DNA of 64,000 nt, taken from positions 56,763 through 120,762 of IMG/VR virus record IMGVR_UViG_2747842453_000002; one strand, given 5' to 3'. This document shows, in pieces, positions 1 through 64,000 of the stretch; within the stretch, counting starts at the first letter, position 1, and every line of letters starts with the position of its first letter. Origin of the DNA: a virus (Duplodnaviria > Caudoviricetes). The position numbers and the translations under genes are program-made. Under the pieces are notes generated by a model. That model saw nothing but the letters and a program-made list of their open reading frames with translations. It was not told the DNA's origin and ran no database searches.

Positions 1-2
1 AA

Positions 3-239
3 GAACATACAGTACGTGATATGTATGAACGTAATAAAAAGTTGATTGATCTTACTGCGCAGCCACAAGATTTAAAGATAAAGTTTATTGAAACTATCGC
101 TGATCGCAGTATTCCTAAGAACAAAGCAGGTGTTGGCGTAAACTTTCTTCGCTGGTGCGGCGAATGGGACTTACAAAATCTAGCAAAAGCACCAGATGAA
201 ATGGCTGCTATCTTAAATAAAGGTTATCCACATGCTTAG
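3..239 (+). CDS. rnh: C-terminal part of phage RNase H / 5'-3' exonuclease (truncated by window start)
   Basis: Frame open from position 3 (EHTVRDMYERNKKLIDLTAQP); the YERNxxLIDL motif resembles the C-terminus of T4-type RNase H. Confidence 0.65.
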   Translation, partial: EHTVRDMYERNKKLIDLTAQPQDLKIKFIETIADRSIPKNKAGVGVNFLRWCGEWDLQNLAKAPDEMAAILNKGYPHA

Positions 240-948
240 ATTCATCTTTGATGTAGATGGCACACTAACTCCAAGTAGATGTGCTATTGATCCAAAGTTT
301 TTAAGATTTATGTTGAGATTTGTAAAAGACAATTCTGTATACTTAGCAACAGGAAGTGATGCGCCAAAGACTATTGAGCAAATAGGAAAAGAATTATTTA
401 ATTCTGTAACACGTTCTTATAACTGTAATGGTAATTCTGTATGGGAGAAAGGTGTAAATATACATAATAATCCATGGAAGATAAAAGTACCAGCACATCA
501 AACATTACGATACTGGTTAGAAAATACAAAATTTCCACATCTTACCGGCACTCATATTGAAGAACGCCCGGGCATGGTTAACTTCTCAATTGTGGGACGG
601 GGTGCTAATACTGAACAACGTGCAGAGTATGTAAAGTGGGACAAAGAATATAATGAACGTGAAAACATGGCATTGTATATTAATTACAACAATGATGAAT
701 TTAAAGATGTAACTGCCACGGTAGGTGGAGAGACTGGTATTGATATAGGTCCCACGGGCTCTGATAAGAGCCAGATACTTACAGACTTCAATAAAAATGA
801 TACAATTGTATTCTTTGGAGATGGCATCTTTGATGGCGGAAATGATTACACACTAGCACAGACAATTAAGAAAAAAGGTGTAGGTAGAACCCACAAAGTA
901 TCCAAGTGGGAAGAAACATATGAGATTTTAAAGAATGTATACAGTTGA
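232..948 (+). CDS. HAD-IIB superfamily hydrolase, eukaryote-type phosphomannomutase-like
   Basis: FDVDGTLT motif I, IEERPGMVNFSIVGR, GGETGIDI and FFGDxxxxGGND, all typical of PMM/Sec53-like HAD enzymes. Confidence 0.8.
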   Translation: MLRFIFDVDGTLTPSRCAIDPKFLRFMLRFVKDNSVYLATGSDAPKTIEQIGKELFNSVTRSYNCNGNSVWEKGVNIHNNPWKIKVPAHQTLRYWLENTKFPHLTGTHIEERPGMVNFSIVGRGANTEQRAEYVKWDKEYNERENMALYINYNNDEFKDVTATVGGETGIDIGPTGSDKSQILTDFNKNDTIVFFGDGIFDGGNDYTLAQTIKKKGVGRTHKVSKWEETYEILKNVYS

Positions 949-1441
949 AATAGTAACAGATAAATTTTGGATAATTGAAGATACTGGAATAAAACTTGGT
1001 ATTATAAGAAAAGTAAAATCGGGTGACTATGAAATAATTATGCAAGATACAAATGATATTGAAATCTTGTCATTCAATAATCTTGTCAAAAAATTTGGAA
1101 GTAAAATTCTAGAATCTCGCCAAGTTAAAAAAATTGAAAGTGTAGGCAAAGACAGTGGATATTCAATTGATGAAGTTGAAGGGTATCCATGTAAACATCG
1201 TGCATTCAATATAGAAACGATAGAATTAAAAGGTAAACAAATTCCAACATATACAAAGAGTATCACAAGTAAAGTACGTTATGCAGCAGGATACTATGGA
1301 GTAAGATTTCCAAGTGATTGGAGATGGTTTTATGGTGGCAAACTTGATACATTAAATTCATGTAACTTTATAGGACCATATAAAACAAAATCTGAAATGC
1401 AAACAGAGACACTTATGGCAAATAAACGGGAAGTAGTATAA
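935..1441 (+). CDS. hypothetical phage protein
   Basis: 168-aa ORF overlapping the upstream gene, operon-like packing. Confidence 0.7.
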   Translation: MYTVEIVTDKFWIIEDTGIKLGIIRKVKSGDYEIIMQDTNDIEILSFNNLVKKFGSKILESRQVKKIESVGKDSGYSIDEVEGYPCKHRAFNIETIELKGKQIPTYTKSITSKVRYAAGYYGVRFPSDWRWFYGGKLDTLNSCNFIGPYKTKSEMQTETLMANKREVV

Positions 1442-1443
1442 AT

Positions 1444-1632
1444 ATGTCGTATACACAAATAAAAAGTTTTCTTATTTCGGTTAATAAATCTGCAGTTAGA
1501 AAAGATCCATATATTCGTATAAGTATGGAAGATGCAGTTAAATTACAAACAGAATTATCTCTACTTCTTATGGAATTAAAAGATACAAACACAACACCAA
1601 AAACAGTCACATTTGACGGGGGAAAATTTTAA
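1444..1632 (+). CDS. hypothetical protein
   Basis: 62-aa ORF, tightly packed, preceded by TATAAATA at 1437. Confidence 0.6.
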   Translation: MSYTQIKSFLISVNKSAVRKDPYIRISMEDAVKLQTELSLLLMELKDTNTTPKTVTFDGGKF

Positions 1633-1934
1633 TGCCAGATTTTAACGCAGTTATGATTATAGGACACTTTGTTGTTTCTATATTTCAAATTCCACTAGGA
1701 CAACCACTATATCAATTTATGCCATTTCCAAGTATGGATAGATGCCAAGAATATGTACAATATGCAGTAACACAACCAGCAGGATTCACTATGGATCTAG
1801 AATATAAAATGTATAAGACAGCACAATGTGTTACAAAAGAAGAATTTCAAAGACAAATGGAATTGTATAATAAACAAAATGTAGCACCATCAACTCCAGA
1901 ATTACCAGAAGAAAATAAGGATGGATGGAAATAA
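1632..1934 (+). CDS. hypothetical protein with hydrophobic N-terminus
   Basis: 100-aa ORF, TAATG stop/start overlap. Confidence 0.6.
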   Translation: MPDFNAVMIIGHFVVSIFQIPLGQPLYQFMPFPSMDRCQEYVQYAVTQPAGFTMDLEYKMYKTAQCVTKEEFQRQMELYNKQNVAPSTPELPEENKDGWK

Positions 1935-1942
1935 GATAAATA
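1935..1942 (+). promoter_or_regulatory. putative late-promoter motif GATAAATA
   Basis: Resembles the T4 late promoter TATAAATA; same octamer recurs in intergenic gaps at 3998, 25035(-), 30547(-), 47365(-), 61526(-). Confidence 0.5.
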
Positions 1943-1971
1943 TACTATAATACCAATAAGGAATATAGTAT

Positions 1972-2844
1972 ATGAAATATCTAAGTAAAGCACGTGAAGT
2001 CGCAATCTTAACAATAAAATCAACTTGGATATATAAACAACTTATAAAACTTGTATCAAAACCTATGTATCTATTGCTAATTGTTGTAGTTATAGTGCTA
2101 GGTGGGTTGCACTTAAAAAACTATGTGAATTCATATATAGCAGAATTTAAAAGACTAAATGATGCAGATGTGCAGGCAGAAAAACTAAAAGCAGAAGAAG
2201 AAAAGCATTTAGATTTTGTTAAGATAGATGATTTCTTATACACATTAACTGGCAGTGTTGGTGATGGCGACTGTGACCGTATCGTTCCCAATATGCCAAT
2301 GGACTTTACTGTTATTCTAGAAAGCCCAGGTGGCAATCTAGCAGAAGGATCTTGTATTGCAGCACACTTTAAATTAAGAAATGTTGTGACAGTTGTGCGT
2401 GATACACCAGTAATGAATGAAAACGGTAAAATTATATACTCTCCAGGTAAAGTTGGAGATGAATTAGATATAGACCATCTAAAAAATAAAACAGTATGCG
2501 CAAGTGCATGTGGTCTTATGTTTTTAGGCGGAGATAGAAGATATCTTATAGGTGATGTTTGGTTCGGTATTCACGGACCAGGTACACCAGAACAATTTAT
2601 TAGTAGAATGCCTGCTAGACAAGCAGAATCTGGGGCATATCGTACTGCTAGTAATCTCTTGGGATTATTAGAAGAACTTGGGGTTGACGATCCAGAAGTT
2701 CGTAAATTGTTTATACAAATCCCAAATCAAACTATGTATTGGTTGAAACCAACTGACTTCAAAGCGAAGTCAGGACTAGTTTCTTTGGCAACAAATTATG
2801 TAAATTTTTGGGGTTTGACTACTGCAACACTTAATCCAGTATAA
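1972..2844 (+). CDS. membrane-anchored ClpP/crotonase-fold protein (possible Ser protease)
   Basis: N-terminal TM segment (YLLLIVVVIVLGGL), LESPGG, CASACGLMFLGG and GIHG motifs of ClpP/crotonase-like periplasmic proteins. Confidence 0.6.
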   Translation: MKYLSKAREVAILTIKSTWIYKQLIKLVSKPMYLLLIVVVIVLGGLHLKNYVNSYIAEFKRLNDADVQAEKLKAEEEKHLDFVKIDDFLYTLTGSVGDGDCDRIVPNMPMDFTVILESPGGNLAEGSCIAAHFKLRNVVTVVRDTPVMNENGKIIYSPGKVGDELDIDHLKNKTVCASACGLMFLGGDRRYLIGDVWFGIHGPGTPEQFISRMPARQAESGAYRTASNLLGLLEELGVDDPEVRKLFIQIPNQTMYWLKPTDFKAKSGLVSLATNYVNFWGLTTATLNPV

Positions 2845-2875
2845 GGATAAGGTTGCCAAATAGGAGGACTACAAA

Positions 2876-3913
2876 ATGCTAAAGAGTTTCTTTTGGACTC
2901 CATCGCAATTTCTATATGCTTGGCTAATGCTTGCTTGGCTGTTATTCATTGGATGGTATAATGTTCAAATTCTAGTTTATTATAACGCATGGAACCGAGA
3001 GTTTTATGATGCTATACAAACACTACAAGAGGCAAGATTTTGGGAACTATTCTGGAGTTTTAATCCAGTTAGACTATGGGAGTTTATCACGTTCAGTATG
3101 GACGAAACAACCACTGTTCCTAGTTTCTTAGAAATACTTCTTATCTATGTACCAATGGCAACGTATGCCACATGGCAAACACAACGATTTACATTCCGTT
3201 GGAGAGAAGCAAATACACATTACTATCTAAAGCGGTGGGAATCTTCTACAGCAAAGATTGAAGGTGGTTCACAGCGTATTCAAGAGGATCTAATGATCTT
3301 TGGTAAAACCCTACAATCACTATTCACTGGTTTTGTCAATAAGATTTTCATTCTTGCTGCATTCTTACCTGTATTATGGACATTAAGTGAAGGTCTACCC
3401 GTTTGGAATGGTCAAATTATTCCTGGCTTTCTAGTTTGGGCTGCACTTATAATGAGTATAGGTGGAACACTATTATCATTCTTGCTAGGTATTAAACTTC
3501 CAGGTTTGGAATATAAAAACCAAGTAGTAGAAGCAAAGTTTCGTAAAAAACTTGTTCATAGTGAAGATGATTTTAAAGAACGATTATCAGAAGACTTGTT
3601 CCCAATGTTTGCATCCATCAAACGTAACTACTATCGCCTATTCAACTACTATATGGGCTTTGGTATATGGCAAACTGGATTTTCATTACTAGCAGGTAAT
3701 GTTGCTATTGTAATATTAGCACCAAGTTATTTTGCACAGTTGATTACATTTGGTGTTCTTATTCAGGTGCTAAATGCATTTGGCAGAGTAGAAGGTGCAC
3801 TAACATTCTTTATCGATAGATGGACAACGATTGTTGATTTCCAATCTGTAATTAAACGATTAAGAGAGTTTAATAAAGTTCTTGATGAAGCAGATAATAA
3901 CGCTACGTCCTAA
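2876..3913 (+). CDS. sbmA: SbmA/BacA family peptide transporter
   Basis: IEGGSQRIQEDL and GIKLPGLEYKNQVVEAKFRKKLVHSEDD closely match SbmA/BacA signatures; multiple TM helices; GGAGG RBS. Confidence 0.9.
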   Translation: MLKSFFWTPSQFLYAWLMLAWLLFIGWYNVQILVYYNAWNREFYDAIQTLQEARFWELFWSFNPVRLWEFITFSMDETTTVPSFLEILLIYVPMATYATWQTQRFTFRWREANTHYYLKRWESSTAKIEGGSQRIQEDLMIFGKTLQSLFTGFVNKIFILAAFLPVLWTLSEGLPVWNGQIIPGFLVWAALIMSIGGTLLSFLLGIKLPGLEYKNQVVEAKFRKKLVHSEDDFKERLSEDLFPMFASIKRNYYRLFNYYMGFGIWQTGFSLLAGNVAIVILAPSYFAQLITFGVLIQVLNAFGRVEGALTFFIDRWTTIVDFQSVIKRLREFNKVLDEADNNATS

Positions 3914-3938
3914 TAGCACAGTGTCAATATATCACATT

Positions 3939-3966
3939 AAAAAGCGTCTAAATTGGACGCTTTTTT
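3939..3966 (+). terminator. intrinsic terminator
   Basis: AAAAAGCGTCT-AAATT-GGACGCTTTTTT hairpin with U-tract after sbmA. Confidence 0.8.
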
Positions 3967-4032
3967 ACATTATATCGGTACATAATTGTTAAATTTAGAT
4001 AAATATGTTTAACAATCAAGGAATAAAATAAT

Positions 4033-4323
4033 ATGGCTAGACCTAAACCAAATATAATACTAGAGTACACTAATGCAAAGACGTATAGAAGTGAACAAGT
4101 ACTACAGGCAGATGCAATATTTGCAGTATTCTATAAAGGAAAAGCAATAAATTTACGAAGCCTTAATAGTCTTGTAAATTTTCCTGGTCCTAAATATAAA
4201 AAAGTATCATTTTCTAATTCTGGACACGCATTCAATCTAGCAGAGAAACTAAATGATTTGTTCAAATGTGATGATTTTGAAGTTTTTAAATTGTCAGAAG
4301 GAGAAAAGTTATATCCAAAATAA
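4033..4323 (+). CDS. hypothetical phage protein
   Basis: 96-aa ORF, AGGA RBS, GATAAATA motif at 3998. Confidence 0.75.
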   Translation: MARPKPNIILEYTNAKTYRSEQVLQADAIFAVFYKGKAINLRSLNSLVNFPGPKYKKVSFSNSGHAFNLAEKLNDLFKCDDFEVFKLSEGEKLYPK

Positions 4324-4333
4324 CTTATATAAA

Positions 4334-4699
4334 ATGACAAAAAATGAACTAATAGAATATTTGAATAAAAATACATCTGGTAAAAAAGCAGGAAGAAAAG
4401 AATTTAGAATTAATGATATTTTTATTAGTTCATCAAATCAAACCCAAAACTTTAGACTCACTGGTCTCGGCAAAGGTACAATGTCTAAATACTTTCAAAA
4501 ATATGAATTAATTTTATATTCATCGTCTAAACTAGAGACAGGATCACAAATAATAGAGTTAGATAAGTATATGAAAACGCCATACTATCTTAAAAATGGC
4601 AAACTTACTATTTTTGAAGAAACTCTTGCAGCAGAATTTGTGCTATTAAGCTGCGATTTTGATCTATGGATACAAAACAAAAAATTTGCACAATTATAA
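4334..4699 (+). CDS. hypothetical protein (likely start 4334)
   Basis: ORF 4253..4699; ATG at 4334 follows the stop of the upstream gene. Confidence 0.65.
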   Translation: MTKNELIEYLNKNTSGKKAGRKEFRINDIFISSSNQTQNFRLTGLGKGTMSKYFQKYELILYSSSKLETGSQIIELDKYMKTPYYLKNGKLTIFEETLAAEFVLLSCDFDLWIQNKKFAQL

Positions 4700-4718
4700 A
4701 TTTCATGTAAAATAACTC

Positions 4719-4747
4719 TTGACTTCCATAACGAATCACTCTATATA
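4719..4747 (+). promoter_or_regulatory. sigma70-type promoter with GANTC (CGAATCA) box in spacer
   Basis: TTGACT-N7-CGAATC-N4-TATATA, 17-bp spacer. Confidence 0.75.
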
Positions 4748-4778
4748 TAATGTATAAGTTGGTCAAAAGGATAAGAAC

Positions 4779-5018
4779 ATGTCTACCGGTATTAATAACT
4801 TTATGAACGCAATATATAACGCTATTGGCACAGAGGTTAGTGGTTATTATAAAAATACTCCTTTTCTTGGCAAAATTATCTCTACACGTACAAAGTACGG
4901 CAATGATATCCAAGTGACTGTAGAGGATGATGATGGTCGCTGGTTTCTTATTGATGCAACCGAACTTCTAAATGGTGATACTAGTGTCTATACCAATCTT
5001 CATGTTTATTTAAAATAA
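4779..5018 (+). CDS. small hypothetical early protein
   Basis: 79-aa ORF with AAGGA RBS downstream of promoter. Confidence 0.7.
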   Translation: MSTGINNFMNAIYNAIGTEVSGYYKNTPFLGKIISTRTKYGNDIQVTVEDDDGRWFLIDATELLNGDTSVYTNLHVYLK

Positions 5019-5031
5019 TTCAAGAAAGTTG

Positions 5032-5060
5032 TTGACAATAGAAACGAATCGCTATATAAA
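5032..5060 (+). promoter_or_regulatory. sigma70-type promoter with GANTC (CGAATCG) box in spacer
   Basis: TTGACA-N7-CGAATC-N4-TATAAA, 17-bp spacer. Confidence 0.8.
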
Positions 5061-5091
5061 GAATACATAGACAGTAATAAAGGGATATGAT

Positions 5092-5400
5092 ATGTTTGTT
5101 GTCAAAACACAAATTCTGGAAAATTATGGTGCACATTCAGCCGATGGCAAATTTTCAAATGGCAATGCTTACTGGAAAATGAAGGGCGGCAATGAATATA
5201 TTGTGAACGATGTAGAACGTCCACAAGATGCTATGGCATTTATTGCTGCAAAATATATGGTAAATGATCTGTATTGCAAAGAATTTCCGTTAGAAGCAAT
5301 TACATGGAAAGAATGGCAGAACGAGTTAATGGATGTGGACGAAGGTTATCGTGCTTTTCTAGTAGAAAATGCAATTCCAGTATCACCTCTCCAGTCTTAA
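5092..5400 (+). CDS. hypothetical phage protein
   Basis: 102-aa ORF (TQILENYGAH...YWKMKGG), AAGGGA RBS. Confidence 0.75.
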   Translation: MFVVKTQILENYGAHSADGKFSNGNAYWKMKGGNEYIVNDVERPQDAMAFIAAKYMVNDLYCKEFPLEAITWKEWQNELMDVDEGYRAFLVENAIPVSPLQS

Positions 5401-5407
5401 AAAGTTC

Positions 5408-5436
5408 TTGACAGTGTAATCCAACTACGCTATACT
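5408..5436 (+). promoter_or_regulatory. sigma70-type promoter
   Basis: TTGACA-N17-TATACT; lacks the CGAATC box. Confidence 0.7.
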
Positions 5437-5452
5437 ATAATAGTAATAAACA

Positions 5453-5659
5453 ATGAAAGAGAATCAAATGAACGTAAATTTTACAAAAATAACTGATATC
5501 GAATTTGAAGGTATCGATATGGCAGACTATCCTAAGTTCTGTGATGCGTATATTGAATCTGCTGTTATCGATGGCGTTGAAGCTACCGAAAAACAACTTG
5601 ACGTAATCAACGCAGACTATTCGTTTGTCTACGAAAAACTACAAGAGTGGTTATACTAA
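5453..5659 (+). CDS. small hypothetical phage protein
   Basis: 68-aa ORF (GIDMADYPKFCDAYI) after its own promoter. Confidence 0.7.
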   Translation: MKENQMNVNFTKITDIEFEGIDMADYPKFCDAYIESAVIDGVEATEKQLDVINADYSFVYEKLQEWLY

Positions 5660-5663
5660 AAAC

Positions 5664-5692
5664 TTGACAAATATTTCGAATCACGCTATAGT
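5664..5692 (+). promoter_or_regulatory. sigma70-type promoter with GANTC (CGAATCA) box in spacer
   Basis: TTGACA-N7-CGAATC-N4-TATAGT, 17-bp spacer. Confidence 0.8.
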
Positions 5693-5720
5693 ATATAAGT
5701 AATCAAAAAAGGAATACAAT

Positions 5721-6851
5721 ATGTCTGCAACTGTTTCAACACATGATATGGATGTTCGTCTAGTTCGCCCAAGCGATATTCGTGAAGAAGTTAACTATGC
5801 AATGAATCGTAAGCGCCCTGTCTTTATTTGGGGACCTCCTGGTATTGGCAAATCTGAAATTGTAAGTTCTATTACGCAAGAACGCTCAGGCTATATGATT
5901 GATATGCGTCTTGCACTTATGGAGCCCACTGATTTGCGTGGTATTCCTGTTCCAAATATTGAGACTGGGCTTATGGAATGGTTGCCACCTGCTGATCTCC
6001 CTACTCAAGAACTTGCTGACCAATTTGATTGTGTTGTTTTATTCTTAGACGAAATGAACCAAGCACCGCAATCAGTACAGGCTGCAGCATATCAATTAAT
6101 TCTTAATCGCCGCTTAGGGAATTATCATCTTCCCGACAATGTTCTTATTGTTGCTGCTGGTAATCGGGAGAGCGACCGTGGTGTTGCGTATCGTATGCCT
6201 AGCGCACTTGCCAATCGCTTTGTTCACTTAGAAATGACTACAGATTTCGAAGATTGGCAAGTTTGGGCATTACTTAACAATATGAATCCAGAAGTTATAG
6301 GCTATGTTACTGCTAATAAAATGGATCTAATGAACTTTGATCCTCGTACTGCTTCACGTGCATTTGCTACTCCTCGTTCATGGACTTTTGTTTCACAAAT
6401 GCTTCCACAACCTGGCGAAGAAATTAGCACAAGCCGATTGCATGATTTGATTGCTGGCACAGTAGGTGATGGCATTGCTACTAAGTTTATGGCTCACCGT
6501 GCACTAACAGGTAAACTTCCTAATCCAACTGATATCTTAAATGGAACAGTTACCACACTTTCACCTGAAGCGCGTGAAATCTCTGCTATGTTCTCACTAA
6601 CTGCATCGCTATGCTACGAACTTAAAGATTTTCTAGACCGCAATGGTAAAGAAAAAATGGAAGAGTTATATAAAATGGCTGATAATTTTTTCAACTTTAT
6701 GATGGATAACTTTGAAACTGAAATGACTGTACTTGGTGGTCGCACCGCATTGAAAGTTTATAAACTGCCACTTGAGCCTCGCAAAGTTCCTTGCATTGAA
6801 AAGTTTTTCAAAAAATATGGCAAACTAATCATTGATGCACACAATGCTTAA
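5721..6851 (+). CDS. MoxR-like AAA+ ATPase
   Basis: Walker A GPPGIGKS, Walker B LFLDE, AAGN sensor, ALANRF arginine finger. Confidence 0.9.
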   Translation: MSATVSTHDMDVRLVRPSDIREEVNYAMNRKRPVFIWGPPGIGKSEIVSSITQERSGYMIDMRLALMEPTDLRGIPVPNIETGLMEWLPPADLPTQELADQFDCVVLFLDEMNQAPQSVQAAAYQLILNRRLGNYHLPDNVLIVAAGNRESDRGVAYRMPSALANRFVHLEMTTDFEDWQVWALLNNMNPEVIGYVTANKMDLMNFDPRTASRAFATPRSWTFVSQMLPQPGEEISTSRLHDLIAGTVGDGIATKFMAHRALTGKLPNPTDILNGTVTTLSPEAREISAMFSLTASLCYELKDFLDRNGKEKMEELYKMADNFFNFMMDNFETEMTVLGGRTALKVYKLPLEPRKVPCIEKFFKKYGKLIIDAHNA

Positions 6852-6855
6852 AAAT

Positions 6856-6882
6856 AAAAAGTGATCTTCGGATCACTTTTTT
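6856..6882 (+). terminator. intrinsic terminator
   Basis: AAAAAGTGATC-TTCG-GATCACTTTTTT, UUCG tetraloop. Confidence 0.85.
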
Positions 6883-6883
6883 C

Positions 6884-6913
6884 TTGACATATTATAAATA
6901 CCTGTGATATGTT
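6884..6913 (+). promoter_or_regulatory. putative sigma70-type promoter
   Basis: TTGACA with TG-n-TATGTT 18 bp downstream; also contains TATAAATA. Confidence 0.5.
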
Positions 6914-6944
6914 ATTAAAGTAATCAGACACAAGGACGAATCAC

Positions 6945-8291
6945 ATGCGTATCGAACCAGAAAAAATTACAACTGAAGATGATTTTAATTCAGTGTTTGA
7001 TGATTTACTTAAAGAAAATGGTATTGAAGTTGACGAAAATTCAGAAGAACCAGTGGTATTTGAATACACCGACCTAGAAGTCAAAGAAATGATTGTATCT
7101 GGTCGTGTTCGTATGCTAATTAAGCATCCATTCTTCGGCACTCTTGCGACTCGTTTAAAACTAGTAGAAGCAGAATGGTGTCCAACCGCCGCGGTAGATG
7201 GTAAGCACTTCTATTATAACTCGGATTTCTTCCGTACAATGACACCAGAGGAAATTGACTTTATTGTCGGCCATGAGGTTTTTCATTGTGTGTACGACCA
7301 TTGTGGCATCGGTAGTCGCTTAATGGATTTTGCAGATAATGAACGTAATGCAAAGTTGTGGAATATTGCTGCTGATTACAAAGTCAATCAGGCAACAGTA
7401 GAAGCAAAAATTGGCACAATGCCAAAGCAAGCTCTGTATGATCGCAAGTATTACAAATCATATACTGAAGAAATCTATCGTGACCTATTAACGCAACAAG
7501 AAGATGGCAAAGATTTCAGTGATACCGATACACTTGATGAACATATGTTTGGTGATGGTGATGGTGATGGTGAAGGTAGTGGCAATGGTGAAAATGATCC
7601 TACAGGTCGTAAGGCTCCTATAAAAATTTCAAAAGAAGAAGCCAAAGAGATTAAAGACCAAATGAAACAGGCTGTATTACAGGCTGCACAAGCATCTGGT
7701 GCTGGCAATCTTCCTGGTGATGTTAAACGTATCATTCAAGATATGACTGAACCTAAGATGGACTGGCGTGAATATTTGAACTTGAGTATTCAAAGTTCAC
7801 AAAAATCTGATTTTACATGGATGCGCCAATCACGTAAATCTCGTAGTATGGGTATTTACTTACCAGGCATGGACAATGAAGTTATGGTTGATGCTGCTAT
7901 TGGTATTGATGTTTCAGGTTCTATATCCAAAGATATGATACGTAACTTCTTAGGTGAAGTCTACGGTATTATGCAGCAGTTTCAAGATTTTCGTTTAAAG
8001 ATTTGGACATTTGATACCCGAGTATACGAAGAATCTTTTAAAGAATTTACTCCTATGAACGCAGATGAAATTCATGAGTATGAAGTTATTGGTTGTGGTG
8101 GAACTGATTTTGTTTGTAATTGGGACTTTATGGAAGAAAATCAAATTGAACCTGATAAATTTATCATGTTCACTGATGGCATGCCATTTGGCAGTTGGGG
8201 TAACTCGGCATATTGTGACACTCTATTTGTTATACATGGTTCAAAAAATATTGTTCCTCCGTTTGGCGAATACACTTATTATCAAGACTAA
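6945..8291 (+). CDS. metallopeptidase-like + vWA domain protein (DUF2201-like), AAA partner
   Basis: HEVFH (HExxH), acidic Gly-rich linker, MIDAS DVSGS, GGTDF and FTDG. Confidence 0.85.
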   Translation: MRIEPEKITTEDDFNSVFDDLLKENGIEVDENSEEPVVFEYTDLEVKEMIVSGRVRMLIKHPFFGTLATRLKLVEAEWCPTAAVDGKHFYYNSDFFRTMTPEEIDFIVGHEVFHCVYDHCGIGSRLMDFADNERNAKLWNIAADYKVNQATVEAKIGTMPKQALYDRKYYKSYTEEIYRDLLTQQEDGKDFSDTDTLDEHMFGDGDGDGEGSGNGENDPTGRKAPIKISKEEAKEIKDQMKQAVLQAAQASGAGNLPGDVKRIIQDMTEPKMDWREYLNLSIQSSQKSDFTWMRQSRKSRSMGIYLPGMDNEVMVDAAIGIDVSGSISKDMIRNFLGEVYGIMQQFQDFRLKIWTFDTRVYEESFKEFTPMNADEIHEYEVIGCGGTDFVCNWDFMEENQIEPDKFIMFTDGMPFGSWGNSAYCDTLFVIHGSKNIVPPFGEYTYYQD

Positions 8292-8299
8292 ATATCATT

Positions 8300-8839
8300 A
8301 TGACAAACGATACACTGTTATTAAATACTGATGGTTCACCATTAAGTATAACACCACTTTCAACCTTATCATGGCAAGAAAGCATTAAACTAATCTGGCT
8401 AGATAAAGTTAATGTTCTTGAATGGCATGAATGGCAGGTACATTCTGTTAATCATAGTATGCATGTCCCAAGTGTTATAACAGTTAAAGAATATATGCCA
8501 TACTCTGGAACAATTAACTTTACTCGTAATAATGTTTTTATAAGAGATAAGTACATGTGCCAATATTGTTTAAAGAAATTTGTAAAATCGGATTTGACTT
8601 TAGACCATGTACTTCCAAAATCAAAAGGTGGCAAAACAAGTTGGCATAATATCGTAAGTGCATGTAAAAAATGCAATCATAGTAAAGGCAATAATCCAAA
8701 CATTGTTCCTAGAGTTATGCCAGATAAGCCGACCTTTTATAAGATGTTTGGTAGTAAAAACTTTATATTAAATATAAAACATGAAATGTGGAAAAAATAT
8801 TTAGATTGGCCAGATGAATATATTAATATGGTGGCATAA
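8300..8839 (+). CDS. HNH endonuclease (McrA-like)
   Basis: RDKYMCQYC...LTLDHVLPKSKGG...WHNIVSACKKCNHSKG. Confidence 0.9.
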   Translation: MTNDTLLLNTDGSPLSITPLSTLSWQESIKLIWLDKVNVLEWHEWQVHSVNHSMHVPSVITVKEYMPYSGTINFTRNNVFIRDKYMCQYCLKKFVKSDLTLDHVLPKSKGGKTSWHNIVSACKKCNHSKGNNPNIVPRVMPDKPTFYKMFGSKNFILNIKHEMWKKYLDWPDEYINMVA

Positions 8840-8845
8840 AACTAC

Positions 8846-8874
8846 TTGACTCTAAACTATTAATATAGTATAAT
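8846..8874 (+). promoter_or_regulatory. sigma70-type promoter
   Basis: TTGACT-N17-TATAAT. Confidence 0.75.
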
Positions 8875-8937
8875 GGTGATATGAATAAGAGTTTATTCAT
8901 ATTATATAATATAAATTGACAAAATAGGAGAAACCCA

Positions 8938-9192
8938 ATGTCAGAAGAAACTCAAGAAGCAGTACAAGATGCACCTGCAGTAGAAACACCAAGTGTTACG
9001 GTGAATGATCTTGTGAATGTATATGCTATCATTGATTTAGCATCGAAACGTGGTGCGTTTCAAGCAGGCGAACTATCAGCAGTTGGCAATACTGCAAATA
9101 GAGTAAAAGCATTTGTAGATCATGTTCAGGCTCAAAATGCAAGTGCCGAAGTAGAAGCAACAGATGGTGCTGCTGAATCAGCGGAATCGTAA
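8938..9192 (+). CDS. hypothetical phage protein
   Basis: 84-aa ORF, AGGAG RBS, IIDLASKRGAFQAGEL motif. Confidence 0.8.
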   Translation: MSEETQEAVQDAPAVETPSVTVNDLVNVYAIIDLASKRGAFQAGELSAVGNTANRVKAFVDHVQAQNASAEVEATDGAAESAES

Positions 9193-9193
9193 T

Positions 9194-9829
9194 ATGGCTA
9201 AAGCACCTTTTATTAAACATGTAGGAAGACATTCTGGTACAGGTCAGCGTATAAGTGTTGTGTTTATGCAATTACCAGATGATATCAATAATGCTCTAGT
9301 TGTGTACAGTGACTCATTACCAGATCGATACCATGATGCATATATGGAAGCAATCGAATCTAATGAGGGCCAAAATACTAATAATCTATATGAAGTTCTA
9401 TCTCGTAAAGTATTCTTTCATGGTAAAACTATGCTTGATACATTGCATAAAGAAGGGCATTTAAAGAAGGTGCCAACTGAACAGATTATTATGACACCAA
9501 ATACACAAACTAATGTTCCATTAAATGAAATTAATGATGCAATGAATGCGGACGATACTGCAGTATCCGAACCAGTAAACACAGAATCAAAATCAAGAAT
9601 TGATTCAAACGTGGAATCATCAAAACAAGATGAAAATAAACAAATTGCACAAAATTTGATGGTACAAGCAAATTTGTTGGAGTCAGATGCTATGGCAAAA
9701 AGACAGGAAGCATATAAATATGATCCGAGTCTGAAACCAAAAGAAGCCAAGTCTAAAGTCCGCGTAACAACTGGAACATCAGCCGATGCTCCAAAAAAGC
9801 GTGGTAGACCAAAAAAGTCTGTAACTTAA
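9194..9829 (+). CDS. hypothetical phage protein (likely start 9194)
   Basis: Long ORF ending in basic KKRGRPKK (AT-hook-like) tail. Confidence 0.75.
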   Translation: MAKAPFIKHVGRHSGTGQRISVVFMQLPDDINNALVVYSDSLPDRYHDAYMEAIESNEGQNTNNLYEVLSRKVFFHGKTMLDTLHKEGHLKKVPTEQIIMTPNTQTNVPLNEINDAMNADDTAVSEPVNTESKSRIDSNVESSKQDENKQIAQNLMVQANLLESDAMAKRQEAYKYDPSLKPKEAKSKVRVTTGTSADAPKKRGRPKKSVT

Positions 9830-10104
9830 TGACAAGTAAGCGTAGTAACATATTAAGTAGAATTGAACAAGAACGTGACCGACAATACAATTTGGCGGGT
9901 AGCGAATATGATGCGAAAAACTCTCCAAATGATTGGATTGCAATAGCATCATATTATCTTACTCAAGAAACAAAACGTGCTACTATGCTTACTCCACCTA
10001 ATTCTACTGAATTTGAACGAGAACTAATCAAAGCAGCGGCCGTAATTGTTGCATCACTTGAACATATTGAAGTAATGAAAGAGCAAGGACACCTCAGTGA
10101 TTAA
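9829..10104 (+). CDS. hypothetical protein, possibly MazG-like helical nucleotide pyrophosphatase fold
   Basis: ERDRQ...W...ELIKAAAVIVA pattern resembles small phage MazG-like proteins. Confidence 0.4.
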   Translation: MTSKRSNILSRIEQERDRQYNLAGSEYDAKNSPNDWIAIASYYLTQETKRATMLTPPNSTEFERELIKAAAVIVASLEHIEVMKEQGHLSD

Positions 10105-10118
10105 AGAGAGAACACGTA

Positions 10119-10427
10119 GTGGAATTTGATAGAGAAAAAGAATTTGACCGTATTATAGAAGAAATAACACCAATAAGTATTCCTACTAGTTTCATTAGAG
10201 GAATTTCTGTTGTAATGAGAAATGGATCAACTGTTGAACTAAATGGAGATGATCTACTAAGTACCTTACCACTTAGTGGAGATTTTAGTTGGTCAGATAT
10301 TGCTGCAAATTTTGAAGCAATTGAAGATGTAGAAATTCTAATAGATGTTCCAGGTCTAAGACAAAGTGTAGTAGATAGTGTTAAAAATATTTTAAAAGAA
10401 CATTTCGATACGTATAAGGATACATAA
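10119..10427 (+). CDS. hypothetical protein
   Basis: 102-aa ORF, GTG start, abuts thyA. Confidence 0.65.
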   Translation: MEFDREKEFDRIIEEITPISIPTSFIRGISVVMRNGSTVELNGDDLLSTLPLSGDFSWSDIAANFEAIEDVEILIDVPGLRQSVVDSVKNILKEHFDTYKDT

Positions 10428-11297
10428 ATGTCAAATTATGCAGAAGATGAATACTTAGACCTGTTACATCACATATTGGAAAAAGGTGAACATCGCAAAA
10501 ATGAAAGAACAGGAGTAGGTACACGCTCTATATTCATGTGTACAAATCGTTATGATCTTAATAACGGATTTCCATTACTTACTACAAAGCGAGTACCATT
10601 TAAATCAGTACTAAGTGAATTACTATGGTTCCTGGAAGGTTCACAGAATGAAAGACGGCTTGCTGAAATTCATTATGGTAAACCACGTAGTGAACTAATA
10701 GGAAAGAAAACTATTTGGACTGCGAATGCTGATACACAAGGCGTAGCATTGGGACATTATAATAGTGAAACAAATAAAGATTTGGGCCCAGTATATGGAG
10801 TACAGTGGCGAAACTGGAATAACAAAGACCAGATTGCCACGCTAATCAATTCAATTAAAAATAATCCACAATCTCGTAGACATATTCTAAATGCATGGAA
10901 TGTAGGAGACTTAGATAAAATGGCATTACCACCATGTCATGTTATGTCACAGTTTTATGTGAGTAATGAAGGTAAACTAAGTTGCAGTTTATATCAACGT
11001 AGTGCTGACATATTTTTAGGTGTACCTTTTAACATTGCAAGTTATTCATTACTCACGCACATGATTGCACATATTTGTAAATTTGATGTGGGTGAATTTA
11101 TACATGTAATTGGTGATGGACATATATATGAAAACCATATAGATGCGGCCAGGACGCAACTGGCGAGGACACCAGTGCCATTCCCTAAACTTATTATAAA
11201 TCGTAACGTTTCGCATATAGATGATTTTAAAATGGAAGATTTTGATATTAAAGATTATAGTCCAGGCGATACCATCAAAGCACCAATGGCAGTATAA
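10428..11297 (+). CDS. thyA: thymidylate synthase
   Basis: RTGVGT, FPLLTTK, ELLWFL, MALPPCH (catalytic Cys), YQRSADIFLGVPFN, HIYENH. Confidence 0.97.
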   Translation: MSNYAEDEYLDLLHHILEKGEHRKNERTGVGTRSIFMCTNRYDLNNGFPLLTTKRVPFKSVLSELLWFLEGSQNERRLAEIHYGKPRSELIGKKTIWTANADTQGVALGHYNSETNKDLGPVYGVQWRNWNNKDQIATLINSIKNNPQSRRHILNAWNVGDLDKMALPPCHVMSQFYVSNEGKLSCSLYQRSADIFLGVPFNIASYSLLTHMIAHICKFDVGEFIHVIGDGHIYENHIDAARTQLARTPVPFPKLIINRNVSHIDDFKMEDFDIKDYSPGDTIKAPMAV

Positions 11298-11327
11298 AAG
11301 AAAAGCACCTATTAGGTGCTTTTTTTA
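11298..11327. terminator. bidirectional intrinsic terminator between convergent blocks
   Basis: AAAAGCACC-TATTA-GGTGCTTTTTTT, A- and T-tracts on both sides. Confidence 0.8.
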
Positions 11328-11371
11328 AGTTCTGTCATATTGTTAGTTCGTTTTAAATCTTCACTCATAAT

Positions 11372-12328
11372 CTATAAGTCCTCGTTAATAAATGTATCAC
11401 GCTTCATCTGTTTACATACTTGCATACAACGAGGCACAGGATTATCACTATCCCAACTATTAACTATACCTTGCCATACATCGCTACTTATAGCATCTTC
11501 AACACTTACATTATTCAAGTTAATTGAATTTTTATAATCAGTATCTCTAAGTAATGTCTCATAACTATCTTTGGTATTACCACTTACGCCATACTCCAAT
11601 GTCTTTGCATTTAGATGACAACAAGGAATAACATCACCTGTATGGTTTATAAAAATTCGTTTTTGATTTCCATACTTACAACTTACATAAGGAATTTCTT
11701 GTGCAGTATCAATCTTCTCTGTATTTGCTGCTTTTATATTTCCAGTAGTGTCTTTACGATGACTAATAATAGTTTTGAAGTTTTTAAACCCCTCATTCGT
11801 GGCTTTGCTTTTGGCTTCCTCCAACTGATGTTCGTTATGTTCGAACACGATAAACTGCCATACACTTTTGCCACCTGCTGCATTGAAAGCTCGATAGTTT
11901 TGTTCGACTTTTTTGAAATTACTACCCTGACGATATACTTCACTTAGTTCATCACTGCCGTCAATTCCCCAAGTAACATTATGGCTACTTGGTAAAATAC
12001 TTGCTAACTCAGTCCACCAGTTAGTAGTTCGCAAACTACCGTTCGTTGCAATATTGATGTGTGTATTCCAATCAGCAAAATGGCGTATAATATCAAAGAA
12101 CTGTGGATGACTTGTTGGTTCGTCTATACTGCCACAAAAGTTTACAATTTTAATACTAGGAAATAATTCTTTTTTAAATTTTTCACGTATAGTTTCTATT
12201 GTAAGATATTCTTTATTGATAAGATCATCAGCGTGTTTAGATATAACTCGCAAACAACCTTTGCACTCAATATTACAAAAACTAGTAAGTTCTATATCTA
12301 ACCATTCTATTGTATCCATATTCCACAT
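11372..12328 (-). CDS. radical SAM protein with C-terminal SPASM/twitch-like domain (subfamily A)
   Basis: CNIECKGC, TNGS, GIDG, WQFIVFEHNEHQ, C-terminal PCC...CMQVC. Confidence 0.9.
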   Translation of the reverse strand: MWNMDTIEWLDIELTSFCNIECKGCLRVISKHADDLINKEYLTIETIREKFKKELFPSIKIVNFCGSIDEPTSHPQFFDIIRHFADWNTHINIATNGSLRTTNWWTELASILPSSHNVTWGIDGSDELSEVYRQGSNFKKVEQNYRAFNAAGGKSVWQFIVFEHNEHQLEEAKSKATNEGFKNFKTIISHRKDTTGNIKAANTEKIDTAQEIPYVSCKYGNQKRIFINHTGDVIPCCHLNAKTLEYGVSGNTKDSYETLLRDTDYKNSINLNNVSVEDAISSDVWQGIVNSWDSDNPVPRCMQVCKQMKRDTFINEDL

Positions 12329-12393
12329 ATTATTATTCTCCTCGCATTGAATTATTTTTTAGATGGTAACTCAATGTCACGTAATTATCAGTT

Positions 12394-13650
12394 TTATACC
12401 TCATGCCAATATTTCCTGAATTCTGGATAAACATCTAATATATTAGTTTCGTGGTGTTGATCTTGTGCATTAGCATATTCAATAAAGTCATCCCAATAAT
12501 GATACCAATCCTCACCATTCATATAATTAATTACGTTATCTCCAAATTTCTTCCATCTCTCAAATGATCTGTTTACAAATTTTTGTGAGTGATTATAAGA
12601 TTGCATCCATTCTCTATCTCCATTAATCAATTCATCCCAATCATTTGTTACTTTCTCTTTTAATGCCGGTGGTAACAATTTAGGATTTAATGGACGAGGA
12701 AACTGAACAATACTTGTGTGATAATCAACTCCCATTGAATAGTAATACTTGGCGATTTCAGTTGCTCTCGTAATATTTAATAAATTGGCTGTCATTGTTG
12801 CACTTAGTTGAATGTTGCTTAACTGTAGTGCTTTTTTTATATTATCTTCTGCTATTGATAAATTGCCTCGAACTCTAACGTATTCATATATTTCAGGATA
12901 GGCATCCAAACTAACTCGTATACTAACACGCTTAAAATGCTTCCACAAATCTAGTATACTTTTTCCCTTATATTCTAGTGTACTAAAATTACTATTATAT
13001 TGTAATGTAATATGGTTTGCTTCAGGTAAAATACGCTCTAAAAAATCATAATGCTTATCATGGAACAAAGGTTCCCCGCCTGTAATCATCAATTCAGTAA
13101 GGTTCGGACTAAGTGAAACCACTTCATCAATTATCTCTTGTGTTAGACTAACATGCTTTTCAAGTTCCCTGTATGTTCCAACTTTTTTCATTTGTCCCAT
13201 TAATATCGGATCTCGTTTCGCCTTCTGTTCCCATATGCTACTATATGTAGGAGAACAATGTCTACACATCAAATTACAGATATTATCAAAACGTATTTCA
13301 ATACTTTGTAAATTTTTAATTGGGTAACTACCATCTTCTTCGATATTGTTAATAATATTATTACTATCAACATCAGGATACATTTCAGCCGCATTTTGAC
13401 GTAAACTTTTCGCACCGCTACGTTCTAAATCCCAACAACTTATACAACCTTTATGTTGAACTCCATTTACCAATTCGGTTCGCACTTTACGTAACTGTTC
13501 GCCATTCCAAGTATCTGTAAGTGTATCTGTTAGAAAATCTCCAACCTTATCTGGATATCTCCAACACGCACTCAACTTACCTTCATTTTTAATGTTAATA
13601 TGATGGAAAGGCATTATGCAAAATGTATCACTCTTATTCTTATCTTCCAT
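12394..13650 (-). CDS. radical SAM protein with N-terminal twitch/SPASM-like domain (subfamily B)
   Basis: FCIMPF...ACW...CISC, then CNLMCRHC, TGGEP, SLDA. Confidence 0.9.
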   Translation of the reverse strand: MEDKNKSDTFCIMPFHHINIKNEGKLSACWRYPDKVGDFLTDTLTDTWNGEQLRKVRTELVNGVQHKGCISCWDLERSGAKSLRQNAAEMYPDVDSNNIINNIEEDGSYPIKNLQSIEIRFDNICNLMCRHCSPTYSSIWEQKAKRDPILMGQMKKVGTYRELEKHVSLTQEIIDEVVSLSPNLTELMITGGEPLFHDKHYDFLERILPEANHITLQYNSNFSTLEYKGKSILDLWKHFKRVSIRVSLDAYPEIYEYVRVRGNLSIAEDNIKKALQLSNIQLSATMTANLLNITRATEIAKYYYSMGVDYHTSIVQFPRPLNPKLLPPALKEKVTNDWDELINGDREWMQSYNHSQKFVNRSFERWKKFGDNVINYMNGEDWYHYWDDFIEYANAQDQHHETNILDVYPEFRKYWHEV

Positions 13651-15060
13651 TTATATATCCTTAAATATGTCTTTCATCTCTGTAAAGGTAGAACTAAAAC
13701 TATTGTTACGCTGCCTATCACATAGACTTAAATATTCTTTTAACTCTGGAAGTCTAATGCTCCAGTCTTCACTTTCCATAAATTGTACCATACCTTGAAG
13801 ACGCTTTATTCCGTATTCTGCGTCGATAAAATTTTCTTGTGTTACATTGTCCTTATGCCAACTTGGGATACCTAGTTCCCAATTCGCTTCCCACCATGGA
13901 TAAAACTCTTCATACTTTTTACGTACTTCTGCTTTAAACCAGTCTGGTAATACTTTAACATTAAGATGTGCTGGGTGATAAACAAAGTGATAATTAATTC
14001 CGCCAGCGCCGAATGGCCACATATTAATTTTACTAAAACCTTGTTCCAGTTTCCATTTAATGAAATCTGGAATATAATATATGTTCAAAGCCTGCACTGC
14101 ACATGCAACAGTTACTTCTACATTGTCACTCGTTTGCTTGTCTAATATATGAAATACTTCTTTCTGTCTGCTCCATTCACTAGGATAGCGAATGTAATCA
14201 TTCATATCTTCAATACTATCAACACTATAATGAAAGCGTACTAATTTAAATTCTTTCCATAGATCAAATAAATCATCTCTCCACTCTACACCATTTGAGT
14301 TATAGCGTAGTTCAAGGTCCTTTGCGTAACCCATTTTGATAGCGTGTTCAAGTATTTCGTAGTGTTCTTCAATAATAAGACTTTCGCCACCTGCAAAATA
14401 TATCTGTTGCATACTAGGCATCTGATCGTAAAACTGTTCCCAAAATTTTGGATTCTGCTTATGCCAATTATAACTACTTCTATTAGTACTACCTTTGTCA
14501 GCCCATTGCATTGTCTCCTTTAGAGATTCGTTTTTTACCTCTGGAAAAATCTTTTTATAATCTTTAATCCAGCCACTACTATCGTGTGGACTACACATTA
14601 CACATGCTAATTGACACTTAGTACCAAATCTTAAATCAATATATGCTAACTGTGGAGGAACGCCGCCGTCAGCAGATGTGTTTTCAATAAGTTCATCAAC
14701 ATTGACACGTTGGCTCCAATAATTTGTTTCCCACATACGTTTACTATTATGTCCGGATGCCTCTTCCTTGTAACACTTCATGCAACTAGGTGGCTTTTCA
14801 CCATTAAGCATTTGTAGCCGTACATTCTTCATGTAATTAGAATTCCACGCAGTTTCAAAGTCACTAACATTTAGATTGTTTGGTTTACCATCATCTGTTT
14901 TAAGAATTCCTACTTGTCCGCCATGAACTTTGTCATTAGTTGGTCCAACTGAACTCGCATTTGCAGTACAACATACTCGCATACTGCCATCGGGACGGGT
15001 GCTAAGATGTACCCATGGCAACAGACAAAAAGTCTCGCTTGGATATTTTTTTTCAGACAT
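13651..15060 (-). CDS. radical SAM protein with N-terminal twitch/SPASM-like domain (subfamily B)
   Basis: FCLLPW...VCC...CMKC, then CQLACVMC, AGGE, YIRYP. Confidence 0.9.
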   Translation of the reverse strand: MSEKKYPSETFCLLPWVHLSTRPDGSMRVCCTANASSVGPTNDKVHGGQVGILKTDDGKPNNLNVSDFETAWNSNYMKNVRLQMLNGEKPPSCMKCYKEEASGHNSKRMWETNYWSQRVNVDELIENTSADGGVPPQLAYIDLRFGTKCQLACVMCSPHDSSGWIKDYKKIFPEVKNESLKETMQWADKGSTNRSSYNWHKQNPKFWEQFYDQMPSMQQIYFAGGESLIIEEHYEILEHAIKMGYAKDLELRYNSNGVEWRDDLFDLWKEFKLVRFHYSVDSIEDMNDYIRYPSEWSRQKEVFHILDKQTSDNVEVTVACAVQALNIYYIPDFIKWKLEQGFSKINMWPFGAGGINYHFVYHPAHLNVKVLPDWFKAEVRKKYEEFYPWWEANWELGIPSWHKDNVTQENFIDAEYGIKRLQGMVQFMESEDWSIRLPELKEYLSLCDRQRNNSFSSTFTEMKDIFKDI

Positions 15061-15086
15061 TTGGTGTTTACTCCGTTATTATACGT

Positions 15087-15115
15087 ATTATACTAATATT
15101 TTAAGTGATTGTCAA
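15087..15115 (-). promoter_or_regulatory. consensus sigma70 promoter for the 15060-11372 radical SAM genes
   Basis: Minus strand TTGACA-N17-TATAAT. Confidence 0.8.
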
Positions 15116-15199
15116 CATATTAATTATTAATTATTTCTCTATGTGCCCACGCACGTTCCTGCCACTGCCAACAAGTATACTATTTTTATATCTTCGTAG

Positions 15200-15880
15200 T
15201 TATACATGCCAGTTTACATACTCGTCCTGTGGCGGTTTTGGTTCGACTGCCCACTTATTACCCTGTTCCTTAGATTCTGCTGGTACCATTTGTTGTGTGT
15301 GAAGATTATAGGTTTCGTCAACGTTTGTGCTGGCGACACCTACACCAACCACTAACTGTACTTCATCGGGATAGTCTAAACCAAGTGCAGGTAAAATAGT
15401 AGTATCCCATCCACTGTATTCAAAATCCAAACAACGACAAAATCCACACTGTAACCCTCTGGCTGCGGCACTGTAAATTAGCATATGACTTGCTAATCCT
15501 ATTTCCATTGCACTCAAACTCAGATATAGTAAATCTTGATTTCTTTCACTATAGTCATATGTCAGAGGTGAAGGAATTCTTCCAGTGAATACAACGAGCC
15601 AATTAGCCAGTGTTTGTGAGTTATAATGTTTTGTTTCAGGATTATGTCTATCCACTGCCATTTCATAAAATTCATTGCGCAACGCAGTATCGCTCCAATC
15701 AAGTATATGCATTCCAAAGTGTACTTGGTTCTGTTTACACGGCGTCCTGCGATGAATTTCGTCCACTATTTCTTGCATTGTTTCCTGTGTAACTGACGCA
15801 TCTAAATTCCAATTACTTGTTTGCATTCTTAGATCAGTTAACTCTTGCCATGCTTGTAATTTTGTATTTGTTTCACTCAT
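15200..15880 (-). CDS. nitroreductase-like flavoprotein (likely start 15880)
   Basis: R..S.W, TPCKQN, and MEIGLASHMLIYSAAARGLQCGFC resemble the nitroreductase fold. Confidence 0.6.
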   Translation of the reverse strand: MSETNTKLQAWQELTDLRMQTSNWNLDASVTQETMQEIVDEIHRRTPCKQNQVHFGMHILDWSDTALRNEFYEMAVDRHNPETKHYNSQTLANWLVVFTGRIPSPLTYDYSERNQDLLYLSLSAMEIGLASHMLIYSAAARGLQCGFCRCLDFEYSGWDTTILPALGLDYPDEVQLVVGVGVASTNVDETYNLHTQQMVPAESKEQGNKWAVEPKPPQDEYVNWHV

Positions 15881-16967
15881 TTTTACTCTCCATAATATGT
15901 TCATCTATCTTAAATTTTGCAATTGGTTTTGTTTCTTGAACTTTCTTACTACACGTACTTGCACATTTAACCATCTTACTTCCGCAACTTGTACCATATT
16001 CTGAATCGAAACTTCCTACTAAATCTTTTTTATAAAATGGATGATTTAATATTTCATCAACACTATGTAAATCTAATCGATTCCAATCAGGTGAACTATA
16101 TTCACTATACATGGTTTTACTTACCTGATGCCAATGTGTGTTGTGACCACCGAATTCAGTATTTCTAATAAAACAGCAAGGCCACAGGCGTGCATTGAAA
16201 TCAATAAAATACATTTTTTGTCTTTGAAAGAAACAGTCAATTGGATCGTTTTCAACACTTTTCTTTGATATAAAAAACTTATCAAGATCATCTGGGCTTG
16301 AATTATTATATTGTTTATCTTCAGCCTGAATTCGCCGTATGTCTTCTATTTCCCAATTATTCTCGGATATCATACTACGGTCTAACCTATGTATGAAATG
16401 CTTAAATCCCATCTGCTTACTTTTCTCACTTGCTTCTTCAACTTGATGTTTATTCCATGGGAATACCAAATACTGCCAGCCAGCATCTCCACCTGCCTGA
16501 ATGAAAGATTCTGCATTTTGCATAATTCGATCAAAATTAGTTCTCTGTCTATATATATGATTGGTATCTTGTAAACCATCTATACTAAATTTCAATTGGT
16601 GCCTGTCAAACTGTTGTAGTATCTCAGCAGTTTCAGCCCAATAACTGGGATTTCTAGTACTACCATTAGTATGTATCCAAACTTTTTTTATTCCACATTT
16701 TAATGCTAACCTAAGAATATCATTAAATTGGGGATGCATGAAAGGATCATCAACTGTTCCGCAAAAGTCCAAATCTGTAACTGTCTCAAACTCATTTAAG
16801 AATTTTTCAATCACATCTAGTTGTAGAATCTTTTTATCTGGAATAGTTGGCATCTTACCATTAAAATTTAGATGATTAGTACGTGCACAGCCGAAGCACA
16901 GTGCATTGCACATACTACTAATCTCTAGTTGTAATCGTGTAGGCTCCGGTAGATACATCTGCGTCAA
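15873..16967 (-). CDS. radical SAM protein with C-terminal SPASM/twitch-like domain (subfamily A)
   Basis: CNALCFGC, HTNGS, FSIDGL, WQYLVFPWNKHQ, WPCC...CASTC. Confidence 0.9.
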   Translation of the reverse strand: MTQMYLPEPTRLQLEISSMCNALCFGCARTNHLNFNGKMPTIPDKKILQLDVIEKFLNEFETVTDLDFCGTVDDPFMHPQFNDILRLALKCGIKKVWIHTNGSTRNPSYWAETAEILQQFDRHQLKFSIDGLQDTNHIYRQRTNFDRIMQNAESFIQAGGDAGWQYLVFPWNKHQVEEASEKSKQMGFKHFIHRLDRSMISENNWEIEDIRRIQAEDKQYNNSSPDDLDKFFISKKSVENDPIDCFFQRQKMYFIDFNARLWPCCFIRNTEFGGHNTHWHQVSKTMYSEYSSPDWNRLDLHSVDEILNHPFYKKDLVGSFDSEYGTSCGSKMVKCASTCSKKVQETKPIAKFKIDEHIMESKNE

Positions 16968-17949
16968 TGTACTTATCTCCTTTTTTTATATTTTTAATCT
17001 TAGTTGTTTGTAAATCAGTCAAACATCCACATAAGTCCCACTTACATTTTACTGGCAGTAATGGAATACTGTATTCTTTATCACTTATATTACCATATTT
17101 TAAGTTCTTAAAACACTGGCTGCCAGGTTTGATCCACCCATTATGTTGAACTACTAGTGTTTCAATCCCCATATTACAATACCAATCTTTCCAATCATTT
17201 AGTTGTGGTAATAGTATTTCATTTTCTATACTTTTAACTATTACTGGTTCTTCTCCGTCTTTTCTCCACTGCATTTTGCTTTGATTTTTTAGATTTGGGG
17301 ATCCGTTTAATCTCTGCAGAGAATTCATTGTTGCTAATTGTATATCTGTATAAGGTTGTAATTCATGCTTCCGTATTGATATTCTGACAGGCTTATATTG
17401 TAAACTAACACCAGGTATTAAATTATCATACAAATATTTATATGTGTCAACACACCCATCAAATTGCGCAATATCCATCATAACATGCAACGATATATTT
17501 ATACCTGATTTTTGGACTTGATTAAATTTTTCAACAATCTTTTCTTTTTTGGTTTGTCCCTCATGTATACTTACAATAAGTAAATCGAATAGATGCGCTT
17601 TATCTGTCCACCATTTTGTACTACGTGTGCCGTTAGTTAATAATCGGATTATATTATTTTCATTTATATTTTTAATATATTCACAAACTTTCGTCACCTC
17701 AGGCCATAGTGCAGGTTCACCGCCATGAAAATTAAAAAACATTATTTTGTTTTGAGGGACACATATGTTTTCCCATACAAAATCAATGAACCTAATGCAA
17801 TTATCAAAATCATGCCAGGGAACTCCGCCGTCCCAACATGCTGGATCACAGTAAGAGCATTGGAAATTACAAGTGTTTCCTGCTGCCCAATCAATAATTA
17901 TTGCATTTTCTTTTACAGGTTCAAAATAATCATATTCATATTTTGTCAT
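16918..17949 (-). CDS. radical SAM protein with C-terminal Cys-rich domain (subfamily C)
   Basis: CNFQCSYC, HGGEP, TNGTR, WKDWYCNMG...CKWDLCGC. Confidence 0.9.
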   Translation of the reverse strand: MTKYEYDYFEPVKENAIIIDWAAGNTCNFQCSYCDPACWDGGVPWHDFDNCIRFIDFVWENICVPQNKIMFFNFHGGEPALWPEVTKVCEYIKNINENNIIRLLTNGTRSTKWWTDKAHLFDLLIVSIHEGQTKKEKIVEKFNQVQKSGINISLHVMMDIAQFDGCVDTYKYLYDNLIPGVSLQYKPVRISIRKHELQPYTDIQLATMNSLQRLNGSPNLKNQSKMQWRKDGEEPVIVKSIENEILLPQLNDWKDWYCNMGIETLVVQHNGWIKPGSQCFKNLKYGNISDKEYSIPLLPVKCKWDLCGCLTDLQTTKIKNIKKGDKYIDADVSTGAYTITTRD

Positions 17950-19040
17950 CGAAATTGCTCCTTGAACGGATCAAACTCAGTTCCGCATTTCATTGCGCAT
18001 ACTCCCAGTTTACCATCACTTATGCTAGTTTTATCCCAACTATCGGTAATACTAGTTAAGAGATTACCAGACATTGCATCTTCTATGCTAATTTCAATAA
18101 CATTAATTCCGTCTTTTCCGCCAGCAGCATCTATATGATCCCATATCTGTTCTACACGATAATCTTTATGCCACCACTTATACATACGACCCGCAGTCCA
18201 ACAGCATGGCATCAATAGGCCTTCTGCTGTTATAAAGATTTCATTCTTTTCAACTGCCTTACACGATATATTACATTTGTCATAATATTCACGCATACTA
18301 CCATATGATTTTTCTATTTCTTTTTGCTTTAATAGAGCAATATTTTGGTTGTCAGTACTTTTAGGTTTAGCGATTACCGCAGTCTTTTCTCCATTGCGGT
18401 TTTGTGCCTGGTGTGTATCTTTAGACGTTTCTCCACTTGCAACTATAAATCTCCCAGATTTTTTCTTTTGAAACTTTTCACATCCCCATTCAATTGCAAG
18501 TGTTTCTGCTTCTGCAACCTGATGTTCATTGTGTTGGAATATCAGGAAGTCCCATCTTGCTCTACCACCAGCAGAGATGAATGCTTTCATATTACGTTCT
18601 ACATTATCCCAAACAACATTTTGTCTGTAAAGATGATTTGTATCACGAAGACCATCAACACTAAAGATTACTGCACCTTTATTATTGATAACTCCAGCCA
18701 ATTCTTCCCACCATTCTGTATTCTTTGCACCAGCATTTGTGTTCATACTTAGCCACATTGTTGGATTATGTTCTCTAAAGTATTTAAATACTTCTAATGT
18801 ATCTTTAGCAACAATAGGATCACCAAGATTACCACACATATACATCGCATCTAATTGTCCAATAAACTCTGGAGAGAATATCTTTTTACAATCGTCTATT
18901 GATAGTTCTGCATTTGTAATATGTCTATTATCAACACCGCCATTTTCATTTCGGTCACACATAGGACACGCTGCTTGACAACGTTGCGTTATTTCTAAAT
19001 GAACTTGTTTTATGTTATCGTATCTATACAAGTCTACCAA
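17946..19040 (-). CDS. radical SAM protein with C-terminal SPASM/twitch-like domain (subfamily A)
   Basis: CQAACPMC, CGNLGDP, FSVDGL, WDFLIFQHNEHQ, MPCC...CAMKC. Confidence 0.9.
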   Translation of the reverse strand: MVDLYRYDNIKQVHLEITQRCQAACPMCDRNENGGVDNRHITNAELSIDDCKKIFSPEFIGQLDAMYMCGNLGDPIVAKDTLEVFKYFREHNPTMWLSMNTNAGAKNTEWWEELAGVINNKGAVIFSVDGLRDTNHLYRQNVVWDNVERNMKAFISAGGRARWDFLIFQHNEHQVAEAETLAIEWGCEKFQKKKSGRFIVASGETSKDTHQAQNRNGEKTAVIAKPKSTDNQNIALLKQKEIEKSYGSMREYYDKCNISCKAVEKNEIFITAEGLLMPCCWTAGRMYKWWHKDYRVEQIWDHIDAAGGKDGINVIEISIEDAMSGNLLTSITDSWDKTSISDGKLGVCAMKCGTEFDPFKEQFR

Positions 19041-19078
19041 ATCCCCTTATAGTCATCTTGACTGTTTTTAAATAACAT

Positions 19079-19990
19079 CTACTTATATCCAATTAGCATA
19101 AATCTCGTATACTTATCAAGTTCTAATTCGCCACTATATAATATATTTTGCATAGGCGCCGTTACTGCAAACTCTTCTATACTTCCAACACAATTAACGT
19201 GTTCTTCAATTTCATAATAATCATTACTTTGTAAAATTACTATCTTTCCCTGAGGGATCTTAGTATACCATTCAGAAAAGTTTTGTATATGTTCACAACT
19301 TGTATTTATGATTGTATCTGGTATATCATCTTGTTCGCAGGCAGTGCCGTCTGATCTATGTGTTGTATAAGTTTCACTAGCAAAATTTATATCAAAAATA
19401 TCTTTAGTTGATGCTTTAAATTGCCATTCATTTACTACCCAGGGTTTATTAAAAACTTCAGCAATTTTAGCGCATGATGGATCAATATCGAAAGACCTAA
19501 CTTTATCCACTTTAATGTTACTCTCAAATAACATTGTAGCAAGTGTAGCATACCACCCGGCACATAGAAATACTGTACCTAAATCTAAGTTTAATTTCTT
19601 TAATTCTTTTACAATCCAAAGTTTGCTTTTCAATTGTCCTCTACTAAAACAATCATTCCATATTTTTGTATCATTTACGAAAAAATTTTTAAACGCTGCT
19701 GTAAACTGTGTGTCTACATAGCGTTCTAGTATAGGCCATAACTTCCAAGTATTATCCTCTAAGACTAGTCTGCGCAAATCCTCATCATTGACTAAACGAA
19801 ATAGACTATGCAAATTTTGTTCTAATACTGCTTTACGTAATTCTTCAATATCTCCCAAGACATTATTAGGCATCAGTCTAAAAATACTGCTGATATCTTG
19901 ATCAATGTACGCTCTACGCAAGTCTGCTAACTTGGTGTTTGTAGGATACAATAATTCAAATCTGTCTAATAATTCAAATGTAGGAAGCAT
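19079..19990 (-). CDS. class I SAM-dependent methyltransferase-like protein
   Basis: VFLCAGWYATL, RSFDIDP, IINTSCEH Rossmann-type pattern. Confidence 0.6.
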   Translation of the reverse strand: MLPTFELLDRFELLYPTNTKLADLRRAYIDQDISSIFRLMPNNVLGDIEELRKAVLEQNLHSLFRLVNDEDLRRLVLEDNTWKLWPILERYVDTQFTAAFKNFFVNDTKIWNDCFSRGQLKSKLWIVKELKKLNLDLGTVFLCAGWYATLATMLFESNIKVDKVRSFDIDPSCAKIAEVFNKPWVVNEWQFKASTKDIFDINFASETYTTHRSDGTACEQDDIPDTIINTSCEHIQNFSEWYTKIPQGKIVILQSNDYYEIEEHVNCVGSIEEFAVTAPMQNILYSGELELDKYTRFMLIGYK

Positions 19991-20956
19991 TTACTTAATA
20001 CCAATTTTCATAAAATAATTTACATTATTAATTCGTAATACACCACTGTATATCTCTTCAGTTAATATAAATTTACGATTGAACGCTACAGAACTTTTAA
20101 ATGGTCTAGGAACATCTCCATCTCTTCCTACCAGTACCACATGCCGGGTCGTAGGAACCATTTTCCACCATGATTCATAATCGTCCAAGTAACTTATATT
20201 ATGATTAATTATTAATCCTGGAACTTCATTAAATGGATCACTAGTAGTACCATCAGGTAATATTGCTGAAAACGCATTAGTTTCATAGTTTAAATTATAA
20301 ATATCCTGGGTGGTTGCCTTAAATTTCCAATTATTTAATAATTCGTCTTGCATCATATAGTCTGCGATAAACTGACCTGTACCATTTATATCAAATGATC
20401 TAATATTTTCAAATTTCAATTTAGTGTCTAATATTGATGCTGCTAGTAATCCAATTTCACCTCCTAAAATATATATAGTACCGAGATATTTATTATTATA
20501 AGAATTAACCATTGATGAAGTTATCCAGGAAATAATTTTTCCATTTTCGGCAGTTGAGAATTCACCGATATCAAAGTTTGGAAAATTATATAGAACGTCT
20601 TTCAATCGATCTAAGATTTTAGAATCACCATTACCAGTATCTATGTTTGAATAATAAGACATAAAATTCATAGCAGATACATAATTTCCTAACTGCTGTG
20701 GAATGTTTTCATTGCCAAATGTATTATGCATAAGAGTATAATTATATGTTTCTAATTTAGGAAGTTCAAAATCATGTGCAATTTCTTCTACTACTGAAAA
20801 AAATGATGAATCATCGACTTCTTCATTTTCATCTTCAATTAATAAAGATGAATTGGATCCTGTTGCAATTTGATTATACAAGTCTTCATTACTTTCAATA
20901 GTTTTTTCTTTTCGCCTAGAACGTTTTGTTACTGAAATATCACTCATAGTATTCAT
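19991..20956 (-). CDS. divergent paralog of the adjacent methyltransferase-like protein
   Basis: LGTIYILGGEIGLLA, IRSFDI, WKFKATTQDI and FMKIGIK align with 19079..19990; acidic N-terminal extension. Confidence 0.6.
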   Translation of the reverse strand: MNTMSDISVTKRSRRKEKTIESNEDLYNQIATGSNSSLLIEDENEEVDDSSFFSVVEEIAHDFELPKLETYNYTLMHNTFGNENIPQQLGNYVSAMNFMSYYSNIDTGNGDSKILDRLKDVLYNFPNFDIGEFSTAENGKIISWITSSMVNSYNNKYLGTIYILGGEIGLLAASILDTKLKFENIRSFDINGTGQFIADYMMQDELLNNWKFKATTQDIYNLNYETNAFSAILPDGTTSDPFNEVPGLIINHNISYLDDYESWWKMVPTTRHVVLVGRDGDVPRPFKSSVAFNRKFILTEEIYSGVLRINNVNYFMKIGIK

Positions 20957-22049
20957 TAAACCTTTCTTTTAACCATGTAAAATCATTTATCATATTTAAA
21001 TTTTCTTGATTATCTTTATTATTTAATCCGTATTCTCTGCCCGCTATTGCACCGTCATGTGCATATTCACCATATAGTTTAGAGTTGCTAATGGTTGAAT
21101 CACACCAAACATTCAGACGTTTCTCTGTATCACTGTCTATCTGTTCTTTAATAATCTTACTACTCAATTTTGTACATTCTCTGAACGCACTCTTCCATGT
21201 ATTAAAAGCATCAGTATTAAACATTGTAATATTTGAAACTTCTGGCATCAATTTGAAACTATCTGAAATGCTAGTTGTGAAATCTATATTCCATTTTGTG
21301 GCATTTCTCAATAAATCTGTAGGAAGTAATTTTACACCTCCATAACCATATTCCAAGTCATTAATAGGATTACGTGAATGCCAAACATGTACAGTTTCTT
21401 CATCCCATCTTGGTGCAAAATAATCAAATTTAAACTCTGGAGTTATTATAGCATCAGCATCTACCACATAAAACATACTTGTTTCCGCTAATTCAGCCGC
21501 CTTTTTATGTGCTTCAAATATTCCTTTAACACCATCAATTCGCTTGGCATGTGGAAATCTCTTCAGAAGGTTATTATAATTATCATCTGCAAAAATTTCT
21601 TTATAACTAATATAAACAATATCATATAACAAATCTTCCATGTCATATGTAAATATATATTCATTATGTTCTTTATATTTGCCTTTTAGTCTATATAAGG
21701 CAGACTCGATGTCAGAAGTATTGTGTGTCCTATGTAGTAATTTAATACCATCTAACGTATCATTTCTCCACAATCTCATATCATTATTCCATAAATGAGG
21801 TATCTGATTATCCCACTTATCAGGTTTAAAATTCCAGTCAAAGGCAGGATCTATTACAATATCAGGATCAATGATCCAATAATATTCTGTATTCGCCAAC
21901 ATAGAAATCTTAGAATATACATACTCTAAATCATATGGCTCGCTCAATCTTATCAATTTGACATGAGGCATTCGATTCCTCACCATTTTAAATCTGTCAA
22001 TATCATTAATTGACAGCTCCTGAGTCATGAAAAAACAATCGTATGGCAT
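20940..22049 (-). CDS. glycosyltransferase-like protein (GT-A, tandem domains)
   Basis: DxD motifs IIDPD and VVDAD in two similar halves; GVKGIFEAHK, YGYGGVKL, WKSAFRE. Confidence 0.65.
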   Translation of the reverse strand: MPYDCFFMTQELSINDIDRFKMVRNRMPHVKLIRLSEPYDLEYVYSKISMLANTEYYWIIDPDIVIDPAFDWNFKPDKWDNQIPHLWNNDMRLWRNDTLDGIKLLHRTHNTSDIESALYRLKGKYKEHNEYIFTYDMEDLLYDIVYISYKEIFADDNYNNLLKRFPHAKRIDGVKGIFEAHKKAAELAETSMFYVVDADAIITPEFKFDYFAPRWDEETVHVWHSRNPINDLEYGYGGVKLLPTDLLRNATKWNIDFTTSISDSFKLMPEVSNITMFNTDAFNTWKSAFRECTKLSSKIIKEQIDSDTEKRLNVWCDSTISNSKLYGEYAHDGAIAGREYGLNNKDNQENLNMINDFTWLKERFNEYYE

Positions 22050-22084
22050 CTATATCCTTATTCAGTTATATTAATATTATCATA

Positions 22085-23617
22085 TTAATCATCCGATGTC
22101 AAGACTTTAATGTCGTGGCATCTCTCAAACTCATATACATCATTTAAATCATTGACAATTGGTTGACCTTTAATATTTAATGATGTATTCACAAGCATAG
22201 GACAACCAGTCTTTTCTTTAAACTTAGACAACAATGTATATAACCCTGGATGCTGTTCATTGTTAACGGTCTGTACCCGTGAGGTCCCGTCTGCGTGTAT
22301 GATTGCAGGGAAATCAAGCGGATACTTACACTTAGCAACAAATTGCATATAAGGTGAACTATTAATGTTTTCTGGCATAATGAAGTAATCGTGTACATCT
22401 TCTTCTAGTATCATAGGTGCGAATGGTCTAAACTTTTGCCTACGTTTGATTTCATTCATTCTGTCCTTAATTGTATCTCCGCGTGGATCAGCAGTTAGAG
22501 TACGATTACCTAATGCACGTGGACCAAACTCTGCACGACCATTTGCAATGCCAATAATGTCACCATTAAGTAATGCATCTAATGCTTTCTCTACTGGATA
22601 ACTACCTTCTATATTATGTCCTAGATAAGGAGTTTCCCATTTAATTCTTGCATCGAAGAATTTTTGTGAAGCGCCGATACAACTACCAGCATCACCTGGA
22701 TTTGGCATTATCCAAATATTTTTAAATCGTTCGGTTATTAAACTATTCGCACTACAATTAAGAGCACACCCACCCATCAATACTAAGTTAGTACTGAATG
22801 CCATCTTTTTAATATCATCTATAATTACAGATAACATTTGTGTGTATATTTCTTGTGTCGCTGCAGCAATATCATAATGATCTTGTTCAGTTATTAATTC
22901 AGGTAAAAAATCTTTACACCCACGATGCAGATTCTTTTTTAGGTTGACCACATGGTAAAATTTACTACTATGATCATTTAATACTATTCCAAATTCATCA
23001 TACATATGTTGAATTATAGTTTTATTATTAACTTCTCTATTAATATCGCCATACGCTGCCATACCCATAAGAATATATTCATCTTCCTGCGGTTTTAATC
23101 CTAGTCTATCAGTCATTGCACTATAGAATAATCCGACACTGGCTGGATATGCTTGTGAATAATATTGCACAAGATTATCATTTTTGCCACGCCATATGCT
23201 TAATGTTTCCAATTCACCTATGCTATCTATCACGAGAATAGCCGCATCATTGAATGGACTTGTAAAATATCCACTTGCAGCATGTGTATAATGGTGTGAT
23301 TGATATACTATAGGAATATCTTTTAATTGTTCAAAGTTTTTTAAATAATTACCTGGCAATTCTTTTAAATCAAATGCAAGTGAATATTGTCCTGCAATCA
23401 ACTGTCTCCATTTTTTAATAAGTGGCTTCTCATACCACGCTATTACATCAGGCTTACCATATGATAAGGCTTCTTGAATTATTTCTGCATTCAAGTTAGG
23501 GTCATTTTTTATTTTAGAATAGCGTTCACTATGACTGGCAAAAAGAATTTTACCATCACAAATGACGCTGACCGCAGCATCATGGTTTAACGCACCTGAT
23601 ATTCCTAGTATAATCAT
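22085..23617 (-). CDS. carbamoyltransferase (NodU/CmcH family)
   Basis: HDAA, ERYSKIKND, HHYTHA, GGCALNC, PGDAG, EFGPRALGNR, RPFAP, NTSLN. Confidence 0.95.
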   Translation of the reverse strand: MIILGISGALNHDAAVSVICDGKILFASHSERYSKIKNDPNLNAEIIQEALSYGKPDVIAWYEKPLIKKWRQLIAGQYSLAFDLKELPGNYLKNFEQLKDIPIVYQSHHYTHAASGYFTSPFNDAAILVIDSIGELETLSIWRGKNDNLVQYYSQAYPASVGLFYSAMTDRLGLKPQEDEYILMGMAAYGDINREVNNKTIIQHMYDEFGIVLNDHSSKFYHVVNLKKNLHRGCKDFLPELITEQDHYDIAAATQEIYTQMLSVIIDDIKKMAFSTNLVLMGGCALNCSANSLITERFKNIWIMPNPGDAGSCIGASQKFFDARIKWETPYLGHNIEGSYPVEKALDALLNGDIIGIANGRAEFGPRALGNRTLTADPRGDTIKDRMNEIKRRQKFRPFAPMILEEDVHDYFIMPENINSSPYMQFVAKCKYPLDFPAIIHADGTSRVQTVNNEQHPGLYTLLSKFKEKTGCPMLVNTSLNIKGQPIVNDLNDVYEFERCHDIKVLTSDD

Positions 23618-23727
23618 TTGTAAATAAATGGATCACGCTTACGAAGTTCTTCTAGTCGTTTTTTTAATTTCTTTTTATCTTTATATCGTGTATACGGATA
23701 TATTATTATTTGCCATATTTTTTTCAT
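23614..23727 (-). CDS. 37-aa basic small protein, missing from the ORF track
   Basis: MKKIWQIIIYPYTRYKDKKKLKKRLEELRKRDPFIYK; TGA overlaps the carbamoyltransferase ATG (ATGA) and the ORF fills the intergenic gap. Confidence 0.7.
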   Translation of the reverse strand: MKKIWQIIIYPYTRYKDKKKLKKRLEELRKRDPFIYK

Positions 23728-23729
23728 TT

Positions 23730-24020
23730 TTAAAATATTCCCATATTTACCAGTGTTATTAATATTATTACAGTAAAAACTTTTACTATGAACATTTTAC
23801 CTATACCTTTTCCGGTATCTTTAACTGCTGGTCGCCAAGTTTCCCATCTGCCTATTTTTTTCCATTCTTCTTTAGATGTCCATAACCCGCCCACATGTTT
23901 GAGCCACTGTTTGAACGTTTTGTCATCGTGCTTCTTACGTTCAGTATGCCAGGCATCTAATATTTCAAAAATATTCTTAATTCCCATATTATCATTCTCA
24001 ATTAACGTAATGTATTTCAA
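23730..24020 (-). CDS. hypothetical protein with C-terminal TM helix (alternative start 23987)
   Basis: Trp-rich ORF with hydrophobic C-terminus. Confidence 0.6.
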   Translation of the reverse strand: MKYITLIENDNMGIKNIFEILDAWHTERKKHDDKTFKQWLKHVGGLWTSKEEWKKIGRWETWRPAVKDTGKGIGKMFIVKVFTVIILITLVNMGIF

Positions 24021-24270
24021 ACCATCCTAGCATAACTTTGCCATCTTCCGGAGTAGCGTTAAACCATTCTCCCTTAACTCTTTTGTGTGCATATTCCTTA
24101 TGTAATGTTTTTTCTAAATTTCTAACTTCTTTTTCTTCTACTAAGATAGTATCAATTAGTTGAAGTTTGTTAGGATTTCCTGTTTGTAATGTCTTCAATC
24201 TTTTTTCTGGATTATTACTGAAACCAAACTTACATAAATCTTTTCCATCAGATATGCAATATATATACAT
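23998..24270 (-). CDS. GIY-YIG-like (T5orf172/Mug113) domain protein
   Basis: YIY...KFGFSNNPEKRLKTLQTGNP...E..LH...GEWF. Confidence 0.85.
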   Translation of the reverse strand: MYIYCISDGKDLCKFGFSNNPEKRLKTLQTGNPNKLQLIDTILVEEKEVRNLEKTLHKEYAHKRVKGEWFNATPEDGKVMLGWFEIHYVN

Positions 24271-25001
24271 TATCCATTGCCTTCACGTGTTCGTTTAATA
24301 TCATCGAATATAATGTTAGCCCAATCTTTATGTGCTATCTCATTAGGATGTAGAAATTTTTCATCGCCCTCTATATTATAATATAGTTCTTTATCATACA
24401 TGTAAGTAAAAAATGTTTGTTCCTCATAAAGATGCTGCATATCAATTTGTTTCATAACATTCTCCATCTCATATGTAGTACATATTTCAGAAAATCTGGT
24501 GGGATCAATAAGATTAGGTGTTAGATTTAAAGAATTAAATAGCACATATTCTAGTTCTGCATTTTTTAAAAAGTTCTGCAGTGTAATAACATTAATAAGA
24601 TATTGGTGAAAGTCGTATACAGGTGACCAGAAATGTTTCATATATAATGCATTCAGTTTCTTCAAATCATCATTTGTACTAGCATCTAGTCTTATATTAC
24701 CATGATATTCAATTGCAGGTATATTGTGTATCAATAAGTTTTTATCTTCAATAAAATGTTCTTTTCTATTTGGAGTTGTTAATCCAATTGCAACAAACGG
24801 ACGTTCACCATTAGCAAGCATATCACTTATTGTTTTAATTGCTGTACGAACAATATAGAAATTAGAAACGCCTCTATCTGCCTCGGTTTGTGTTTGTTTT
24901 CTATCAAATCCTAATAGTTCCGCTAATTCATACGGCCAAGCATTTTCTTTATTTGCTAGTCCAGTGCCGTATGTAAAACTACATCCATTTGCATATAACA
25001 T
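24270..25001 (-). CDS. SGNH/GDSL hydrolase-like (acyl-esterase/transferase) protein
   Basis: N-terminal NGCSFTYG (GxS block I), G.SN block II, C-terminal HPNEIAH. Confidence 0.7.
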   Translation of the reverse strand: MLYANGCSFTYGTGLANKENAWPYELAELLGFDRKQTQTEADRGVSNFYIVRTAIKTISDMLANGERPFVAIGLTTPNRKEHFIEDKNLLIHNIPAIEYHGNIRLDASTNDDLKKLNALYMKHFWSPVYDFHQYLINVITLQNFLKNAELEYVLFNSLNLTPNLIDPTRFSEICTTYEMENVMKQIDMQHLYEEQTFFTYMYDKELYYNIEGDEKFLHPNEIAHKDWANIIFDDIKRTREGNG

Positions 25002-25054
25002 ATTTAATATATCCTTTTTTATTATATTCGTAGTTATTTATCTTGAGAAAAGGG

Positions 25055-25083
25055 TTGACATTATAGACGAATCACTTTATAAA
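25055..25083 (+). promoter_or_regulatory. sigma70-type promoter with GANTC (CGAATCA) box in spacer
   Basis: TTGACA-N7-CGAATC-N4-TATAAA, 17-bp spacer. Confidence 0.8.
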
Positions 25084-25111
25084 GAATGTATAAGTTAGAT
25101 AGGAAATAGTC

Positions 25112-25309
25112 ATGCATAAGAAAAACAGTTATTTCTTCGAAACAAAAGAAGAGGCTCTTTCGTATATTGAAGGTTTCAATACAAAAGAAACTGGGCGGCC
25201 AGATCGTGACACTCACATTCGTGGCCCATTCGTACACGATAGCGGGCATGATGTTAGCGATCCCAATCGTCAAGTTGGGTTTGTAGTACACGTAGAAAAA
25301 TACAGTTAA
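25112..25309 (+). CDS. small hypothetical protein
   Basis: 65-aa ORF, AGGA RBS after promoter. Confidence 0.65.
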   Translation: MHKKNSYFFETKEEALSYIEGFNTKETGRPDRDTHIRGPFVHDSGHDVSDPNRQVGFVVHVEKYS

Positions 25310-25319
25310 GGAGAATATT

Positions 25320-25472
25320 ATGTGGTCAGTAACAGCAAAAAACTTTGGTGAAAATGCAGATAGTTTTCACGTCAGTGGCTTAACATATGATAATGCACGG
25401 GCATTGCACTCTAGTCTTAGTAATAGTGGCGAATGGGCTCAAGTTCGTAGTTATGAAGTAGTTACCAAGTAG
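25320..25472 (+). CDS. 50-aa hypothetical protein, missing from the ORF track
   Basis: AAGGAG RBS, MWSVTAKNFGENADSFHVSG...SYEVVTK. Confidence 0.65.
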   Translation: MWSVTAKNFGENADSFHVSGLTYDNARALHSSLSNSGEWAQVRSYEVVTK

Positions 25473-25519
25473 AAAAACTAGTCTGAATTCGAACCAAAAA
25501 CATAACGAGATGAACTGAT

Positions 25520-26290
25520 ATGAACATTATGAATGCACACGACTTCGTAGATACCACACGTAATATCGATTTCGTAAATGAAAAACTTTACGGAAAACAG
25601 TCTATATCAAAAGTTCAGTTAGTTGCTCTTGCTATCATGGCACAAAAGATTAACGGCGAATACGTTAAACGTGGCGGCAAGTCTGACTTTGTTGATATCT
25701 ATGATCCCGAACTTGATGAAACGTTTCAACGCTTCGCAAAAGTTAAAGAAGCGAACCGCAATGTCATGGAAATTTTGGCAGAGAACAATTCTCTTATCAC
25801 TATGGATGTCATGATAGAAGCACACGACATGATTAAAGGTCTCGAAATGGATTTTATGTTCAAAGTTCTCGGTGATAATATGAACGATTTTGAAACCAGT
25901 ATACATGAATTTCTAGCAGAGAATGATGATAATCTCAATGTTCGCTATCACATTGGTGTTGTTGCTTACATTCCAGAATATGTAAAACGTGATGCTAATA
26001 AAAAGAAATTAGAAGAACGTTCAGTTGGTTCTGAATACATTGGAAGTGAAGGCGATAAAGTTACCATAGACATTGAGATTATTTCTAAACGTCAGGCAAC
26101 TGCTTGGGCCGGATGGAATGTTAATGCTATAACACCAGACGGTAATCGTGTTTCATTCTTTACTACAAAAGATGAATTATCAGAAATGACAGGTGTTTTT
26201 AGTATTACTGCAAAAGTCAAAGATTGTAGCACAGTTTGGGGCAATTCAGATATCAAGGAGACCAGGTTGAATTATGTAAAAATATTATAA
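25520..26290 (+). CDS. hypothetical phage protein, possible C-terminal OB-fold
   Basis: 256-aa ORF; SEYIG..GDKV...ITAKVK...ETRLNYVK C-terminal pattern. Confidence 0.7.
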   Translation: MNIMNAHDFVDTTRNIDFVNEKLYGKQSISKVQLVALAIMAQKINGEYVKRGGKSDFVDIYDPELDETFQRFAKVKEANRNVMEILAENNSLITMDVMIEAHDMIKGLEMDFMFKVLGDNMNDFETSIHEFLAENDDNLNVRYHIGVVAYIPEYVKRDANKKKLEERSVGSEYIGSEGDKVTIDIEIISKRQATAWAGWNVNAITPDGNRVSFFTTKDELSEMTGVFSITAKVKDCSTVWGNSDIKETRLNYVKIL

Positions 26291-26503
26291 GTAATATATC
26301 CATACTAATCCAGGTATTATAATAAAAAACTGTGGTAAAAAATTTAGTATAAGTGCTTTCTCATTTTGTTTCCAGCCTACATATATCCAACCAGATGCAC
26401 CCAACATCTGTAGAAAACTATTCCATGGTGTCCATCCTTGCACGTGAAATAGCATTGCGGCAAGTATTATGATTGCACTGCCATATTTAATATAAGTAAT
26501 CAA
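26285..26503 (-). CDS. small membrane protein
   Basis: 72 aa, three hydrophobic segments. Confidence 0.7.
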   Translation of the reverse strand: MITYIKYGSAIIILAAMLFHVQGWTPWNSFLQMLGASGWIYVGWKQNEKALILNFLPQFFIIIPGLVWIYYL

Positions 26504-26504
26504 T

Positions 26505-27137
26505 CTATAACGCGCCTCTTTTACTACTTGCTAGTTTTATTAAATCATCTAGTTCAGTGTATTCTATATAATTCATATACTTCTTATTCTTGTCCTGAAC
26601 AAGTATTTTTTCTATTTCTGCTATATTAATATTCTTTGGTATGTGTAATTGTTGTTCAATACTATTTACATATTTTATACCATAAAGATATAATAATTCT
26701 TGACTTACAAATATATGTTTCTTATCCATGAAAAAATCTAATTGTTCTAAAAATCTAGGAGTAGTGTGGTGACCACGAACTCTAGTTTGTTGATGTTCTA
26801 ATATATTACGGTCTCTACCAATAATCATATAAGTTACAGTATCAAATTTCTGTGTCGCATAATGGTGAAAGTTTTTAAAATCTGGTATCTTTGTTTCGCC
26901 ATCAAATATATATGGTGCGCCCATACTGGTGTAATAATAGTCGTGTGTTGTGGTATCAAAGTCTAGTAATAGTTCTGCATTTTCCCAACAATCTGCAAAG
27001 GGTTCCATGTCATGACCTTCCCAATATTTATGTTGTAGTGTTTTCCAAGCAAAAACGTTTTTATTACTACCAAATATCTTTGCATACAAATGATTACCAC
27101 TGCCTTGTGGTCCTACTGCTATGACTAGTTGCTTCAT
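26505..27137 (-). CDS. P-loop sulfotransferase-like protein
   Basis: N-terminal VGPQGSGNHL and later IIGRD, the layout of sulfotransferase-like P-loop folds. Confidence 0.45.
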   Translation of the reverse strand: MKQLVIAVGPQGSGNHLYAKIFGSNKNVFAWKTLQHKYWEGHDMEPFADCWENAELLLDFDTTTHDYYYTSMGAPYIFDGETKIPDFKNFHHYATQKFDTVTYMIIGRDRNILEHQQTRVRGHHTTPRFLEQLDFFMDKKHIFVSQELLYLYGIKYVNSIEQQLHIPKNINIAEIEKILVQDKNKKYMNYIEYTELDDLIKLASSKRGAL

Positions 27138-27805
27138 ACATCTATCTTTAAGTCGTATGTACTGAATAATCTATGCATTTCTGGGGTTGCTACACCCGTG
27201 ACTAATAATGTAGAACGTGGGGTGCGTCCTGCATTTGCAGTACAATGAGGAGAGTTAAACCAATCAAAACTGTAAATCTCCCCGGCACGATATCCTGTAT
27301 GAACAACATTACCATATTGTAAAAAGTGTCCAGGTTCCCAATCACCTAACATAATCATAAAACGATAAACTGTTGTAGGCTCTTTTTTATTCCATTTTTC
27401 TAATTTGTCTACATGTAAGTTCCATACTTGACCCGGCATTTGTACATGGACTCGGCGTTGTACATCTCTATCATCACCTGGTAATAGATGTAATGCATCA
27501 GTCATTGATTGAAATATTGGTTCTATCTGATAATCTAACTTAGTTAGTACCAAATCGGCAGGAGCACCAGTCTGTATCAAGTCTAATTCTTCTGCTTCAA
27601 TATCTTCGCTACCGTTCGGACTGTCAATTGGATTACGTGTTCTCCAAGTAATGTCATTACTTTTTGCAATAGTACGTTCTAATGCTTCTTGCCAATCACC
27701 TTCAAATTTGCCGATATATCGCATGCCATCGTATGCTGGATCATGCTTAAATGGATCATAATGATAATTGTTTCTTGGCGATGTTTTTTCCCAATTGCTT
27801 TGCAT
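27134..27805 (-). CDS. 2OG-Fe(II) oxygenase-like (cupin) protein
   Basis: PGQVWNLHVD (HxD) and distal PHCTANAG..PR. Confidence 0.65.
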   Translation of the reverse strand: MQSNWEKTSPRNNYHYDPFKHDPAYDGMRYIGKFEGDWQEALERTIAKSNDITWRTRNPIDSPNGSEDIEAEELDLIQTGAPADLVLTKLDYQIEPIFQSMTDALHLLPGDDRDVQRRVHVQMPGQVWNLHVDKLEKWNKKEPTTVYRFMIMLGDWEPGHFLQYGNVVHTGYRAGEIYSFDWFNSPHCTANAGRTPRSTLLVTGVATPEMHRLFSTYDLKIDV

Positions 27806-27823
27806 TACTTTCTCCTTGTAAAT

Positions 27824-27848
27824 TAGTGGAGGGAATATCCCTCCACTA
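27824..27848 (-). terminator. strong hairpin downstream of tctC (terminator or mRNA-stabilising stem)
   Basis: TAGTGGAGGGA-ATA-TCCCTCCACTA perfect 11-bp stem, weak U-tract. Confidence 0.6.
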
Positions 27849-27861
27849 CGTTTATTTATTT

Positions 27862-28926
27862 TTATTCTGTAGGAAATAAGTTTTCTTTCAATACTGAATT
27901 CAGACCCAGTGCTTCTTTATTAAAACGAACTAGGGTACGTAATGCATCTTCTGTGATAAATGTCATCAACGTATCACGCATCTGATTGCCACGCTCACCG
28001 ATGAACCATTCATACTTACCATTCTTTGCTTCAATCGCAGCCATTGATTCTGGATCATTAGTCATTTTATTCATAGCAACAACTAAACGGTCACGCAACT
28101 CTGGGTTACCTTTGTTTACCCAAATTGCTTTCTGTAGACCATCACGAAATGACTTAACTAATACGTATGCATTATAGAACTCACCTGATGGTTCAACACC
28201 ATAACGTTCTTTAAACTGAATTTCAAATTGTGCACCTGGAAAGTTCGGGTCGTCAATATGCTTGCCTGTTGTAGGATCTAATAAACCGTGGTGAAACCAT
28301 AGTTCTGCATTTTCATCTGGTGCAATATGTTTTTGATAAGTTGCCGGATTTTCACGTGAACCTGTTAAGTCGCCACGCTTAAATGCTAAACGTCTTTCGC
28401 CACCTGACATACCTTGTACCCAAGTTACGTTTTCACCGAAACATTCAATATATTCATCAAGTGATTTATCTGGTCCACAAATCATCATTGCGATTGCAAA
28501 TGCTTCTGGAACAGCACCTGACGTACCAGCAAACACTGGTTTATCCATATCTGCGCCTTTAACTTTACCCATAATAATGTTCAAGTTCATAAGACCGATT
28601 GAGTCATACTCTGCATAATCGTAGTCCACATTCTCTTGTAGAAATGATACACCATTGCCACCATGTGTCACAACAATTGTATTTTCATCAAATCTTAGTT
28701 CATTATGGAATTTATTGATACCTGGAATATCTCGGGCGCCTGGAATATTTCGAATTGTAATACGCTCACCCAAATGTTTCTCTAGTTCTTTCATAATGAT
28801 CTCAGTCCATACAGTGGTACCACCGCCAGGTTTTTGAGGGTTAACGACTGTAATATCCGCCGATACAGTTGATGCTAATAGCATTGTTCCTGCAATTGCA
28901 CTAACAATAATATTTTTAATTTTCAT
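27862..28926 (-). CDS. tctC: tripartite tricarboxylate transporter substrate-binding protein (TctC/Bug-like)
   Basis: Signal peptide, PQKPGGGT, NIPGA, GGERRLAFKRGD; adjacent to tctA. Confidence 0.75.
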   Translation of the reverse strand: MKIKNIIVSAIAGTMLLASTVSADITVVNPQKPGGGTTVWTEIIMKELEKHLGERITIRNIPGARDIPGINKFHNELRFDENTIVVTHGGNGVSFLQENVDYDYAEYDSIGLMNLNIIMGKVKGADMDKPVFAGTSGAVPEAFAIAMMICGPDKSLDEYIECFGENVTWVQGMSGGERRLAFKRGDLTGSRENPATYQKHIAPDENAELWFHHGLLDPTTGKHIDDPNFPGAQFEIQFKERYGVEPSGEFYNAYVLVKSFRDGLQKAIWVNKGNPELRDRLVVAMNKMTNDPESMAAIEAKNGKYEWFIGERGNQMRDTLMTFITEDALRTLVRFNKEALGLNSVLKENLFPTE

Positions 28927-28961
28927 CTTTTTTTCTCCTATAATTTTTAGATGATCGTTTT

Positions 28962-30455
28962 TTATACAAAATCAATTTTTGCTTTGTTGAAAAATAAGCC
29001 CCAAATTGCTGCAACTACTGTCAATGAGATAAACACTGCAGGCATTGGTCTGAATAATAATTCTTCCCATCCATAGCCAAATGATGTAAACTGAACATAA
29101 GTTGTTTCTAATCTGTAACTTAAAATAAATCCAATCAAGAAACTCACCCGACTAAATTTAAAATACTTCATGCCTAATCCTAACATCATACAAATTGCCA
29201 ACATAATATAATCGTCGATATAACCTGTATATTGTGTGCTACTCCATATCAATGAAGCGAGAATAGGCCAAAAATAATATTTAAATGGAATACTTGTAAT
29301 ATAAACCGCATATTTGATAAATGCATATGAAATAGGTAATATAATCATAAGACTCCACAAGTAACTGCTTAATAAAACATCAAAGAAACGCTGGTCTTCT
29401 AGTACACTAGGTGTGCCTAATTCTAGTCCAACATACATTAATAGTCCCATTACGATAACTTCAAACGGTGCTCCTGGTATTCCGAACAATACAGTTGGAA
29501 CATACGATGTTGCTTTTTGTGCATTATTCGCACCTTCACAACCTATAACGCCTCTAACATGTCCTTTGCCAACTGGTATTTCATCGTCTTCTGTGCCTTT
29601 TTTTGAAACTGCAACTGTTTGGCTGTAAGCAAACCAGTCTGCTATATTTCCACCTATACCTGGAACAAGTCCAACAAATCCACCGATAAGACCGCCACGC
29701 AATCCATCCCATTTCCATTTCCAAGTATCTTTGATGCCTTCTATTAACTGACCTTTAATAACTTGATTAGTTAATGTAATTTTTTGTGCTTTCATTCTGT
29801 ATGCACTTAATAGTTCTGGGAACGCCAAAAGTCCAGCCATTACAGGAATAATTTGTACTCCTGCTCCTAGATACTCCCAATCAAATGTCCATCTGTCTGC
29901 GGCTGTTTGGGGATCCATACCAATACGTCCAACAAGAATGCCAAGTATAAGTGCAATCAAACCTCTGAACCAGTACTTACTAGAAACAAAAATAACACAT
30001 GTCATAGCAAATATCAAGAACGAAAACATTTCTGCGGTACCAAAATATAGTACAATTTTTGTATACCATGGCAAGAATAAGAATACTGCAAGTCCCCATA
30101 TAAGACCATTAAGCCATGATGTTGAAATTGCAGCACTCAATGCCCTTGCTGCTTCGCCCCTACGTGACATTGGAAATCCATCTACCATAGTTGCAGCGGC
30201 ACCACCGGCACCTGGTATGTTCATTACGATTCCACAGAAACTATCACCTATACTACTCGTAACAACAACTGCTGTTGTGAATACAACTAGCATATATGGA
30301 TCTTGAAAATATGTCACGAATGAGTAAATAGCAATTAGACCGGTTGTTGCTCCGGCAACAGGAATCAAGCCCACGAAAAATCCGTAAGCGACACCTGCCA
30401 TTAGTATGAGAAAATATTGGGCGTGCTCCCCCAAGAACTGTAGGATTACATCCAT
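28962..30455 (-). CDS. tctA: tripartite tricarboxylate transporter permease
   Basis: GLIPVAG, NIPGAGGAAATMVDGFPM, GLVPGIGG, EGANNA, LFGIPG; many TM helices. Confidence 0.9.
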   Translation of the reverse strand: MDVILQFLGEHAQYFLILMAGVAYGFFVGLIPVAGATTGLIAIYSFVTYFQDPYMLVVFTTAVVVTSSIGDSFCGIVMNIPGAGGAAATMVDGFPMSRRGEAARALSAAISTSWLNGLIWGLAVFLFLPWYTKIVLYFGTAEMFSFLIFAMTCVIFVSSKYWFRGLIALILGILVGRIGMDPQTAADRWTFDWEYLGAGVQIIPVMAGLLAFPELLSAYRMKAQKITLTNQVIKGQLIEGIKDTWKWKWDGLRGGLIGGFVGLVPGIGGNIADWFAYSQTVAVSKKGTEDDEIPVGKGHVRGVIGCEGANNAQKATSYVPTVLFGIPGAPFEVIVMGLLMYVGLELGTPSVLEDQRFFDVLLSSYLWSLMIILPISYAFIKYAVYITSIPFKYYFWPILASLIWSSTQYTGYIDDYIMLAICMMLGLGMKYFKFSRVSFLIGFILSYRLETTYVQFTSFGYGWEELLFRPMPAVFISLTVVAAIWGLFFNKAKIDFV

Positions 30456-30572
30456 AGTCTTATCCTTTAAAATTGTTTTTATTAGATTTAAGACATGCTG
30501 TTGTAACTCTACAATACATGATAATAATACGAATCCGTATTACTTTTATTTATCTTTTATATACGTATATAA

Positions 30573-31250
30573 TTATTTTTTACGTAATACGAAATAAAAT
30601 CTATCGTTATCGTCTTGGCGCAATGTTAAGACATCACAGTTAAGATATTTTGCAGCATTAGATATAAAAATAGGATCCCAGTCATAAAAGTTAATCCATT
30701 TAGCCTCTGGTTTATCATGTTGTATGCCTGGATTAACTCTGAAATATAAGAAACCACCAGTTCTAACTATTTCTACTACACTTTCAAGTTCTTTCAATAT
30801 CTTATCACTACTACCGAAATTAATACTACCTAAACAAATAGCAACATCATATTTTTGATCTGTCTTGTAATCCAGTGTATGAATATTAATATCCGCTCTA
30901 TCATTATATGGATCAATACCAACTAAGTTTTTAATCTTTCCTTTAAACTCATTATATCCACATCCAATATCAATGACATGTTCTGGACTCATACTATTGA
31001 CTTCATCAATAATTGCAAGACCACTATACTTAAACTTCTTTGTTTCAGGTTGCCAAACTTTACTAAAATAATTACATAATACTTCTCTGTCAATCTGTTC
31101 TGATAATGCATAAATTTCTGTATCTTCAATTTGCGACAGTTCTATGTTGAACACGCCATTAATTACCTGACAAAATGTATGTGTATCTAGACGCAATCGA
31201 GGATTACTTTTTAAAATTCTATCTAATTCAGTTAATATTTTAAAGTTCAT
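30573..31250 (-). CDS. class I SAM-dependent methyltransferase
   Basis: VIDIGCG, GIDP, YDVAICLGSINF, GGFLY. Confidence 0.8.
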   Translation of the reverse strand: MNFKILTELDRILKSNPRLRLDTHTFCQVINGVFNIELSQIEDTEIYALSEQIDREVLCNYFSKVWQPETKKFKYSGLAIIDEVNSMSPEHVIDIGCGYNEFKGKIKNLVGIDPYNDRADINIHTLDYKTDQKYDVAICLGSINFGSSDKILKELESVVEIVRTGGFLYFRVNPGIQHDKPEAKWINFYDWDPIFISNAAKYLNCDVLTLRQDDNDRFYFVLRKK

Positions 31251-31793
31251 TTAATTGTTCAAACCATTTATATATGTTGTCACGAATATATCACTATGCT
31301 CTACGTGTTGATTCCATTGTAACATATGTTTCTGTGCAAAGTCAAGTATTAATTTATTCTGTTGTTTAATTTCTTTCTTCATGCCGTCAACATCAACATA
31401 CCATTCATAGTTAGGATAAGTTATATTAAACCCACCTGCTTCTAGCCACCACTTTAAACTCGCATCATTTGGTCTGTATACTAATTGTATATCAGCATGT
31501 GGATATTGTTCGATTATCTGATCAAAATAATAGGGCCATTCGTGACTCATTAATAACTTAATACCTGTACTATTAAACGGTGCTAATAAGTTTTCTATAC
31601 TAAGATCCACCGGAAACTCCATTCCTGTACCAAAGTAACTCTCACAGTGACCAGAAAAATCATTATGTTTATAAACTCTGTGAGGTGCTCTATCACTAGT
31701 GTCATATTTAGGATCTTGTTTTATCTCTCTGGCAATGCCACTCCACCGAGATCCAGGTACACCTGTAAAGAATATTAGTTTTGAATCATTCAT
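31251..31793 (-). CDS. P-loop sulfotransferase-like protein
   Basis: IFFTGVPGSRWSG, later SH and LVYRP. Confidence 0.45.
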   Translation of the reverse strand: MNDSKLIFFTGVPGSRWSGIAREIKQDPKYDTSDRAPHRVYKHNDFSGHCESYFGTGMEFPVDLSIENLLAPFNSTGIKLLMSHEWPYYFDQIIEQYPHADIQLVYRPNDASLKWWLEAGGFNITYPNYEWYVDVDGMKKEIKQQNKLILDFAQKHMLQWNQHVEHSDIFVTTYINGLNN

Positions 31794-32401
31794 TTAATTA
31801 TCACTCTAACAACACCAAAAAACGGATCACGATGCACTGTATTATGATATACAATTTCTACATCTTGATCAATAGTTCTGTTATTTAGTTTAGCAAGATA
31901 CCAGTATAATTGATCATTTGCTAGATGTGTGTATATTTCTTCTCGGGTGGTTTCTTTTTGTCCATGCCAAAAGTATTCTACATCACCATATTGTTTCCAG
32001 GTTTCAATTTTTTTCCATTCATCAATGGGCTGATTTTCATTGAAACTTATCCACATTTTATCACACTTGGATAGTGCACGTTCTAGATTTTCATGTATGT
32101 TTCCAAAATGCAAACTGTTCACAGCGATTCCATAATTAAATTTTTGCAAGTCTTCAAATGCTTTATCATCTATATATGCAAATGTATCTGCTTCCAGTGT
32201 TCGATCTACACCATATATATTAGGATAAAATAATTTTAAATTATTTTCACCACATCCAATATCTAAGATATTATTATCGCAACTTTCAATGAAGTTATAT
32301 AAACTTGTATTCATAAAGTATGGCATATAATCACCACGACGGCTAGTATATTGAAGTTGTCTTATATAAAACTGCCAAGTATCGTCATAATGCTTTATCA
32401 T
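31790..32401 (-). CDS. class I SAM-dependent methyltransferase-like (likely start 32401)
   Basis: ILDIGCGEN, GVD, AVNSLHF. Confidence 0.7.
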   Translation of the reverse strand: MIKHYDDTWQFYIRQLQYTSRRGDYMPYFMNTSLYNFIESCDNNILDIGCGENNLKLFYPNIYGVDRTLEADTFAYIDDKAFEDLQKFNYGIAVNSLHFGNIHENLERALSKCDKMWISFNENQPIDEWKKIETWKQYGDVEYFWHGQKETTREEIYTHLANDQLYWYLAKLNNRTIDQDVEIVYHNTVHRDPFFGVVRVIIK

Positions 32402-32417
32402 TGTGTTCTTTCTTTTC

Positions 32418-33509
32418 TTAAAAAATAATACCATCTTCAGATTCAATTGATATAATATCCCAATTATCACCCAAATAATGCGTTTCCGACATACGACTCA
32501 CCGTTTCAATATTATTATTGACAATATTCGTTGGTTGCATACTTTTAATAGTAGTTAAAAATTCTTGATTTACGACTTTTCCTATCTGGTAGTTATTGAA
32601 TATGTTTCTGTTTTGTAACTCAAAATGTTCAATCCAATGATTAAATCCAGTACTATTATAGAGATAATTATAATTATCATTATAGTCTATTTCAAATGTT
32701 CCATCAATTATCATCATATTACTAATATCCCAAGCAGTAGGATCATCAAATTGAAAATATGCAGTTAGATAATCTTTTCCTAAAATCTTTTTAAGAGCAT
32801 ACACGTTATATTCAGAACCTTGAAATGCAAATTGTGAGAAGTCTGGTTGCACCATTTCTTCATAAAATTTCTCATGCCATCCGCCATCTACCGTTTTGCC
32901 ATCAATATCAAATACTAAACAACCATTGTTTCTATCAAGTTCATTTGCTCTGGAAGAACGTAGATATGCAGATTCGTAAAAATGTATATATGAATTTATT
33001 TTCTCTAACGCATTAAAAAATTCATCATTTTTATCATCCGATAATTGATAAAAATCTTCAAGTGTTGGATGATTTAGAATAAAATCAGATATTTCATAAT
33101 GTGTTACTCCATTTTTCTTCATATCGAAGATATCTTTTTGTAACTTTTTACTTAAATACGGAGTTTTATATTTCGTAATCATGCTTGTTGTAAATCCACG
33201 ATGTAAATAATTAGTCGTTTCCCATGACATACCAATGTAAGCATACCCTATCCATTTTCTGCCTGAAATTTTTTCTATGGTACGTATTGCTGTATTGATT
33301 TGGTCAACGATCATCTTAGCATGTTCAGTATAATTGGGAGAATGGTCACCTTGCTGTAACAATATTGCATGGTCTCTTGTCCATCTGGCAATATGCCGAT
33401 TATTAATAAAAGCACGATACCAAGAGTCCACAAATTCATTTTGTAGAAGTTCAATTTTAACAGACAAATGATTTTTAAATTTTATGTTAATCCACTTTGG
33501 TGTTGTCAT
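32418..33509 (-). CDS. hypothetical protein
   Basis: 363-aa ORF, ATGA overlap with the upstream radical SAM gene. Confidence 0.75.
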   Translation of the reverse strand: MTTPKWINIKFKNHLSVKIELLQNEFVDSWYRAFINNRHIARWTRDHAILLQQGDHSPNYTEHAKMIVDQINTAIRTIEKISGRKWIGYAYIGMSWETTNYLHRGFTTSMITKYKTPYLSKKLQKDIFDMKKNGVTHYEISDFILNHPTLEDFYQLSDDKNDEFFNALEKINSYIHFYESAYLRSSRANELDRNNGCLVFDIDGKTVDGGWHEKFYEEMVQPDFSQFAFQGSEYNVYALKKILGKDYLTAYFQFDDPTAWDISNMMIIDGTFEIDYNDNYNYLYNSTGFNHWIEHFELQNRNIFNNYQIGKVVNQEFLTTIKSMQPTNIVNNNIETVSRMSETHYLGDNWDIISIESEDGIIF

Positions 33510-35548
33510 TTTTTTACGATTCCATTAAAATCATTTATATTACATTCCAATGTATATACTTGTGTATCAAAACTCATATCTTGCCGACGCACTTCATCGT
33601 TTAATACTCTTGGATCCTCTCTAGTAGTTTCATGTTTAAATCTATGCTCAACTTTAAAAGTAAGTTGTTCATTTTCATCAACCCGCATATTAATAGTTCC
33701 CCAATATGGACTTACAATAAATCCTCCAAACTCGGACAGGTCGTCATCTAAATCATGATGCATATTTAATTCAAATGCACCATATGTTTTATATAGAATC
33801 CAAGCAAATGGCAAATATTCATTTGCTAAACTTGCACTAAATTGTAATTTCTCAGTGTCGCCGCTGAAATAGTCAAATGATTGTCCAGTTTCTTGTGGAA
33901 CATAATCTACAAAATCATCATTGGTTAATTGTTTAAAATCAAAAAATTGTGTTAGACCAGGTCGATACTGTGCATTTTTTACTGTTCCATCTGCGATATT
34001 CACAGCAAGATATAACCAAATCTGCATAAACTTTAATCTAATAAATCTATGTAAAATAGTATTAGCATAATCTTCTGTATACCAATTACTCATAAATGTA
34101 TTATCCCATGGTTTGTCTATCCATTGTAATTTATAATCTGCCCAATTAACATTCAGGTCACTAAATGGCGCATCTCCGCATGTCATTCCAGGACTAATTG
34201 CAAACATCCATTTTCTTGTGTTATGTAAAACATGTAAACTATGCAGAAATTCGGCTGGACCTTCAGTAGGAAATCCTACAACCCAGTTAACGTGATTCTT
34301 CATACCAACTTTAGCACCATCACGTAGATTATTTTCAATTTCCCAAACTTTTACCTTTTTCTTCATATCGTCTAAAACTTTTTCACTGCCACTTTCGACT
34401 CCGAAACTTAGACTCATACATCCACTATCAGCAATCTTCTGAAATAGTTCTAAATCCATCCGTCCATCACAACGTGCGTAACTATTCCACCTGATATCAA
34501 GTTTTTTATCTACAATCATGTTTACGAGATTTTTGAATTCTTTAAATGCACCATTCGCAAGACTGTCTACAAACCAGAACCGACGAGTACCATATGTATC
34601 TATTTGATATTGCATTTCATCAATGACACGATCACTTGTTCTAAATCTATATTTCCAAAACCAGGTTTCAGCACAGAAACTGCACTTAGCAACACAGCCT
34701 CTGCTAGTCTCAATACTTGCTCCTTCCGGATGTTGATATAGATTTAAGTCATAATCACTGTAATCTGGAAATGGCAATTGATTTAAATCTAGTTTACTCT
34801 GAAAACCACCAAATGTAACCATCTCTTTATTCATTGGAAGTTCTTTATAGTTTTCTAATAATGTTAATAGTTCTTGTTCACCTTCGCCCGTAACACGATA
34901 ATCAATAATTCCGGATTTAAAATCAAGTGTTGAATAAATTAGATCCTCAAACCAATCATTAAACGCTTCTGGTCCACCTACTACAATCTTAGTTGATGGA
35001 CTGCGTTCTTTAATTTTTTCAATCATGTACATTGTACTCAACAGGTTGGTCAAGTATACACTAAATCCAACTATGTCATCGCCTTGTTCAATAATTCTAT
35101 CAATGCATTCATCTAATTTAGGTTTAATAATTGGAAAAACTTCATCATCATAAACAGGGCGCTCCCATGCGAAATAATACCTACTTTCCCAATAATCTTT
35201 ATCATGATTTTCTTTACAATAATGATAGCACTCAACGTTTAAGTCATAGACATTGACACGATATCCATAATGTCTAAGTAAACCACTGAGTCTTGCAATA
35301 TTATATGGAGGAAAAATAATTCCCCATGCTGGTGCAATAATCATGGAAATTCCATCATTACTTTCATATGGGTTTACTTCAGTGTAATAATTATATCCTC
35401 GTGGGTGTACTTTATTTTGTACTACTGGTATTCTTTCAGTATCACCCAGATGACTTTCAGCATGATCTATTCGATCTTGCTCAATAAGTTTTTTAATAAC
35501 CTCATCACGATCTTCGCTTTCAAAGATTATATCTTTATTTTTAGCCAT
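33506..35548 (-). CDS. cobalamin-binding radical SAM enzyme (class B methyltransferase-like)
   Basis: B12-binding region (VGFSVY, VVGGP, GEGE), ETSRGCVAKCSFC, FGVESGS, VGFPTE. Confidence 0.9.
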   Translation of the reverse strand: MAKNKDIIFESEDRDEVIKKLIEQDRIDHAESHLGDTERIPVVQNKVHPRGYNYYTEVNPYESNDGISMIIAPAWGIIFPPYNIARLSGLLRHYGYRVNVYDLNVECYHYCKENHDKDYWESRYYFAWERPVYDDEVFPIIKPKLDECIDRIIEQGDDIVGFSVYLTNLLSTMYMIEKIKERSPSTKIVVGGPEAFNDWFEDLIYSTLDFKSGIIDYRVTGEGEQELLTLLENYKELPMNKEMVTFGGFQSKLDLNQLPFPDYSDYDLNLYQHPEGASIETSRGCVAKCSFCAETWFWKYRFRTSDRVIDEMQYQIDTYGTRRFWFVDSLANGAFKEFKNLVNMIVDKKLDIRWNSYARCDGRMDLELFQKIADSGCMSLSFGVESGSEKVLDDMKKKVKVWEIENNLRDGAKVGMKNHVNWVVGFPTEGPAEFLHSLHVLHNTRKWMFAISPGMTCGDAPFSDLNVNWADYKLQWIDKPWDNTFMSNWYTEDYANTILHRFIRLKFMQIWLYLAVNIADGTVKNAQYRPGLTQFFDFKQLTNDDFVDYVPQETGQSFDYFSGDTEKLQFSASLANEYLPFAWILYKTYGAFELNMHHDLDDDLSEFGGFIVSPYWGTINMRVDENEQLTFKVEHRFKHETTREDPRVLNDEVRRQDMSFDTQVYTLECNINDFNGIVKK

Positions 35549-36771
35549 TGGTCTCTATACTCCGCTAATTTAGGATGTACCAATCCTATATCTTGATTAC
35601 GTATCTGATCATATTTAACTGTTCGTTTTGCCCAGTTAAGTCTACGGGCATCTAGGTCATCAAATTTACTCCGAAGTCTGAATACCGTTGCATCCATTCT
35701 GCATTGTGTTTTTCTATACTCAGGTAGGGTTTCAACTCGCTGTTCGATCTGATCAGCAATTTTCATTCTATCATCGTGTGGAATTATGTCTATGCTCATA
35801 TCTTCTGGCCAATTCACATGATTAAAAACTAATATATTATTGCTATGTTCTTCATGTTCTTTCCAAAAGTCAATAATATTAGGTAAATCAAAAACATTAT
35901 AGGCTTGAACTGTACTCAATATATTTACTGTGCTTACACTACTAATATTCCTGTACATATGATAATTAGTTTCAATAGTATTCCACTCGCTCGGATGACG
36001 TATATAATCATTTGTATATCCTATGCCATCAATGCTATATTGAATATCAACACTATCAAACTTTTCTAACCAGTTAATTACTTTACCTTTTCCTCTGGTA
36101 CCATTGGTTGTTATATCTAAATGTAAATGTGTATTACCAGAATCAACGCACCATTTAAGAAATTTAATAACACCAGGCATGAATAATGGTTCGCCGCCTG
36201 CCAACTTTATGGTTTTTATATGAGGAATAAGTGCTTGTAAACTTTCATACATAGTTGGATTATTAATCCACTCTTGTAATTCAAACCAACTTTCGCCAGT
36301 TACTTCTTCTAATTCTGGATGCTTTTTGTGTTCATCTGCAAACGTACTACTAACTGCAACAAAGCACATTCTACATCCTAGATTACAAAATCTACCAGGA
36401 CGCAAATCTAACCACAATGGTTTTTCTGTTGTATTACCAGTCTCTACTGAAATATCCCAATCATGCGTTGGCGCTTTAAAGTAATTATTATGTGCCCATC
36501 TATCACTGCCGCCTCCTTTTTCATCTAATGCATAGCACATATGACATGCCTTAATTGGTTTTCCATCAATCATATCTTGTCTAATTTTTTGATATGCAGG
36601 ACTATTCCAAATTTCTTCAAATGTTTTATCAGTTAAATCTTCAAATAAACTTTCTCTCCAGTCGGCAACACAGCATAATTTTGCAGCGTTATCTGTACTC
36701 AAATGCATATGCGTAAATGGCAGCACACAAAAGTGTTTATTATCTTTTACCTGTTGTTGCCAATTTGACAT
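35527..36771 (-). CDS. radical SAM protein with N-terminal twitch/SPASM-like domain (subfamily B)
   Basis: FCVLPF...LCC...CHMC, CNLGCRMC, AGGEP, TTNGT, SIDG, YIRHP. Confidence 0.9.
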   Translation of the reverse strand: MSNWQQQVKDNKHFCVLPFTHMHLSTDNAAKLCCVADWRESLFEDLTDKTFEEIWNSPAYQKIRQDMIDGKPIKACHMCYALDEKGGGSDRWAHNNYFKAPTHDWDISVETGNTTEKPLWLDLRPGRFCNLGCRMCFVAVSSTFADEHKKHPELEEVTGESWFELQEWINNPTMYESLQALIPHIKTIKLAGGEPLFMPGVIKFLKWCVDSGNTHLHLDITTNGTRGKGKVINWLEKFDSVDIQYSIDGIGYTNDYIRHPSEWNTIETNYHMYRNISSVSTVNILSTVQAYNVFDLPNIIDFWKEHEEHSNNILVFNHVNWPEDMSIDIIPHDDRMKIADQIEQRVETLPEYRKTQCRMDATVFRLRSKFDDLDARRLNWAKRTVKYDQIRNQDIGLVHPKLAEYRDQWLKIKI

Positions 36772-38419
36772 CTTTTTTCCTCATTTCCTTAGCAGTACAA
36801 AACTGAACCATTTTATATATATCTTCCAAACTTTCTTTCCAATTTTCTTTTCTTATTTCATCTAATTTCTTTCCTGAAGCGAAAAATGTTTTCCATTGTG
36901 ATGGGTCATCTTCTACTGAATTCATATGTGTTAATACTGCTTCAAGACGGGTCTCTGTAAGACTTAACCATGCGTTATCATCCGGCCATTTCTTTCTAAT
37001 ATCAACATAAAATTTACGATAACGATTTGTGATATATGATTTCATTGATTTAGGAATATTTTGAGTGTTTAAATAATCTGGTCCATATAAGTTATGAACA
37101 ATGATATTACTATCGATGGTATTCCAGTTTTGTTCACGCATCCACCATTGCATATCTAACAAATGTAACACATTCATAATACTGACTGTCATTGTTACGC
37201 TTGCTTTAAGATTTGTAAATTCATTATTGTCAATACGTTTCATATTCTTATAAGCAGTATTCCATTTTCCAGGATATCTGATATACTCAAAATGTTCATA
37301 TATACCATCAATGCTCATTCCCAAATTAACTTCCTTAAATTTCTTCCACTGTTTAAATATAGCACCTGGTACACCAGCCATATTAGTATTGTAGTCTAAA
37401 ATTAAATCTTTGGCATATCCATTATCTATCGTATACTGCAGTAACTCTCTATGTGTATGATTTATAGTAGGTTCTCCGCCAGTAAAATAAAATCTTTTTA
37501 TATTTGAAATTTCATTTTTTATATTTGAAACTAAGTCAGTTTTGTCAAACCATTCAAATGGAGAATCTTTAACAATTGCAGAACCGTTTTCATCTGTTTC
37601 AATAGTAACATCTCCTATTCCACGATTAAAAAATGTATTCTTACCTGTAAACTTCTCCCAATCTTTATACCATAAATTACTATCTGTTGGTCCACAACTA
37701 CGGCATGCTAAGTTACACTTATTACCAAATCTTAGATCCCAATGTTCAATAGGAAAATCTTCATGATTTATAGAACCATCTTCTGCAGTATTCAAAATTG
37801 CATTATCAAAAGTTTGATTAAATGCTTGATTGGTCCAAGTTCGTCTACTACCGATACCATTATCTTCCTCATCCCAACATAACTTGCATATCTCCGAACG
37901 TTGCCCACTAAGCATTTCTTTTCTTAACTTTTTCCATGCTGTGGAATTTCTATGTTCCGATATGTTATCAGTTGTCGTAAGCGCAGTGCCGTCATCTTTA
38001 AAGACAGTGCCATATGCCTCTTCACCATCAAAGCCTTGATTATTAATCATCTGACAACACATTCTGACTGTGCCATTTGCATTTGTACTAACATGATTCC
38101 ATGGCACTGCACAGAATGACTTTCTTCTTCCATCATCTTTCTTCGCAATCATCACTGATCGCATAGCATGTAGTTCATCTACAGTGTAATCAAATTTAAC
38201 CGATATAGATTTAATCAATTTGTCATCTATATGTGTGGCAATTAATGTTCCTAAAACAACTGACTTATCTAAATCATGTTCAACAACGCTCTCTAACACA
38301 TCCTTGGGACACTCTGGATCTTGAACCATATCAATTCTCTGTTCAGATGTTCTAAATACTGACAAGTCAAATTTATTATCAGTATCAATTTCCTCATATT
38401 TTAATCCATCATCATTCAT
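36740..38419 (-). CDS. radical SAM protein with N-terminal extension and twitch/SPASM-like domain (subfamily B)
   Basis: FCAVPW...MCC...CKLC, CNLACRSC, TGGEP, SIDG, YIRYP. Confidence 0.9.
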   Translation of the reverse strand: MNDDGLKYEEIDTDNKFDLSVFRTSEQRIDMVQDPECPKDVLESVVEHDLDKSVVLGTLIATHIDDKLIKSISVKFDYTVDELHAMRSVMIAKKDDGRRKSFCAVPWNHVSTNANGTVRMCCQMINNQGFDGEEAYGTVFKDDGTALTTTDNISEHRNSTAWKKLRKEMLSGQRSEICKLCWDEEDNGIGSRRTWTNQAFNQTFDNAILNTAEDGSINHEDFPIEHWDLRFGNKCNLACRSCGPTDSNLWYKDWEKFTGKNTFFNRGIGDVTIETDENGSAIVKDSPFEWFDKTDLVSNIKNEISNIKRFYFTGGEPTINHTHRELLQYTIDNGYAKDLILDYNTNMAGVPGAIFKQWKKFKEVNLGMSIDGIYEHFEYIRYPGKWNTAYKNMKRIDNNEFTNLKASVTMTVSIMNVLHLLDMQWWMREQNWNTIDSNIIVHNLYGPDYLNTQNIPKSMKSYITNRYRKFYVDIRKKWPDDNAWLSLTETRLEAVLTHMNSVEDDPSQWKTFFASGKKLDEIRKENWKESLEDIYKMVQFCTAKEMRKKDVKLATTGKR

Positions 38420-39305
38420 TTGGCTGTCCTAATTTATTATTATTTTCTATCCAACGATTCGTTATGCCAATCGCTTTATCAGTGTCCAATTTTGGTACTA
38501 TTTTTTTTATTTTTTGCCAGAATATGGTAGAATCTTTATCTAAGTTATCAGAATCAACAACATGTAAATTCTTAAAAGTTCTTACATACTTTGGTAAAAA
38601 AGTTATGTATGTATTTATTAAAGATTCTTTATGGTCTTCTTTAAGGACATTTATGTCACTGGTGTGCTTCAATCGTATGTTTTTATTTTTAACAATCGAT
38701 GAGTGATGTGTGTCATATGAAACAGGATTTTTATAATTATTAGATTCTAACAAATCATTTAATAGTGCATAAAGTTCATGTCTCCAAACCCAATCAAATT
38801 TTTTTGTTTCATCTATCATAAATTGTTGTTGTTTTTCTGACAGTGTAGTAGAAATTGTTGAGTTTATAAAATCAACAGTAATAGGACAATCTACTTTTAC
38901 CGCTAACTTTTTTATCGCTAGATCGGCAAAATAGTCTATTGAATCTTTTTTAGGAAATGCTAAGTCAATATAAATTATCGTAATATCTGGTAAATATCTT
39001 TTATAAAATTCTATAGAATTATTGCTTGGATGGTCTTTTACAATAATTCGTTTTTTAATAGAAACGAAATCACCCTTGTATCTTGTTTCAATACCATTCT
39101 CAAATTTAGTTATATCTTCTACTAAATCCATATATCGTAACGCACATATTGAATGATATTGATTCACATTTTTATTTACCCACGTGTATATGTCTTCAAA
39201 TTGATCACAGCATGTACTAAGTGTATGAGCAATGTGTTCGCCACCAAGACCAGCAGGATACACTATCAGTATTGGATGCGCATTAATAAAATCATTATGA
39301 TTCAT
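38412..39305 (-). CDS. hypothetical protein, possibly P-loop/sulfotransferase-like
   Basis: IVYPAGLGGEHIA near N-terminus, KDHP. Confidence 0.5.
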   Translation of the reverse strand: MNHNDFINAHPILIVYPAGLGGEHIAHTLSTCCDQFEDIYTWVNKNVNQYHSICALRYMDLVEDITKFENGIETRYKGDFVSIKKRIIVKDHPSNNSIEFYKRYLPDITIIYIDLAFPKKDSIDYFADLAIKKLAVKVDCPITVDFINSTISTTLSEKQQQFMIDETKKFDWVWRHELYALLNDLLESNNYKNPVSYDTHHSSIVKNKNIRLKHTSDINVLKEDHKESLINTYITFLPKYVRTFKNLHVVDSDNLDKDSTIFWQKIKKIVPKLDTDKAIGITNRWIENNNKLGQPNE

Positions 39306-40699
39306 TATTGTTCCTTGAAAAATTCTATTTCATTATCACTGTAATTTACAAGAGATTCTGCATCATTGATGTCACGAATAGGCACTAAACTAAGTGAGCC
39401 TTTCATTCTTCCATTTGCTCCAGTTGTATTCCATTCTGGAATTTCTGTAATTCTATCTTTGAGTTGTTGTGCACGATCAAGAAATCCTGGTGGGGTCATT
39501 AGTTTTATTTCTAACCATAAGTCATCATCTATAATATCATGGTGTTTCATTATTATTTTACAGTTATCTAAAAATCTATCTTCATTACCGCGATACAAAT
39601 CCATACTTGCAAAATGTGCACTCATATTAACACTATTTATGTATTGTGTTGCTTCACTCCAGAATTTTGTACTTCGACTACCATTTGTAGTTACCAATAT
39701 CCATTGATTTCGGGACTTTAAATATTTTAAAATGTCAATGAATTGTGGATGCATGGTAGGTTCACCTCCACCAAAATTCCATCTGATTTGTTCGCCATTA
39801 CTCCAATTATCTATAATCATATCGATAGTATTAATAACAGATTCAAACGATGGAAACTTTTCAGTATTACTATGAACTGCCGGCCAACAATAGTCACATG
39901 CATAATTACACCGTCTTCCAATGTCCCACAAGATTTGATATGGAATAGGAAAGTTCATTTCTACTCCAACACTTTCATCTATATTATCAGTGATATAATT
40001 CTTACCGCCACGTTTAGTGCCAGCATATTGATTATGTGTCACGTCCAGTAACTTCATATGTTCTACGGTTTTTGCTTTACTTAAAATTACATCTGCGCCG
40101 CAGCCACAACTCTTAAAAGGACAAACTGTATAATTTTCAGGTATGTCAATACCTTCACGAATATTGCCTAATAATCCCCAATTTTTTGGTATGTCATCTA
40201 ATGTACTTTCCCATTTCCATGCACTTGCAGTTGTATCAATATTATCTGTTTGAATGTTCTTTCCTAAATTCTTAAAAAAAGTTTCTTCTGCTTCTTTCAA
40301 CGCATCTTGTAGTTTAATATGTTGTTCGCATGTTTCCCAGCCGTTCTTAGGCAACGGCCAGCCACCTATAGTATTTTCATTATACCATTCAATATGCGGA
40401 TAAGAACCGAATATTCTTTCACGTTCAACCCTCCAGCCTTCTACAGTTGTATCATGATGTGCAGTACTATTTCTATGACTACTGGCACAGTTACCATTCC
40501 ATATATTACCATCGTAATCTATATAAAGTCCACGCACTCCTGCACTACACTGCCATCCCTTCCATTTGTTATGTTCTCTTGCAATAGCCTCATCCACACT
40601 CATTCTAATAAACTTGCCATTCGTATCATACACACGTAGTTGTTTATTATCTAATGGGATCCGAGGATCTGATTTAATAGGCATCTTCCAAAACCTCAT
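39305..40699 (-). CDS. radical SAM protein with permuted domain order (subfamily C)
   Basis: N-terminal WKGWQCSAG...CPFKSCGC, then CNYACDYC, GGGEP, TTNGSR. Confidence 0.9.
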   Translation of the reverse strand: MRFWKMPIKSDPRIPLDNKQLRVYDTNGKFIRMSVDEAIAREHNKWKGWQCSAGVRGLYIDYDGNIWNGNCASSHRNSTAHHDTTVEGWRVERERIFGSYPHIEWYNENTIGGWPLPKNGWETCEQHIKLQDALKEAEETFFKNLGKNIQTDNIDTTASAWKWESTLDDIPKNWGLLGNIREGIDIPENYTVCPFKSCGCGADVILSKAKTVEHMKLLDVTHNQYAGTKRGGKNYITDNIDESVGVEMNFPIPYQILWDIGRRCNYACDYCWPAVHSNTEKFPSFESVINTIDMIIDNWSNGEQIRWNFGGGEPTMHPQFIDILKYLKSRNQWILVTTNGSRSTKFWSEATQYINSVNMSAHFASMDLYRGNEDRFLDNCKIIMKHHDIIDDDLWLEIKLMTPPGFLDRAQQLKDRITEIPEWNTTGANGRMKGSLSLVPIRDINDAESLVNYSDNEIEFFKEQ

Positions 40700-41681
40700 A
40701 TCTATTTTTAGGAAGTACTTTTTTACTCATAATGTCAAAGTTACAATGACACATACTTTTTGTACACATTACAGGTTTAGTAGGCCATTTAATAGATTCA
40801 GGATATTTCATATTTCCAAGTATTCCGCCAACTCTACACCATCCTATCATAACACTGCCATCGAAATCTACAACAATTTGTTCAACACCACTCCAACACA
40901 ACCAACCTTTCCAGTTATTTGTCTTATCGTTAATAAAACGATGAGCACTACTATTTTGTTTCATGTTATTGACATCATCATGCATATCCATACTACCACG
41001 ATAAATTTTCCATTTCTTATCATGCTGTATTTTATTACCTAATCCCCACCATTGATTGTCAATATATTCAATCTGTTCTGGAGTATAATCATATAATGTT
41101 TCACCAAAATCAATGATTAGTGGCTGTAATGCAAGTGATATATTTGGAATGTCTATTACACTTTCAGCCACCTTTTGACATCTTGGCCATATCTCTGGGT
41201 CGTAATGCATCATAACATTTACATGTGTTCTACATTGTTGACTCATTATTTTTACAACTTCGATGAAATGCTCTGCATCGCCTTCTTCTGGATGATATGA
41301 AAGACATACATGGTCAAATTTTGTTTTATTCTTTTCCCACCAGCGAATCGTTCTACTACTATTGCTAATGAATCCTATATCATGACCAATTTCTTTGATG
41401 TACTCTGCACATTTAATAAAATCTTTCCAGAGTGTTACTTCTCCACCTGTAAATTCAAAATATACAGTTCTAGGATGATAATGAGCAATCGTAGAATCTA
41501 TGAATTTCTTTACAACATCAAAGTCATTCCATCCAAAACTGCCGTCATTTAGAATACTTGGACAATAGGAACATGTGAAATTGCACATATTTCCTAAATT
41601 CCAATTAACCACAACCCAGTCTTTGGCTTCATCGTGGTGATGATCAAGTCTATTATAAAATTCCTGCGGTCCGAGGGGCAT
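40674..41681 (-). CDS. radical SAM protein with C-terminal Cys-rich domain (subfamily C)
   Basis: CNFTCSYC, TGGE, WKGWLCWSG...CTKSMCHC. Confidence 0.9.
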   Translation of the reverse strand: MPLGPQEFYNRLDHHHDEAKDWVVVNWNLGNMCNFTCSYCPSILNDGSFGWNDFDVVKKFIDSTIAHYHPRTVYFEFTGGEVTLWKDFIKCAEYIKEIGHDIGFISNSSRTIRWWEKNKTKFDHVCLSYHPEEGDAEHFIEVVKIMSQQCRTHVNVMMHYDPEIWPRCQKVAESVIDIPNISLALQPLIIDFGETLYDYTPEQIEYIDNQWWGLGNKIQHDKKWKIYRGSMDMHDDVNNMKQNSSAHRFINDKTNNWKGWLCWSGVEQIVVDFDGSVMIGWCRVGGILGNMKYPESIKWPTKPVMCTKSMCHCNFDIMSKKVLPKNRYEVLEDAY

Positions 41682-41684
41682 GTA

Positions 41685-41867
41685 TTAATCCTTGTCTGTC
41701 TCAAGTTCATCGAGTCTTGTTTCAAGTCGTTGGACGGATTGTAGTATTTCCCACAATTTCCAATCCATTGTTTTAGCAAGTTCTAAAATTTCATTATTGA
41801 AATCTGTTGAATTTCTTTCTGCTACAGTTGTATCATTTTCCGGTATTAGTCTAATTTTTTTAACCAT
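41685..41867 (-). CDS. small coiled-coil protein
   Basis: 60 aa, AAGGA RBS, MDWKLWEIL motif. Confidence 0.7.
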   Translation of the reverse strand: MVKKIRLIPENDTTVAERNSTDFNNEILELAKTMDWKLWEILQSVQRLETRLDELETDKD

Positions 41868-41878
41868 TGTAATTTCCT

Positions 41879-42820
41879 TTATTTGTCCCAGCCGGTTGAC
41901 TTTTCAGTTGCCAAAGGATTATGAACTCTCTTTGGATTATTATAAACACGTTTAAAGTAGCGTGATAGTTCTGGTGTAGGATCACACATCTCCATACCAA
42001 GATTTTCACATAGATAGTCTCCTAATGTTAATGTACGATCATACAGTAAATCTTCATTCTTTGATAACTCAGAATAAACAGTATCATAAAAAAACGTTTT
42101 AAACCAATCATAATTACTGATACTCTCAATGATAAAATCTGAATTGAAATTTACATCATAGCATCCCATCCTAGCACCTAATACTGCCCATAGACCATTT
42201 TCAACATCAGATCCAATATTGCACCATGTCAGTAGTCTTTCATAATTTTTAGGCCATATTCTTCTATTAAACTCACTTGGCGGTACTCTAGTGCCTTCAT
42301 CAAGCGACATTTTTACTCCTTCACGATATCCACTGCGAAACGCTTGAAATGGCGAGCCACTATTAAATATCATTGAATATGTATTATTCATTTGCTTATA
42401 GTCTAGATCCCAACAAAAGTCAAGTTTCTTGGTTTCATTATCTGCATTCTCATGTGTACGCATATCTAATACTAGTTGAACTGGCCAGCATTTAATTCCA
42501 CCATTGCCATAGACCAATCCATTAGTAAGATTTTTAGCTCCCCATGATATTACGCTACGACTCAAATCTGTGTTCTCAGGAAAAGATAATGTGATATCAA
42601 AAAACTTTTTATCTACAATATTATCACCATCTATCGTAATAAATCTATCAGTTTTACTAGCACGGGCACATGCCTTATGTGCATTATCAAATCCTTTAAC
42701 ACCATCAATTCTCTGTGCCATTGGAAATTTACTTAGTAGGTCTACATAGTGTTCTTCTTTGTTCGGTTCATCATAACTAAGGTAGAATATACTTAAATCT
42801 TTTATAATAAGCTTTGTCAT
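41879..42820 (-). CDS. glycosyltransferase-like protein (paralog of 20940..22049)
   Basis: LSYDEP, RIDGVKGFDNAHK, TIDGDN, YGNGGIK, FRSGYREG. Confidence 0.65.
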   Translation of the reverse strand: MTKLIIKDLSIFYLSYDEPNKEEHYVDLLSKFPMAQRIDGVKGFDNAHKACARASKTDRFITIDGDNIVDKKFFDITLSFPENTDLSRSVISWGAKNLTNGLVYGNGGIKCWPVQLVLDMRTHENADNETKKLDFCWDLDYKQMNNTYSMIFNSGSPFQAFRSGYREGVKMSLDEGTRVPPSEFNRRIWPKNYERLLTWCNIGSDVENGLWAVLGARMGCYDVNFNSDFIIESISNYDWFKTFFYDTVYSELSKNEDLLYDRTLTLGDYLCENLGMEMCDPTPELSRYFKRVYNNPKRVHNPLATEKSTGWDK

Positions 42821-42822
42821 CT

Positions 42823-43437
42823 TTATTCTCTTATATCCTCCATACTGTATGTAGTAAAAATGTAATTAGCATATATGCTTATGTTCTTATATTTATGTCT
42901 GTACTTAATTGTCTGTTTTTTACCCGTTAAAATTTTAGAGTAATCTAATTCAATTGTGTCAATTAATAATCCTGATTCATTTTTCATTGTTATATAAAAT
43001 TTATGTGATTTATTGTTTTTAATGATAATATCTTTATCATTATTTTGTTCAACAAAAAATTCTTCCAGGTTAGATGTTGCCAAGATATCGAATCCATCAT
43101 CTGTCACATAAATTTTTAAATCTGGTGATGAATGATAATCTATATGGCGAATATTATTACTAGCGTTATTTTTTACAATATACTTACCTGCATCTCTTCT
43201 AACAATTACGTAATGCATCTCATCTTTTTTAAAAACCACATTGTACCCATTGGTAACATAGGTACCATCAAGAAATCTCAACAAATCAGCAGCAGAAAAG
43301 TATGCGAAATTATTTTTATTATTTTTATCAACTCTATTTTCAAAGGAAAGAATTGTACCATCTGAATTAAAGTATACGACTTTAAATGGGTTGTCAGAAC
43401 TTAGAGTTTTTATACTACGGATCATATACATTCTCAT
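42823..43437 (-). CDS. hypothetical protein
   Basis: 204-aa ORF in operon. Confidence 0.7.
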   Translation of the reverse strand: MRMYMIRSIKTLSSDNPFKVVYFNSDGTILSFENRVDKNNKNNFAYFSAADLLRFLDGTYVTNGYNVVFKKDEMHYVIVRRDAGKYIVKNNASNNIRHIDYHSSPDLKIYVTDDGFDILATSNLEEFFVEQNNDKDIIIKNNKSHKFYITMKNESGLLIDTIELDYSKILTGKKQTIKYRHKYKNISIYANYIFTTYSMEDIRE

Positions 43438-44272
43438 ATTGTTTAATCATATCATTTGTCAACCAATCTTTTTCAACATAATGAAACGGCAATGTTTGAA
43501 TGAAGTTATGTATATTAATTTCCAAATCATCAGATACATTGCTTGTTAATGTATCTTGCCAATCAGAGAAAATATTTTTTTCAGGAATGTTTTGAATATA
43601 ACTTTTCATATGCACAAATGCAGGAAAAGGCAAACTAGATATAAATTTTTCTTTACCTAGTATTTTAGCAGCAAGTGCATATGCTACATCCGCACTTACC
43701 CAATCTTGGCCTTTGCCTTTCAAGAACTCATTATAGTATAATTCCCAGTTGTTTATAATCCTTTCAACTAATCGAAAGAATTCATAAGAAACTTCAGACT
43801 TATTAAAGTATGTAAAATTGCTATATACATCAGGTAACTCACAGTCTGTAAATTTCTTTCTATAAAAATCAGAGATTATTGGTTCATCTCTGAATGTTCT
43901 AGGGTTTGTACATAATAACACATCATACTTGCTATCACCTAGCATATCCCACCAATGGTCAATCGATTTTGTAAATAATTGATCTGTATCTAATATTATT
44001 GTTTCATCAAATGGAGACATGTTAATATACTTCCATTTGTTCTCTATTTTCCATGTGCTATTAAGTGCATCGTCATTCCATGGAATATCTACAATGTAAT
44101 CAAATACATCACAATACTTTTGTTCCAATCTGTCACTTGTTTTTTTATCAACACACAAGCAAATTGCATTTTCACGTTGCGTGGTCTTAATGCTCAGTGC
44201 AAGTGCGTATGCCATTCTTAGATAATCATGCTCATCTGTATTTTGGGCTATTACAATATATCCTCTACTCAT
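43415..44272 (-). CDS. GT-A glycosyltransferase-like protein (GT8-like)
   Basis: GYIVIAQN, LALSIK, SPFDETIILDTD (DxD), FVHMK, PFHY. Confidence 0.7.
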   Translation of the reverse strand: MSRGYIVIAQNTDEHDYLRMAYALALSIKTTQRENAICLCVDKKTSDRLEQKYCDVFDYIVDIPWNDDALNSTWKIENKWKYINMSPFDETIILDTDQLFTKSIDHWWDMLGDSKYDVLLCTNPRTFRDEPIISDFYRKKFTDCELPDVYSNFTYFNKSEVSYEFFRLVERIINNWELYYNEFLKGKGQDWVSADVAYALAAKILGKEKFISSLPFPAFVHMKSYIQNIPEKNIFSDWQDTLTSNVSDDLEINIHNFIQTLPFHYVEKDWLTNDMIKQYENVYDP

Positions 44273-45132
44273 AATGTAATTCCATTTTCAAAAAACGAAT
44301 CCAAATGTTTTGTAATGCTTCGTTTATTCATAATGTGAAGATCGGATCGTTGCAATCTTACTATATTTCTGACTGTGCGATTTTTAGCAGTTATCATAAC
44401 AATGTTATCAGGTCCATCGACTCTTAAAATTTGATCGGTATCAAAACTATTAACAAGTTTATTGAAGGGAAGATTTGGTACTATAGCATTTACTTCACCA
44501 TTCAGGATATGCAATGCAATACTGAATGTATGATCATTTCTATATAATGCCACATCACATTTATAAAGATTGTAATAATACCTATAGTTATTCTTAATAT
44601 GATTTATCATTTTGAATAAATTTGAAGAAAATTCACATTTTCTAAAGTATATTACAGTAGCCCAATACATATCTATGCTAATATCATTAAGTCTGGCAGT
44701 ATTTGAAGTTTTTGTTTGTGATATATCGGTAAAATCTTTGGTAATCATAAAATCATTGCGACTACCCCATACGCCATCTAACTGGTTTGTCATAATAAAA
44801 TAATCACAATCTATTACCAGTGTTTCATCATATGGAGATAGAGAGTAAACATCACCTCGACTTTTATTAATAAACGGTGCACCTTCTACGTTCTTAATAG
44901 TATCGCGGTATTTTCGCATGGTACTATCTGTACTTTTTGGTATAACAATAGTTCTATCAAAATAACAGTCAACCAATTTACGATTTTCATTTAATGATGA
45001 TTCGTCTGTTATAAGACATATTTCATCAAAGCCAGAAAGATACTTTCTGGCATATCCAGCACTTGCACACGATATTTTTACATAATCAACATAATCGTTG
45101 TTCTGTGCAAAAATTATTATACCTTTTGTCAT
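44269..45132 (-). CDS. GT-A glycosyltransferase-like protein (paralog of 43415..44272)
   Basis: GIIIFAQN, SPYDETLVIDCD (DxD), WATVIYF, RNDHTFSIA. Confidence 0.7.
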   Translation of the reverse strand: MTKGIIIFAQNNDYVDYVKISCASAGYARKYLSGFDEICLITDESSLNENRKLVDCYFDRTIVIPKSTDSTMRKYRDTIKNVEGAPFINKSRGDVYSLSPYDETLVIDCDYFIMTNQLDGVWGSRNDFMITKDFTDISQTKTSNTARLNDISIDMYWATVIYFRKCEFSSNLFKMINHIKNNYRYYYNLYKCDVALYRNDHTFSIALHILNGEVNAIVPNLPFNKLVNSFDTDQILRVDGPDNIVMITAKNRTVRNIVRLQRSDLHIMNKRSITKHLDSFFENGITL

Positions 45133-45480
45133 TTATAAATCTAATGCAATTTCAATTTTTGTGGAACTTCTAAGTTGTTCATATTCTTGATAGTAAAAGT
45201 TAAGGGAAGAAAAATATCGTTCTGATACTAGTTCTAAGAATTCATTTACATCAGCAATATTAATAGGTAAATTATTTTTGTCCAATATATTTACATTCAT
45301 TTTATCAGACTGAACTAAATAATTTAAAAATCCTATTAATTCTTGGGTCACAACAAATGTGCCACCATTTTGATAAACATGTAATTCGTTCATTACTTTA
45401 TCTTGCATAACTTTTCTATTTAAATTAAAATTACGCATTGTATTTTTGTACGACAAAATATTTTCTAAATTTTCTTCCAC
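45133..45480 (-). CDS. hypothetical protein
   Basis: 115 aa, GTG start with GGAG RBS, first gene after promoter. Confidence 0.7.
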   Translation of the reverse strand: MEENLENILSYKNTMRNFNLNRKVMQDKVMNELHVYQNGGTFVVTQELIGFLNYLVQSDKMNVNILDKNNLPINIADVNEFLELVSERYFSSLNFYYQEYEQLRSSTKIEIALDL

Positions 45481-45519
45481 TAGTTACTCCACGACCAAGA
45501 CTTACAGTAATATACTATT

Positions 45520-45548
45520 ACTATACTATAAATTTTTTAAAATGTCAA
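45520..45548 (-). promoter_or_regulatory. sigma70-type promoter heading the tailoring-enzyme operon
   Basis: Minus strand TTGACA-N17-TATAGT. Confidence 0.7.
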
Positions 45549-45573
45549 GAAGTTTTTATTTTAGTATTACTAA

Positions 45574-46644
45574 TTATGTCATAATTATTCCAACAAAGTC
45601 AGTTATTATACTATAAACTGGCATCTCCGACACCACGCCTAAATTTGATGTATCTGCATCATCCGCACGTTGTTGGGAAATATAAACCGATAAATTGCCT
45701 TCAACCCAATCACCATACGTTACTTGGTCTGGATAATAACCATCATAGCCACCATAGCCACTATATCCTAGATAACCATCTGGATCTCTGTCTGGATCAT
45801 TTCTCAATAATACATAAAATTCCATACTACCTATTTCTTCTAAAGAGAATCTTGCCCAAACTTCAATTTGATGTTCAGTGACATCATCTAGAGGACTTGG
45901 ATCGTCTAGCATTACAGTAACTTTTTTATGAAACACTTTTTGGTATGTCGTAGTCATTTCATTAAATCCTACGCCGGGTACACCTACATTATTTGAAGAT
46001 TTTGTTGCAATGTGACTAAAGATAATATTACCCACATCGTCCAGTAAAGATGCCCATGATGAACTTGGTATATAGCCAGTTGGGTAATCACTTAGTTCTG
46101 TTTGTATTCTTATTTCACCACCTGCATTGAAATATTGACGCCTTGCGTCTTCACTTTTAAATTTTGCACGGAATTCAAATTTCTGTTCATCTAATCTAAC
46201 TTTCCATGTTTCGTCTGGAGTTGCTTCGAGATTTTGATTTGGATTCAAATAGGTATGCATTGCACTAAGAACGTTTTGTTGTGTTGACATTTTTAGCAAT
46301 GTATAATTTAATTTATTCTGTCTAATATTAATAATATCGTCTTTGATAGTATCAATAGTATGAATTACAGTGTCTAATTCTGTAAAATCACCATTATATA
46401 TATTTGCACTAGTTGTTAATTCGGTGCCCTGATGTGCCGCTGCAAATCGTATTGAATAAAATAATTCCATCCAATTTCTCTTACGTAACTGTTGGCCACG
46501 ATTAACATGATTAACGAATAACTGAGTTTGCCCATAACCAGAATCGCCTGCCCCTGTACCAACTATTTCATTGATATCATTTGCCAATAAGTTAAAATCA
46601 TCTGACGTAAACTGACTTGTTAGAGGGTAACTTTGTGGTGACAT
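45574..46644 (-). CDS. putative virion structural protein
   Basis: In baseplate module; GDSGYGQ and RQYFNAGGEIR motifs; C-terminal GYx repeat. Confidence 0.6.
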   Translation of the reverse strand: MSPQSYPLTSQFTSDDFNLLANDINEIVGTGAGDSGYGQTQLFVNHVNRGQQLRKRNWMELFYSIRFAAAHQGTELTTSANIYNGDFTELDTVIHTIDTIKDDIINIRQNKLNYTLLKMSTQQNVLSAMHTYLNPNQNLEATPDETWKVRLDEQKFEFRAKFKSEDARRQYFNAGGEIRIQTELSDYPTGYIPSSSWASLLDDVGNIIFSHIATKSSNNVGVPGVGFNEMTTTYQKVFHKKVTVMLDDPSPLDDVTEHQIEVWARFSLEEIGSMEFYVLLRNDPDRDPDGYLGYSGYGGYDGYYPDQVTYGDWVEGNLSVYISQQRADDADTSNLGVVSEMPVYSIITDFVGIIMT

Positions 46645-46657
46645 TCGTTACTCCTTC

Positions 46658-47332
46658 TTAATTTACTTGTATTGTTATTGTGTAATCGATTATAATTGTT
46701 CTATTTGCTGATAGTAATACAGGATGAAAAGTAACATGTGTTAACATCATCGTCTTCGATTCATCCATTGCGCCATCACTAGTCACTCCTGCCATTAGTC
46801 CAATTTCATCAATTGTAAATGCATTTACACTATTCGTATCTGGCGAACTGTCTGTTTCTGGTAAACGTAGACCAGGATCAATTATTTTAACTGATTCTTC
46901 ATATGCATTGTGGTCCACTTCAAGTGAACATACAATTTTTGCAGTATTTTCTGGAACAGACTCGTTTGTATCCATCATTTCACCAGCATAGTAAACTGTA
47001 TTAGTAGTTAACTGTTCATACGTCTTTGCATATAAAGTTGAGTTACTTGAAGGTATTGGTAACTGGTCATAATTTCCAAAAACCCTGGGCGCTCTATATT
47101 CTAATGTAGTAGTAGATTTAGAACCGCCATTTCCGAAAGCCATCCAATTAACTATTGGTGATCCACCGTTTGAGTTTATACTTGTTGGTTTGCCTGCTAA
47201 TGCACTCGCAAGAGCATATGCCATATTACCAGGATGTATTGCATTCTTTTTTTCTAAAAGTACTTTGCCTGTGTCTTTGTCATATATTTTTACTGTGCCA
47301 ATAATTTGTGACATGATATTATCATTGAACAT
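46658..47332 (-). CDS. putative virion structural (baseplate/tail) protein
   Basis: KKNAIH, MAFGNGG, FTIDEIGL, THVTFHPV; position in structural module. Confidence 0.6.
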   Translation of the reverse strand: MFNDNIMSQIIGTVKIYDKDTGKVLLEKKNAIHPGNMAYALASALAGKPTSINSNGGSPIVNWMAFGNGGSKSTTTLEYRAPRVFGNYDQLPIPSSNSTLYAKTYEQLTTNTVYYAGEMMDTNESVPENTAKIVCSLEVDHNAYEESVKIIDPGLRLPETDSSPDTNSVNAFTIDEIGLMAGVTSDGAMDESKTMMLTHVTFHPVLLSANRTIIIDYTITIQVN

Positions 47333-47388
47333 TTATTTCTCTCTTTTTATACCAGAACTTATTCTATTTATCATTTTTTTAAAACCTA

Positions 47389-50300
47389 CTATATTAGTTG
47401 TCTTTCTAGTTGTTCTGCAAGAAATGCAATTTTTTCTACAGCAGACATGATGTAAATAGTATCTCCAGGTTCTATATTAACTGCTAGCCCAGTGAATAAT
47501 GATCGCTCATTAATATGTATTGTGGCATCATTTTTTTCACTATAGTGCATAAATTCTAACTTACCAGATGAATTTTCAACTGCAATTAAAATTACACTGT
47601 TTGCAACCGCAGTCCTAAATTTACTTGCATCGGTTACTGTTATTTGTCTATACCCATTTTCCAACGATACAGATGCAACCGTATCAGAGTCTATAGTATG
47701 CATTAAATGTCCATTACCAAATGTATCATACACTACAAACGTCTTCTTGTCAAGTGTTGAATTGCCTATACCATCTGTAATATCTGATGAATATTCATCA
47801 ATTCGTAAAACAGTTGATTCTAATATTTGTGATTCTACCAGTCCAGTGTCAATGCCACCTTTATCTGCGGTAACGGAGTATGGATTTCTTAATATTTTGC
47901 CAGTATCATATTTGCCATCTTTTATATCCAGGAACTCATCGTCTGGTATTATACCACCATCATACGTAGTATAATCATATCTGCTATAATCACTGCCCAG
48001 GTCTATTGTTAATTTCATATGATGTAGTGTATCTACATTGGCAAGAATATCTTCACTTAATGGATAGATTCTACGAGCATGACGTAACTTAGTATGATAC
48101 GGCTTTGCTTCCATAATATATTCAATAGTATCAGTATATGTATCATTTTGATAAATTGCATATTGTCGTAATGGTTTATTTAATAGTGTCAAATCAATAT
48201 AACTCGTTTTAAACAGCCATTCCGGATGTTCATTTTCAGTATACAAATAATTTAACATATCAAAGAATACATCTTTAATAAACGATGTTTTCCCATAATA
48301 ATATATCATGTCAATAAACTCATGTAACTGGGTACTGATAACATTGGTATAATACTTGGATTCGCCACCATTGCCTGTCTGCCCTGGTATAAGTATATCG
48401 TCAAAATTCAAATTCATTGATCCATCTTTTTTATTGACCAATGTAATTTGATCTAGATTGCCATAAGGAAAATAAAATTCTTCATAGTCTGGATTTTTTA
48501 TTTTAAACGATCTTATACCACTATTAGCCATACTACGCATATCAATATTTCTCGTATTTCCTAGATATTGATAACTTGTAATCGTTTCATAGTCTGAGTC
48601 TATATACCAATTGGTACTGTTGAAGATATAGTGATCTAACTTGATATAATCTTCATAAAATGGAAATTCCGAACTTAGTAGTTTATTATTAAAGAATGTA
48701 TTAATTATTACTTTAAAATTTTCACGTGCATATTCTACATTCTCAAACAAATTATCTGAGATGTTTTCTAATTCATATACACGAACAACATCATTCTTGA
48801 TTACATCCCTATTGTTATTAATGATTAATTCATCACCGTCAATAGTAAAATCAGTAATTTCTAAAAATTCATTATTGACAGATACGGATATATCTTCTAT
48901 ATCTAAATCTAATAGAAACTCATCCTTTACTATAGCGCCATTAACATTGATATTGTTTTCATTGACTCTTACCTGAAATTTATTTGATATTTTGGAGTTT
49001 GCAATACTATTTTTAAGTCTCTCTAGATAATCTGCCATAATCGGCTTATCTGATTCGCGGGAAATCATTTCCCAATCAGTATGTTTATCTTGTCTATCTA
49101 CGGTATCTTGATATTCAGTCGTAACTGTAATTGTTTTGTTTGAACGTGCCACTTTATTATTTAAAACAATAGTATTACTATTAATTGGTATAAATTTATT
49201 TTTAATAGAACCAGTTTCAATAATCATTCTTATTTCATCAGTGCTATACTCTTTGTTATAACGTGGCAAAGTTCCTATACTTGTCCAATAGAAATAAGTT
49301 GTGACTTCTTTGTTTTTAGCATCATTCCACTCTTTTTTGGTATTAAACCATGTAATACCAGCAGGCAATATTTCATTTTTTACCCACTGTTTAATTTCAA
49401 CTACTGAGCCATCAACAATTTTACCCCAAAATCTTTTTGTGTAATCTGGAATAATATTGCCATTCGCATCACCGTAGTCATTATAACGATAATATCTAGT
49501 GCTATTTGTATCCCACCAAATTTCTCCTAGATGTTCATCAAGCCATAATCCACTACTCAGAAATTCATCATATTTTGATGGATCGTTCCAACTAATATAG
49601 TCAATATCTTTCATTATAGAACCCGGCAATTTTAAATTTAAAGGATCATATAAATTATGAATTTTAAATTCAGTATCATCTTCTTTTATTATAACTCTAT
49701 CAATTAAATCTACATCAACTTCTTTTGCTTTTCTATTTAAGACTTGAAGACTGCCAACTGTATTTCTTAGAATTACTGCCCAGCCATCATCTCCTGTGTA
49801 GTTATCTACCCACAATCTACTAGTGTCATTAAGACCCAAATCTCTATAAAATTCATCAAATGATTCTCCGTTATATCCTGGAGTATATCTAACAGATTTC
49901 CATCTCATCACTTTAAAGTTTATATTACTAACATTACTATACTCAGTATATAGTCCAATCTTATCTAATAATAATTGACTTGTTCCTTCAAATGACAAAC
50001 TAATTTGATCGATAACATTAATAACAATTCTACCATCCGATGTAATAAGAGCCGATACTGAATCTGATTGTTCGTTTATCTGAGATATGAATTGTATAGC
50101 AGATTGACTTAATACAATGTTAGATATATATTCACCAGAAACAATGCCAACAGCAGTGAGTGGTGTTCCAAGTACATTTGAAATGTTAATCTTATATTCA
50201 TTGCCAGATATTAATAATCTATCATCTACGTTACTCGCAGAAAATGTAACCGTTGTCAATGAAGAATTTATATCTGAAATAATATTTTCTAAAGAGTTTA

Positions 50301-53300
50301 CAGTAATAGATGTAGAATTAAATCCAAGTCTAGCCATTGCACCATCGGTAACTTCTGATAATTGCAATGATATTCCACTACTTGTTAATTTTAATTTACC
50401 ATCAGAAATGCTGGCGGTCACATTGACAATGTTAAGATCGTTAATCTGTGTCTTAATACTCTCAGTAGTTGGAGATAAATTTCTATCAAAATCAGAACTA
50501 TCGAAATTAAATGCAGCAAATTGTTCGCCACTCAATGACATTGTATTTCCAGTACGGGATATTTCAAGTTTGTTATTCTGTAATGCAGCAGATATGTTGG
50601 CCTGTGTGTTTATTTGTACTGCTAAATTGCCCAACTTTGTTTCAGTATATGGTGAAGACCCGATTAGTCCTAAAATATCAACCGCGGTAGAACCCTGTAT
50701 CGTAACTGAAGGTTCAGTAGAGGTTAATACAAGTTTATTATCAATCGAAGTTGCATTGACCGCATTTGTTGATGCATTAATAGTATCAATAATATCACTT
50801 AATTCAAATGGAATAACAGTGTCATCGGATTGGTCACTTGCAGTGCCGGCGTCATCTATTACAGGAGTGAATATTATAGTATCATCATTAATAATTATAG
50901 ACGTAGGACTTGTGATTTGTGGGTTACTCACTGTTCCAGAAATTACAATATCTTCTGCTGTATATGCTACAGAGGTGTCACCAGTAACAATTAATTCAGA
51001 TCCAGATGGTAGCGAATCAGACGTATCAATTCCCGATGTTGCTACAATAGGTCCCGTATCAATGTTGCTAACTATAAAATTAACATCATCAATTGTAATA
51101 GTATCATTTTCTTGTGCAGTAACATTGTTTGTTGCCTGTGCTACTGTTCCAGTAAATGTGACGATACTATTGCCAGCATTTAATTGATTATCAAATTGAT
51201 CAAATACACTAATATCAATTTTATCTCCAGGTGTAACAACAGGATTAACTATTGCAGCATTATCACCTCCTATACGTAACGCTGAAGTTGAACCAGCAGT
51301 ATCATTGGAATCAAATACAAAACTAGTATTATTAATTACAAGTGTTTCACCGTCAATTATATTGGGATTAGAATTTAGACTTATTGCTTCTACGCCAGTT
51401 GAATCATTGGATGGAACAAAAACACTATTGTCTGTTGTAGTATCAATTTCAACAGCAATCGGTTCAAAATCAGTATCAAAGACAAGATATTTAAAAACAG
51501 TAGTGCCATCTGATGCTTCTATTGTACCATCTTCAATAAGATAATAATATCCATTTAATTCTGGATCAATTTCCTCATTGTTAATTCTTAAATAAACTGT
51601 ATCGGTTACATCTATTTCATTGATTAACACAATGTAAAGTTGTGAATCTTCAGTTTCACCAACAAATACAATTTGTGCAACTTCGCTTAATCTTCTAACA
51701 TCCCAATCTCTTAGTGTATCAAATTGTATCCATGCCAAATCACCTTCATAATAATTTTCACTAACAGTTGTTTCTAATATTGTAGAGTTTCTTACAACAT
51801 AATTAACATCTCTGCTATTGACATATCCGGTTGTTTTAATAGGTGTTGTTCTCGGTGTTGTACGGTACAAAAATGGATTACTGTCATATGTAACAGTGTA
51901 AGGATCAGTGAATATAGTTCCAGTCTCAATATCCTTACTAATCGATATATTTCTGTTTAAGTTTCCATAACTATCAAGTTTTAATGCCCATACTTCATCA
52001 GAACCAATATCAGAAAAATTAGAATTATTATTAATAATTTTATTGATACTACCGGGAGTACCTTTATCTGATATGAATCCTTTATAAAATTCCAATTGTG
52101 ACTCACGTTCTATCATATGATTTGATAGATAACTTCTAGGAGTAAACCCAATATGACTTGCTTTTATCAAATTTATATTTGACAAACTTTGATCCACCAT
52201 TGTATCTCTATAGAATTTAGTATCAGAAATCATTGTCTCAAAATTGGGGTTCAATGTATTGTTCTGAACAATGTAGCCGTCGATTCCTAATGTACCATTC
52301 CAGTCATCAGTTCTATTACAATCAATCATCATTCTTAAATTTCTATTATGATTAATAGGATCATAAATCACATCACCAAAGTTATCGATACGATCAACAA
52401 CAAATGCATGTTCTATATCAACAATATCTATTTTCATGCCATAAACTGGTACTACCGATTCCCATGTTATAGAATCGCCTTCTGAGAAGAATTTGATTGC
52501 TGTACTAGGTATTTGTCTACCACTGCTATCAAGAACTTTGTAGAAATTTTTGTTATTTTCTCTTTGAACACTAGCAATGCCATATGGAGCAGAAAAACTG
52601 CCAGTAAGTAATATCGGCGTCAAAGTTATAAACTCACCAATTTCATGTTGTTCTGCCGTCCATTCCAGAAATTTAATCAATAGACTTTCAAAATTTACAC
52701 TTTCACCGGAATCATTGATATCAGTGAAACTCCACCCAACTGTCGTTAAATAATTTTGATATCCAATAAGAAGTTGTGCAACATCATCTACTGAATATAA
52801 TATATCGCCATAGTTATGGGTTTTCAATTGGTCGATAAATGTATCTTTATATCCTTTAGCGACAATTCTATTTACCCTGGGCCAACTCTCTAAAATCTTC
52901 CAGTATGTATCTTGATCATCATTGAATGATGCACTACTATTATGGTCATATAGTGAGATATATGGGACACCCTGATATACTACATATGTATCTTGTTTAT
53001 AGAATGCATTTGCTTGCCAATCATTAATAATTGCTTCATCGCCTTGCGTTTTCCATAATTTTTCACCTGATGTTATATCCCAATTCAAAGTAAAGAATTG
53101 TGGATTAAAATCATCATATCCATTGATTCTATATCCAAACTTTTTAATCTTAGGTTGTGCAATAAGTGTCCATGCTGTATAATCAAAATTTATTTCTTTT
53201 GTAATTTCTTTAAACGTTGCAGATTCAACTTTTCGAACATAATATCTGTTATCTGATGGATTATATACTATATCTTCTTGTTGATATGTTGCAGTATCAT

Positions 53301-56300
53301 CTATATTATAAGTAGGATAAGAAACGTCCAATGAAACTTTTTCTAGTACTATAGCACTAAAACTTTCAGAACGATTTGGCTCACCAGAGTGAATAAACAA
53401 ATCATAATTATCTCTTGGAATCTCTGCATATCTTGAATTTGATAATCCACTTTTTTCACTGTTTAGTTTAAAGTTATTAACAAATCCACCTAACTTAGAT
53501 CCTAGTTTAAATTCATATCCTTCCTGTTCTTTAAGTATACGATCCGTATCTATACTTTCAATTTGATGAAATATATTTACTACGGTATTTAATTCATCAG
53601 AATATAAATCTATTATCTCAAAAGGCTTTGCAATCATTGCCATCAAAAATTCAATAAACGAGTATTCACTACTACGTCTCCATGCTTGTTCAATAGGAGA
53701 ACCGTCACCAAATTCCCAATCTTGGTTCATTAATTCAATCTCTTTTAAGGTAGTTTGCGAATTGAAAAATAAATCATCAATTGTGCGAATATCGCCATTT
53801 TCATCTATAGGAATAGGCCAATTTGTAGAATATGTTGATTTTAATTCTTCCCAAAATTCATACTGAGTGTATCTACCAGAATTCATTTCAAAGCCTTCTG
53901 GTGGTATACTATACCCAACTGTTACCCAAGGTTCTATTGTTGGATGGTCTGTGCCATAAGCATATTGAAAAATACCACGCCAATATCCAGGTGAAGCATC
54001 ATTACGTGCACGATAATTCCATGTTTTATAATCATCAGCATTATAATCTGTATTATATAGATTGTCAATATTATTACGTAACATCCACTTTTTAAAGAAT
54101 GGATACATAATATATTTTTTTTCATTTAAAGAATACTCAATCGTACTATTTCTGTACATACCATATTTTGTTTTCTTTATACTTGTACTACTCTCGGTTT
54201 GTTCAATTCTATTATATACCAAACTTTCAAACATTAATGTGATGTCATCAGTTCTGTCACCCCATATTAGGGTTTTTGAACCATCGTGTCCAACCAAGAA
54301 TGTTTTTTCTTCATCATATTCAGTGTCTGTTATATATCTAGGCTTATACACCGCATTTAATCCTAGTTTAGTTGCACTGGGAGGAATAAATGTTTCTTTT
54401 AATATTGTATAATATCTAACCTCAATTACATCATCTGCATCGATAGTTCTATCAAACTCAACTTCAACCTCATTTAACATTTTATAATCAGTTGCTATTT
54501 TACCATTTATCAAGATACTAATATTATCATTATAGACAATTTCTGTAGCAACTGAACTTGGTATAAACTGAGTTTTTGCTCCCGCAACAATCGGATTAAC
54601 TTTTGCTGTTATATAATGTGTTGGAGTATCGCCAGCATTTATCATCATACTGCCATCAAATACACTGATGTTTTGTCTTTTCGCTAGAGCGATTGCACTT
54701 ACTGCCTGTTCAAGAATATCAGAATCGCTCATTGTTTCACTATCAGCAGTATTCAATATTTCTTGTACATTGTTGATAAAATTATTCTTATAACTATTAT
54801 ATGCAGTTGCAATATATTCAAGTGCAGTATATGGATTATAGTCATCTCTGGTTATTGCAAAGTATGCTTTTTTAATGTCAATAGAATTACGAACCATAAT
54901 ACTACCAAATTTATTGTGGCGAAGTTTATCAGTATTATCACCTATATTACGATAGTTGTTAACAGCAATTTGATTTCCTGTAAGTCCAATGGAAGTCTCA
55001 ATTTGTCTTTTAAAATGCTCAAAAACGGTAGAGTATGTAAAGTTTCTATCATTATGTGTTTCATTGTCTGGATTATATTCAAGTGCTGGATCAATACGTT
55101 GCCATGCGGTATCGCCATCAATAACCACGTTATCTTTTGTTGTAAAATCTACATATACATATCCTGTTACCGGACTATTAAATATAATGAACTTGCCGTC
55201 AAAAACTGTATAATTATCAATTTGCTTGATACCTTCTACATAAACGTCAATAGTCTCATCTGTTTTTGCCTCTTGTAACAACTGCAATATGCTATGTTCT
55301 GCTTTTCCGTATTCATGACGCAAATTTCTATAATCAAATTCTGTTATAATATATAAGTTATGATGGGTATCATTTATTTTATATGTCACGTTATCTGCTA
55401 AGTCAATATTAAATGTAAATTCACTCTGATAATCACCAGGAGTCAATAAAGCCTGTATAGACAAAAATTTGTCAACGATACTATCTTCGTCTTCAACGTA
55501 ATGAAAAATTTTACTATCTTCACTTGTATTTAATTCTGAATCATATACTTTAAAAGTAGGTACTTCCCATTCAACGGCTGCCTGACTACTATCGCTTAAT
55601 TCAATATTACGATCAAATTCAATTATAGGTCTTTTTGCTTGTATTATATATGATTTATTTTCATCATTTATATATTGGCGAATGTCATCATAATGATACC
55701 AGGAATTTCTATCACTCCACCAATTTATTGAACTAGTAGTGTCATCATTCTTATCAATAGTTATATAATGTGTATCATTACTATTGCCTAAACTAAAGAC
55801 ATTTGCAAGTTCAGTATATATTTCCCAATCTGGAGTGCTTGTTTCTGGATTCTCACGATATTCTATTAAGTTAATTATACCCTGTGTCTTATTTGGAAAT
55901 CGCAATGCATATGGATTAACTTCTATATTCCAACGATCTTGTATTGTATCACGTAGAATATAATTATTTTCTCCCAAGAGAAGTGTAATTCGTAATTCTG
56001 ATGTATTTACATATGTATCACCTGCGCTTGGTGTTACAGGTCTTATATCTGACTGCGTAAATGTCGGAGATGACGTATCACTTGTGCCCAACCTTGCCCA
56101 GCCGTCAACTGTCTTTATCCAGTAAACAACTTGATTTTTTGAAATTACAACAGCATAATCTCCTATTTCAGCGAAATCATCTTTGGGAGCAACTTTAGCA
56201 TTAATTAATGGTGCAAGATTATCTGTTCCTGGTTCTCCGTTAAGTATGTATGGTTTTTGTTTAATCCATTCGCTATAGCCAGAATCATAAACTTTATATT

Positions 56301-56733
56301 CGTATAGAGCATATTCACTTGTAAAGCCCATATTTACCCAGTAATATAATTCCCAATTACAGAATTTATCAATATCAATTGGCAAATTAATCGTATATGT
56401 ATCAGATTTAAATAATCTTCTATGATCATTAGTTAATGATCCTTTATTATACATTGAATTTAGTAAATCATCATAGTATATGTTGTCTCCAATATTAGTA
56501 TTAGAGAATACAGGTTCTAACCCGTAATTGTCACGCTGAAATAGATGATCAGGAAATGACACATATGCATCATTGTCGTTATATACTCCTTTTTCTTTTC
56601 TTCCTATAAAAGCCTTTGTTTTCGTAACACTGCCAGCAGAAAATGCTCTCTCAAGGGTACTATCGAAAATAGTCTCTAACTCTTTATTTTGAAGATGTAC
56701 TGGTAAAAGATTGTATATTTTATTATTTGCCAT
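47389..56733 (-). CDS. very large virion structural protein (baseplate wedge/tail-associated), 3114 aa
   Basis: Follows the gp6-like gene; DIDKFCNWELYYW N-terminus, KPYHTKLR near C-terminus, internal repeats. Confidence 0.75.
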   Translation of the reverse strand: MANNKIYNLLPVHLQNKELETIFDSTLERAFSAGSVTKTKAFIGRKEKGVYNDNDAYVSFPDHLFQRDNYGLEPVFSNTNIGDNIYYDDLLNSMYNKGSLTNDHRRLFKSDTYTINLPIDIDKFCNWELYYWVNMGFTSEYALYEYKVYDSGYSEWIKQKPYILNGEPGTDNLAPLINAKVAPKDDFAEIGDYAVVISKNQVVYWIKTVDGWARLGTSDTSSPTFTQSDIRPVTPSAGDTYVNTSELRITLLLGENNYILRDTIQDRWNIEVNPYALRFPNKTQGIINLIEYRENPETSTPDWEIYTELANVFSLGNSNDTHYITIDKNDDTTSSINWWSDRNSWYHYDDIRQYINDENKSYIIQAKRPIIEFDRNIELSDSSQAAVEWEVPTFKVYDSELNTSEDSKIFHYVEDEDSIVDKFLSIQALLTPGDYQSEFTFNIDLADNVTYKINDTHHNLYIITEFDYRNLRHEYGKAEHSILQLLQEAKTDETIDVYVEGIKQIDNYTVFDGKFIIFNSPVTGYVYVDFTTKDNVVIDGDTAWQRIDPALEYNPDNETHNDRNFTYSTVFEHFKRQIETSIGLTGNQIAVNNYRNIGDNTDKLRHNKFGSIMVRNSIDIKKAYFAITRDDYNPYTALEYIATAYNSYKNNFINNVQEILNTADSETMSDSDILEQAVSAIALAKRQNISVFDGSMMINAGDTPTHYITAKVNPIVAGAKTQFIPSSVATEIVYNDNISILINGKIATDYKMLNEVEVEFDRTIDADDVIEVRYYTILKETFIPPSATKLGLNAVYKPRYITDTEYDEEKTFLVGHDGSKTLIWGDRTDDITLMFESLVYNRIEQTESSTSIKKTKYGMYRNSTIEYSLNEKKYIMYPFFKKWMLRNNIDNLYNTDYNADDYKTWNYRARNDASPGYWRGIFQYAYGTDHPTIEPWVTVGYSIPPEGFEMNSGRYTQYEFWEELKSTYSTNWPIPIDENGDIRTIDDLFFNSQTTLKEIELMNQDWEFGDGSPIEQAWRRSSEYSFIEFLMAMIAKPFEIIDLYSDELNTVVNIFHQIESIDTDRILKEQEGYEFKLGSKLGGFVNNFKLNSEKSGLSNSRYAEIPRDNYDLFIHSGEPNRSESFSAIVLEKVSLDVSYPTYNIDDTATYQQEDIVYNPSDNRYYVRKVESATFKEITKEINFDYTAWTLIAQPKIKKFGYRINGYDDFNPQFFTLNWDITSGEKLWKTQGDEAIINDWQANAFYKQDTYVVYQGVPYISLYDHNSSASFNDDQDTYWKILESWPRVNRIVAKGYKDTFIDQLKTHNYGDILYSVDDVAQLLIGYQNYLTTVGWSFTDINDSGESVNFESLLIKFLEWTAEQHEIGEFITLTPILLTGSFSAPYGIASVQRENNKNFYKVLDSSGRQIPSTAIKFFSEGDSITWESVVPVYGMKIDIVDIEHAFVVDRIDNFGDVIYDPINHNRNLRMMIDCNRTDDWNGTLGIDGYIVQNNTLNPNFETMISDTKFYRDTMVDQSLSNINLIKASHIGFTPRSYLSNHMIERESQLEFYKGFISDKGTPGSINKIINNNSNFSDIGSDEVWALKLDSYGNLNRNISISKDIETGTIFTDPYTVTYDSNPFLYRTTPRTTPIKTTGYVNSRDVNYVVRNSTILETTVSENYYEGDLAWIQFDTLRDWDVRRLSEVAQIVFVGETEDSQLYIVLINEIDVTDTVYLRINNEEIDPELNGYYYLIEDGTIEASDGTTVFKYLVFDTDFEPIAVEIDTTTDNSVFVPSNDSTGVEAISLNSNPNIIDGETLVINNTSFVFDSNDTAGSTSALRIGGDNAAIVNPVVTPGDKIDISVFDQFDNQLNAGNSIVTFTGTVAQATNNVTAQENDTITIDDVNFIVSNIDTGPIVATSGIDTSDSLPSGSELIVTGDTSVAYTAEDIVISGTVSNPQITSPTSIIINDDTIIFTPVIDDAGTASDQSDDTVIPFELSDIIDTINASTNAVNATSIDNKLVLTSTEPSVTIQGSTAVDILGLIGSSPYTETKLGNLAVQINTQANISAALQNNKLEISRTGNTMSLSGEQFAAFNFDSSDFDRNLSPTTESIKTQINDLNIVNVTASISDGKLKLTSSGISLQLSEVTDGAMARLGFNSTSITVNSLENIISDINSSLTTVTFSASNVDDRLLISGNEYKINISNVLGTPLTAVGIVSGEYISNIVLSQSAIQFISQINEQSDSVSALITSDGRIVINVIDQISLSFEGTSQLLLDKIGLYTEYSNVSNINFKVMRWKSVRYTPGYNGESFDEFYRDLGLNDTSRLWVDNYTGDDGWAVILRNTVGSLQVLNRKAKEVDVDLIDRVIIKEDDTEFKIHNLYDPLNLKLPGSIMKDIDYISWNDPSKYDEFLSSGLWLDEHLGEIWWDTNSTRYYRYNDYGDANGNIIPDYTKRFWGKIVDGSVVEIKQWVKNEILPAGITWFNTKKEWNDAKNKEVTTYFYWTSIGTLPRYNKEYSTDEIRMIIETGSIKNKFIPINSNTIVLNNKVARSNKTITVTTEYQDTVDRQDKHTDWEMISRESDKPIMADYLERLKNSIANSKISNKFQVRVNENNINVNGAIVKDEFLLDLDIEDISVSVNNEFLEITDFTIDGDELIINNNRDVIKNDVVRVYELENISDNLFENVEYARENFKVIINTFFNNKLLSSEFPFYEDYIKLDHYIFNSTNWYIDSDYETITSYQYLGNTRNIDMRSMANSGIRSFKIKNPDYEEFYFPYGNLDQITLVNKKDGSMNLNFDDILIPGQTGNGGESKYYTNVISTQLHEFIDMIYYYGKTSFIKDVFFDMLNYLYTENEHPEWLFKTSYIDLTLLNKPLRQYAIYQNDTYTDTIEYIMEAKPYHTKLRHARRIYPLSEDILANVDTLHHMKLTIDLGSDYSRYDYTTYDGGIIPDDEFLDIKDGKYDTGKILRNPYSVTADKGGIDTGLVESQILESTVLRIDEYSSDITDGIGNSTLDKKTFVVYDTFGNGHLMHTIDSDTVASVSLENGYRQITVTDASKFRTAVANSVILIAVENSSGKLEFMHYSEKNDATIHINERSLFTGLAVNIEPGDTIYIMSAVEKIAFLAEQLERQLI

Positions 56734-56736
56734 TTT

Positions 56737-59700
56737 TTATTCGCCCAATAATTCCGCTGCTACTATACTAGAAATAATTTTAACATCTGCGGATGATGTT
56801 AAACTCAAGAAAATTTCAGTAGGTTCACTACTAATACTTAGCAAGTTTGAAAACTCTCCGGTTTGATATTTTGGTGTTATTATAATACTTGAAACATAAT
56901 TAGGCAAAGTTCTGTGTACATATGCTGCTAATTCTGAAAAGTAAAATGTTTCTCCAAAATCCCAGTTGTCAATATCAAAGAATGTATTAACTGCATTTGC
57001 AACTGCCGTTTTTATTTCACTATCACTGTATGAAGTTCCTGATTTCTTAACAACTTTAAATACCGCTTGGTTCTCTGCTGCAGCAAATGAACCAAATAGA
57101 TATTTAAACTTAACAGGTATATAACTGATATGATCTGATATACTTGCTTTAGGTTCAATACCTTGCATAATTTTTTTCAATTCATAGTTCGTTGGTTCCG
57201 ATGGTATGATATCACTAAAGCCACCATTTATCCATGTATTAACTCTGCGAACATAGTCCGAACTAAGAATATATAAATCAATGATATTACTTGTACCAGG
57301 ATCAATTCTCTTATCAATATCAGCATAATGATCCCATCTAAATGTCATAAATTTGTCTTCAACATAACTTCTTCCCTTCAGGATTCTATAAGTCACACCA
57401 TTATATATAATTTTGTCTTTATTATCTGGATCTACTAATTGATATCTATCAGTTGGCAAAATTTCCCATCCGTTCGCAGTCTTTTCTTGCCATATGCCAT
57501 CATTTAATGTAACATCGACTCCACTTATGAAAAATCTCAATGAAGCGGTCGGTGGTATTCTATCATTTTGTGATTCATTATATGCTATAACTGTATCACT
57601 GATACGTTCATATAATATATTATTATTTTGGTCTGTGTATGTTTCCAATACAATATGTGAGAAATTTACTACTGATATATCGCCAAGATCATCCGCGGCT
57701 TCACTATACACATCTTGATTGGAAAGAACTTCTAGCATACCATGTGGATTTCTAGTTATATCAGTACTACTTAATTTTACCTTACTATAATCAACATATC
57801 CTGCAGGTGTTATATATTTGTCAACTATGTAAGTTTCTGCGTCAGCGTATGATGAAACTCTATCTGTTTTTATACATCTTACCATTCTAGTGAGTTGAAC
57901 TTTAAATTCTGATAATGTGGAAGTTCCACCAATATTATTAACGGTAATAGTATTATCTGTTCCACCATTTGTAGGATCAACTGTCCAAAATAATATTTTA
58001 TAAGTATCAATATCAGTTGTTATAATTTCACAGTGTTTTAAATCTATATCAATTCCATCTGAATCTTGCAATGTAAAGTTATCAGGCGCAACATTCGGTG
58101 CAGTAAAATTTATTTCAGCGAATGCATATTGTTTCCAATATATATCCAGATCCGGACTATCTGGATCTAAGCCATCATTATTTTCATTCTGTATAGAAAA
58201 ACCAGTTGAACTCATATCATCAAAAATAAATTGATATGTGTTAGAACCATCAAACTGTGTAAAGAATTCAGTTTGTACACCAAAATCACTATTAGTCGCA
58301 TTGTATCTAGTTTTACCAGTAGGCAATTCGGATTCATCTACCCATGCAAAATTACCATTATTTGCTGCAATATTAAAATAAGTATCAGATACCTCACCTT
58401 TAAATCCATCCAAAACTAATTGAGAATCTGTATATGTTGAACTATATACAGTGGATGCGGTATTTGAAGCAGCACTATTTGAAATTGATGCCACCCCAAA
58501 CGAAACAACTGATGCGCCGGCAGATACAACAGGAGAATTTGGATCTATCGAATTTATACTGATGTCATCATTGAATGATTCTGTAGATAATTTACTAGAT
58601 AAATTATCTACTGTATATGCAACTGTGTATGTTGGAGAAATTCCTATAGTTGTAGATTCATCTGGAGTAATATCATATGATGATCCTCCAGGTGATATCA
58701 GTGTATGTAAATTTTCAACCACTTCCAAACAATCATTTGTATCCACAAATGTATTTGTAATTACTGCGCCAGGAGTATCTTTCCATTTTATATCGAATGT
58801 TGCAGTATCGTCGGTCTCAACAATATTAATAATATCACCTGTTCCTACATGAATAGTTTGAGTTTCTTCATACGTGTCTTCTAAATTTTTAGTAGTTGAG
58901 TAATATTTCAGAAATAATCGATCACGCTCAGCTAAGTTTGTTTCATTGTTAACAACAAATTTATTGTTATTATAATGAAACTTTATTTGTTTTGTACTGT
59001 CAAACACGATTTTTTTACCAGTGAAACGTGCTGTATATGCTGCTTCATTTTCTCTTATACCAGGAACATATGTAAATGTGATAAACACATCTGTACCTTC
59101 AACAAGTGGAGGATCAACTAATTCATCATGTAATCTCCATCCCCATACATTTGTAGTTGTACCTGATTCATACATCAATGTAAATGTCTGAACTGACAAA
59201 TCTTCTATTTTATTAATTTTTATATTATTAATTTCACTGTCTTCGAGTCTAGTTCTATATCCTCTAACTATTCTATCAATTTCTCCGCTATTCTCGGGAA
59301 TTAAATATTCGATGAAATATGAATCCATTGCTGATCCAGCAACACTAGATTCAATGTTACTGACAGTTGTCCATGTTTTAGTGTTTTCATTTCCACTGTT
59401 TACTAATATATGATCACCAGGATATATATATGTAGTATTATAATTCACAGATGATGATACATCAATGATGCTTTTATTTGTACTTCGGGTATTGAAATTA
59501 AGATTAGGATCTGTAATAACTGAGTTAGGATTGTACATATTTTCACAATAATATAAATTAATTAAACTTGGATGCTTTATAACTTCTGTTATTTTATTTC
59601 TAATAAAATTGTCAATCTGATTATTTTCTCTATTAAAACTCAGACTCATTGTTATATTATCATCTTCCAAGAAGATACTACCGTCTGTTCCTATCGCACT

Positions 59701-61131
59701 TACATTTGAGTGATGGCCGGTTACGTCATCCATTTCAAAGAACCTGGAATTTCCTGCAAATGTGGTATTAACTGCTTTTGATTTTGCAATAATATTTGAG
59801 CCAAGTGTTAGTGGATATATATTATAATCTTGTGCATTTATCATTCTATCTTGTGAATAATATGCGCGTGGTGCAATTTGTCTCACACTCTCAAATGTCT
59901 CAGCCGAAAAGTTTTCGCTAAAGTCTCTGGTAGTTGACATTGTTAAAGTTAAATTATATGGTCGGTCATCAGCACCAATATAAGGCACGATGATTGTGAC
60001 GTTATCTATATCATTTGCATTAACCGAGAAATTTTGATTTTCTACTTGTCTAAACCATACTCTATAATTACCATATGCTGCATTACCAAACACACCATCG
60101 GGAAAATTAACTTTTATGCTGTTGTCAACATTCGTAGTAATACTAGCAATTTCACCTGATCCATTTTTAATAGTATTATATATCGCAGATTCTTTACTTT
60201 GATTGTCAATCAACGAAACAGTTGAAAAATATCTTCCATTGCTATCTACTTTCTGTAACCAAACATCACTATTTGATATATTAATATTATTAATATTTTT
60301 TATTACATTTGACAATTTAACATTGTATGTGAAATCTTGGAATTTTAATTCTCCTGCCTTACTATATACAAAAAATCCAGTTCTGTCACTTGCTGGTCCT
60401 AAATTATCGTTGCGATTGACAATTGTAAAATTACTCGATGCCATAGGTTCTGATTCTACAATTGAATCATCAATTATTTCTACCTTAGTAGTTTCAAATA
60501 AACGGGTTGCACCCGAAACATTTGATGTGAAAGGATATGAGACTGATTTGCCATTAGGATTTTCATTGACTTCGTATATATTATTTTCTATACCGAGTAT
60601 ATCAATTTTTGCAATAGGATCTAAAATCTTAGAATTTTTAGATAGTGCAGAATCCAAAACTGTAATGAATTTTTCATACCAGTCTGTGTCATTTGCATCA
60701 TTCCAATTAATAGTGGTATTAGAAAGTGAATCTCCAGCATTATCAAATACATCTTGATTCGTAGTGACGCTTGTAATTTTCATAAAACCACGTGCATTGA
60801 TCGGTCGTGTTTTTAAGTAGCCAAGATTCTTGGCCATTCTCAGTACAGATTCTTTACGCTCTGCCGTATCCAAGAAATTTTCTCTTGTATTCATATCAAG
60901 TCTGAAAGCCAATGAGTGTCCTAAATATGCAACCAAATCTAAGATTGCAATAAATTCTGAACTTGCTATAAAATCATTAAATTTTGAAGGATATGTTGTT
61001 TTAACGTAAGAAAGTAATGCTTCTCTAATAGTGTCAAAATCATATGCTTTCAAACTAATATTACTGTATGCAGTGTAAACCGCACTCCAACTTTCACTAG
61101 CGAATAAGTTATCAACTCTTTCTTGGCCCAT
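56737..61131 (-). CDS. baseplate wedge subunit (T4 gp6-like) with large insertions
   Basis: YDFDTIR, FNDFIASSE, ENFLDTAERKESVLRMAKNLGY, FPDGVFG, APRAYYSQDRMINAQDY. Confidence 0.85.
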   Translation of the reverse strand: MGQERVDNLFASESWSAVYTAYSNISLKAYDFDTIREALLSYVKTTYPSKFNDFIASSEFIAILDLVAYLGHSLAFRLDMNTRENFLDTAERKESVLRMAKNLGYLKTRPINARGFMKITSVTTNQDVFDNAGDSLSNTTINWNDANDTDWYEKFITVLDSALSKNSKILDPIAKIDILGIENNIYEVNENPNGKSVSYPFTSNVSGATRLFETTKVEIIDDSIVESEPMASSNFTIVNRNDNLGPASDRTGFFVYSKAGELKFQDFTYNVKLSNVIKNINNINISNSDVWLQKVDSNGRYFSTVSLIDNQSKESAIYNTIKNGSGEIASITTNVDNSIKVNFPDGVFGNAAYGNYRVWFRQVENQNFSVNANDIDNVTIIVPYIGADDRPYNLTLTMSTTRDFSENFSAETFESVRQIAPRAYYSQDRMINAQDYNIYPLTLGSNIIAKSKAVNTTFAGNSRFFEMDDVTGHHSNVSAIGTDGSIFLEDDNITMSLSFNRENNQIDNFIRNKITEVIKHPSLINLYYCENMYNPNSVITDPNLNFNTRSTNKSIIDVSSSVNYNTTYIYPGDHILVNSGNENTKTWTTVSNIESSVAGSAMDSYFIEYLIPENSGEIDRIVRGYRTRLEDSEINNIKINKIEDLSVQTFTLMYESGTTTNVWGWRLHDELVDPPLVEGTDVFITFTYVPGIRENEAAYTARFTGKKIVFDSTKQIKFHYNNNKFVVNNETNLAERDRLFLKYYSTTKNLEDTYEETQTIHVGTGDIINIVETDDTATFDIKWKDTPGAVITNTFVDTNDCLEVVENLHTLISPGGSSYDITPDESTTIGISPTYTVAYTVDNLSSKLSTESFNDDISINSIDPNSPVVSAGASVVSFGVASISNSAASNTASTVYSSTYTDSQLVLDGFKGEVSDTYFNIAANNGNFAWVDESELPTGKTRYNATNSDFGVQTEFFTQFDGSNTYQFIFDDMSSTGFSIQNENNDGLDPDSPDLDIYWKQYAFAEINFTAPNVAPDNFTLQDSDGIDIDLKHCEIITTDIDTYKILFWTVDPTNGGTDNTITVNNIGGTSTLSEFKVQLTRMVRCIKTDRVSSYADAETYIVDKYITPAGYVDYSKVKLSSTDITRNPHGMLEVLSNQDVYSEAADDLGDISVVNFSHIVLETYTDQNNNILYERISDTVIAYNESQNDRIPPTASLRFFISGVDVTLNDGIWQEKTANGWEILPTDRYQLVDPDNKDKIIYNGVTYRILKGRSYVEDKFMTFRWDHYADIDKRIDPGTSNIIDLYILSSDYVRRVNTWINGGFSDIIPSEPTNYELKKIMQGIEPKASISDHISYIPVKFKYLFGSFAAAENQAVFKVVKKSGTSYSDSEIKTAVANAVNTFFDIDNWDFGETFYFSELAAYVHRTLPNYVSSIIITPKYQTGEFSNLLSISSEPTEIFLSLTSSADVKIISSIVAAELLGE

Positions 61132-61132
61132 G

Positions 61133-61504
61133 TTATTCTCTTTCTAAATTCAATGTTAGTTCAACTTTTTCGTTTGTAGGTATTATTGAAACCGATAGTT
61201 GAATATCAATAGTATGATTGGTATCTGTTATATTTAAAACTTCAAGACGCACACGTGGATCACCATCTATTATATAATTTATATCTTTTCTGATTAAATC
61301 TTTCAACTCAGGTGTAAGTGGTTCAAATATTAAATCATGTATTATGCTACCGTAAGTAGGCATCATTATACGTTCACCTTTGCGTGTCATAAGATTATTC
61401 ATCAAATCTTCAATAATCAAATCCTTACCGTAAAGATTATGATTTATTGCGTTTTTGTTCTTGGTACTAAATCCTGAAAATCTAATCTGCATCATGTCTC
61501 TCAT
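61133..61504 (-). CDS. baseplate wedge subunit (T4 gp25-like)
   Basis: LMTRKGERIMMPTYGSII..LIFEP...DPRV. Confidence 0.9.
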   Translation of the reverse strand: MRDMMQIRFSGFSTKNKNAINHNLYGKDLIIEDLMNNLMTRKGERIMMPTYGSIIHDLIFEPLTPELKDLIRKDINYIIDGDPRVRLEVLNITDTNHTIDIQLSVSIIPTNEKVELTLNLERE

Positions 61505-61566
61505 TCTTAAACTTTTTATTAAGAGTATTTATCATCGTATTAACTTCGTACATTTGAAAATACCAC

Positions 61567-61595
61567 TTGACAATCGTATATTTTTGATGTATTAT
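61567..61595 (+). promoter_or_regulatory. sigma70-type promoter for the clpP operon
   Basis: TTGACA-N17-TATTAT. Confidence 0.65.
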
Positions 61596-61599
61596 AGAT

Positions 61600-61821
61600 A
61601 TGTTGGGAGTAAAAACTATGGATGATGATCCAAAGATAATAAAACTAGAACCTTTTCAGAAAAGTAATGGAGTATTGTCAATGCAAATGATAACTACAGT
61701 AGAAATGTTTCAGTTAGAAATAAATGAACTTCAGAAAAATTTGTATGCTGCATATGACCGAATTACCGAACTGAAAGAAGAAATACGAAAACTTGAATCT
61801 TCAAAAACAAATAAGGAATAA
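61600..61821 (+). CDS. small coiled-coil protein (alternative start 61618)
   Basis: Heptad-like C-terminus; GGGAG RBS before 61618. Confidence 0.65.
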   Translation: MLGVKTMDDDPKIIKLEPFQKSNGVLSMQMITTVEMFQLEINELQKNLYAAYDRITELKEEIRKLESSKTNKE

Positions 61822-61824
61822 TTA

Positions 61825-62424
61825 ATGCCAACTCTAGTACCAATGGTTGTAGACCAATCTGCTAATGGTGAACGAAGTTATGATATCTTCTCTCGGCTTC
61901 TTAAAGAACGTGTTATATTTTTAACTGGTGAAGTCAATGACTACCAAGCAGATTTACTATGTGCACAATTTCTATTTTTAGAAAGTGAAAATCCAGAAAA
62001 AGATATCCATTTTTATATTAACTCTCCGGGTGGCGCAGTAACCGCTGGTATGGCAATATATGATACTATGCAATTTATTAAGCCAGATGTCAGTACGACT
62101 GTAATGGGACAAGCATGTTCTATGGGATCACTATTGGCAACTGCTGGTGCAGCAGGAAAACGATATATTTTACCAAATGCCAGGCATATGATTCATCAGC
62201 CAAGCGGTGGTGCTGGCGGTCAAGCAACTGATATGGAAATTCAAGTTAAAGAAATCTTAAAGATGAAAAGGTCACTAACAGAAATTTATGTTAAACATAA
62301 TAGTGCTAACAAAACACTAGATGATATGCTTGCAGCAATGGAACGTGACAACTTTATGAATCCAACTGAAGCTCTTAACTTTGGCTTAGTAGATGAAGTT
62401 ATTACGCATCGTCCTGAACTTTAA
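61825..62424 (+). CDS. clpP: ATP-dependent Clp protease proteolytic subunit
   Basis: [34 protein letters not shown] (Ser), MIHQP (His), ERDNFM (Asp). Confidence 0.97.
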
Positions 62425-63062
62425 CTAAATCCAGGCACATAACTCCACATTTTGGCAGTTTCAATTCTTAAAGCGGCAAGTCGGTCATCGACTCTGCCGT
62501 TTTCTCTTTTTATACTTGTTTGTATTTCATCAGTAATATCATACCATTGTCTGTTGTTAATGAGTTTAATGATAGGACTATTTTCTATCTCACTTACACC
62601 TTCATAATAAAAATAATGAATGAGTGCATCATATTGTGGCTGACCTAATGGTTCATAAACAAATTTTTCTAAAACATTACCAATTGCTCTTAATTGTTTC
62701 TCAAGTATTAGTTGTGCTGATGCAATTGTTATCTTTGCAGTTTCAATTGAAATACGTTGAGAAGCAACAGTTATATAACCATATTTAATCTCAACATCTG
62801 GAATTTCATAGTTATAGCCTATAATATTTCTGCCATTTATTGTCAGTGACGGAATAGTATCCTTTATAATACTATTTTTACTCAAATTAGAAAAAACCAA
62901 TTGATTTACTGGAAAGGATATTACATTAGTGTAGGATAGGGTATATGTTGGCATTGAATTAACGTCATATCCTGTTCCTAAATATGTACCGTATGGAGTA
63001 ATAACATGCAATGGCAACTGTATATAATTTAAAAGTGATCCTTTTTTCTTATCATAAATCAT
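62421..63062 (-). CDS. degenerate lysozyme-like (GH24-like) baseplate-associated protein
   Basis: [10 protein letters not shown] and [18 protein letters not shown] echo the QFDALVS and GLVRRR..E motifs of phage lysozymes; catalytic region poorly conserved. Confidence 0.5.
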
Positions 63063-63063
63063 T

Positions 63064-63999
63064 TTATGCTCTCCTAGTAGGAGGCGAATATTTCCAACCG
63101 CCTTCATCTCTTGCCTGTTTCAGCCAACCAGGCGCACTTCTCCAACTATGTGTCTTGCCCCACATACCCTGATCATTTCTATATGTTGCGATATCAACAT
63201 GTACGCCAACACCACCCATATATCCCTCTCCTGCACCTACCGCATTTGCTCCAGCAAGAAAACATTCTCTTGCAAATTTTTTCATAATTCCAGTATCTCT
63301 TCGCACTGATAATTTTCCACTTTCTTTGTCAGCCGATGATTTATATAACCAAACATCTGCAGCAAATCCATTATCGTGACCTGTGCCGCCAGTTCTTCTA
63401 GTACCTCTACCCTCCTGATCTTGGCCACCAGAAAATATAACTAATTCAACCCCTGTTGCTTTTGCTGCCGTTTCTAGTATAGAAAATAGTTTTGGTTGAA
63501 TTGGTTTATTTCGTACCTGCCCAGAGAAGCTAGCCGAGTAAGTTACTGTTCCTGTACCACCAGCCACTTGTTCCTCTATACTTTGATCATTAATTTGTTG
63601 TTGTTCGACTGTAGAATCTGCAGAATTTGCGCCTGCACTATTTAAATTAGGCTTCGTAGCAGGTATTTGTCCGCCATTTGCACTTCCAGTTGCACCTGAA
63701 CCCGAACTTGTATTAGCAGGAGCAGGTTTTCTACGCATCATTGGTTCATGCGATACCATAGTTGACATGATACTTTCATCTATTTTAGAACTTTCTAGGT
63801 TTTGTATATCATTGTGTGACACTGTACTAAGTCCAGGTGATTTTGCTGCTTGTGGTCCATTCAAATGTAGAATACCTCCCGTCGAAACATACATATTACT
63901 TCCTACTTTTGTATGATTACTGCCAGCACTATCATAAAACTGCGAACCTTCACTTTTTATATGTGTTTGATTTCCACTGTTAACAGCAAAATTATTACC
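63064..63999 (-). CDS. C-terminal part of baseplate hub/spike (gp5/VgrG-like) with peptidase M15-like domain; truncated by window end
   Basis: Frame open to window end with beta-helix-like repeats, LHLNGP, low-complexity linker, then SGGQ...GHDNGFAAD...VHVD. Confidence 0.6.
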   Translation of the reverse strand, partial: GNNFAVNSGNQTHIKSEGSQFYDSAGSNHTKVGSNMYVSTGGILHLNGPQAAKSPGLSTVSHNDIQNLESSKIDESIMSTMVSHEPMMRRKPAPANTSSGSGATGSANGGQIPATKPNLNSAGANSADSTVEQQQINDQSIEEQVAGGTGTVTYSASFSGQVRNKPIQPKLFSILETAAKATGVELVIFSGGQDQEGRGTRRTGGTGHDNGFAADVWLYKSSADKESGKLSVRRDTGIMKKFARECFLAGANAVGAGEGYMGGVGVHVDIATYRNDQGMWGKTHSWRSAPGWLKQARDEGGWKYSPPTRRA

Positions 64000-64000
64000 A

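Follow-up and report, generated by a model that had tools for sequence, protein, structure and literature searches.

Closest Described Systems

The host recognition cluster (HRC) of pelagimyophages is a hypervariable, tail-adjacent island in which radical SAM cassettes occur together with GT8 genes; these T4-like phages have genomes of about 150 kb, and their HRC holds the tail fibres as well (Zaragoza-Solas et al. 2020, PMC7029224). A similar arrangement is found in an uncultured giant phage of marine origin, namely a radical SAM/glycosyltransferase/methyltransferase island of ~34 kb on the minus strand (positions 11372-45480 of the window, i.e., the whole stretch of 64,000 nucleotides that was analyzed). 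Both loci belong to marine myophages, where they extend over tens of kb within or beside the tail module, possess GT8 genes, and contain radical SAM cassettes that differ between close relatives. The outline of the island was already present in the literature, as similar cassettes were noted in pelagimyophages in 2020 (PMC7029224). However, the island studied here resides in a jumbo phage of ~350-400 kb of the SCTP-2/PA5oct/RaK2 kind, is purely enzymatic, and combines a conserved frame with radical SAM genes numbering 8-14; among pelagiphage radical SAM genes, a single distant match was detected.

The virion glycosylation systems of chlorovirus PBCV-1 (A64R) and of mycobacteriophages (capsid/tail) likewise comprise soluble GT-A transferases adjoining structural genes. 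They are not known to contain radical SAM enzymes; moreover, the promoter of the present island is early-looking rather than late. BtrN-like radical SAM enzymes with a twitch domain act on sugars and aminocyclitols, and those of the BtrN type work in aminoglycoside pathways; related enzymes tailor aminoglycosides or oligosaccharides. They share with the phage proteins a radical SAM core with one auxiliary Fe-S cluster and, putatively, sugar-type substrates, but their auxiliary domain is located at the opposite protein end, PDB searches gave no significant sequence match to them, and the resemblance is one of functional analogy.

Among deposited phage records, the closest matches of the island protein o02 stem from the Vibrio phages K566 and K567 (OZ196521, OZ196593) and the Ralstonia phage RsoM2USA. 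The K566 gene, N_Twi-like and 22.6% identical to o02 across 98% of the latter, is lined up with two further genes annotated as radical SAM. These radical SAM/glycosyltransferase cassettes, with 3-4 radical SAM genes, are much smaller, highly divergent, and devoid of the frame genes, and that of K566 is not positioned behind tail genes.

Layout of the Island and Its Flanks

The coordinates of the island genes and flanking elements are summarized in Table 1. A motif scan detected CxxxCxxC in exactly 11 ORFs, all of which match the Pfam profile PF04055; eight exceed its cut-off of 29.5 bits, while three fall just under it (29.0, 29.1, and 24.8 bits) and are backed by SPASM matches, strong NF033640 scores, or paralogy. 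The count of eleven radical SAM genes given in the preliminary description is thus upheld, and together they occupy 42% of the island DNA. As was also reported there, nearly all genes are co-oriented (33 of the 34 scanned ORFs, o01-o34, are on the minus strand), and the majority of the junctions overlap or abut. Two small minus-strand ORFs of 37 and 60 amino acids exist in addition. In a scan for hydrophobic segments, none of the island enzymes contained a membrane segment; such segments were confined to the non-enzyme proteins TctA (o19), o18 (signal-like, N-terminal), and o12.

Table 1. Features of the island and its flanks (positions in the window)
Feature	Position	Strand	Description
Terminator-like hairpin	11301..11323	-	10-bp stem; between o01 and convergent thyA; closes island
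o01	11372..12328	-	Radical SAM, C-terminal SPASM-like Cys cluster; last island gene
o02	12394..13650	-	N_Twi_rSAM: N-terminal twitch Fe-S domain, then radical SAM core
o03	13651..15060	-	N_Twi_rSAM; frame gene; NF033640 417.5 bits
Promoter TTGACA-17-TATAAT	15087..15115	-	Perfect sigma-70 consensus; before o03
o04	15200..15904	-	Weak nitroreductase-superfamily match, flavoenzyme-like
o05, o06, o07	15873..19040	-	Three radical SAM genes (Pfam, paralogy, synteny)
o08, o09	19079..20956	-	Class I SAM methyltransferases, N-terminal helical-repeat domain; o08 frame gene
o10	20940..22049	-	GT-A (GT2-like) glycosyltransferase, o30 paralogue; frame gene
o11	22085..23617	-	Carbamoyltransferase, NodU/CmcH type; first gene of ~20-kb insert
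37-aa ORF	23614..23727	-	Overlaps carbamoyltransferase start by 4 nt; C-terminus DPFIYK
o13, o14	23998..25001	-	o13 MUG113/T5orf172 nuclease-like; o14 DUF6071 (Pfam)
o16, o17	26505..27805	-	o16 P-loop/sulfotransferase-like motif; o17 candidate Fe(II)/2OG oxygenase
o18, o19	27862..30455	-	o18 signal-peptide-like N-terminus; o19 TctA membrane transporter
o20, o21, o22, o23	30573..33509	-	o20, o22 methyltransferase-like; o21, o23 without family assignment
o24	33506..35548	-	B12-binding radical SAM, class B methylase-like
o25, o26	35527..38419	-	N_Twi_rSAM paralogues; NF033640 317 and 348 bits
o27	38412..39305	-	Soluble protein, no significant match
o28, o29	39305..41681	-	o28 radical SAM with N-terminal Cys-rich domain; o29 same module, C-terminal
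o30	41879..42820	-	GT-A (GT2-like) glycosyltransferase; frame gene
o31	42823..43437	-	No significant match in family searches
o32, o33	43415..45132	-	GT8 (glycogenin-like) paralogues; frame genes
o34	45133..45480	-	115 aa; first island gene
Promoter TTGACA-17-TATAGT	45520..45548	-	Sigma-70-type; between last virion gene and o34
o35, o36	45574..47332	-	Flanking virion genes, outside enzyme island; anchor it

The statement that the island directly follows structural genes is correct, since the genes just upstream, namely o35, o36, a 3114-aa ORF, and that of the baseplate wedge, have homologues among the virion proteins of PA5oct/SCTP-2/RaK2. The PA5oct counterparts of o35 and o36, gp360 and gp357, are each annotated as detected in virions by ESI-MS/MS. 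The island itself begins with an early-like promoter of the sigma-70 type, not with the TATAAATA late box. The position of this promoter, 20-30 nt before the o34 homologue, is kept in relatives (L019, L020, L041, L048, L057, L078), where its equivalents read TTGAC(A/T)-17-TATAAT or, as judged by eye for L057, TTGACG-17-TATACT.

The Radical SAM Enzymes

Four of the radical SAM proteins (o02, o03, o25, o26) match the NCBIfam family NF033640 (N_Twi_rSAM) end to end, with scores of 317-418 bits (cut-off, 170 bits). Common to them is an N-terminal twitch domain with 4-5 Cys that is followed by CxxxCxxC and GGE; in o02 (323.6 bits), four Cys lie ahead of CxxxCxxC. The canonical GGE(P/S) motif is found in these four proteins and in o06 and o28, hence in six of the eleven. 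NF033640 is a sequence catalogue entry for an uncharacterized family, for which a literature search found neither a characterized member nor a substrate, and the nearest solved structures, those of the lipid enzyme GDGT-MAS and the peptide enzyme SkfB, are both distant; membership is therefore uninformative with respect to chemistry. The o01 protein (Pfam: Radical_SAM, 37.7 bits; SPASM, 24.3 bits; CxxxCxxC at residue 18) has a C-terminal SPASM-like Cys cluster and groups with o05 and o07. In o24, Pfam recognizes both Radical_SAM (59.5 bits) and a B12-binding domain (38.8 bits), while its best NCBIfam matches, PhpK-type and RiPP C-methyltransferases, all score far under their cut-offs. The cores of o28 and o29 are viperin/MoaA-like, again far under the NCBIfam family cut-offs.

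Since SPASM/twitch enzymes are best known for peptide maturation, and typically are peptide maturases, the island might cross-link, epimerize, or C-methylate a RiPP or a phage or host protein that is then glycosylated as in glycocins. Weak NCBIfam likeness to maturases of sactipeptides, ranthipeptides, and cyclophanes and to RiPP C-methyltransferases points in this direction, as do the glycocin S-glycosyltransferase SunS as the best structural match of o30 and the virion genes that directly precede the island. We nevertheless regard this explanation as unlikely. The peptide-maturase matches reach 20-120 bits, while the respective cut-offs are 250-850 bits; none of the eleven radical SAM proteins matched a PqqD/RRE domain (Pfam, E up to 0.01); no conserved precursor-like small ORF travels with the frame; and homologues of o35 do not keep its Gly/Tyr-rich tract. 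Furthermore, cellular homologues sit amid nucleotide-sugar genes, and eleven maturases acting on one peptide would be without precedent.

Glycosyltransferases and Other Tailoring Enzymes

The four DxD glycosyltransferase-like genes of the preliminary description proved to be of the GT-A type, with an invariant DxD in o10, o30, o32, and o33. The family profile A3 of o32/o33 (atlas lead, Mannosyl_trans3) matches glycogenin in the PDB (E 4e-6), and D95xD97 is invariant. The AlphaFold model of o30 (pLDDT 88) matches GT-A/GT2 structures in Foldseek searches, among them SunS, hyaluronan synthase, WrtF, RmlT, and PBCV-1 A64R. Its paralogue o10 has a weak Pfam GT2 match and an invariant DxD in family alignment A4; its fold is taken from the o30 model.

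The support for the four methyltransferase-like genes is uneven. The model of o08 (AlphaFold, pLDDT 93) retrieved class I SAM methyltransferases with a Foldseek probability of 1.0, and o09 is its paralogue by sequence similarity. The o20 and o22 proteins resemble each other and both contain a DIGCG motif, and a weak match to Methyltransf_23 (E 3e-4) is found for o20 only. The assignment of o11 as a carbamoyltransferase is firm (Carbam_trans_C 181 bits, Carbam_trans_N 148 bits in Pfam). Other early assignments are retained in weaker form: the nitroreductase match of o04 is under the cut-off (PF00881, E 0.005, 17.5 bits), and o04 homologues occur in 12 phage loci and one Bdellovibrionales island; the SGNH candidate o14 corresponds to DUF6071 (33.5 bits) with a GDSL-like N-terminal motif; and the 2OG-Fe(II) oxygenase candidate o17 owes its label to an HxD...H...R motif that is invariant in family alignment A6, its best PDB match being AtsK at E~0.85. 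The two to three sulfotransferase-like genes (o16, o21, o27) are likewise named after motifs and had no match in Pfam, PHROGs, or PDB; family searches with o21 and o23 also gave no matches. The transporter o19 (TctA, 297.7 bits in Pfam) was missing from the earlier list, and o18 is possibly a TctC-like binding protein (TctC structure match, E 0.39). The nuclease-like gene o13 was likewise missing from that list; genes of its type are markers of mobile cassettes.

Conservation in Related Phages

The most conserved island gene, o03, has counterparts with 81-100% identity in no fewer than 195 IMG/VR contigs. Its occurrence in these viral contigs and the placement of the island kept in relatives rule out a misassembled host fragment. 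Across 80 related loci, variable cassettes lie between the genes of a fixed frame consisting of o34, the two GT8 and two GT2-like genes, the methyltransferase, o07 (59-99% identity in relatives), and o03; the phage studied here carries a variable insert of ~20 kb within it. In relatives, the radical SAM genes, 8-14 in number, lie at this same site, behind the homologues of PA5oct gp357/gp360; an o36 homologue lies upstream of the array in all five long relatives, and o34 homologues hold the same position in eight. Linkage is kept in related phages. The island is dedicated, co-oriented, and uncharacterized, as first described. That so many radical SAM genes are exceptional for a virus holds in comparison with cultured phages, but not within this widespread clade, where they are the norm; here, as in its newness in outline, the original interpretation needs correction, while a dedicated island and its linkage stand and a sugar substrate is the best-supported reading.

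Counterparts in Predatory Bacteria

Related marine phages and predatory bacteria of the Bdellovibrio type commonly carry the island gene set. Homologues of o03 with 55-60% identity are encoded in Bdellovibrionales chromosomes, where o07-like genes adjoin them and the core o10-o08-o03-o07 recurs at 38-60% identity. The homologous Bdellovibrionota islands are interleaved with genes for UDP-sugar dehydrogenases, epimerase/dehydratases, and GT2 enzymes; in the isolate Bdellovibrio sp. HCB2-146, the array contains two UDP-Glc/GDP-Man dehydrogenases, two NAD epimerase/dehydratases, a GT2, and a Glyco_transf_7C protein. The 29 ORFs sampled from two Bdellovibrionales islands (pooled) also include those of a DegT aminotransferase and a PMT_2 glycosyltransferase.

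NF033640 occurs in 31 of 151 Bdellovibrionota genomes, as compared with ~1% elsewhere. This enrichment among predators could suggest a diffusible metabolite (glycosylated or aminoglycoside-like) or a cofactor that acts on hosts or competitors, with the TctA/TctC-like pair inside the island importing a carboxylate precursor; carbamoyltransferases of the NodU/CmcH type are also known to tailor antibiotics. Small-molecule biosynthesis strikes us as quite improbable, though, given that the transporter is part of the variable insert and absent from the relatives' loci examined, that a Pfam search of the island detected no PKS, NRPS, cyclase, inosose synthase, or exporter, and that glycosyltransferases dominate the frame.

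A further proposal is that early-expressed, soluble enzymes decorate phage DNA bases or tRNA against host restriction, as known from T4 glucosylation and the thymidine hypermodification pathways. The early-type promoter, the solubility of the enzymes (barring the transporter pair and o12), and the viperin/MoaA/QueE-like, potentially nucleotide-handling cores of o06, o28, and o29 (weak scores) are consistent with it, and so is the thymidylate synthase gene that the island abuts. However, ThyA scores as a canonical thymidylate synthase (351 bits), and the adjacency is not kept, as thyA occurs in one of five long relatives, 55 kb from the island. Genes for a DNA-base hydroxymethylase, a kinase, or the deazaguanine pathway were not seen in the island. 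DNA modification is, moreover, hard to fit with the Bdellovibrionota chromosomes, where one MAG harbors >20 copies, set among sugar genes. We consider nucleic-acid hypermodification very unlikely.

Proposed Tailoring of a Sugar Substrate

We suggest that the island probably encodes cassette-built, soluble tailoring enzymes whose substrate is a sugar, be it a nucleotide-sugar or a glycan under assembly. A sugar is the best-supported substrate on account of the four GT-A-type transferases and the Bdellovibrionota islands interleaved with nucleotide-sugar genes. Reading the phage genes through this cellular context transfers function by homology at 38-60% identity, and the bacterial sugar genes could serve a neighboring pathway.

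In the proposed scheme, the two GT8-like and two GT2-like transferases would build or attach a short glycan from nucleotide-sugars of the host, which the phage would need as starting material because searches of this contig and four long relatives recovered no nucleotidyltransferase or other nucleotide-sugar activating enzyme and no sugar aminotransferase, and this contig holds no epimerase. The glycan may then be decorated by the SAM methyltransferases, the carbamoyltransferase (enzymes of the NodU/CmcH type O-carbamoylate sugars), the esterase-like protein, and the likely Fe(II)/2OG oxygenase. Through C-H abstraction, the eleven radical SAM enzymes could accomplish epimerization, oxidation, dehydration, C-methylation, or C-C bond formation, chemistry that would be beyond ordinary enzymes; their auxiliary Fe-S domain is predicted to be N-terminal (moved) in five and C-terminal in five, with one enzyme being B12-dependent. 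The fixed frame would make a common core, and swappable radical SAM cassettes would diversify the product between phage strains in a manner reminiscent of O-antigen loci.

A classical surface-polysaccharide route is not evident, since neither a flippase nor a polymerase nor an initiating transferase was seen. The acceptor might be part of the virion (a tail or fibre protein) or the envelope of the host, or the product may be soluble. Transcription is most likely initiated from the sigma-70-type promoter of the island itself, i.e., by the unmodified host polymerase, and an early-like promoter would fit remodeling of the host at least as well as decoration of the virion. The second promoter, that before o03, was found in the closest relatives only.

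Genomic setting and borders of the island

The 64-kb window forms the end of a viral IMG/VR contig of 120,762 bp, whose completeness CheckV puts at about 30%. Since related contigs of 102 to 182 kb are 28 to 51% complete, the phage genome probably has a size of about 350 to 400 kb. The G+C content is even over the window (0.29-0.38). Salicola phage SCTP-2, Pseudomonas phage PA5oct and the jumbo myophages of the RaK2/CBB group are the best-matching phages for both the baseplate wedge gene and the ORF for a 3114-aa virion protein. A Megablast search of 50,697 phage records with 24.6 kb of island sequence returned no match. A search with PF07068 (Gp23) left the contig without a match, and the control genomes were equally silent. 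Over some 450 residues (~1800 to 2250), the 3114-aa protein consists of Ser and Thr to 25% and is nearly devoid of Lys and Arg, a composition with which this stretch might conceivably be a target of glycosylation.

The two flanking genes upstream of the island, o36 and o35, have homologues in PA5oct, namely gp357 and gp360, respectively. Both are marked in the PA5oct record as virion proteins by mass spectrometry, and they close the baseplate and tail-fibre operon of that phage. Because o36 and o35 are homologues of virion proteins, the enzyme island starts at o34, which bears out the start proposed in the preliminary description. Its end is formed by a hairpin terminator 3' of o01. The Gly/Tyr-rich tract of o35, considered as a cross-linking substrate, was set aside because it is not conserved among the homologues.

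Features of the island and its surroundings (window coordinates)
Feature	Position	Strand	Remarks
Enzyme island, o34 (first gene) to o01 (last gene)	11372-45480	minus	
37-aa basic ORF	23614-23727	minus	Ends RKRDPFIYK; overlaps the o11 start codon by 4 nt
MUG113/T5orf172 (GIY-YIG-related) nuclease-like gene, 90 aa	23998-24270	minus	On the border of the carbamoyltransferase cassette
Strong 11-bp palindromic hairpin (6 G-C pairs)	27824-27848		Between o18 and o17
TctA membrane transporter (o19) with preceding 354-aa protein	27862-30455	minus	
60-aa ORF (MVKKIRLIPENDTT...)	41684-41866	minus	Occupies the only long island gap, between o30 and o29
3114-aa virion protein	47389-56733	minus	
Baseplate wedge gene	56737-61131		

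The radical SAM enzymes

Among the 34 ORFs scanned within the island, 33 lie on the minus strand, and they mostly abut or overlap, by 1 to 53 nt; two extra small minus-strand ORFs (37 and 60 aa) sit in the gaps. The CxxxCxxC motif occurs once per ORF in 11 ORFs and is absent from every other island ORF. All of these 11 also match PF04055 (Radical_SAM; E-values from 6e-16 to 3e-5), eight of them above the gathering cut-off and three slightly under it (o06, 29.0 bits; o25, 29.1 bits; o26, 24.8 bits), of which o25 and o26 strongly pass the model NF033640. By motif and profile, the 11 predicted proteins are members of the radical SAM superfamily, exactly the number that had been counted from the motif. 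Their genes make up 42% of the island.

Four of the proteins belong, by score and predicted architecture, to NF033640 (N_Twi_rSAM), a family without a characterised member whose curated cut-off is 170 bits: o02 (323.6 bits), o03 (417.5 bits), o25 (317.1 bits) and o26 (348.5 bits). They carry a twitch domain with four to five Cys residues ahead of the core, with Pfam SPASM matches at residues 11-97, N-terminal to the core, and C12, C30, C93 and C96 are invariant in the family alignment. The remaining radical SAM proteins covered by the NCBIfam scan, all but o29, score 29 to 52 bits and are non-members. A second group (o01, o05, o07) has its Cys clusters at the C-terminus, and the three members of the third share a Cys-rich module that is C-terminal in o06 and o29 but has moved to the N-terminus in o28. 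The o24 protein is a B12-binding radical SAM enzyme with PF02310 (38.8 bits, residues 146-225) placed N-terminal to the PF04055 core (59.5 bits, residues 279-439), as in class B methylases; no subfamily cut-off was reached. With the viperin model NF038283 (cut-off 180 bits), o28 scored only 54 and o06 only 38 bits. An apparent stand-alone domain like 24% of o28, present in nearly all loci, turned out to be part of another radical SAM gene, as its N-terminal core, and is not a partner domain.

Maturation of a peptide or protein, as an alternative role of these enzymes, is unlikely in the light of three results. The named RiPP radical SAM maturase models reached at best 20 to 120 bits against cut-offs of 250 to 850 and none passed; Pfam, which divergent elements could escape, detected a PqqD-like RiPP recognition element in none of the radical SAM ORFs; and no conserved precursor-like small ORF was found with the radical SAM genes.

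Glycosyltransferases and other island enzymes

The profile of the o32/o33 family matches glycogenin-1 (GT8) in the PDB with an E-value of 4e-6 (positions 13-104), with D95 and D97 invariant; as single sequences, o32 and o33 have no Pfam match. In the o10/o30 family, D64xD66 is invariant, and the Pfam GT2 score of o10 is only 19.9 bits, under the cut-off. Since PDB profile searches with the o08 and o10/o30 families gave no match, their folds were taken from AlphaFold models and Foldseek. The o30 model (pLDDT 88) matches SunS, HAS (hyaluronan synthase), WrtF, RmlT and PBCV-1 A64R with probabilities of 0.9-0.99 and modest TM-scores of 0.25-0.32, and, on the basis of this confidently modelled fold, the family is predicted to consist of GT-A, GT2-like glycosyltransferases. 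The o08 model (pLDDT 93) exhibits a class I SAM methyltransferase fold behind a helical-repeat domain, and o09 is its paralogue; a Pfam scan of individual o08-family members produced noise only. The o11 protein is a NodU/CmcH carbamoyltransferase, with N-terminal (148.4 bits) and C-terminal (181.4 bits) domains both above cut-off.

These data uphold all four glycosyltransferase calls of the preliminary description, two by the GT8 profile match and two by the GT-A fold, as well as the carbamoyltransferase call for o11. Its methyltransferase calls hold for o08 by fold and extend to o09 as the paralogue, with o20 and o22 as weaker candidates. For the nitroreductase proposed at o04 the support is weak. 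The 2OG-oxygenase call for o17 is suggested by an HxD...H...R pattern that is invariant in its family, and it lacks a family profile match: neither this family nor o16, o21 and o27 gave a match at a useful E-value in Pfam, PHROGs or the PDB. The latter three had been called sulfotransferases, for which the support goes no further than a Gly-rich N-terminal motif. PHROGs searches with 20 ORFs of unknown function yielded nothing useful, and a lenient Pfam search (E up to 5) with ten unknown ORFs gave no match.

The island enzymes are all predicted to be soluble; the only polytopic membrane protein is TctA, and o12 and o18 contain one hydrophobic segment each. Pfam families for an initiating transferase, flippase, ABC exporter or polymerase, as found in surface-polysaccharide loci, are present in no island ORF. 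Ahead of TctA (298 bits) lies a gene for a protein of 354 aa whose N-terminus resembles a signal peptide and which shows a faint TctC likeness (PDB 6hke, E 0.39); the two may constitute a two-part tricarboxylate-type uptake system inside a variable insert. An attempt to name a host via TctA failed, as the best identities are at most 36%, in Pseudomonadota, and one of 151 Bdellovibrionota genomes matched.

A conserved frame with variable cassettes

An IMG/VR scan with o03 recovered at least 195 confirmed contigs, the best 80 of them at 81-100% amino-acid identity, and near-identical DNA occurs in marine metagenomes of 11 studies. Given these numbers, the island represents an ecologically common, unexplained investment of ocean jumbo phages. 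Across the best 80 loci, o03 is accompanied by o07 in 79, by o08 in 74, by o10 in 70 and by o30 in 69, so that the island claimed from the window is real and its linkage is kept in related phages. The genes recur in the order o35-o34-o33-o32-o30-o10-o08-o07-(variable)-o03-(variable radical SAM genes). In the window, an insert of ~20 kb spanning o11 to o29 separates o30 from o10; it contains the carbamoyltransferase, the T5orf172-type nuclease-like gene, a DUF6071 protein, TctA, methyltransferase-like genes and five radical SAM genes. The nuclease-like gene may mark how cassettes move. Five long relatives possess 8 to 14 radical SAM genes each, grouped within 15 to 30 kb, and in each of them the array has a homologue of o36 on its upstream side; the thymidylate synthase gene at the island end here is not a conserved neighbour. 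Metagenome contigs diverge from the window sequence in or near cassette boundaries (e.g., at 15000, 17518 and 23734), which fits strain-level cassette variation.

A cellular counterpart in Bdellovibrionota

When the N_Twi alignment was scanned against 185,579 species genomes, o03 orthologues with 55-60% identity were found on large Bdellovibrionales chromosomal contigs (including 804, 200 and 161 kb) and, with 59% identity, in the isolate Bdellovibrio sp. HCB2-146, whose o07 orthologue is 43% identical. The Bdellovibrionales orthologues have o10-, o08- and o07-like genes as neighbours, together with additional radical SAM genes. In a quick tree, the phage sequences form a monophyletic clade that does not include the Bdellovibrionota orthologues. 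The three best "bacterial" matches (73-83% identity, short MAG contigs) nest within the phage clade and are most simply explained as mis-binned phage contigs. The short MAG contigs L081, L082 and L083, labelled Arcticimaribacter, Crocinitomicaceae and Neisseriaceae, carry o03/o07 at 64-83% identity, have their place within the phage clade of the tree and look like phage contigs that were assigned to bacterial MAGs.

NF033640 matches above cut-off were present in 31 of 151 sampled genomes of Bdellovibrionota, in 3/301 of Pseudomonadota, in 3/201 of Bacteroidota and in 1/201 of Patescibacteria, each count including the genome on which the sample was centred, and in none of 14 control genomes. 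As the Dojkabacteria genome is the sole one of the 201 in its phylum with NF033640, it may reflect contamination or transfer. One MAG (G001) has more than 20 matches above cut-off; scoring in the phylum sample was limited to 11 candidates per genome.

In HCB2-146, a 37-kb array interleaves radical SAM genes with two UDP-glucose/GDP-mannose dehydrogenases, two NAD-dependent epimerase/dehydratases, a GT2 and a Glyco_transf_7C protein. The 29 pooled non-radical-SAM ORFs from two such islands contain a DegT sugar aminotransferase and a PMT_2 glycosyltransferase.

Expression signals

The 93-nt gap before o34 contains TTGACA-17-TATAGT, and in each of the six relatives examined an equivalent consensus-like sigma-70 promoter is found at a distance of 20-30 nt ahead of the o34 homologue. 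Comparable sites are located ahead of o10 and o03, the one at o03 being a perfect promoter that only the three closest relatives share. For the T4-type late box TATAAATA there is no enrichment (6 sites versus 16.8 expected), and its only two sites on the island strand both lie within o06. We infer from these signals that the island is read by the unmodified host polymerase, with a timing that is probably early. A TTCGAAT(A/C) box directly precedes the -35 element of the o34-homologue promoter in four related loci (L041, L048, L078, L057) and is absent from the window's own promoter. The hairpin between o18 and o17 may be an internal terminator or processing site that parts the transporter pair from the next cassette. 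The island is present in contigs from metatranscriptome libraries of two studies, with flat cover for which DNA carry-over is possible.

Proposed function and relation to known systems

The most economical reading of the predicted gene content is that the island serves the radical tailoring of a sugar substrate, because transferases belong to the conserved frame, decorating enzymes accompany them, a peptide-recognition domain and a conserved precursor gene are lacking, and the cellular homologues sit in a nucleotide-sugar setting. This partly supports the earlier view of a pathway for a decorated glycan or a post-translational modification of the virion, and favours sugar as the substrate. Hypermodification of DNA or RNA appears very unlikely as the purpose of these enzymes, and the synthesis of a diffusible metabolite quite unlikely.

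Radical sugar tailoring would take place in the cytoplasm, because the enzymes are predicted to be soluble and come without flippase, polymerase and initiating transferase. The substrate could be nucleotide-sugars, a lipid- or protein-bound glycan, or protein. No sugar nucleotidyltransferase or aminotransferase was detected in the phage contigs searched, and an epimerase is present in only some relatives; the pathway would draw on nucleotide-sugars of the host. By its position behind virion genes, the island points to the tail or fibres as acceptor, while the early-type promoter and the published view of pelagimyophage islands (PMC7029224) suggest the host envelope instead.

We class the island with the tail-adjacent islands by which phages modify glycans; in this case its centre is a radical SAM family without a characterised member. 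With the pelagimyophage host recognition cluster (PMC7029224) it shares a tail-adjacent location, hypervariability, GT8 genes and radical SAM cassettes; in contrast to that cluster, it resides in another phage lineage, is purely enzymatic and has a conserved frame. This frame-plus-cassette design and its place beside the tail genes point to a function in surface recognition or exclusion, which would bear on host range and phage-phage competition.

We raise, tentatively and with considerable doubt, a broader proposal: islands centred on N_Twi_rSAM might form a distinct, unnamed glycan-editing class, in which arrays of permuted twitch radical SAM enzymes perform O2-independent C-H chemistry on an assembled sugar chain. 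By exchanging cassettes with each other, aquatic jumbo phages and predatory Bdellovibrionota would diversify the product, and both of these attackers of Gram-negative cells could vary or disguise the prey-contact surface or the surface of the infected cell. If true, this would establish novel carbohydrate reactions for radical SAM enzymes and a novel axis along which phage-host surfaces vary. Finding the substrate of NF033640 would reveal new radical chemistry, probably on carbohydrates.

Literature searches combining jumbo phage or Bdellovibrio with radical SAM returned nothing specific. The core shared with Bdellovibrionota provides a culturable bacterial system in Bdellovibrio sp. HCB2-146. 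Among deposited phages, Vibrio phages K566 and K567 and Ralstonia phage RsoM2USA come closest in having a related gene, in cassettes that are far smaller and highly divergent. K566 and K567, whose deposits name a mix of seawater and oyster as source, may with their small, distant version serve as a phage model.

Follow-up and report, generated by a model that had tools for sequence, protein, structure and literature searches.

A single hypervariable accessory island occupies 11.3-47.3 kb of the window, the whole 64,000-nucleotide stretch of viral DNA analyzed here, in an uncultured marine jumbo phage with a genome of ~350 kb. Eleven radical SAM (rSAM) genes are packed into 30 kb of this island, a density far beyond chance. 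They are distributed around two conserved modules, each headed by a paralog of a glycosyltransferase-like (GT-like) gene. Identities and phylogenies indicate that the rSAM genes are not recent duplicates but an old multi-paralog toolkit common to jumbo phages and one bacterial phylum, the Bdellovibrionota. On balance we think it probable that the island encodes a modular toolkit that builds a glycan and edits it by radical chemistry.

The original prediction named ten rSAM ORFs, and all ten are present on the minus strand between 11372 and 41681 (the features described below are on this strand unless noted). All ten match Pfam Radical_SAM (PF04055), seven of them above the gathering cut-off of 29.5 bits. 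An eleventh rSAM gene at 33506-35548 in the second block, encoding a cobalamin-type (B12-binding class B) enzyme referred to as D, had been overlooked; with it, eight of the 11 proteins reach the cut-off. The other three fall just below: B3 at 35527 (29.1 bits), B4 at 36740 (24.8 bits) and C1 at 16918 (29.0 bits), but their rSAM identity is secured by family profiles. The CX3CX2C motif of the [4Fe-4S] SAM-cleaving cluster is found in all 11 proteins and is invariant across families A, B and C. All-versus-all blastp reproduced exactly the predicted division into three paralogous families of three (A), four (B) and three (C) members. Family A proteins (11372, 15873 and 17946) are 25-32% identical (E 3e-26 to 2e-39) and family B proteins (12394, 13651, 35527 and 36740) 24-31% (E 4e-21 to 4e-57). 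In family C, 16918 and 40674 are 27% identical (E 1e-33), and 39305 is linked to them by its core (E 4e-15 and 5e-15) and by a Cys domain in transposed position (E 2e-5). Matches between families reach at best E 1e-9 and are confined to the shared rSAM core. The family motifs quoted earlier are readable in the translations and alignments, with one exception: 11372 (A1) carries DGSDELSEVYRQ where DG..DTN..YRQ was given. In sequences taken from other loci (77 A, 74 B and 45 C) the motif positions (Cys, DG/YR, W/F/N and GGE) are at least 90% conserved; judged by these alignments, the motifs are signatures of whole families.

Family A consists of an rSAM core followed by a C-terminal 5-Cys domain, with CG...P in place of GGE. 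The C-terminal cysteines C260, C279, C280, C348 and C352 (A3 numbering) are conserved in 77 sequences, as compared to the seven of a SPASM motif that holds two auxiliary clusters. A1 (11372..12328, 318 aa; PF04055 37.7 bits), with a Cys-rich, SPASM/twitch-like C-terminal domain, is the only family member to pass the SPASM profile PF13186 (24.3 bits, cut-off 21.5). It forms a separate clade, with orthologs of 61-68% identity in 14 of 83 viral loci. A2 (15873..16967, 364 aa; PF04055 39.1 bits) probably starts at the ATG at codon 4; its clade contains 6 viral sequences and has a Bdellovibrionota pair as sister. A3 (17946..19040, 364 aa) is the conserved core member. In 76 of the 83 viral loci it has an ortholog of at least 40% identity (45-75% for its close orthologs in viral or metagenomic contigs), and the orthologs in Bdellovibrionota (41-46% identity) adjoin B2 orthologs.

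Family B corresponds to NCBIfam NF033640 (N_Twi_rSAM, twitch domain-containing radical SAM protein; curated cut-off 170 bits), which matches all four B proteins over its full length (model positions 1-398). Pfam SPASM matches residues 11-97, before the core, thus placing a 4-Cys twitch at the N-terminus; C12, C30, C93 and C96 of this domain are invariant in 74 sequences. B1 (12394..13650, 418 aa) scores 323.6 bits with NF033640 and has orthologs of 40-56% identity in 9 viral loci. B2 (13651..15060, 469 aa; 417.5 bits), the conserved core member, has orthologs of 68-99% identity in more than 494 viral contigs and also in marine metagenomes, and is 55-60% identical to Bdellovibrionota genes. Structural matches to its AF2 model (pLDDT 92) tie at Z 10.9-11.9 among anSME, BlsE, CteB, viperin, DesII, SkfB and SuiB; the predicted fold does not discriminate between rSAM enzymes that act on sugars, nucleotides or peptides. 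B3 (35527..36771, 414 aa; 317.1 bits) has an ortholog of 78% identity in locus L118. B4 (36740..38419, 559 aa; 348.5 bits) carries an N-terminal extension of ~95 aa and has a separate series of orthologs of equal length (42-97% identity). NF033640 is a catalogued family for which a literature search gave no paper on function; its heavy multicopy occurrence in jumbo phages (up to ~15 per genome) and Bdellovibrionota (up to 19 B copies) is established in the present analysis. Related jumbo phages have 8-20 PF04055 and 5-15 NF033640 matches per genome. Families A and C score 40-52 and 25-38 bits with NF033640, in the core only, and matched no named family. We know of no characterized enzyme in family A, B or C.

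Family C consists of a core and a 4-Cys domain and includes one circularly permuted lineage. C1 (16918..17949, 343 aa) has the core first and the 4-Cys domain at the C-terminus, and forms a separate clade with 4 viral sequences. C2 (39305..40699, 464 aa) is permuted, with the Cys domain first and the core last; it has full-length orthologs of 46-98% identity, and the permuted order is also found in Bdellovibrionales (L110:1882-2985). C3 (40674..41681, 335 aa; PF04055 34.1 bits) has the normal order, and its orthologs (67-85% identity) lie immediately upstream of C2 in 9 loci. Against the viperin model NF038283 (cut-off 180) the three proteins score 38.3, 54.1 and 46.7 bits, in the N-terminal core only. 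D (33506..35548, 680 aa) has a B12-binding domain (PF02310, residues 146-225; 38.8 bits, cut-off 32.1) N-terminal to the rSAM core (PF04055, residues 279-439; 59.5 bits). It falls under every specific NCBIfam cut-off for class B subfamilies (PhpK, RiPP C-methyltransferase, HpnR, GenK-like), the best specific score being 122 bits with TIGR04479 (cut-off 600). Orthologs of D (52-88% identity) are found in 7 of the 9 loci L111-L119; L115 and L119 end before D.

The two module-head proteins are paralogs and are predicted to have the GT-A fold, although the TM-scores of the structural matches are modest (0.2-0.46). The first (20940..22049, 369 aa) scores 19.9 bits with Glycos_transf_2 (PF00535, cut-off 23.3). 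In its DxD-type motif VVDGD, D199 is invariant and D197 at least 90% conserved in 24 sequences. Every Foldseek match to its AF2 model (pLDDT 85) with E 1e-4 or better is a GT-A enzyme, and the best include WrtF, PBCV-1 A64R, ppGalNAc-T and SunS. The second (41879..42820, 313 aa) does not match PF00535. It is 28-35% identical to GT-like ORFs of other loci (31% in the GT-like alignment), and its orthologs score 315-329 bits with the GT-like HMM. Two paralogous U-like genes (19079..20956, 303 and 321 aa) belong to the conserved core and match the same ORFs in other loci (alignment of 30 sequences). This family has no Pfam, NCBIfam or PDB match and no assignable fold, and ESM Atlas gave a methyltransferase lead and nothing else; six or more further island genes also have no assignable fold. 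Additional tailoring functions in the window are a carbamoyltransferase of the NodU/CmcH type (22085..23617; PF16861 181 bits, PF02543 148 bits) and a methyltransferase-like gene. The latter lies in an accessory block (24270..32470) with DUF6071, a TctA transporter (28962-30455), unnamed genes and a single plus-strand ORF (25520-26290); the block is found in only part of the related loci. A nitroreductase-like gene (15200..15904, 234 aa; PF00881 E 0.005, below cut-off) has homologs in a few loci. An unnamed 297-aa gene between B4 and C2 (38412..39305), with no family match, has a 39% identical ortholog in L118.

The original prediction placed the rSAM genes in two sub-clusters. Both blocks exist, with B and C in each and A confined to the first, but synteny across related loci shows that they belong to one island, bordered by thyA on one side and virion and baseplate genes on the other. 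Module 1 has the order GT-like, U-like, A3 ... B2, and module 2 the order GT-like, C3, C2, B4, D. The C3-C2-B4-D order is constant in 8 of 9 fetched loci; the ninth, L119, stops at C2. Around the two modules, other rSAM cassettes are gained and lost. For example, C2 and DUF6071 of L117 are 98% and 99% identical to those of the window, but B4 and D are only 43% and 52% identical, a contrast that reflects mosaic turnover. A hairpin terminator (11301..11323; 10-pair stem, then a T run) lies between the convergent A1 and thyA genes and ends the B2-B1-A1 unit. A predicted sigma-70 promoter (TTGACA-17-TATAAT, then GGAG; 15087..15115), matching 12 of 12 consensus positions, precedes B2 in a 140-bp gap and is conserved in no loci other than L001 and L002, which are near-identical to the window. 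At the other end, a conserved left flank (42823..47332) of 204-aa, two ~285-aa, 115-aa, 356-aa and 224-aa ORFs, syntenic in L111-L119, adjoins the gene for a 3114-aa virion protein; a Pfam search of this flank gave matches at chance level only. The phage baseplate protein is nearest to those of Salicola SCTP-2, RaK2 and CBB, not of T4-like pelagiphages.

The proposal that the families arose by lineage-specific expansion does not survive comparison with other genomes. Recent duplication within this phage lineage followed by sub-functionalization would account for clustered, tandem, co-oriented genes and for the same-family neighbors B1-B2, B3-B4 and C2-C3. However, the adjacent pairs are just 24-27% identical and the window paralogs overall 24-32%, whereas orthologs in other genomes reach 42-99%. 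Trees built from 77 A, 206 B and 48 C representatives never pair two window paralogs as sisters; each belongs to a different clade (support starred in A), and the same paralog clades are present in Bdellovibrionota. This most improbable of the readings is already contradicted. The grouping of paralogs with different bacterial families, set beforehand as the sign of independent acquisition, was not seen either, and the clades are not phage-only: Bdellovibrionota genes are found within those of A2, A3, B1 and B2, and each tree shows 10-24 switches between viral and cellular labels. Two further suggestions concerned how the paralogs operate. The data are compatible with the idea that each may have a separate target site or substrate, since only the cofactor ligands are invariant across each family. 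Obligate partnership would apply at most to particular syntenic sets and not to the families as such. Of 83 viral loci, 76 pair B2 with an A3 ortholog, but 8 of 23 cellular loci have B without A or C; as the related loci were gathered through B2 or C2 orthologs, these co-occurrence figures are biased toward loci that hold them.

The cellular counterparts carry matching sets of A, B, C, D, GT-like and U-like genes. Among 27 GTDB loci, 20 have Bdellovibrionota-type record titles and four have other or broader labels; the remaining three, small contigs with other names, resemble misbinned phage DNA. MAGs are the source of many cellular homologs, but two islands lie on contigs of 2.2 Mb (from a cultured isolate) and 804 kb. 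In Bdellovibrio sp. HCB2-146, which has been cultured, an island at ~1.858-1.895 Mb contains 6-7 B, 3-4 A and 1 C genes. They are accompanied by two UDP-Glc/GDP-Man dehydrogenases, NAD epimerase/dehydratases, a DegT aminotransferase, six strong and one weak GT2, a GNAT and a polysaccharide lyase.

The families, modules, orthology, conserved Fe-S/SAM ligands, GT-A fold and cellular context are the observations from which the glycan-editing reading starts; from the neighboring genes only we infer a sugar substrate, and the specific chemistries and biological role are part of the same inferred picture. Twitch-type rSAM enzymes such as BtrN, DesII, NeoN and HygY oxidize, deaminate or epimerize sugars, and sugar C-methylation is known for class B enzymes such as GenK. 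In the proposed pathway the transferases would attach sugars, and the rSAM enzymes would subsequently remove hydrogen atoms from unactivated carbons of these sugars, leading to epimerization, oxidation, deoxygenation or dehydration. D would perform C-methylation, and the carbamoyl- and methyltransferases would complete the product. Candidate acceptors are the virion, the host envelope or a soluble nucleotide sugar; within the window, a nucleotide-sugar synthesis gene, a flippase or a polymerase was not recognizable. If different paralogs make different edits, cassette turnover would diversify the glycan.

Most SPASM/twitch enzymes act on peptides or proteins, and the island could instead mature a peptide or protein, the rSAM enzymes cross-linking, epimerizing or methylating a RiPP or virion protein and the transferases glycosylating the peptide as in glycocins. 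The sub-threshold NCBIfam matches are mostly to peptide maturases (SkfB, PapB, mycofactocin maturase, ScmE/F), SkfB, CteB and SuiB are among the top Foldseek matches of B2, and the second-best match of D is a RiPP C-methyltransferase family. In addition, the glycocin S-glycosyltransferase SunS is among the matches of the GT-like model, and the island adjoins virion genes. We nevertheless regard peptide maturation as unlikely. All named-family scores are far under cut-off. Pfam detects no RRE in the B proteins or the B4 extension, though a divergent RRE may lie in that extension, and in A and C the CX3CX2C motif begins at residue 18-33, too near the N-terminus for an RRE to precede it. Small ORFs that are both conserved and rich in Cys, Ser or Thr are missing from the window, neither a leader protease nor an ABC exporter was identified, and the precursor plus RRE-bearing maturase that define a RiPP cluster were not seen in it. 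A single small ORF is widely conserved in related loci; it lacks Cys and has no counterpart in the window or in Bdellovibrionota, where the islands lie amid nucleotide-sugar enzymes and many GT2 genes.

Those chromosomal islands, with their GT2 and UDP-sugar genes, are also hard to reconcile with phage DNA modification. Hypermodification of nucleic acid or nucleotides, yielding a modified DNA base or an antiviral or anti-defense nucleotide analogue with the aid of the thymidylate-synthase-like neighbor, is a reading to which we give still less credence. A thyA homolog directly adjoins the island in the window and in L001, L002, L049 and L053, and phage thymidine hypermodification pathways reportedly employ an rSAM enzyme; but this thyA is on the opposite strand, behind the terminator. 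Prokaryotic viperin is the best named match of family C, with QueE a weak match of C1, yet the scores are 38-54 bits against 180 and 24 against 206. Viperin structures tie with other matches of the B2 model, and a PP-loop/QueC-like gene lies within the Bdellovibrio island. Profile searches of the window recognized no DpdA/TGT, FolE, QueD, 5-hmdU kinase or DNA glycosyltransferase. Tailoring of lipids or lipid A, by C-C bond formation or methylation on acyl or isoprenoid chains of envelope lipids, appears very improbable. The tetraether lipid synthase GDGT-MAS is the best PDB sequence match of all three families, but with weak E-values (4e-10 to 7e-3) in the core only. D weakly matches a ladderane-type lipid B12-rSAM and HpnJ/HpnR, and a fatty-acid hydroxylase gene lies within the Bdellovibrio island; still, acyl carrier, acyltransferase or Lpx genes were not seen, and transferases and nucleotide-sugar enzymes dominate the context.

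A more far-reaching form of the glycan-editing reading, which we put forward tentatively and hold to be possible rather than probable, is a combinatorial radical editor. In each module a GT-A-like enzyme would be teamed with members of the three rSAM families, the N-terminal-twitch and circularly permuted architectures among them, to put sugars in place and rework them by epimerization, oxidation, deoxygenation or C-methylation. Cassettes swapped among jumbo phages and predatory Bdellovibrionota would diversify glycans used in predator/phage-prey interactions. If true, this would represent new enzymology and a gene pool common to two kinds of bacterial predator.

Among known families, NF033640 is the closest: the window B genes share its N-terminal 4-Cys domain, CX3CX2C and GGE, and match it end to end. 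BtrN, DesII, BlsE, NeoN, HygY and GenK resemble the island enzymes in having an rSAM core with an auxiliary Fe-S domain and glycosyltransferase or sugar-tailoring neighbors. The tied structural matches of B2 include DesII and BlsE, the latter also a weak sequence match of family A. Unlike these enzymes, the B twitch is N-terminal, the C2 auxiliary domain is permuted and A has CG...P for GGE, and the window families have no sequence-level membership among them. Known sugar-acting rSAM enzymes occur singly in antibiotic pathways and not in sets of 8-20 paralogs. SkfB, CteB, SuiB, PqqE and MftC belong to the same superfamily, with auxiliary Cys clusters and weak profile matches; the rSAM/SPASM RiPP maturases differ in that the window has no RRE, precursor, protease or exporter and its scores are far under the curated cut-offs. 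PBCV-1 A64R, among the best structural matches of the module-head protein, is likewise a viral soluble GT-A-type transferase, but we know of no rSAM tailoring in the PBCV-1 glycosylation machinery. The window phage belongs to a ~350 kb lineage that its baseplate protein sets apart from the T4-like pelagiphages. A pelagimyophage host-recognition cluster holds rSAM cassettes (PMC7029224) and a T4-like environmental genome has 12 rSAM genes (PMC5332604). These too are marine myoviruses with a hypervariable island beside structural genes, and their islands combine glycosyltransferases, transport genes and variable rSAM cassettes (PMC7029224, PMC5332604). In the searched text of those papers the rSAM genes are only counted or mentioned (PMC7029224, PMC5332604), whereas here they are resolved into families, ortholog series and modules with a cellular counterpart.

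The ten radical SAM (rSAM) genes named in the window are real open reading frames (ORFs), all on the minus strand and all matching PF04055. An all-versus-all blastp search returns exactly the three groups of the original prediction, families A, B and C, and the motifs quoted for them are seen in the translations and alignments. Members of family A (A1, 11372; A2, 15873; A3, 17946) share 25-32% mutual identity (E 3e-26 to 2e-39), and those of family B (B1, 12394; B2, 13651; B3, 35527; B4, 36740) 24-31% (E 4e-21 to 4e-57). In family C, C1 (16918) and C3 (40674) are 27% identical (E 1e-33), and C2 (39305) is linked to the family through its core and a Cys domain relocated to the N-terminus. Matches between families are no better than E 1e-9 and are restricted to the common core. 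An eleventh rSAM enzyme, the B12-binding class B protein D (33506-35548), lies in the second block of genes.

Family B belongs to NCBIfam NF033640, "twitch domain-containing radical SAM protein" (317-417 bits; cut-off 170), with a Pfam-recognized SPASM-like domain N-terminal to the core. Families A and C reach no curated NCBIfam; their top matches, far under cut-off, are a tungsten-cofactor maturase for A and viperin for C. The 74 B sequences show no variation at N-terminal C12, C30, C93 and C96, in the CX3CX2C motif or in GGE. The 77 A sequences carry C-G...P in place of the SAM-binding GGE and conserve five C-terminal Cys, and the 45 C sequences retain GGE and conserve four. From these conserved extra Cys, an auxiliary metal site is predicted in all three families. 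The AF2 model of B2 (pLDDT 92) has structural neighbours tied at Z 10.9-11.9, namely anSME, BlsE, CteB, viperin, DesII, SkfB and SuiB (Foldseek, VIA-align); since these act on sugars, nucleotides or peptides, the substrate is not readable from the fold. PDB sequence-profile searches with A, B and C gave weak core matches only. We know of no studied member of these families, and our literature search found no paper on the function of NF033640. Many rSAM genes in marine myoviruses are mentioned, without analysis, in two papers (PMC5332604, PMC7029224). The circularly permuted form of family C, with the Cys domain ahead of the core, is recurrent: the window gene (39305-40699, minus strand) has many full-length orthologs (46-98% identity), and the form is also present in two Bdellovibrionales genomes (L110:1882-2985, minus strand; G008:C96:1929-2693), once adjoining a B gene.

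The so-called two sub-clusters are one island built from two modules. In related phages, the frame consists of flank genes, a GT-A-like transferase (GT-like) gene of the 41879 type, another of the 20940 type, at least one U-like gene, A3, variable rSAM genes, B2, further variable rSAM genes and thyA, which is on the opposite strand at the island end. In the window, the two GT-like genes (20940-22049 and 41879-42820) are separated by a ~20-kb block (22-41.7 kb), which contains the second conserved module, in the order GT-like, C3, C2, (an unnamed gene), B4, (B3) and D. This order is held in eight of the nine IMG/VR loci fetched through C2 (L111-L119); the ninth, L119, ends at C2. The 41879 GT-like gene is paralogous to that at 20940, and U-like 19991 to U-like 19079 (the pair spans 19079-20956); thus the non-rSAM genes of the island are also family-built.

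Turnover within the island proceeds cassette by cassette, as mosaic replacement. When locus L117 (IMGVR_UViG_3300027188_000006) is compared with window 33506-41681, C2 is 98%, DUF6071 99% and the 25520 ORF 93% identical. B4 and D, sited between the near-identical C2 and DUF6071, are 43% and 52% identical, and L117 lacks B3 and the 38412 gene. The proposal that the families work as obligate partners holds at most for particular sets of genes and fails for the families as such. B2-A3 and C3-C2-B4-D are stable syntenic sets, a gene order compatible with functional coupling; 8 of the 23 cellular loci have family B alone, and an obligate partnership between the families is therefore not general. 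About 58 of 80 viral loci also encode a 73-aa ORF without Cys (L003:6246-6467, plus strand, and equivalents; 53-86% identity), in most related phages just after the U-like gene(s) and upstream of A3 and B2; the window, L001 and L002 lack it, as does every Bdellovibrionota locus. One viral locus (L021:1-3303, plus strand) has a ~1100-aa open frame that tblastn breaks into several U-like segments.

The window paralogs are old lineages rather than recent copies. An IMG/VR scan with the family B alignment found more than 494 contigs; all 80 of those fetched carry a B2 ortholog (68-100% identity). Thousands of others are in the protein database, many of them derived from Tara samples. A3 orthologs of at least 40% identity occur in 76 of 83 viral loci and A1 orthologs (61-68%) in 14 loci; orthologs of C3 (67-85%), B3 (78%) and D (52-88%) were also found. 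B4 has its own ortholog series (42-97%), which keeps the 95-aa extension; an IMG/VR pattern scan with B4 gave no match and the series was then found in the protein database. An HMM census of 107 loci counted 392 B, 201 A and 128 C ORFs. In midpoint-rooted FastTree trees of these divergent sequences (77 A, 206 B and 48 C representatives), no pair of window paralogs are sisters, and each groups with genes from other genomes. Window paralogs are 25% identical, as against 45-99% for orthologs. The lineage-specific expansion first proposed for this phage is contradicted by both the identity gap and the trees. The alternative it was set against, with each paralog grouping with a different bacterial family, is not seen either, but the clades are not phage-only: those of A2, A3, B1 and B2 mix viral and Bdellovibrionota members. 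The loci compared were collected by way of B2 and C2. Related records have 8-20 PF04055 matches and 5-15 NF033640 matches.

The IMG/VR viral record that holds the window (bases 56763-120762; GC 33%) is 120.8 kb long and ~30% complete (CheckV). PHROG matches identify a baseplate wedge protein (56737-61131), a 3114-aa virion structural protein (47389-56733), HNH endonucleases and thymidylate synthase. The baseplate protein is closest to those of Salicola phage SCTP-2, RaK2 and CBB (34-38% identity), and is 45% identical to its counterpart in a 342-kb record (92% complete) with the same island. This kinship points to an uncultured jumbo phage of ~350 kb. The searched cultured-phage collection holds no close relative: megablast with 9 kb of the window gave no match, and tblastn with B1, B2 and A3 gave at best 21-27% identity (Vibrio K566/K567, Ralstonia RsoM2USA, Pelagibacter Mosig, Campylobacter CP220 and F379, and a marine virus single-cell contig). 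Outside the window, the same record encodes an A-type Fe-S cluster carrier (PF01521; G000:C1:10475-10783), as do three of four related jumbo-phage records (G001, G003, G005). The gene is compatible with the phage provisioning Fe-S clusters for its many rSAM enzymes; such a supply has been proposed for T4-like genomes (PMC5332604).

A perfect sigma-70 consensus (TTGACA-17-TATAAT, 15087-15115, minus strand) with GGAG lies 27 nt upstream of the B2 start codon. Of the related loci, only the near-identical L001 and L002 keep this promoter. A hairpin is found 3' of A1. Across the window, sigma-70-like and terminator-like sites are as many as in shuffled sequence, and the T4-late box TATAAATA is not enriched, with 6 occurrences against a shuffled mean of 16.8 (at least 6 in 100 of 100 shuffles).

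A homologous island is present in cells. A GTDB scan with a narrow peptide pattern gave 27 loci (GC 30-52%), 20 of them under Bdellovibrionota-type record titles, on contigs of up to 804 kb; in the isolate Bdellovibrio sp. HCB2-146 the locus is on a 2.2-Mb contig. Cellular loci show the same gene mixture, with core U-like, GT-like, B2, A3 and C genes at 38-60% identity, and five genomes have 5-19 NF033640, 2-9 A and 1-7 C matches each. In the systematic survey, which covered Bdellovibrionota, 31 of 151 sampled genomes were positive and none of 14 control genomes reached the cut-off; many of the cellular genomes are MAGs. Three small low-GC contigs (L081-L083) in Arcticimaribacter, Crocinitomicaceae and Neisseriaceae MAGs, with B2 at 73-83% and phage-like synteny, look like mis-binned phage contigs. 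A 1.6-Mb Candidatus Dojkabacteria MAG of the candidate phyla radiation (G010, locus L086) has five NF033640, two A and four C matches, and may reflect either a toolkit reaching past Bdellovibrionota or a contaminated bin. The literature search found no paper on rSAM genes in Bdellovibrio.

In the HCB2-146 island (about 1.858-1.895 Mb), the rSAM genes are interspersed with genes for two UDP-Glc/GDP-Man dehydrogenases, NAD epimerase/dehydratases, a DegT aminotransferase, GT2 glycosyltransferases (six strong matches and one weak), a GNAT, an SDR, a polysaccharide lyase and a PP-loop protein. Adjoining it is a gene for a 1965-aa protein (L109:7581-13478, minus strand) with a C-terminal Peptidase_S74 domain (endosialidase chaperone), of a type present in phage tail fibres. 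The idea that the island decorates phage-like fibres in Bdellovibrio was dropped: the other three S74 genes of HCB2-146 are on a different contig, 0.9-1.0 Mb along it, and no S74 gene of G006 comes within ~95 kb of any rSAM gene, so the lone neighbour makes no general link.

The GT-like genes that head the modules match PF00535 under threshold and have a conserved DxD, and the best structural matches of the AF2 model are all GT-A glycosyltransferases; we therefore describe the products as predicted GT-A-like transferases. PDB sequence profiles of the GT-like and U-like proteins gave no match. The window also has a strong carbamoyltransferase, a methyltransferase-like gene, DUF6071 and a TctA transporter; the unnamed island genes yielded nothing usable from Pfam (E up to 5) and NCBIfam. 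Two adjacent ~285-aa ORFs (43415-45132, minus strand), conserved and syntenic in related phages, had been labelled "GT8-like". The label was not confirmed: they have no significant Pfam or NCBIfam match (best E 0.04), and an hhalign comparison did not connect them with the GT-like family.

Taken together, the best-supported reading of gene content, models and analogy is that the island is probably a modular toolkit by which a glycan would be built and then radically edited. Its sugar substrate, the reaction of each enzyme and the acceptor are inferred. RiPP or protein modification is unlikely, since neither an RRE nor a precursor, protease or exporter was found. It is quite improbable that the enzymes act on nucleic acid: no base-exchange or deazapurine enzyme was recognized, and the chromosomal context is one of glycan genes. 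Weak core matches to GDGT-MAS are all that speaks for a lipid role, which we consider highly improbable.

Radical SAM enzymes carry out chemically hard reactions, and here one phage lineage has 8-20 per genome, with unusual domain orders in two families: an N-terminal twitch and a circular permutation that many genomes retain. With old families, fixed module partners and a homologous island in a cultured Bdellovibrio, what began as description becomes experimentally approachable: the conserved pairs B2/A3 and C3/C2 are well-delimited targets for expression, and genetics can be done in the isolate. Should the product be a glycan, the island would represent a new way of diversifying glycans, and the shared toolkit would tie phages to predatory bacteria. 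Known twitch and class B rSAM enzymes (BtrN, DesII, NeoN, HygY, GenK) oxidise, epimerise, dehydrate and C-methylate sugars; it is this chemistry, with the GT-A-like heads, the tailoring genes and the sugar-gene context in HCB2-146, that leads to the glycan-editing reading.
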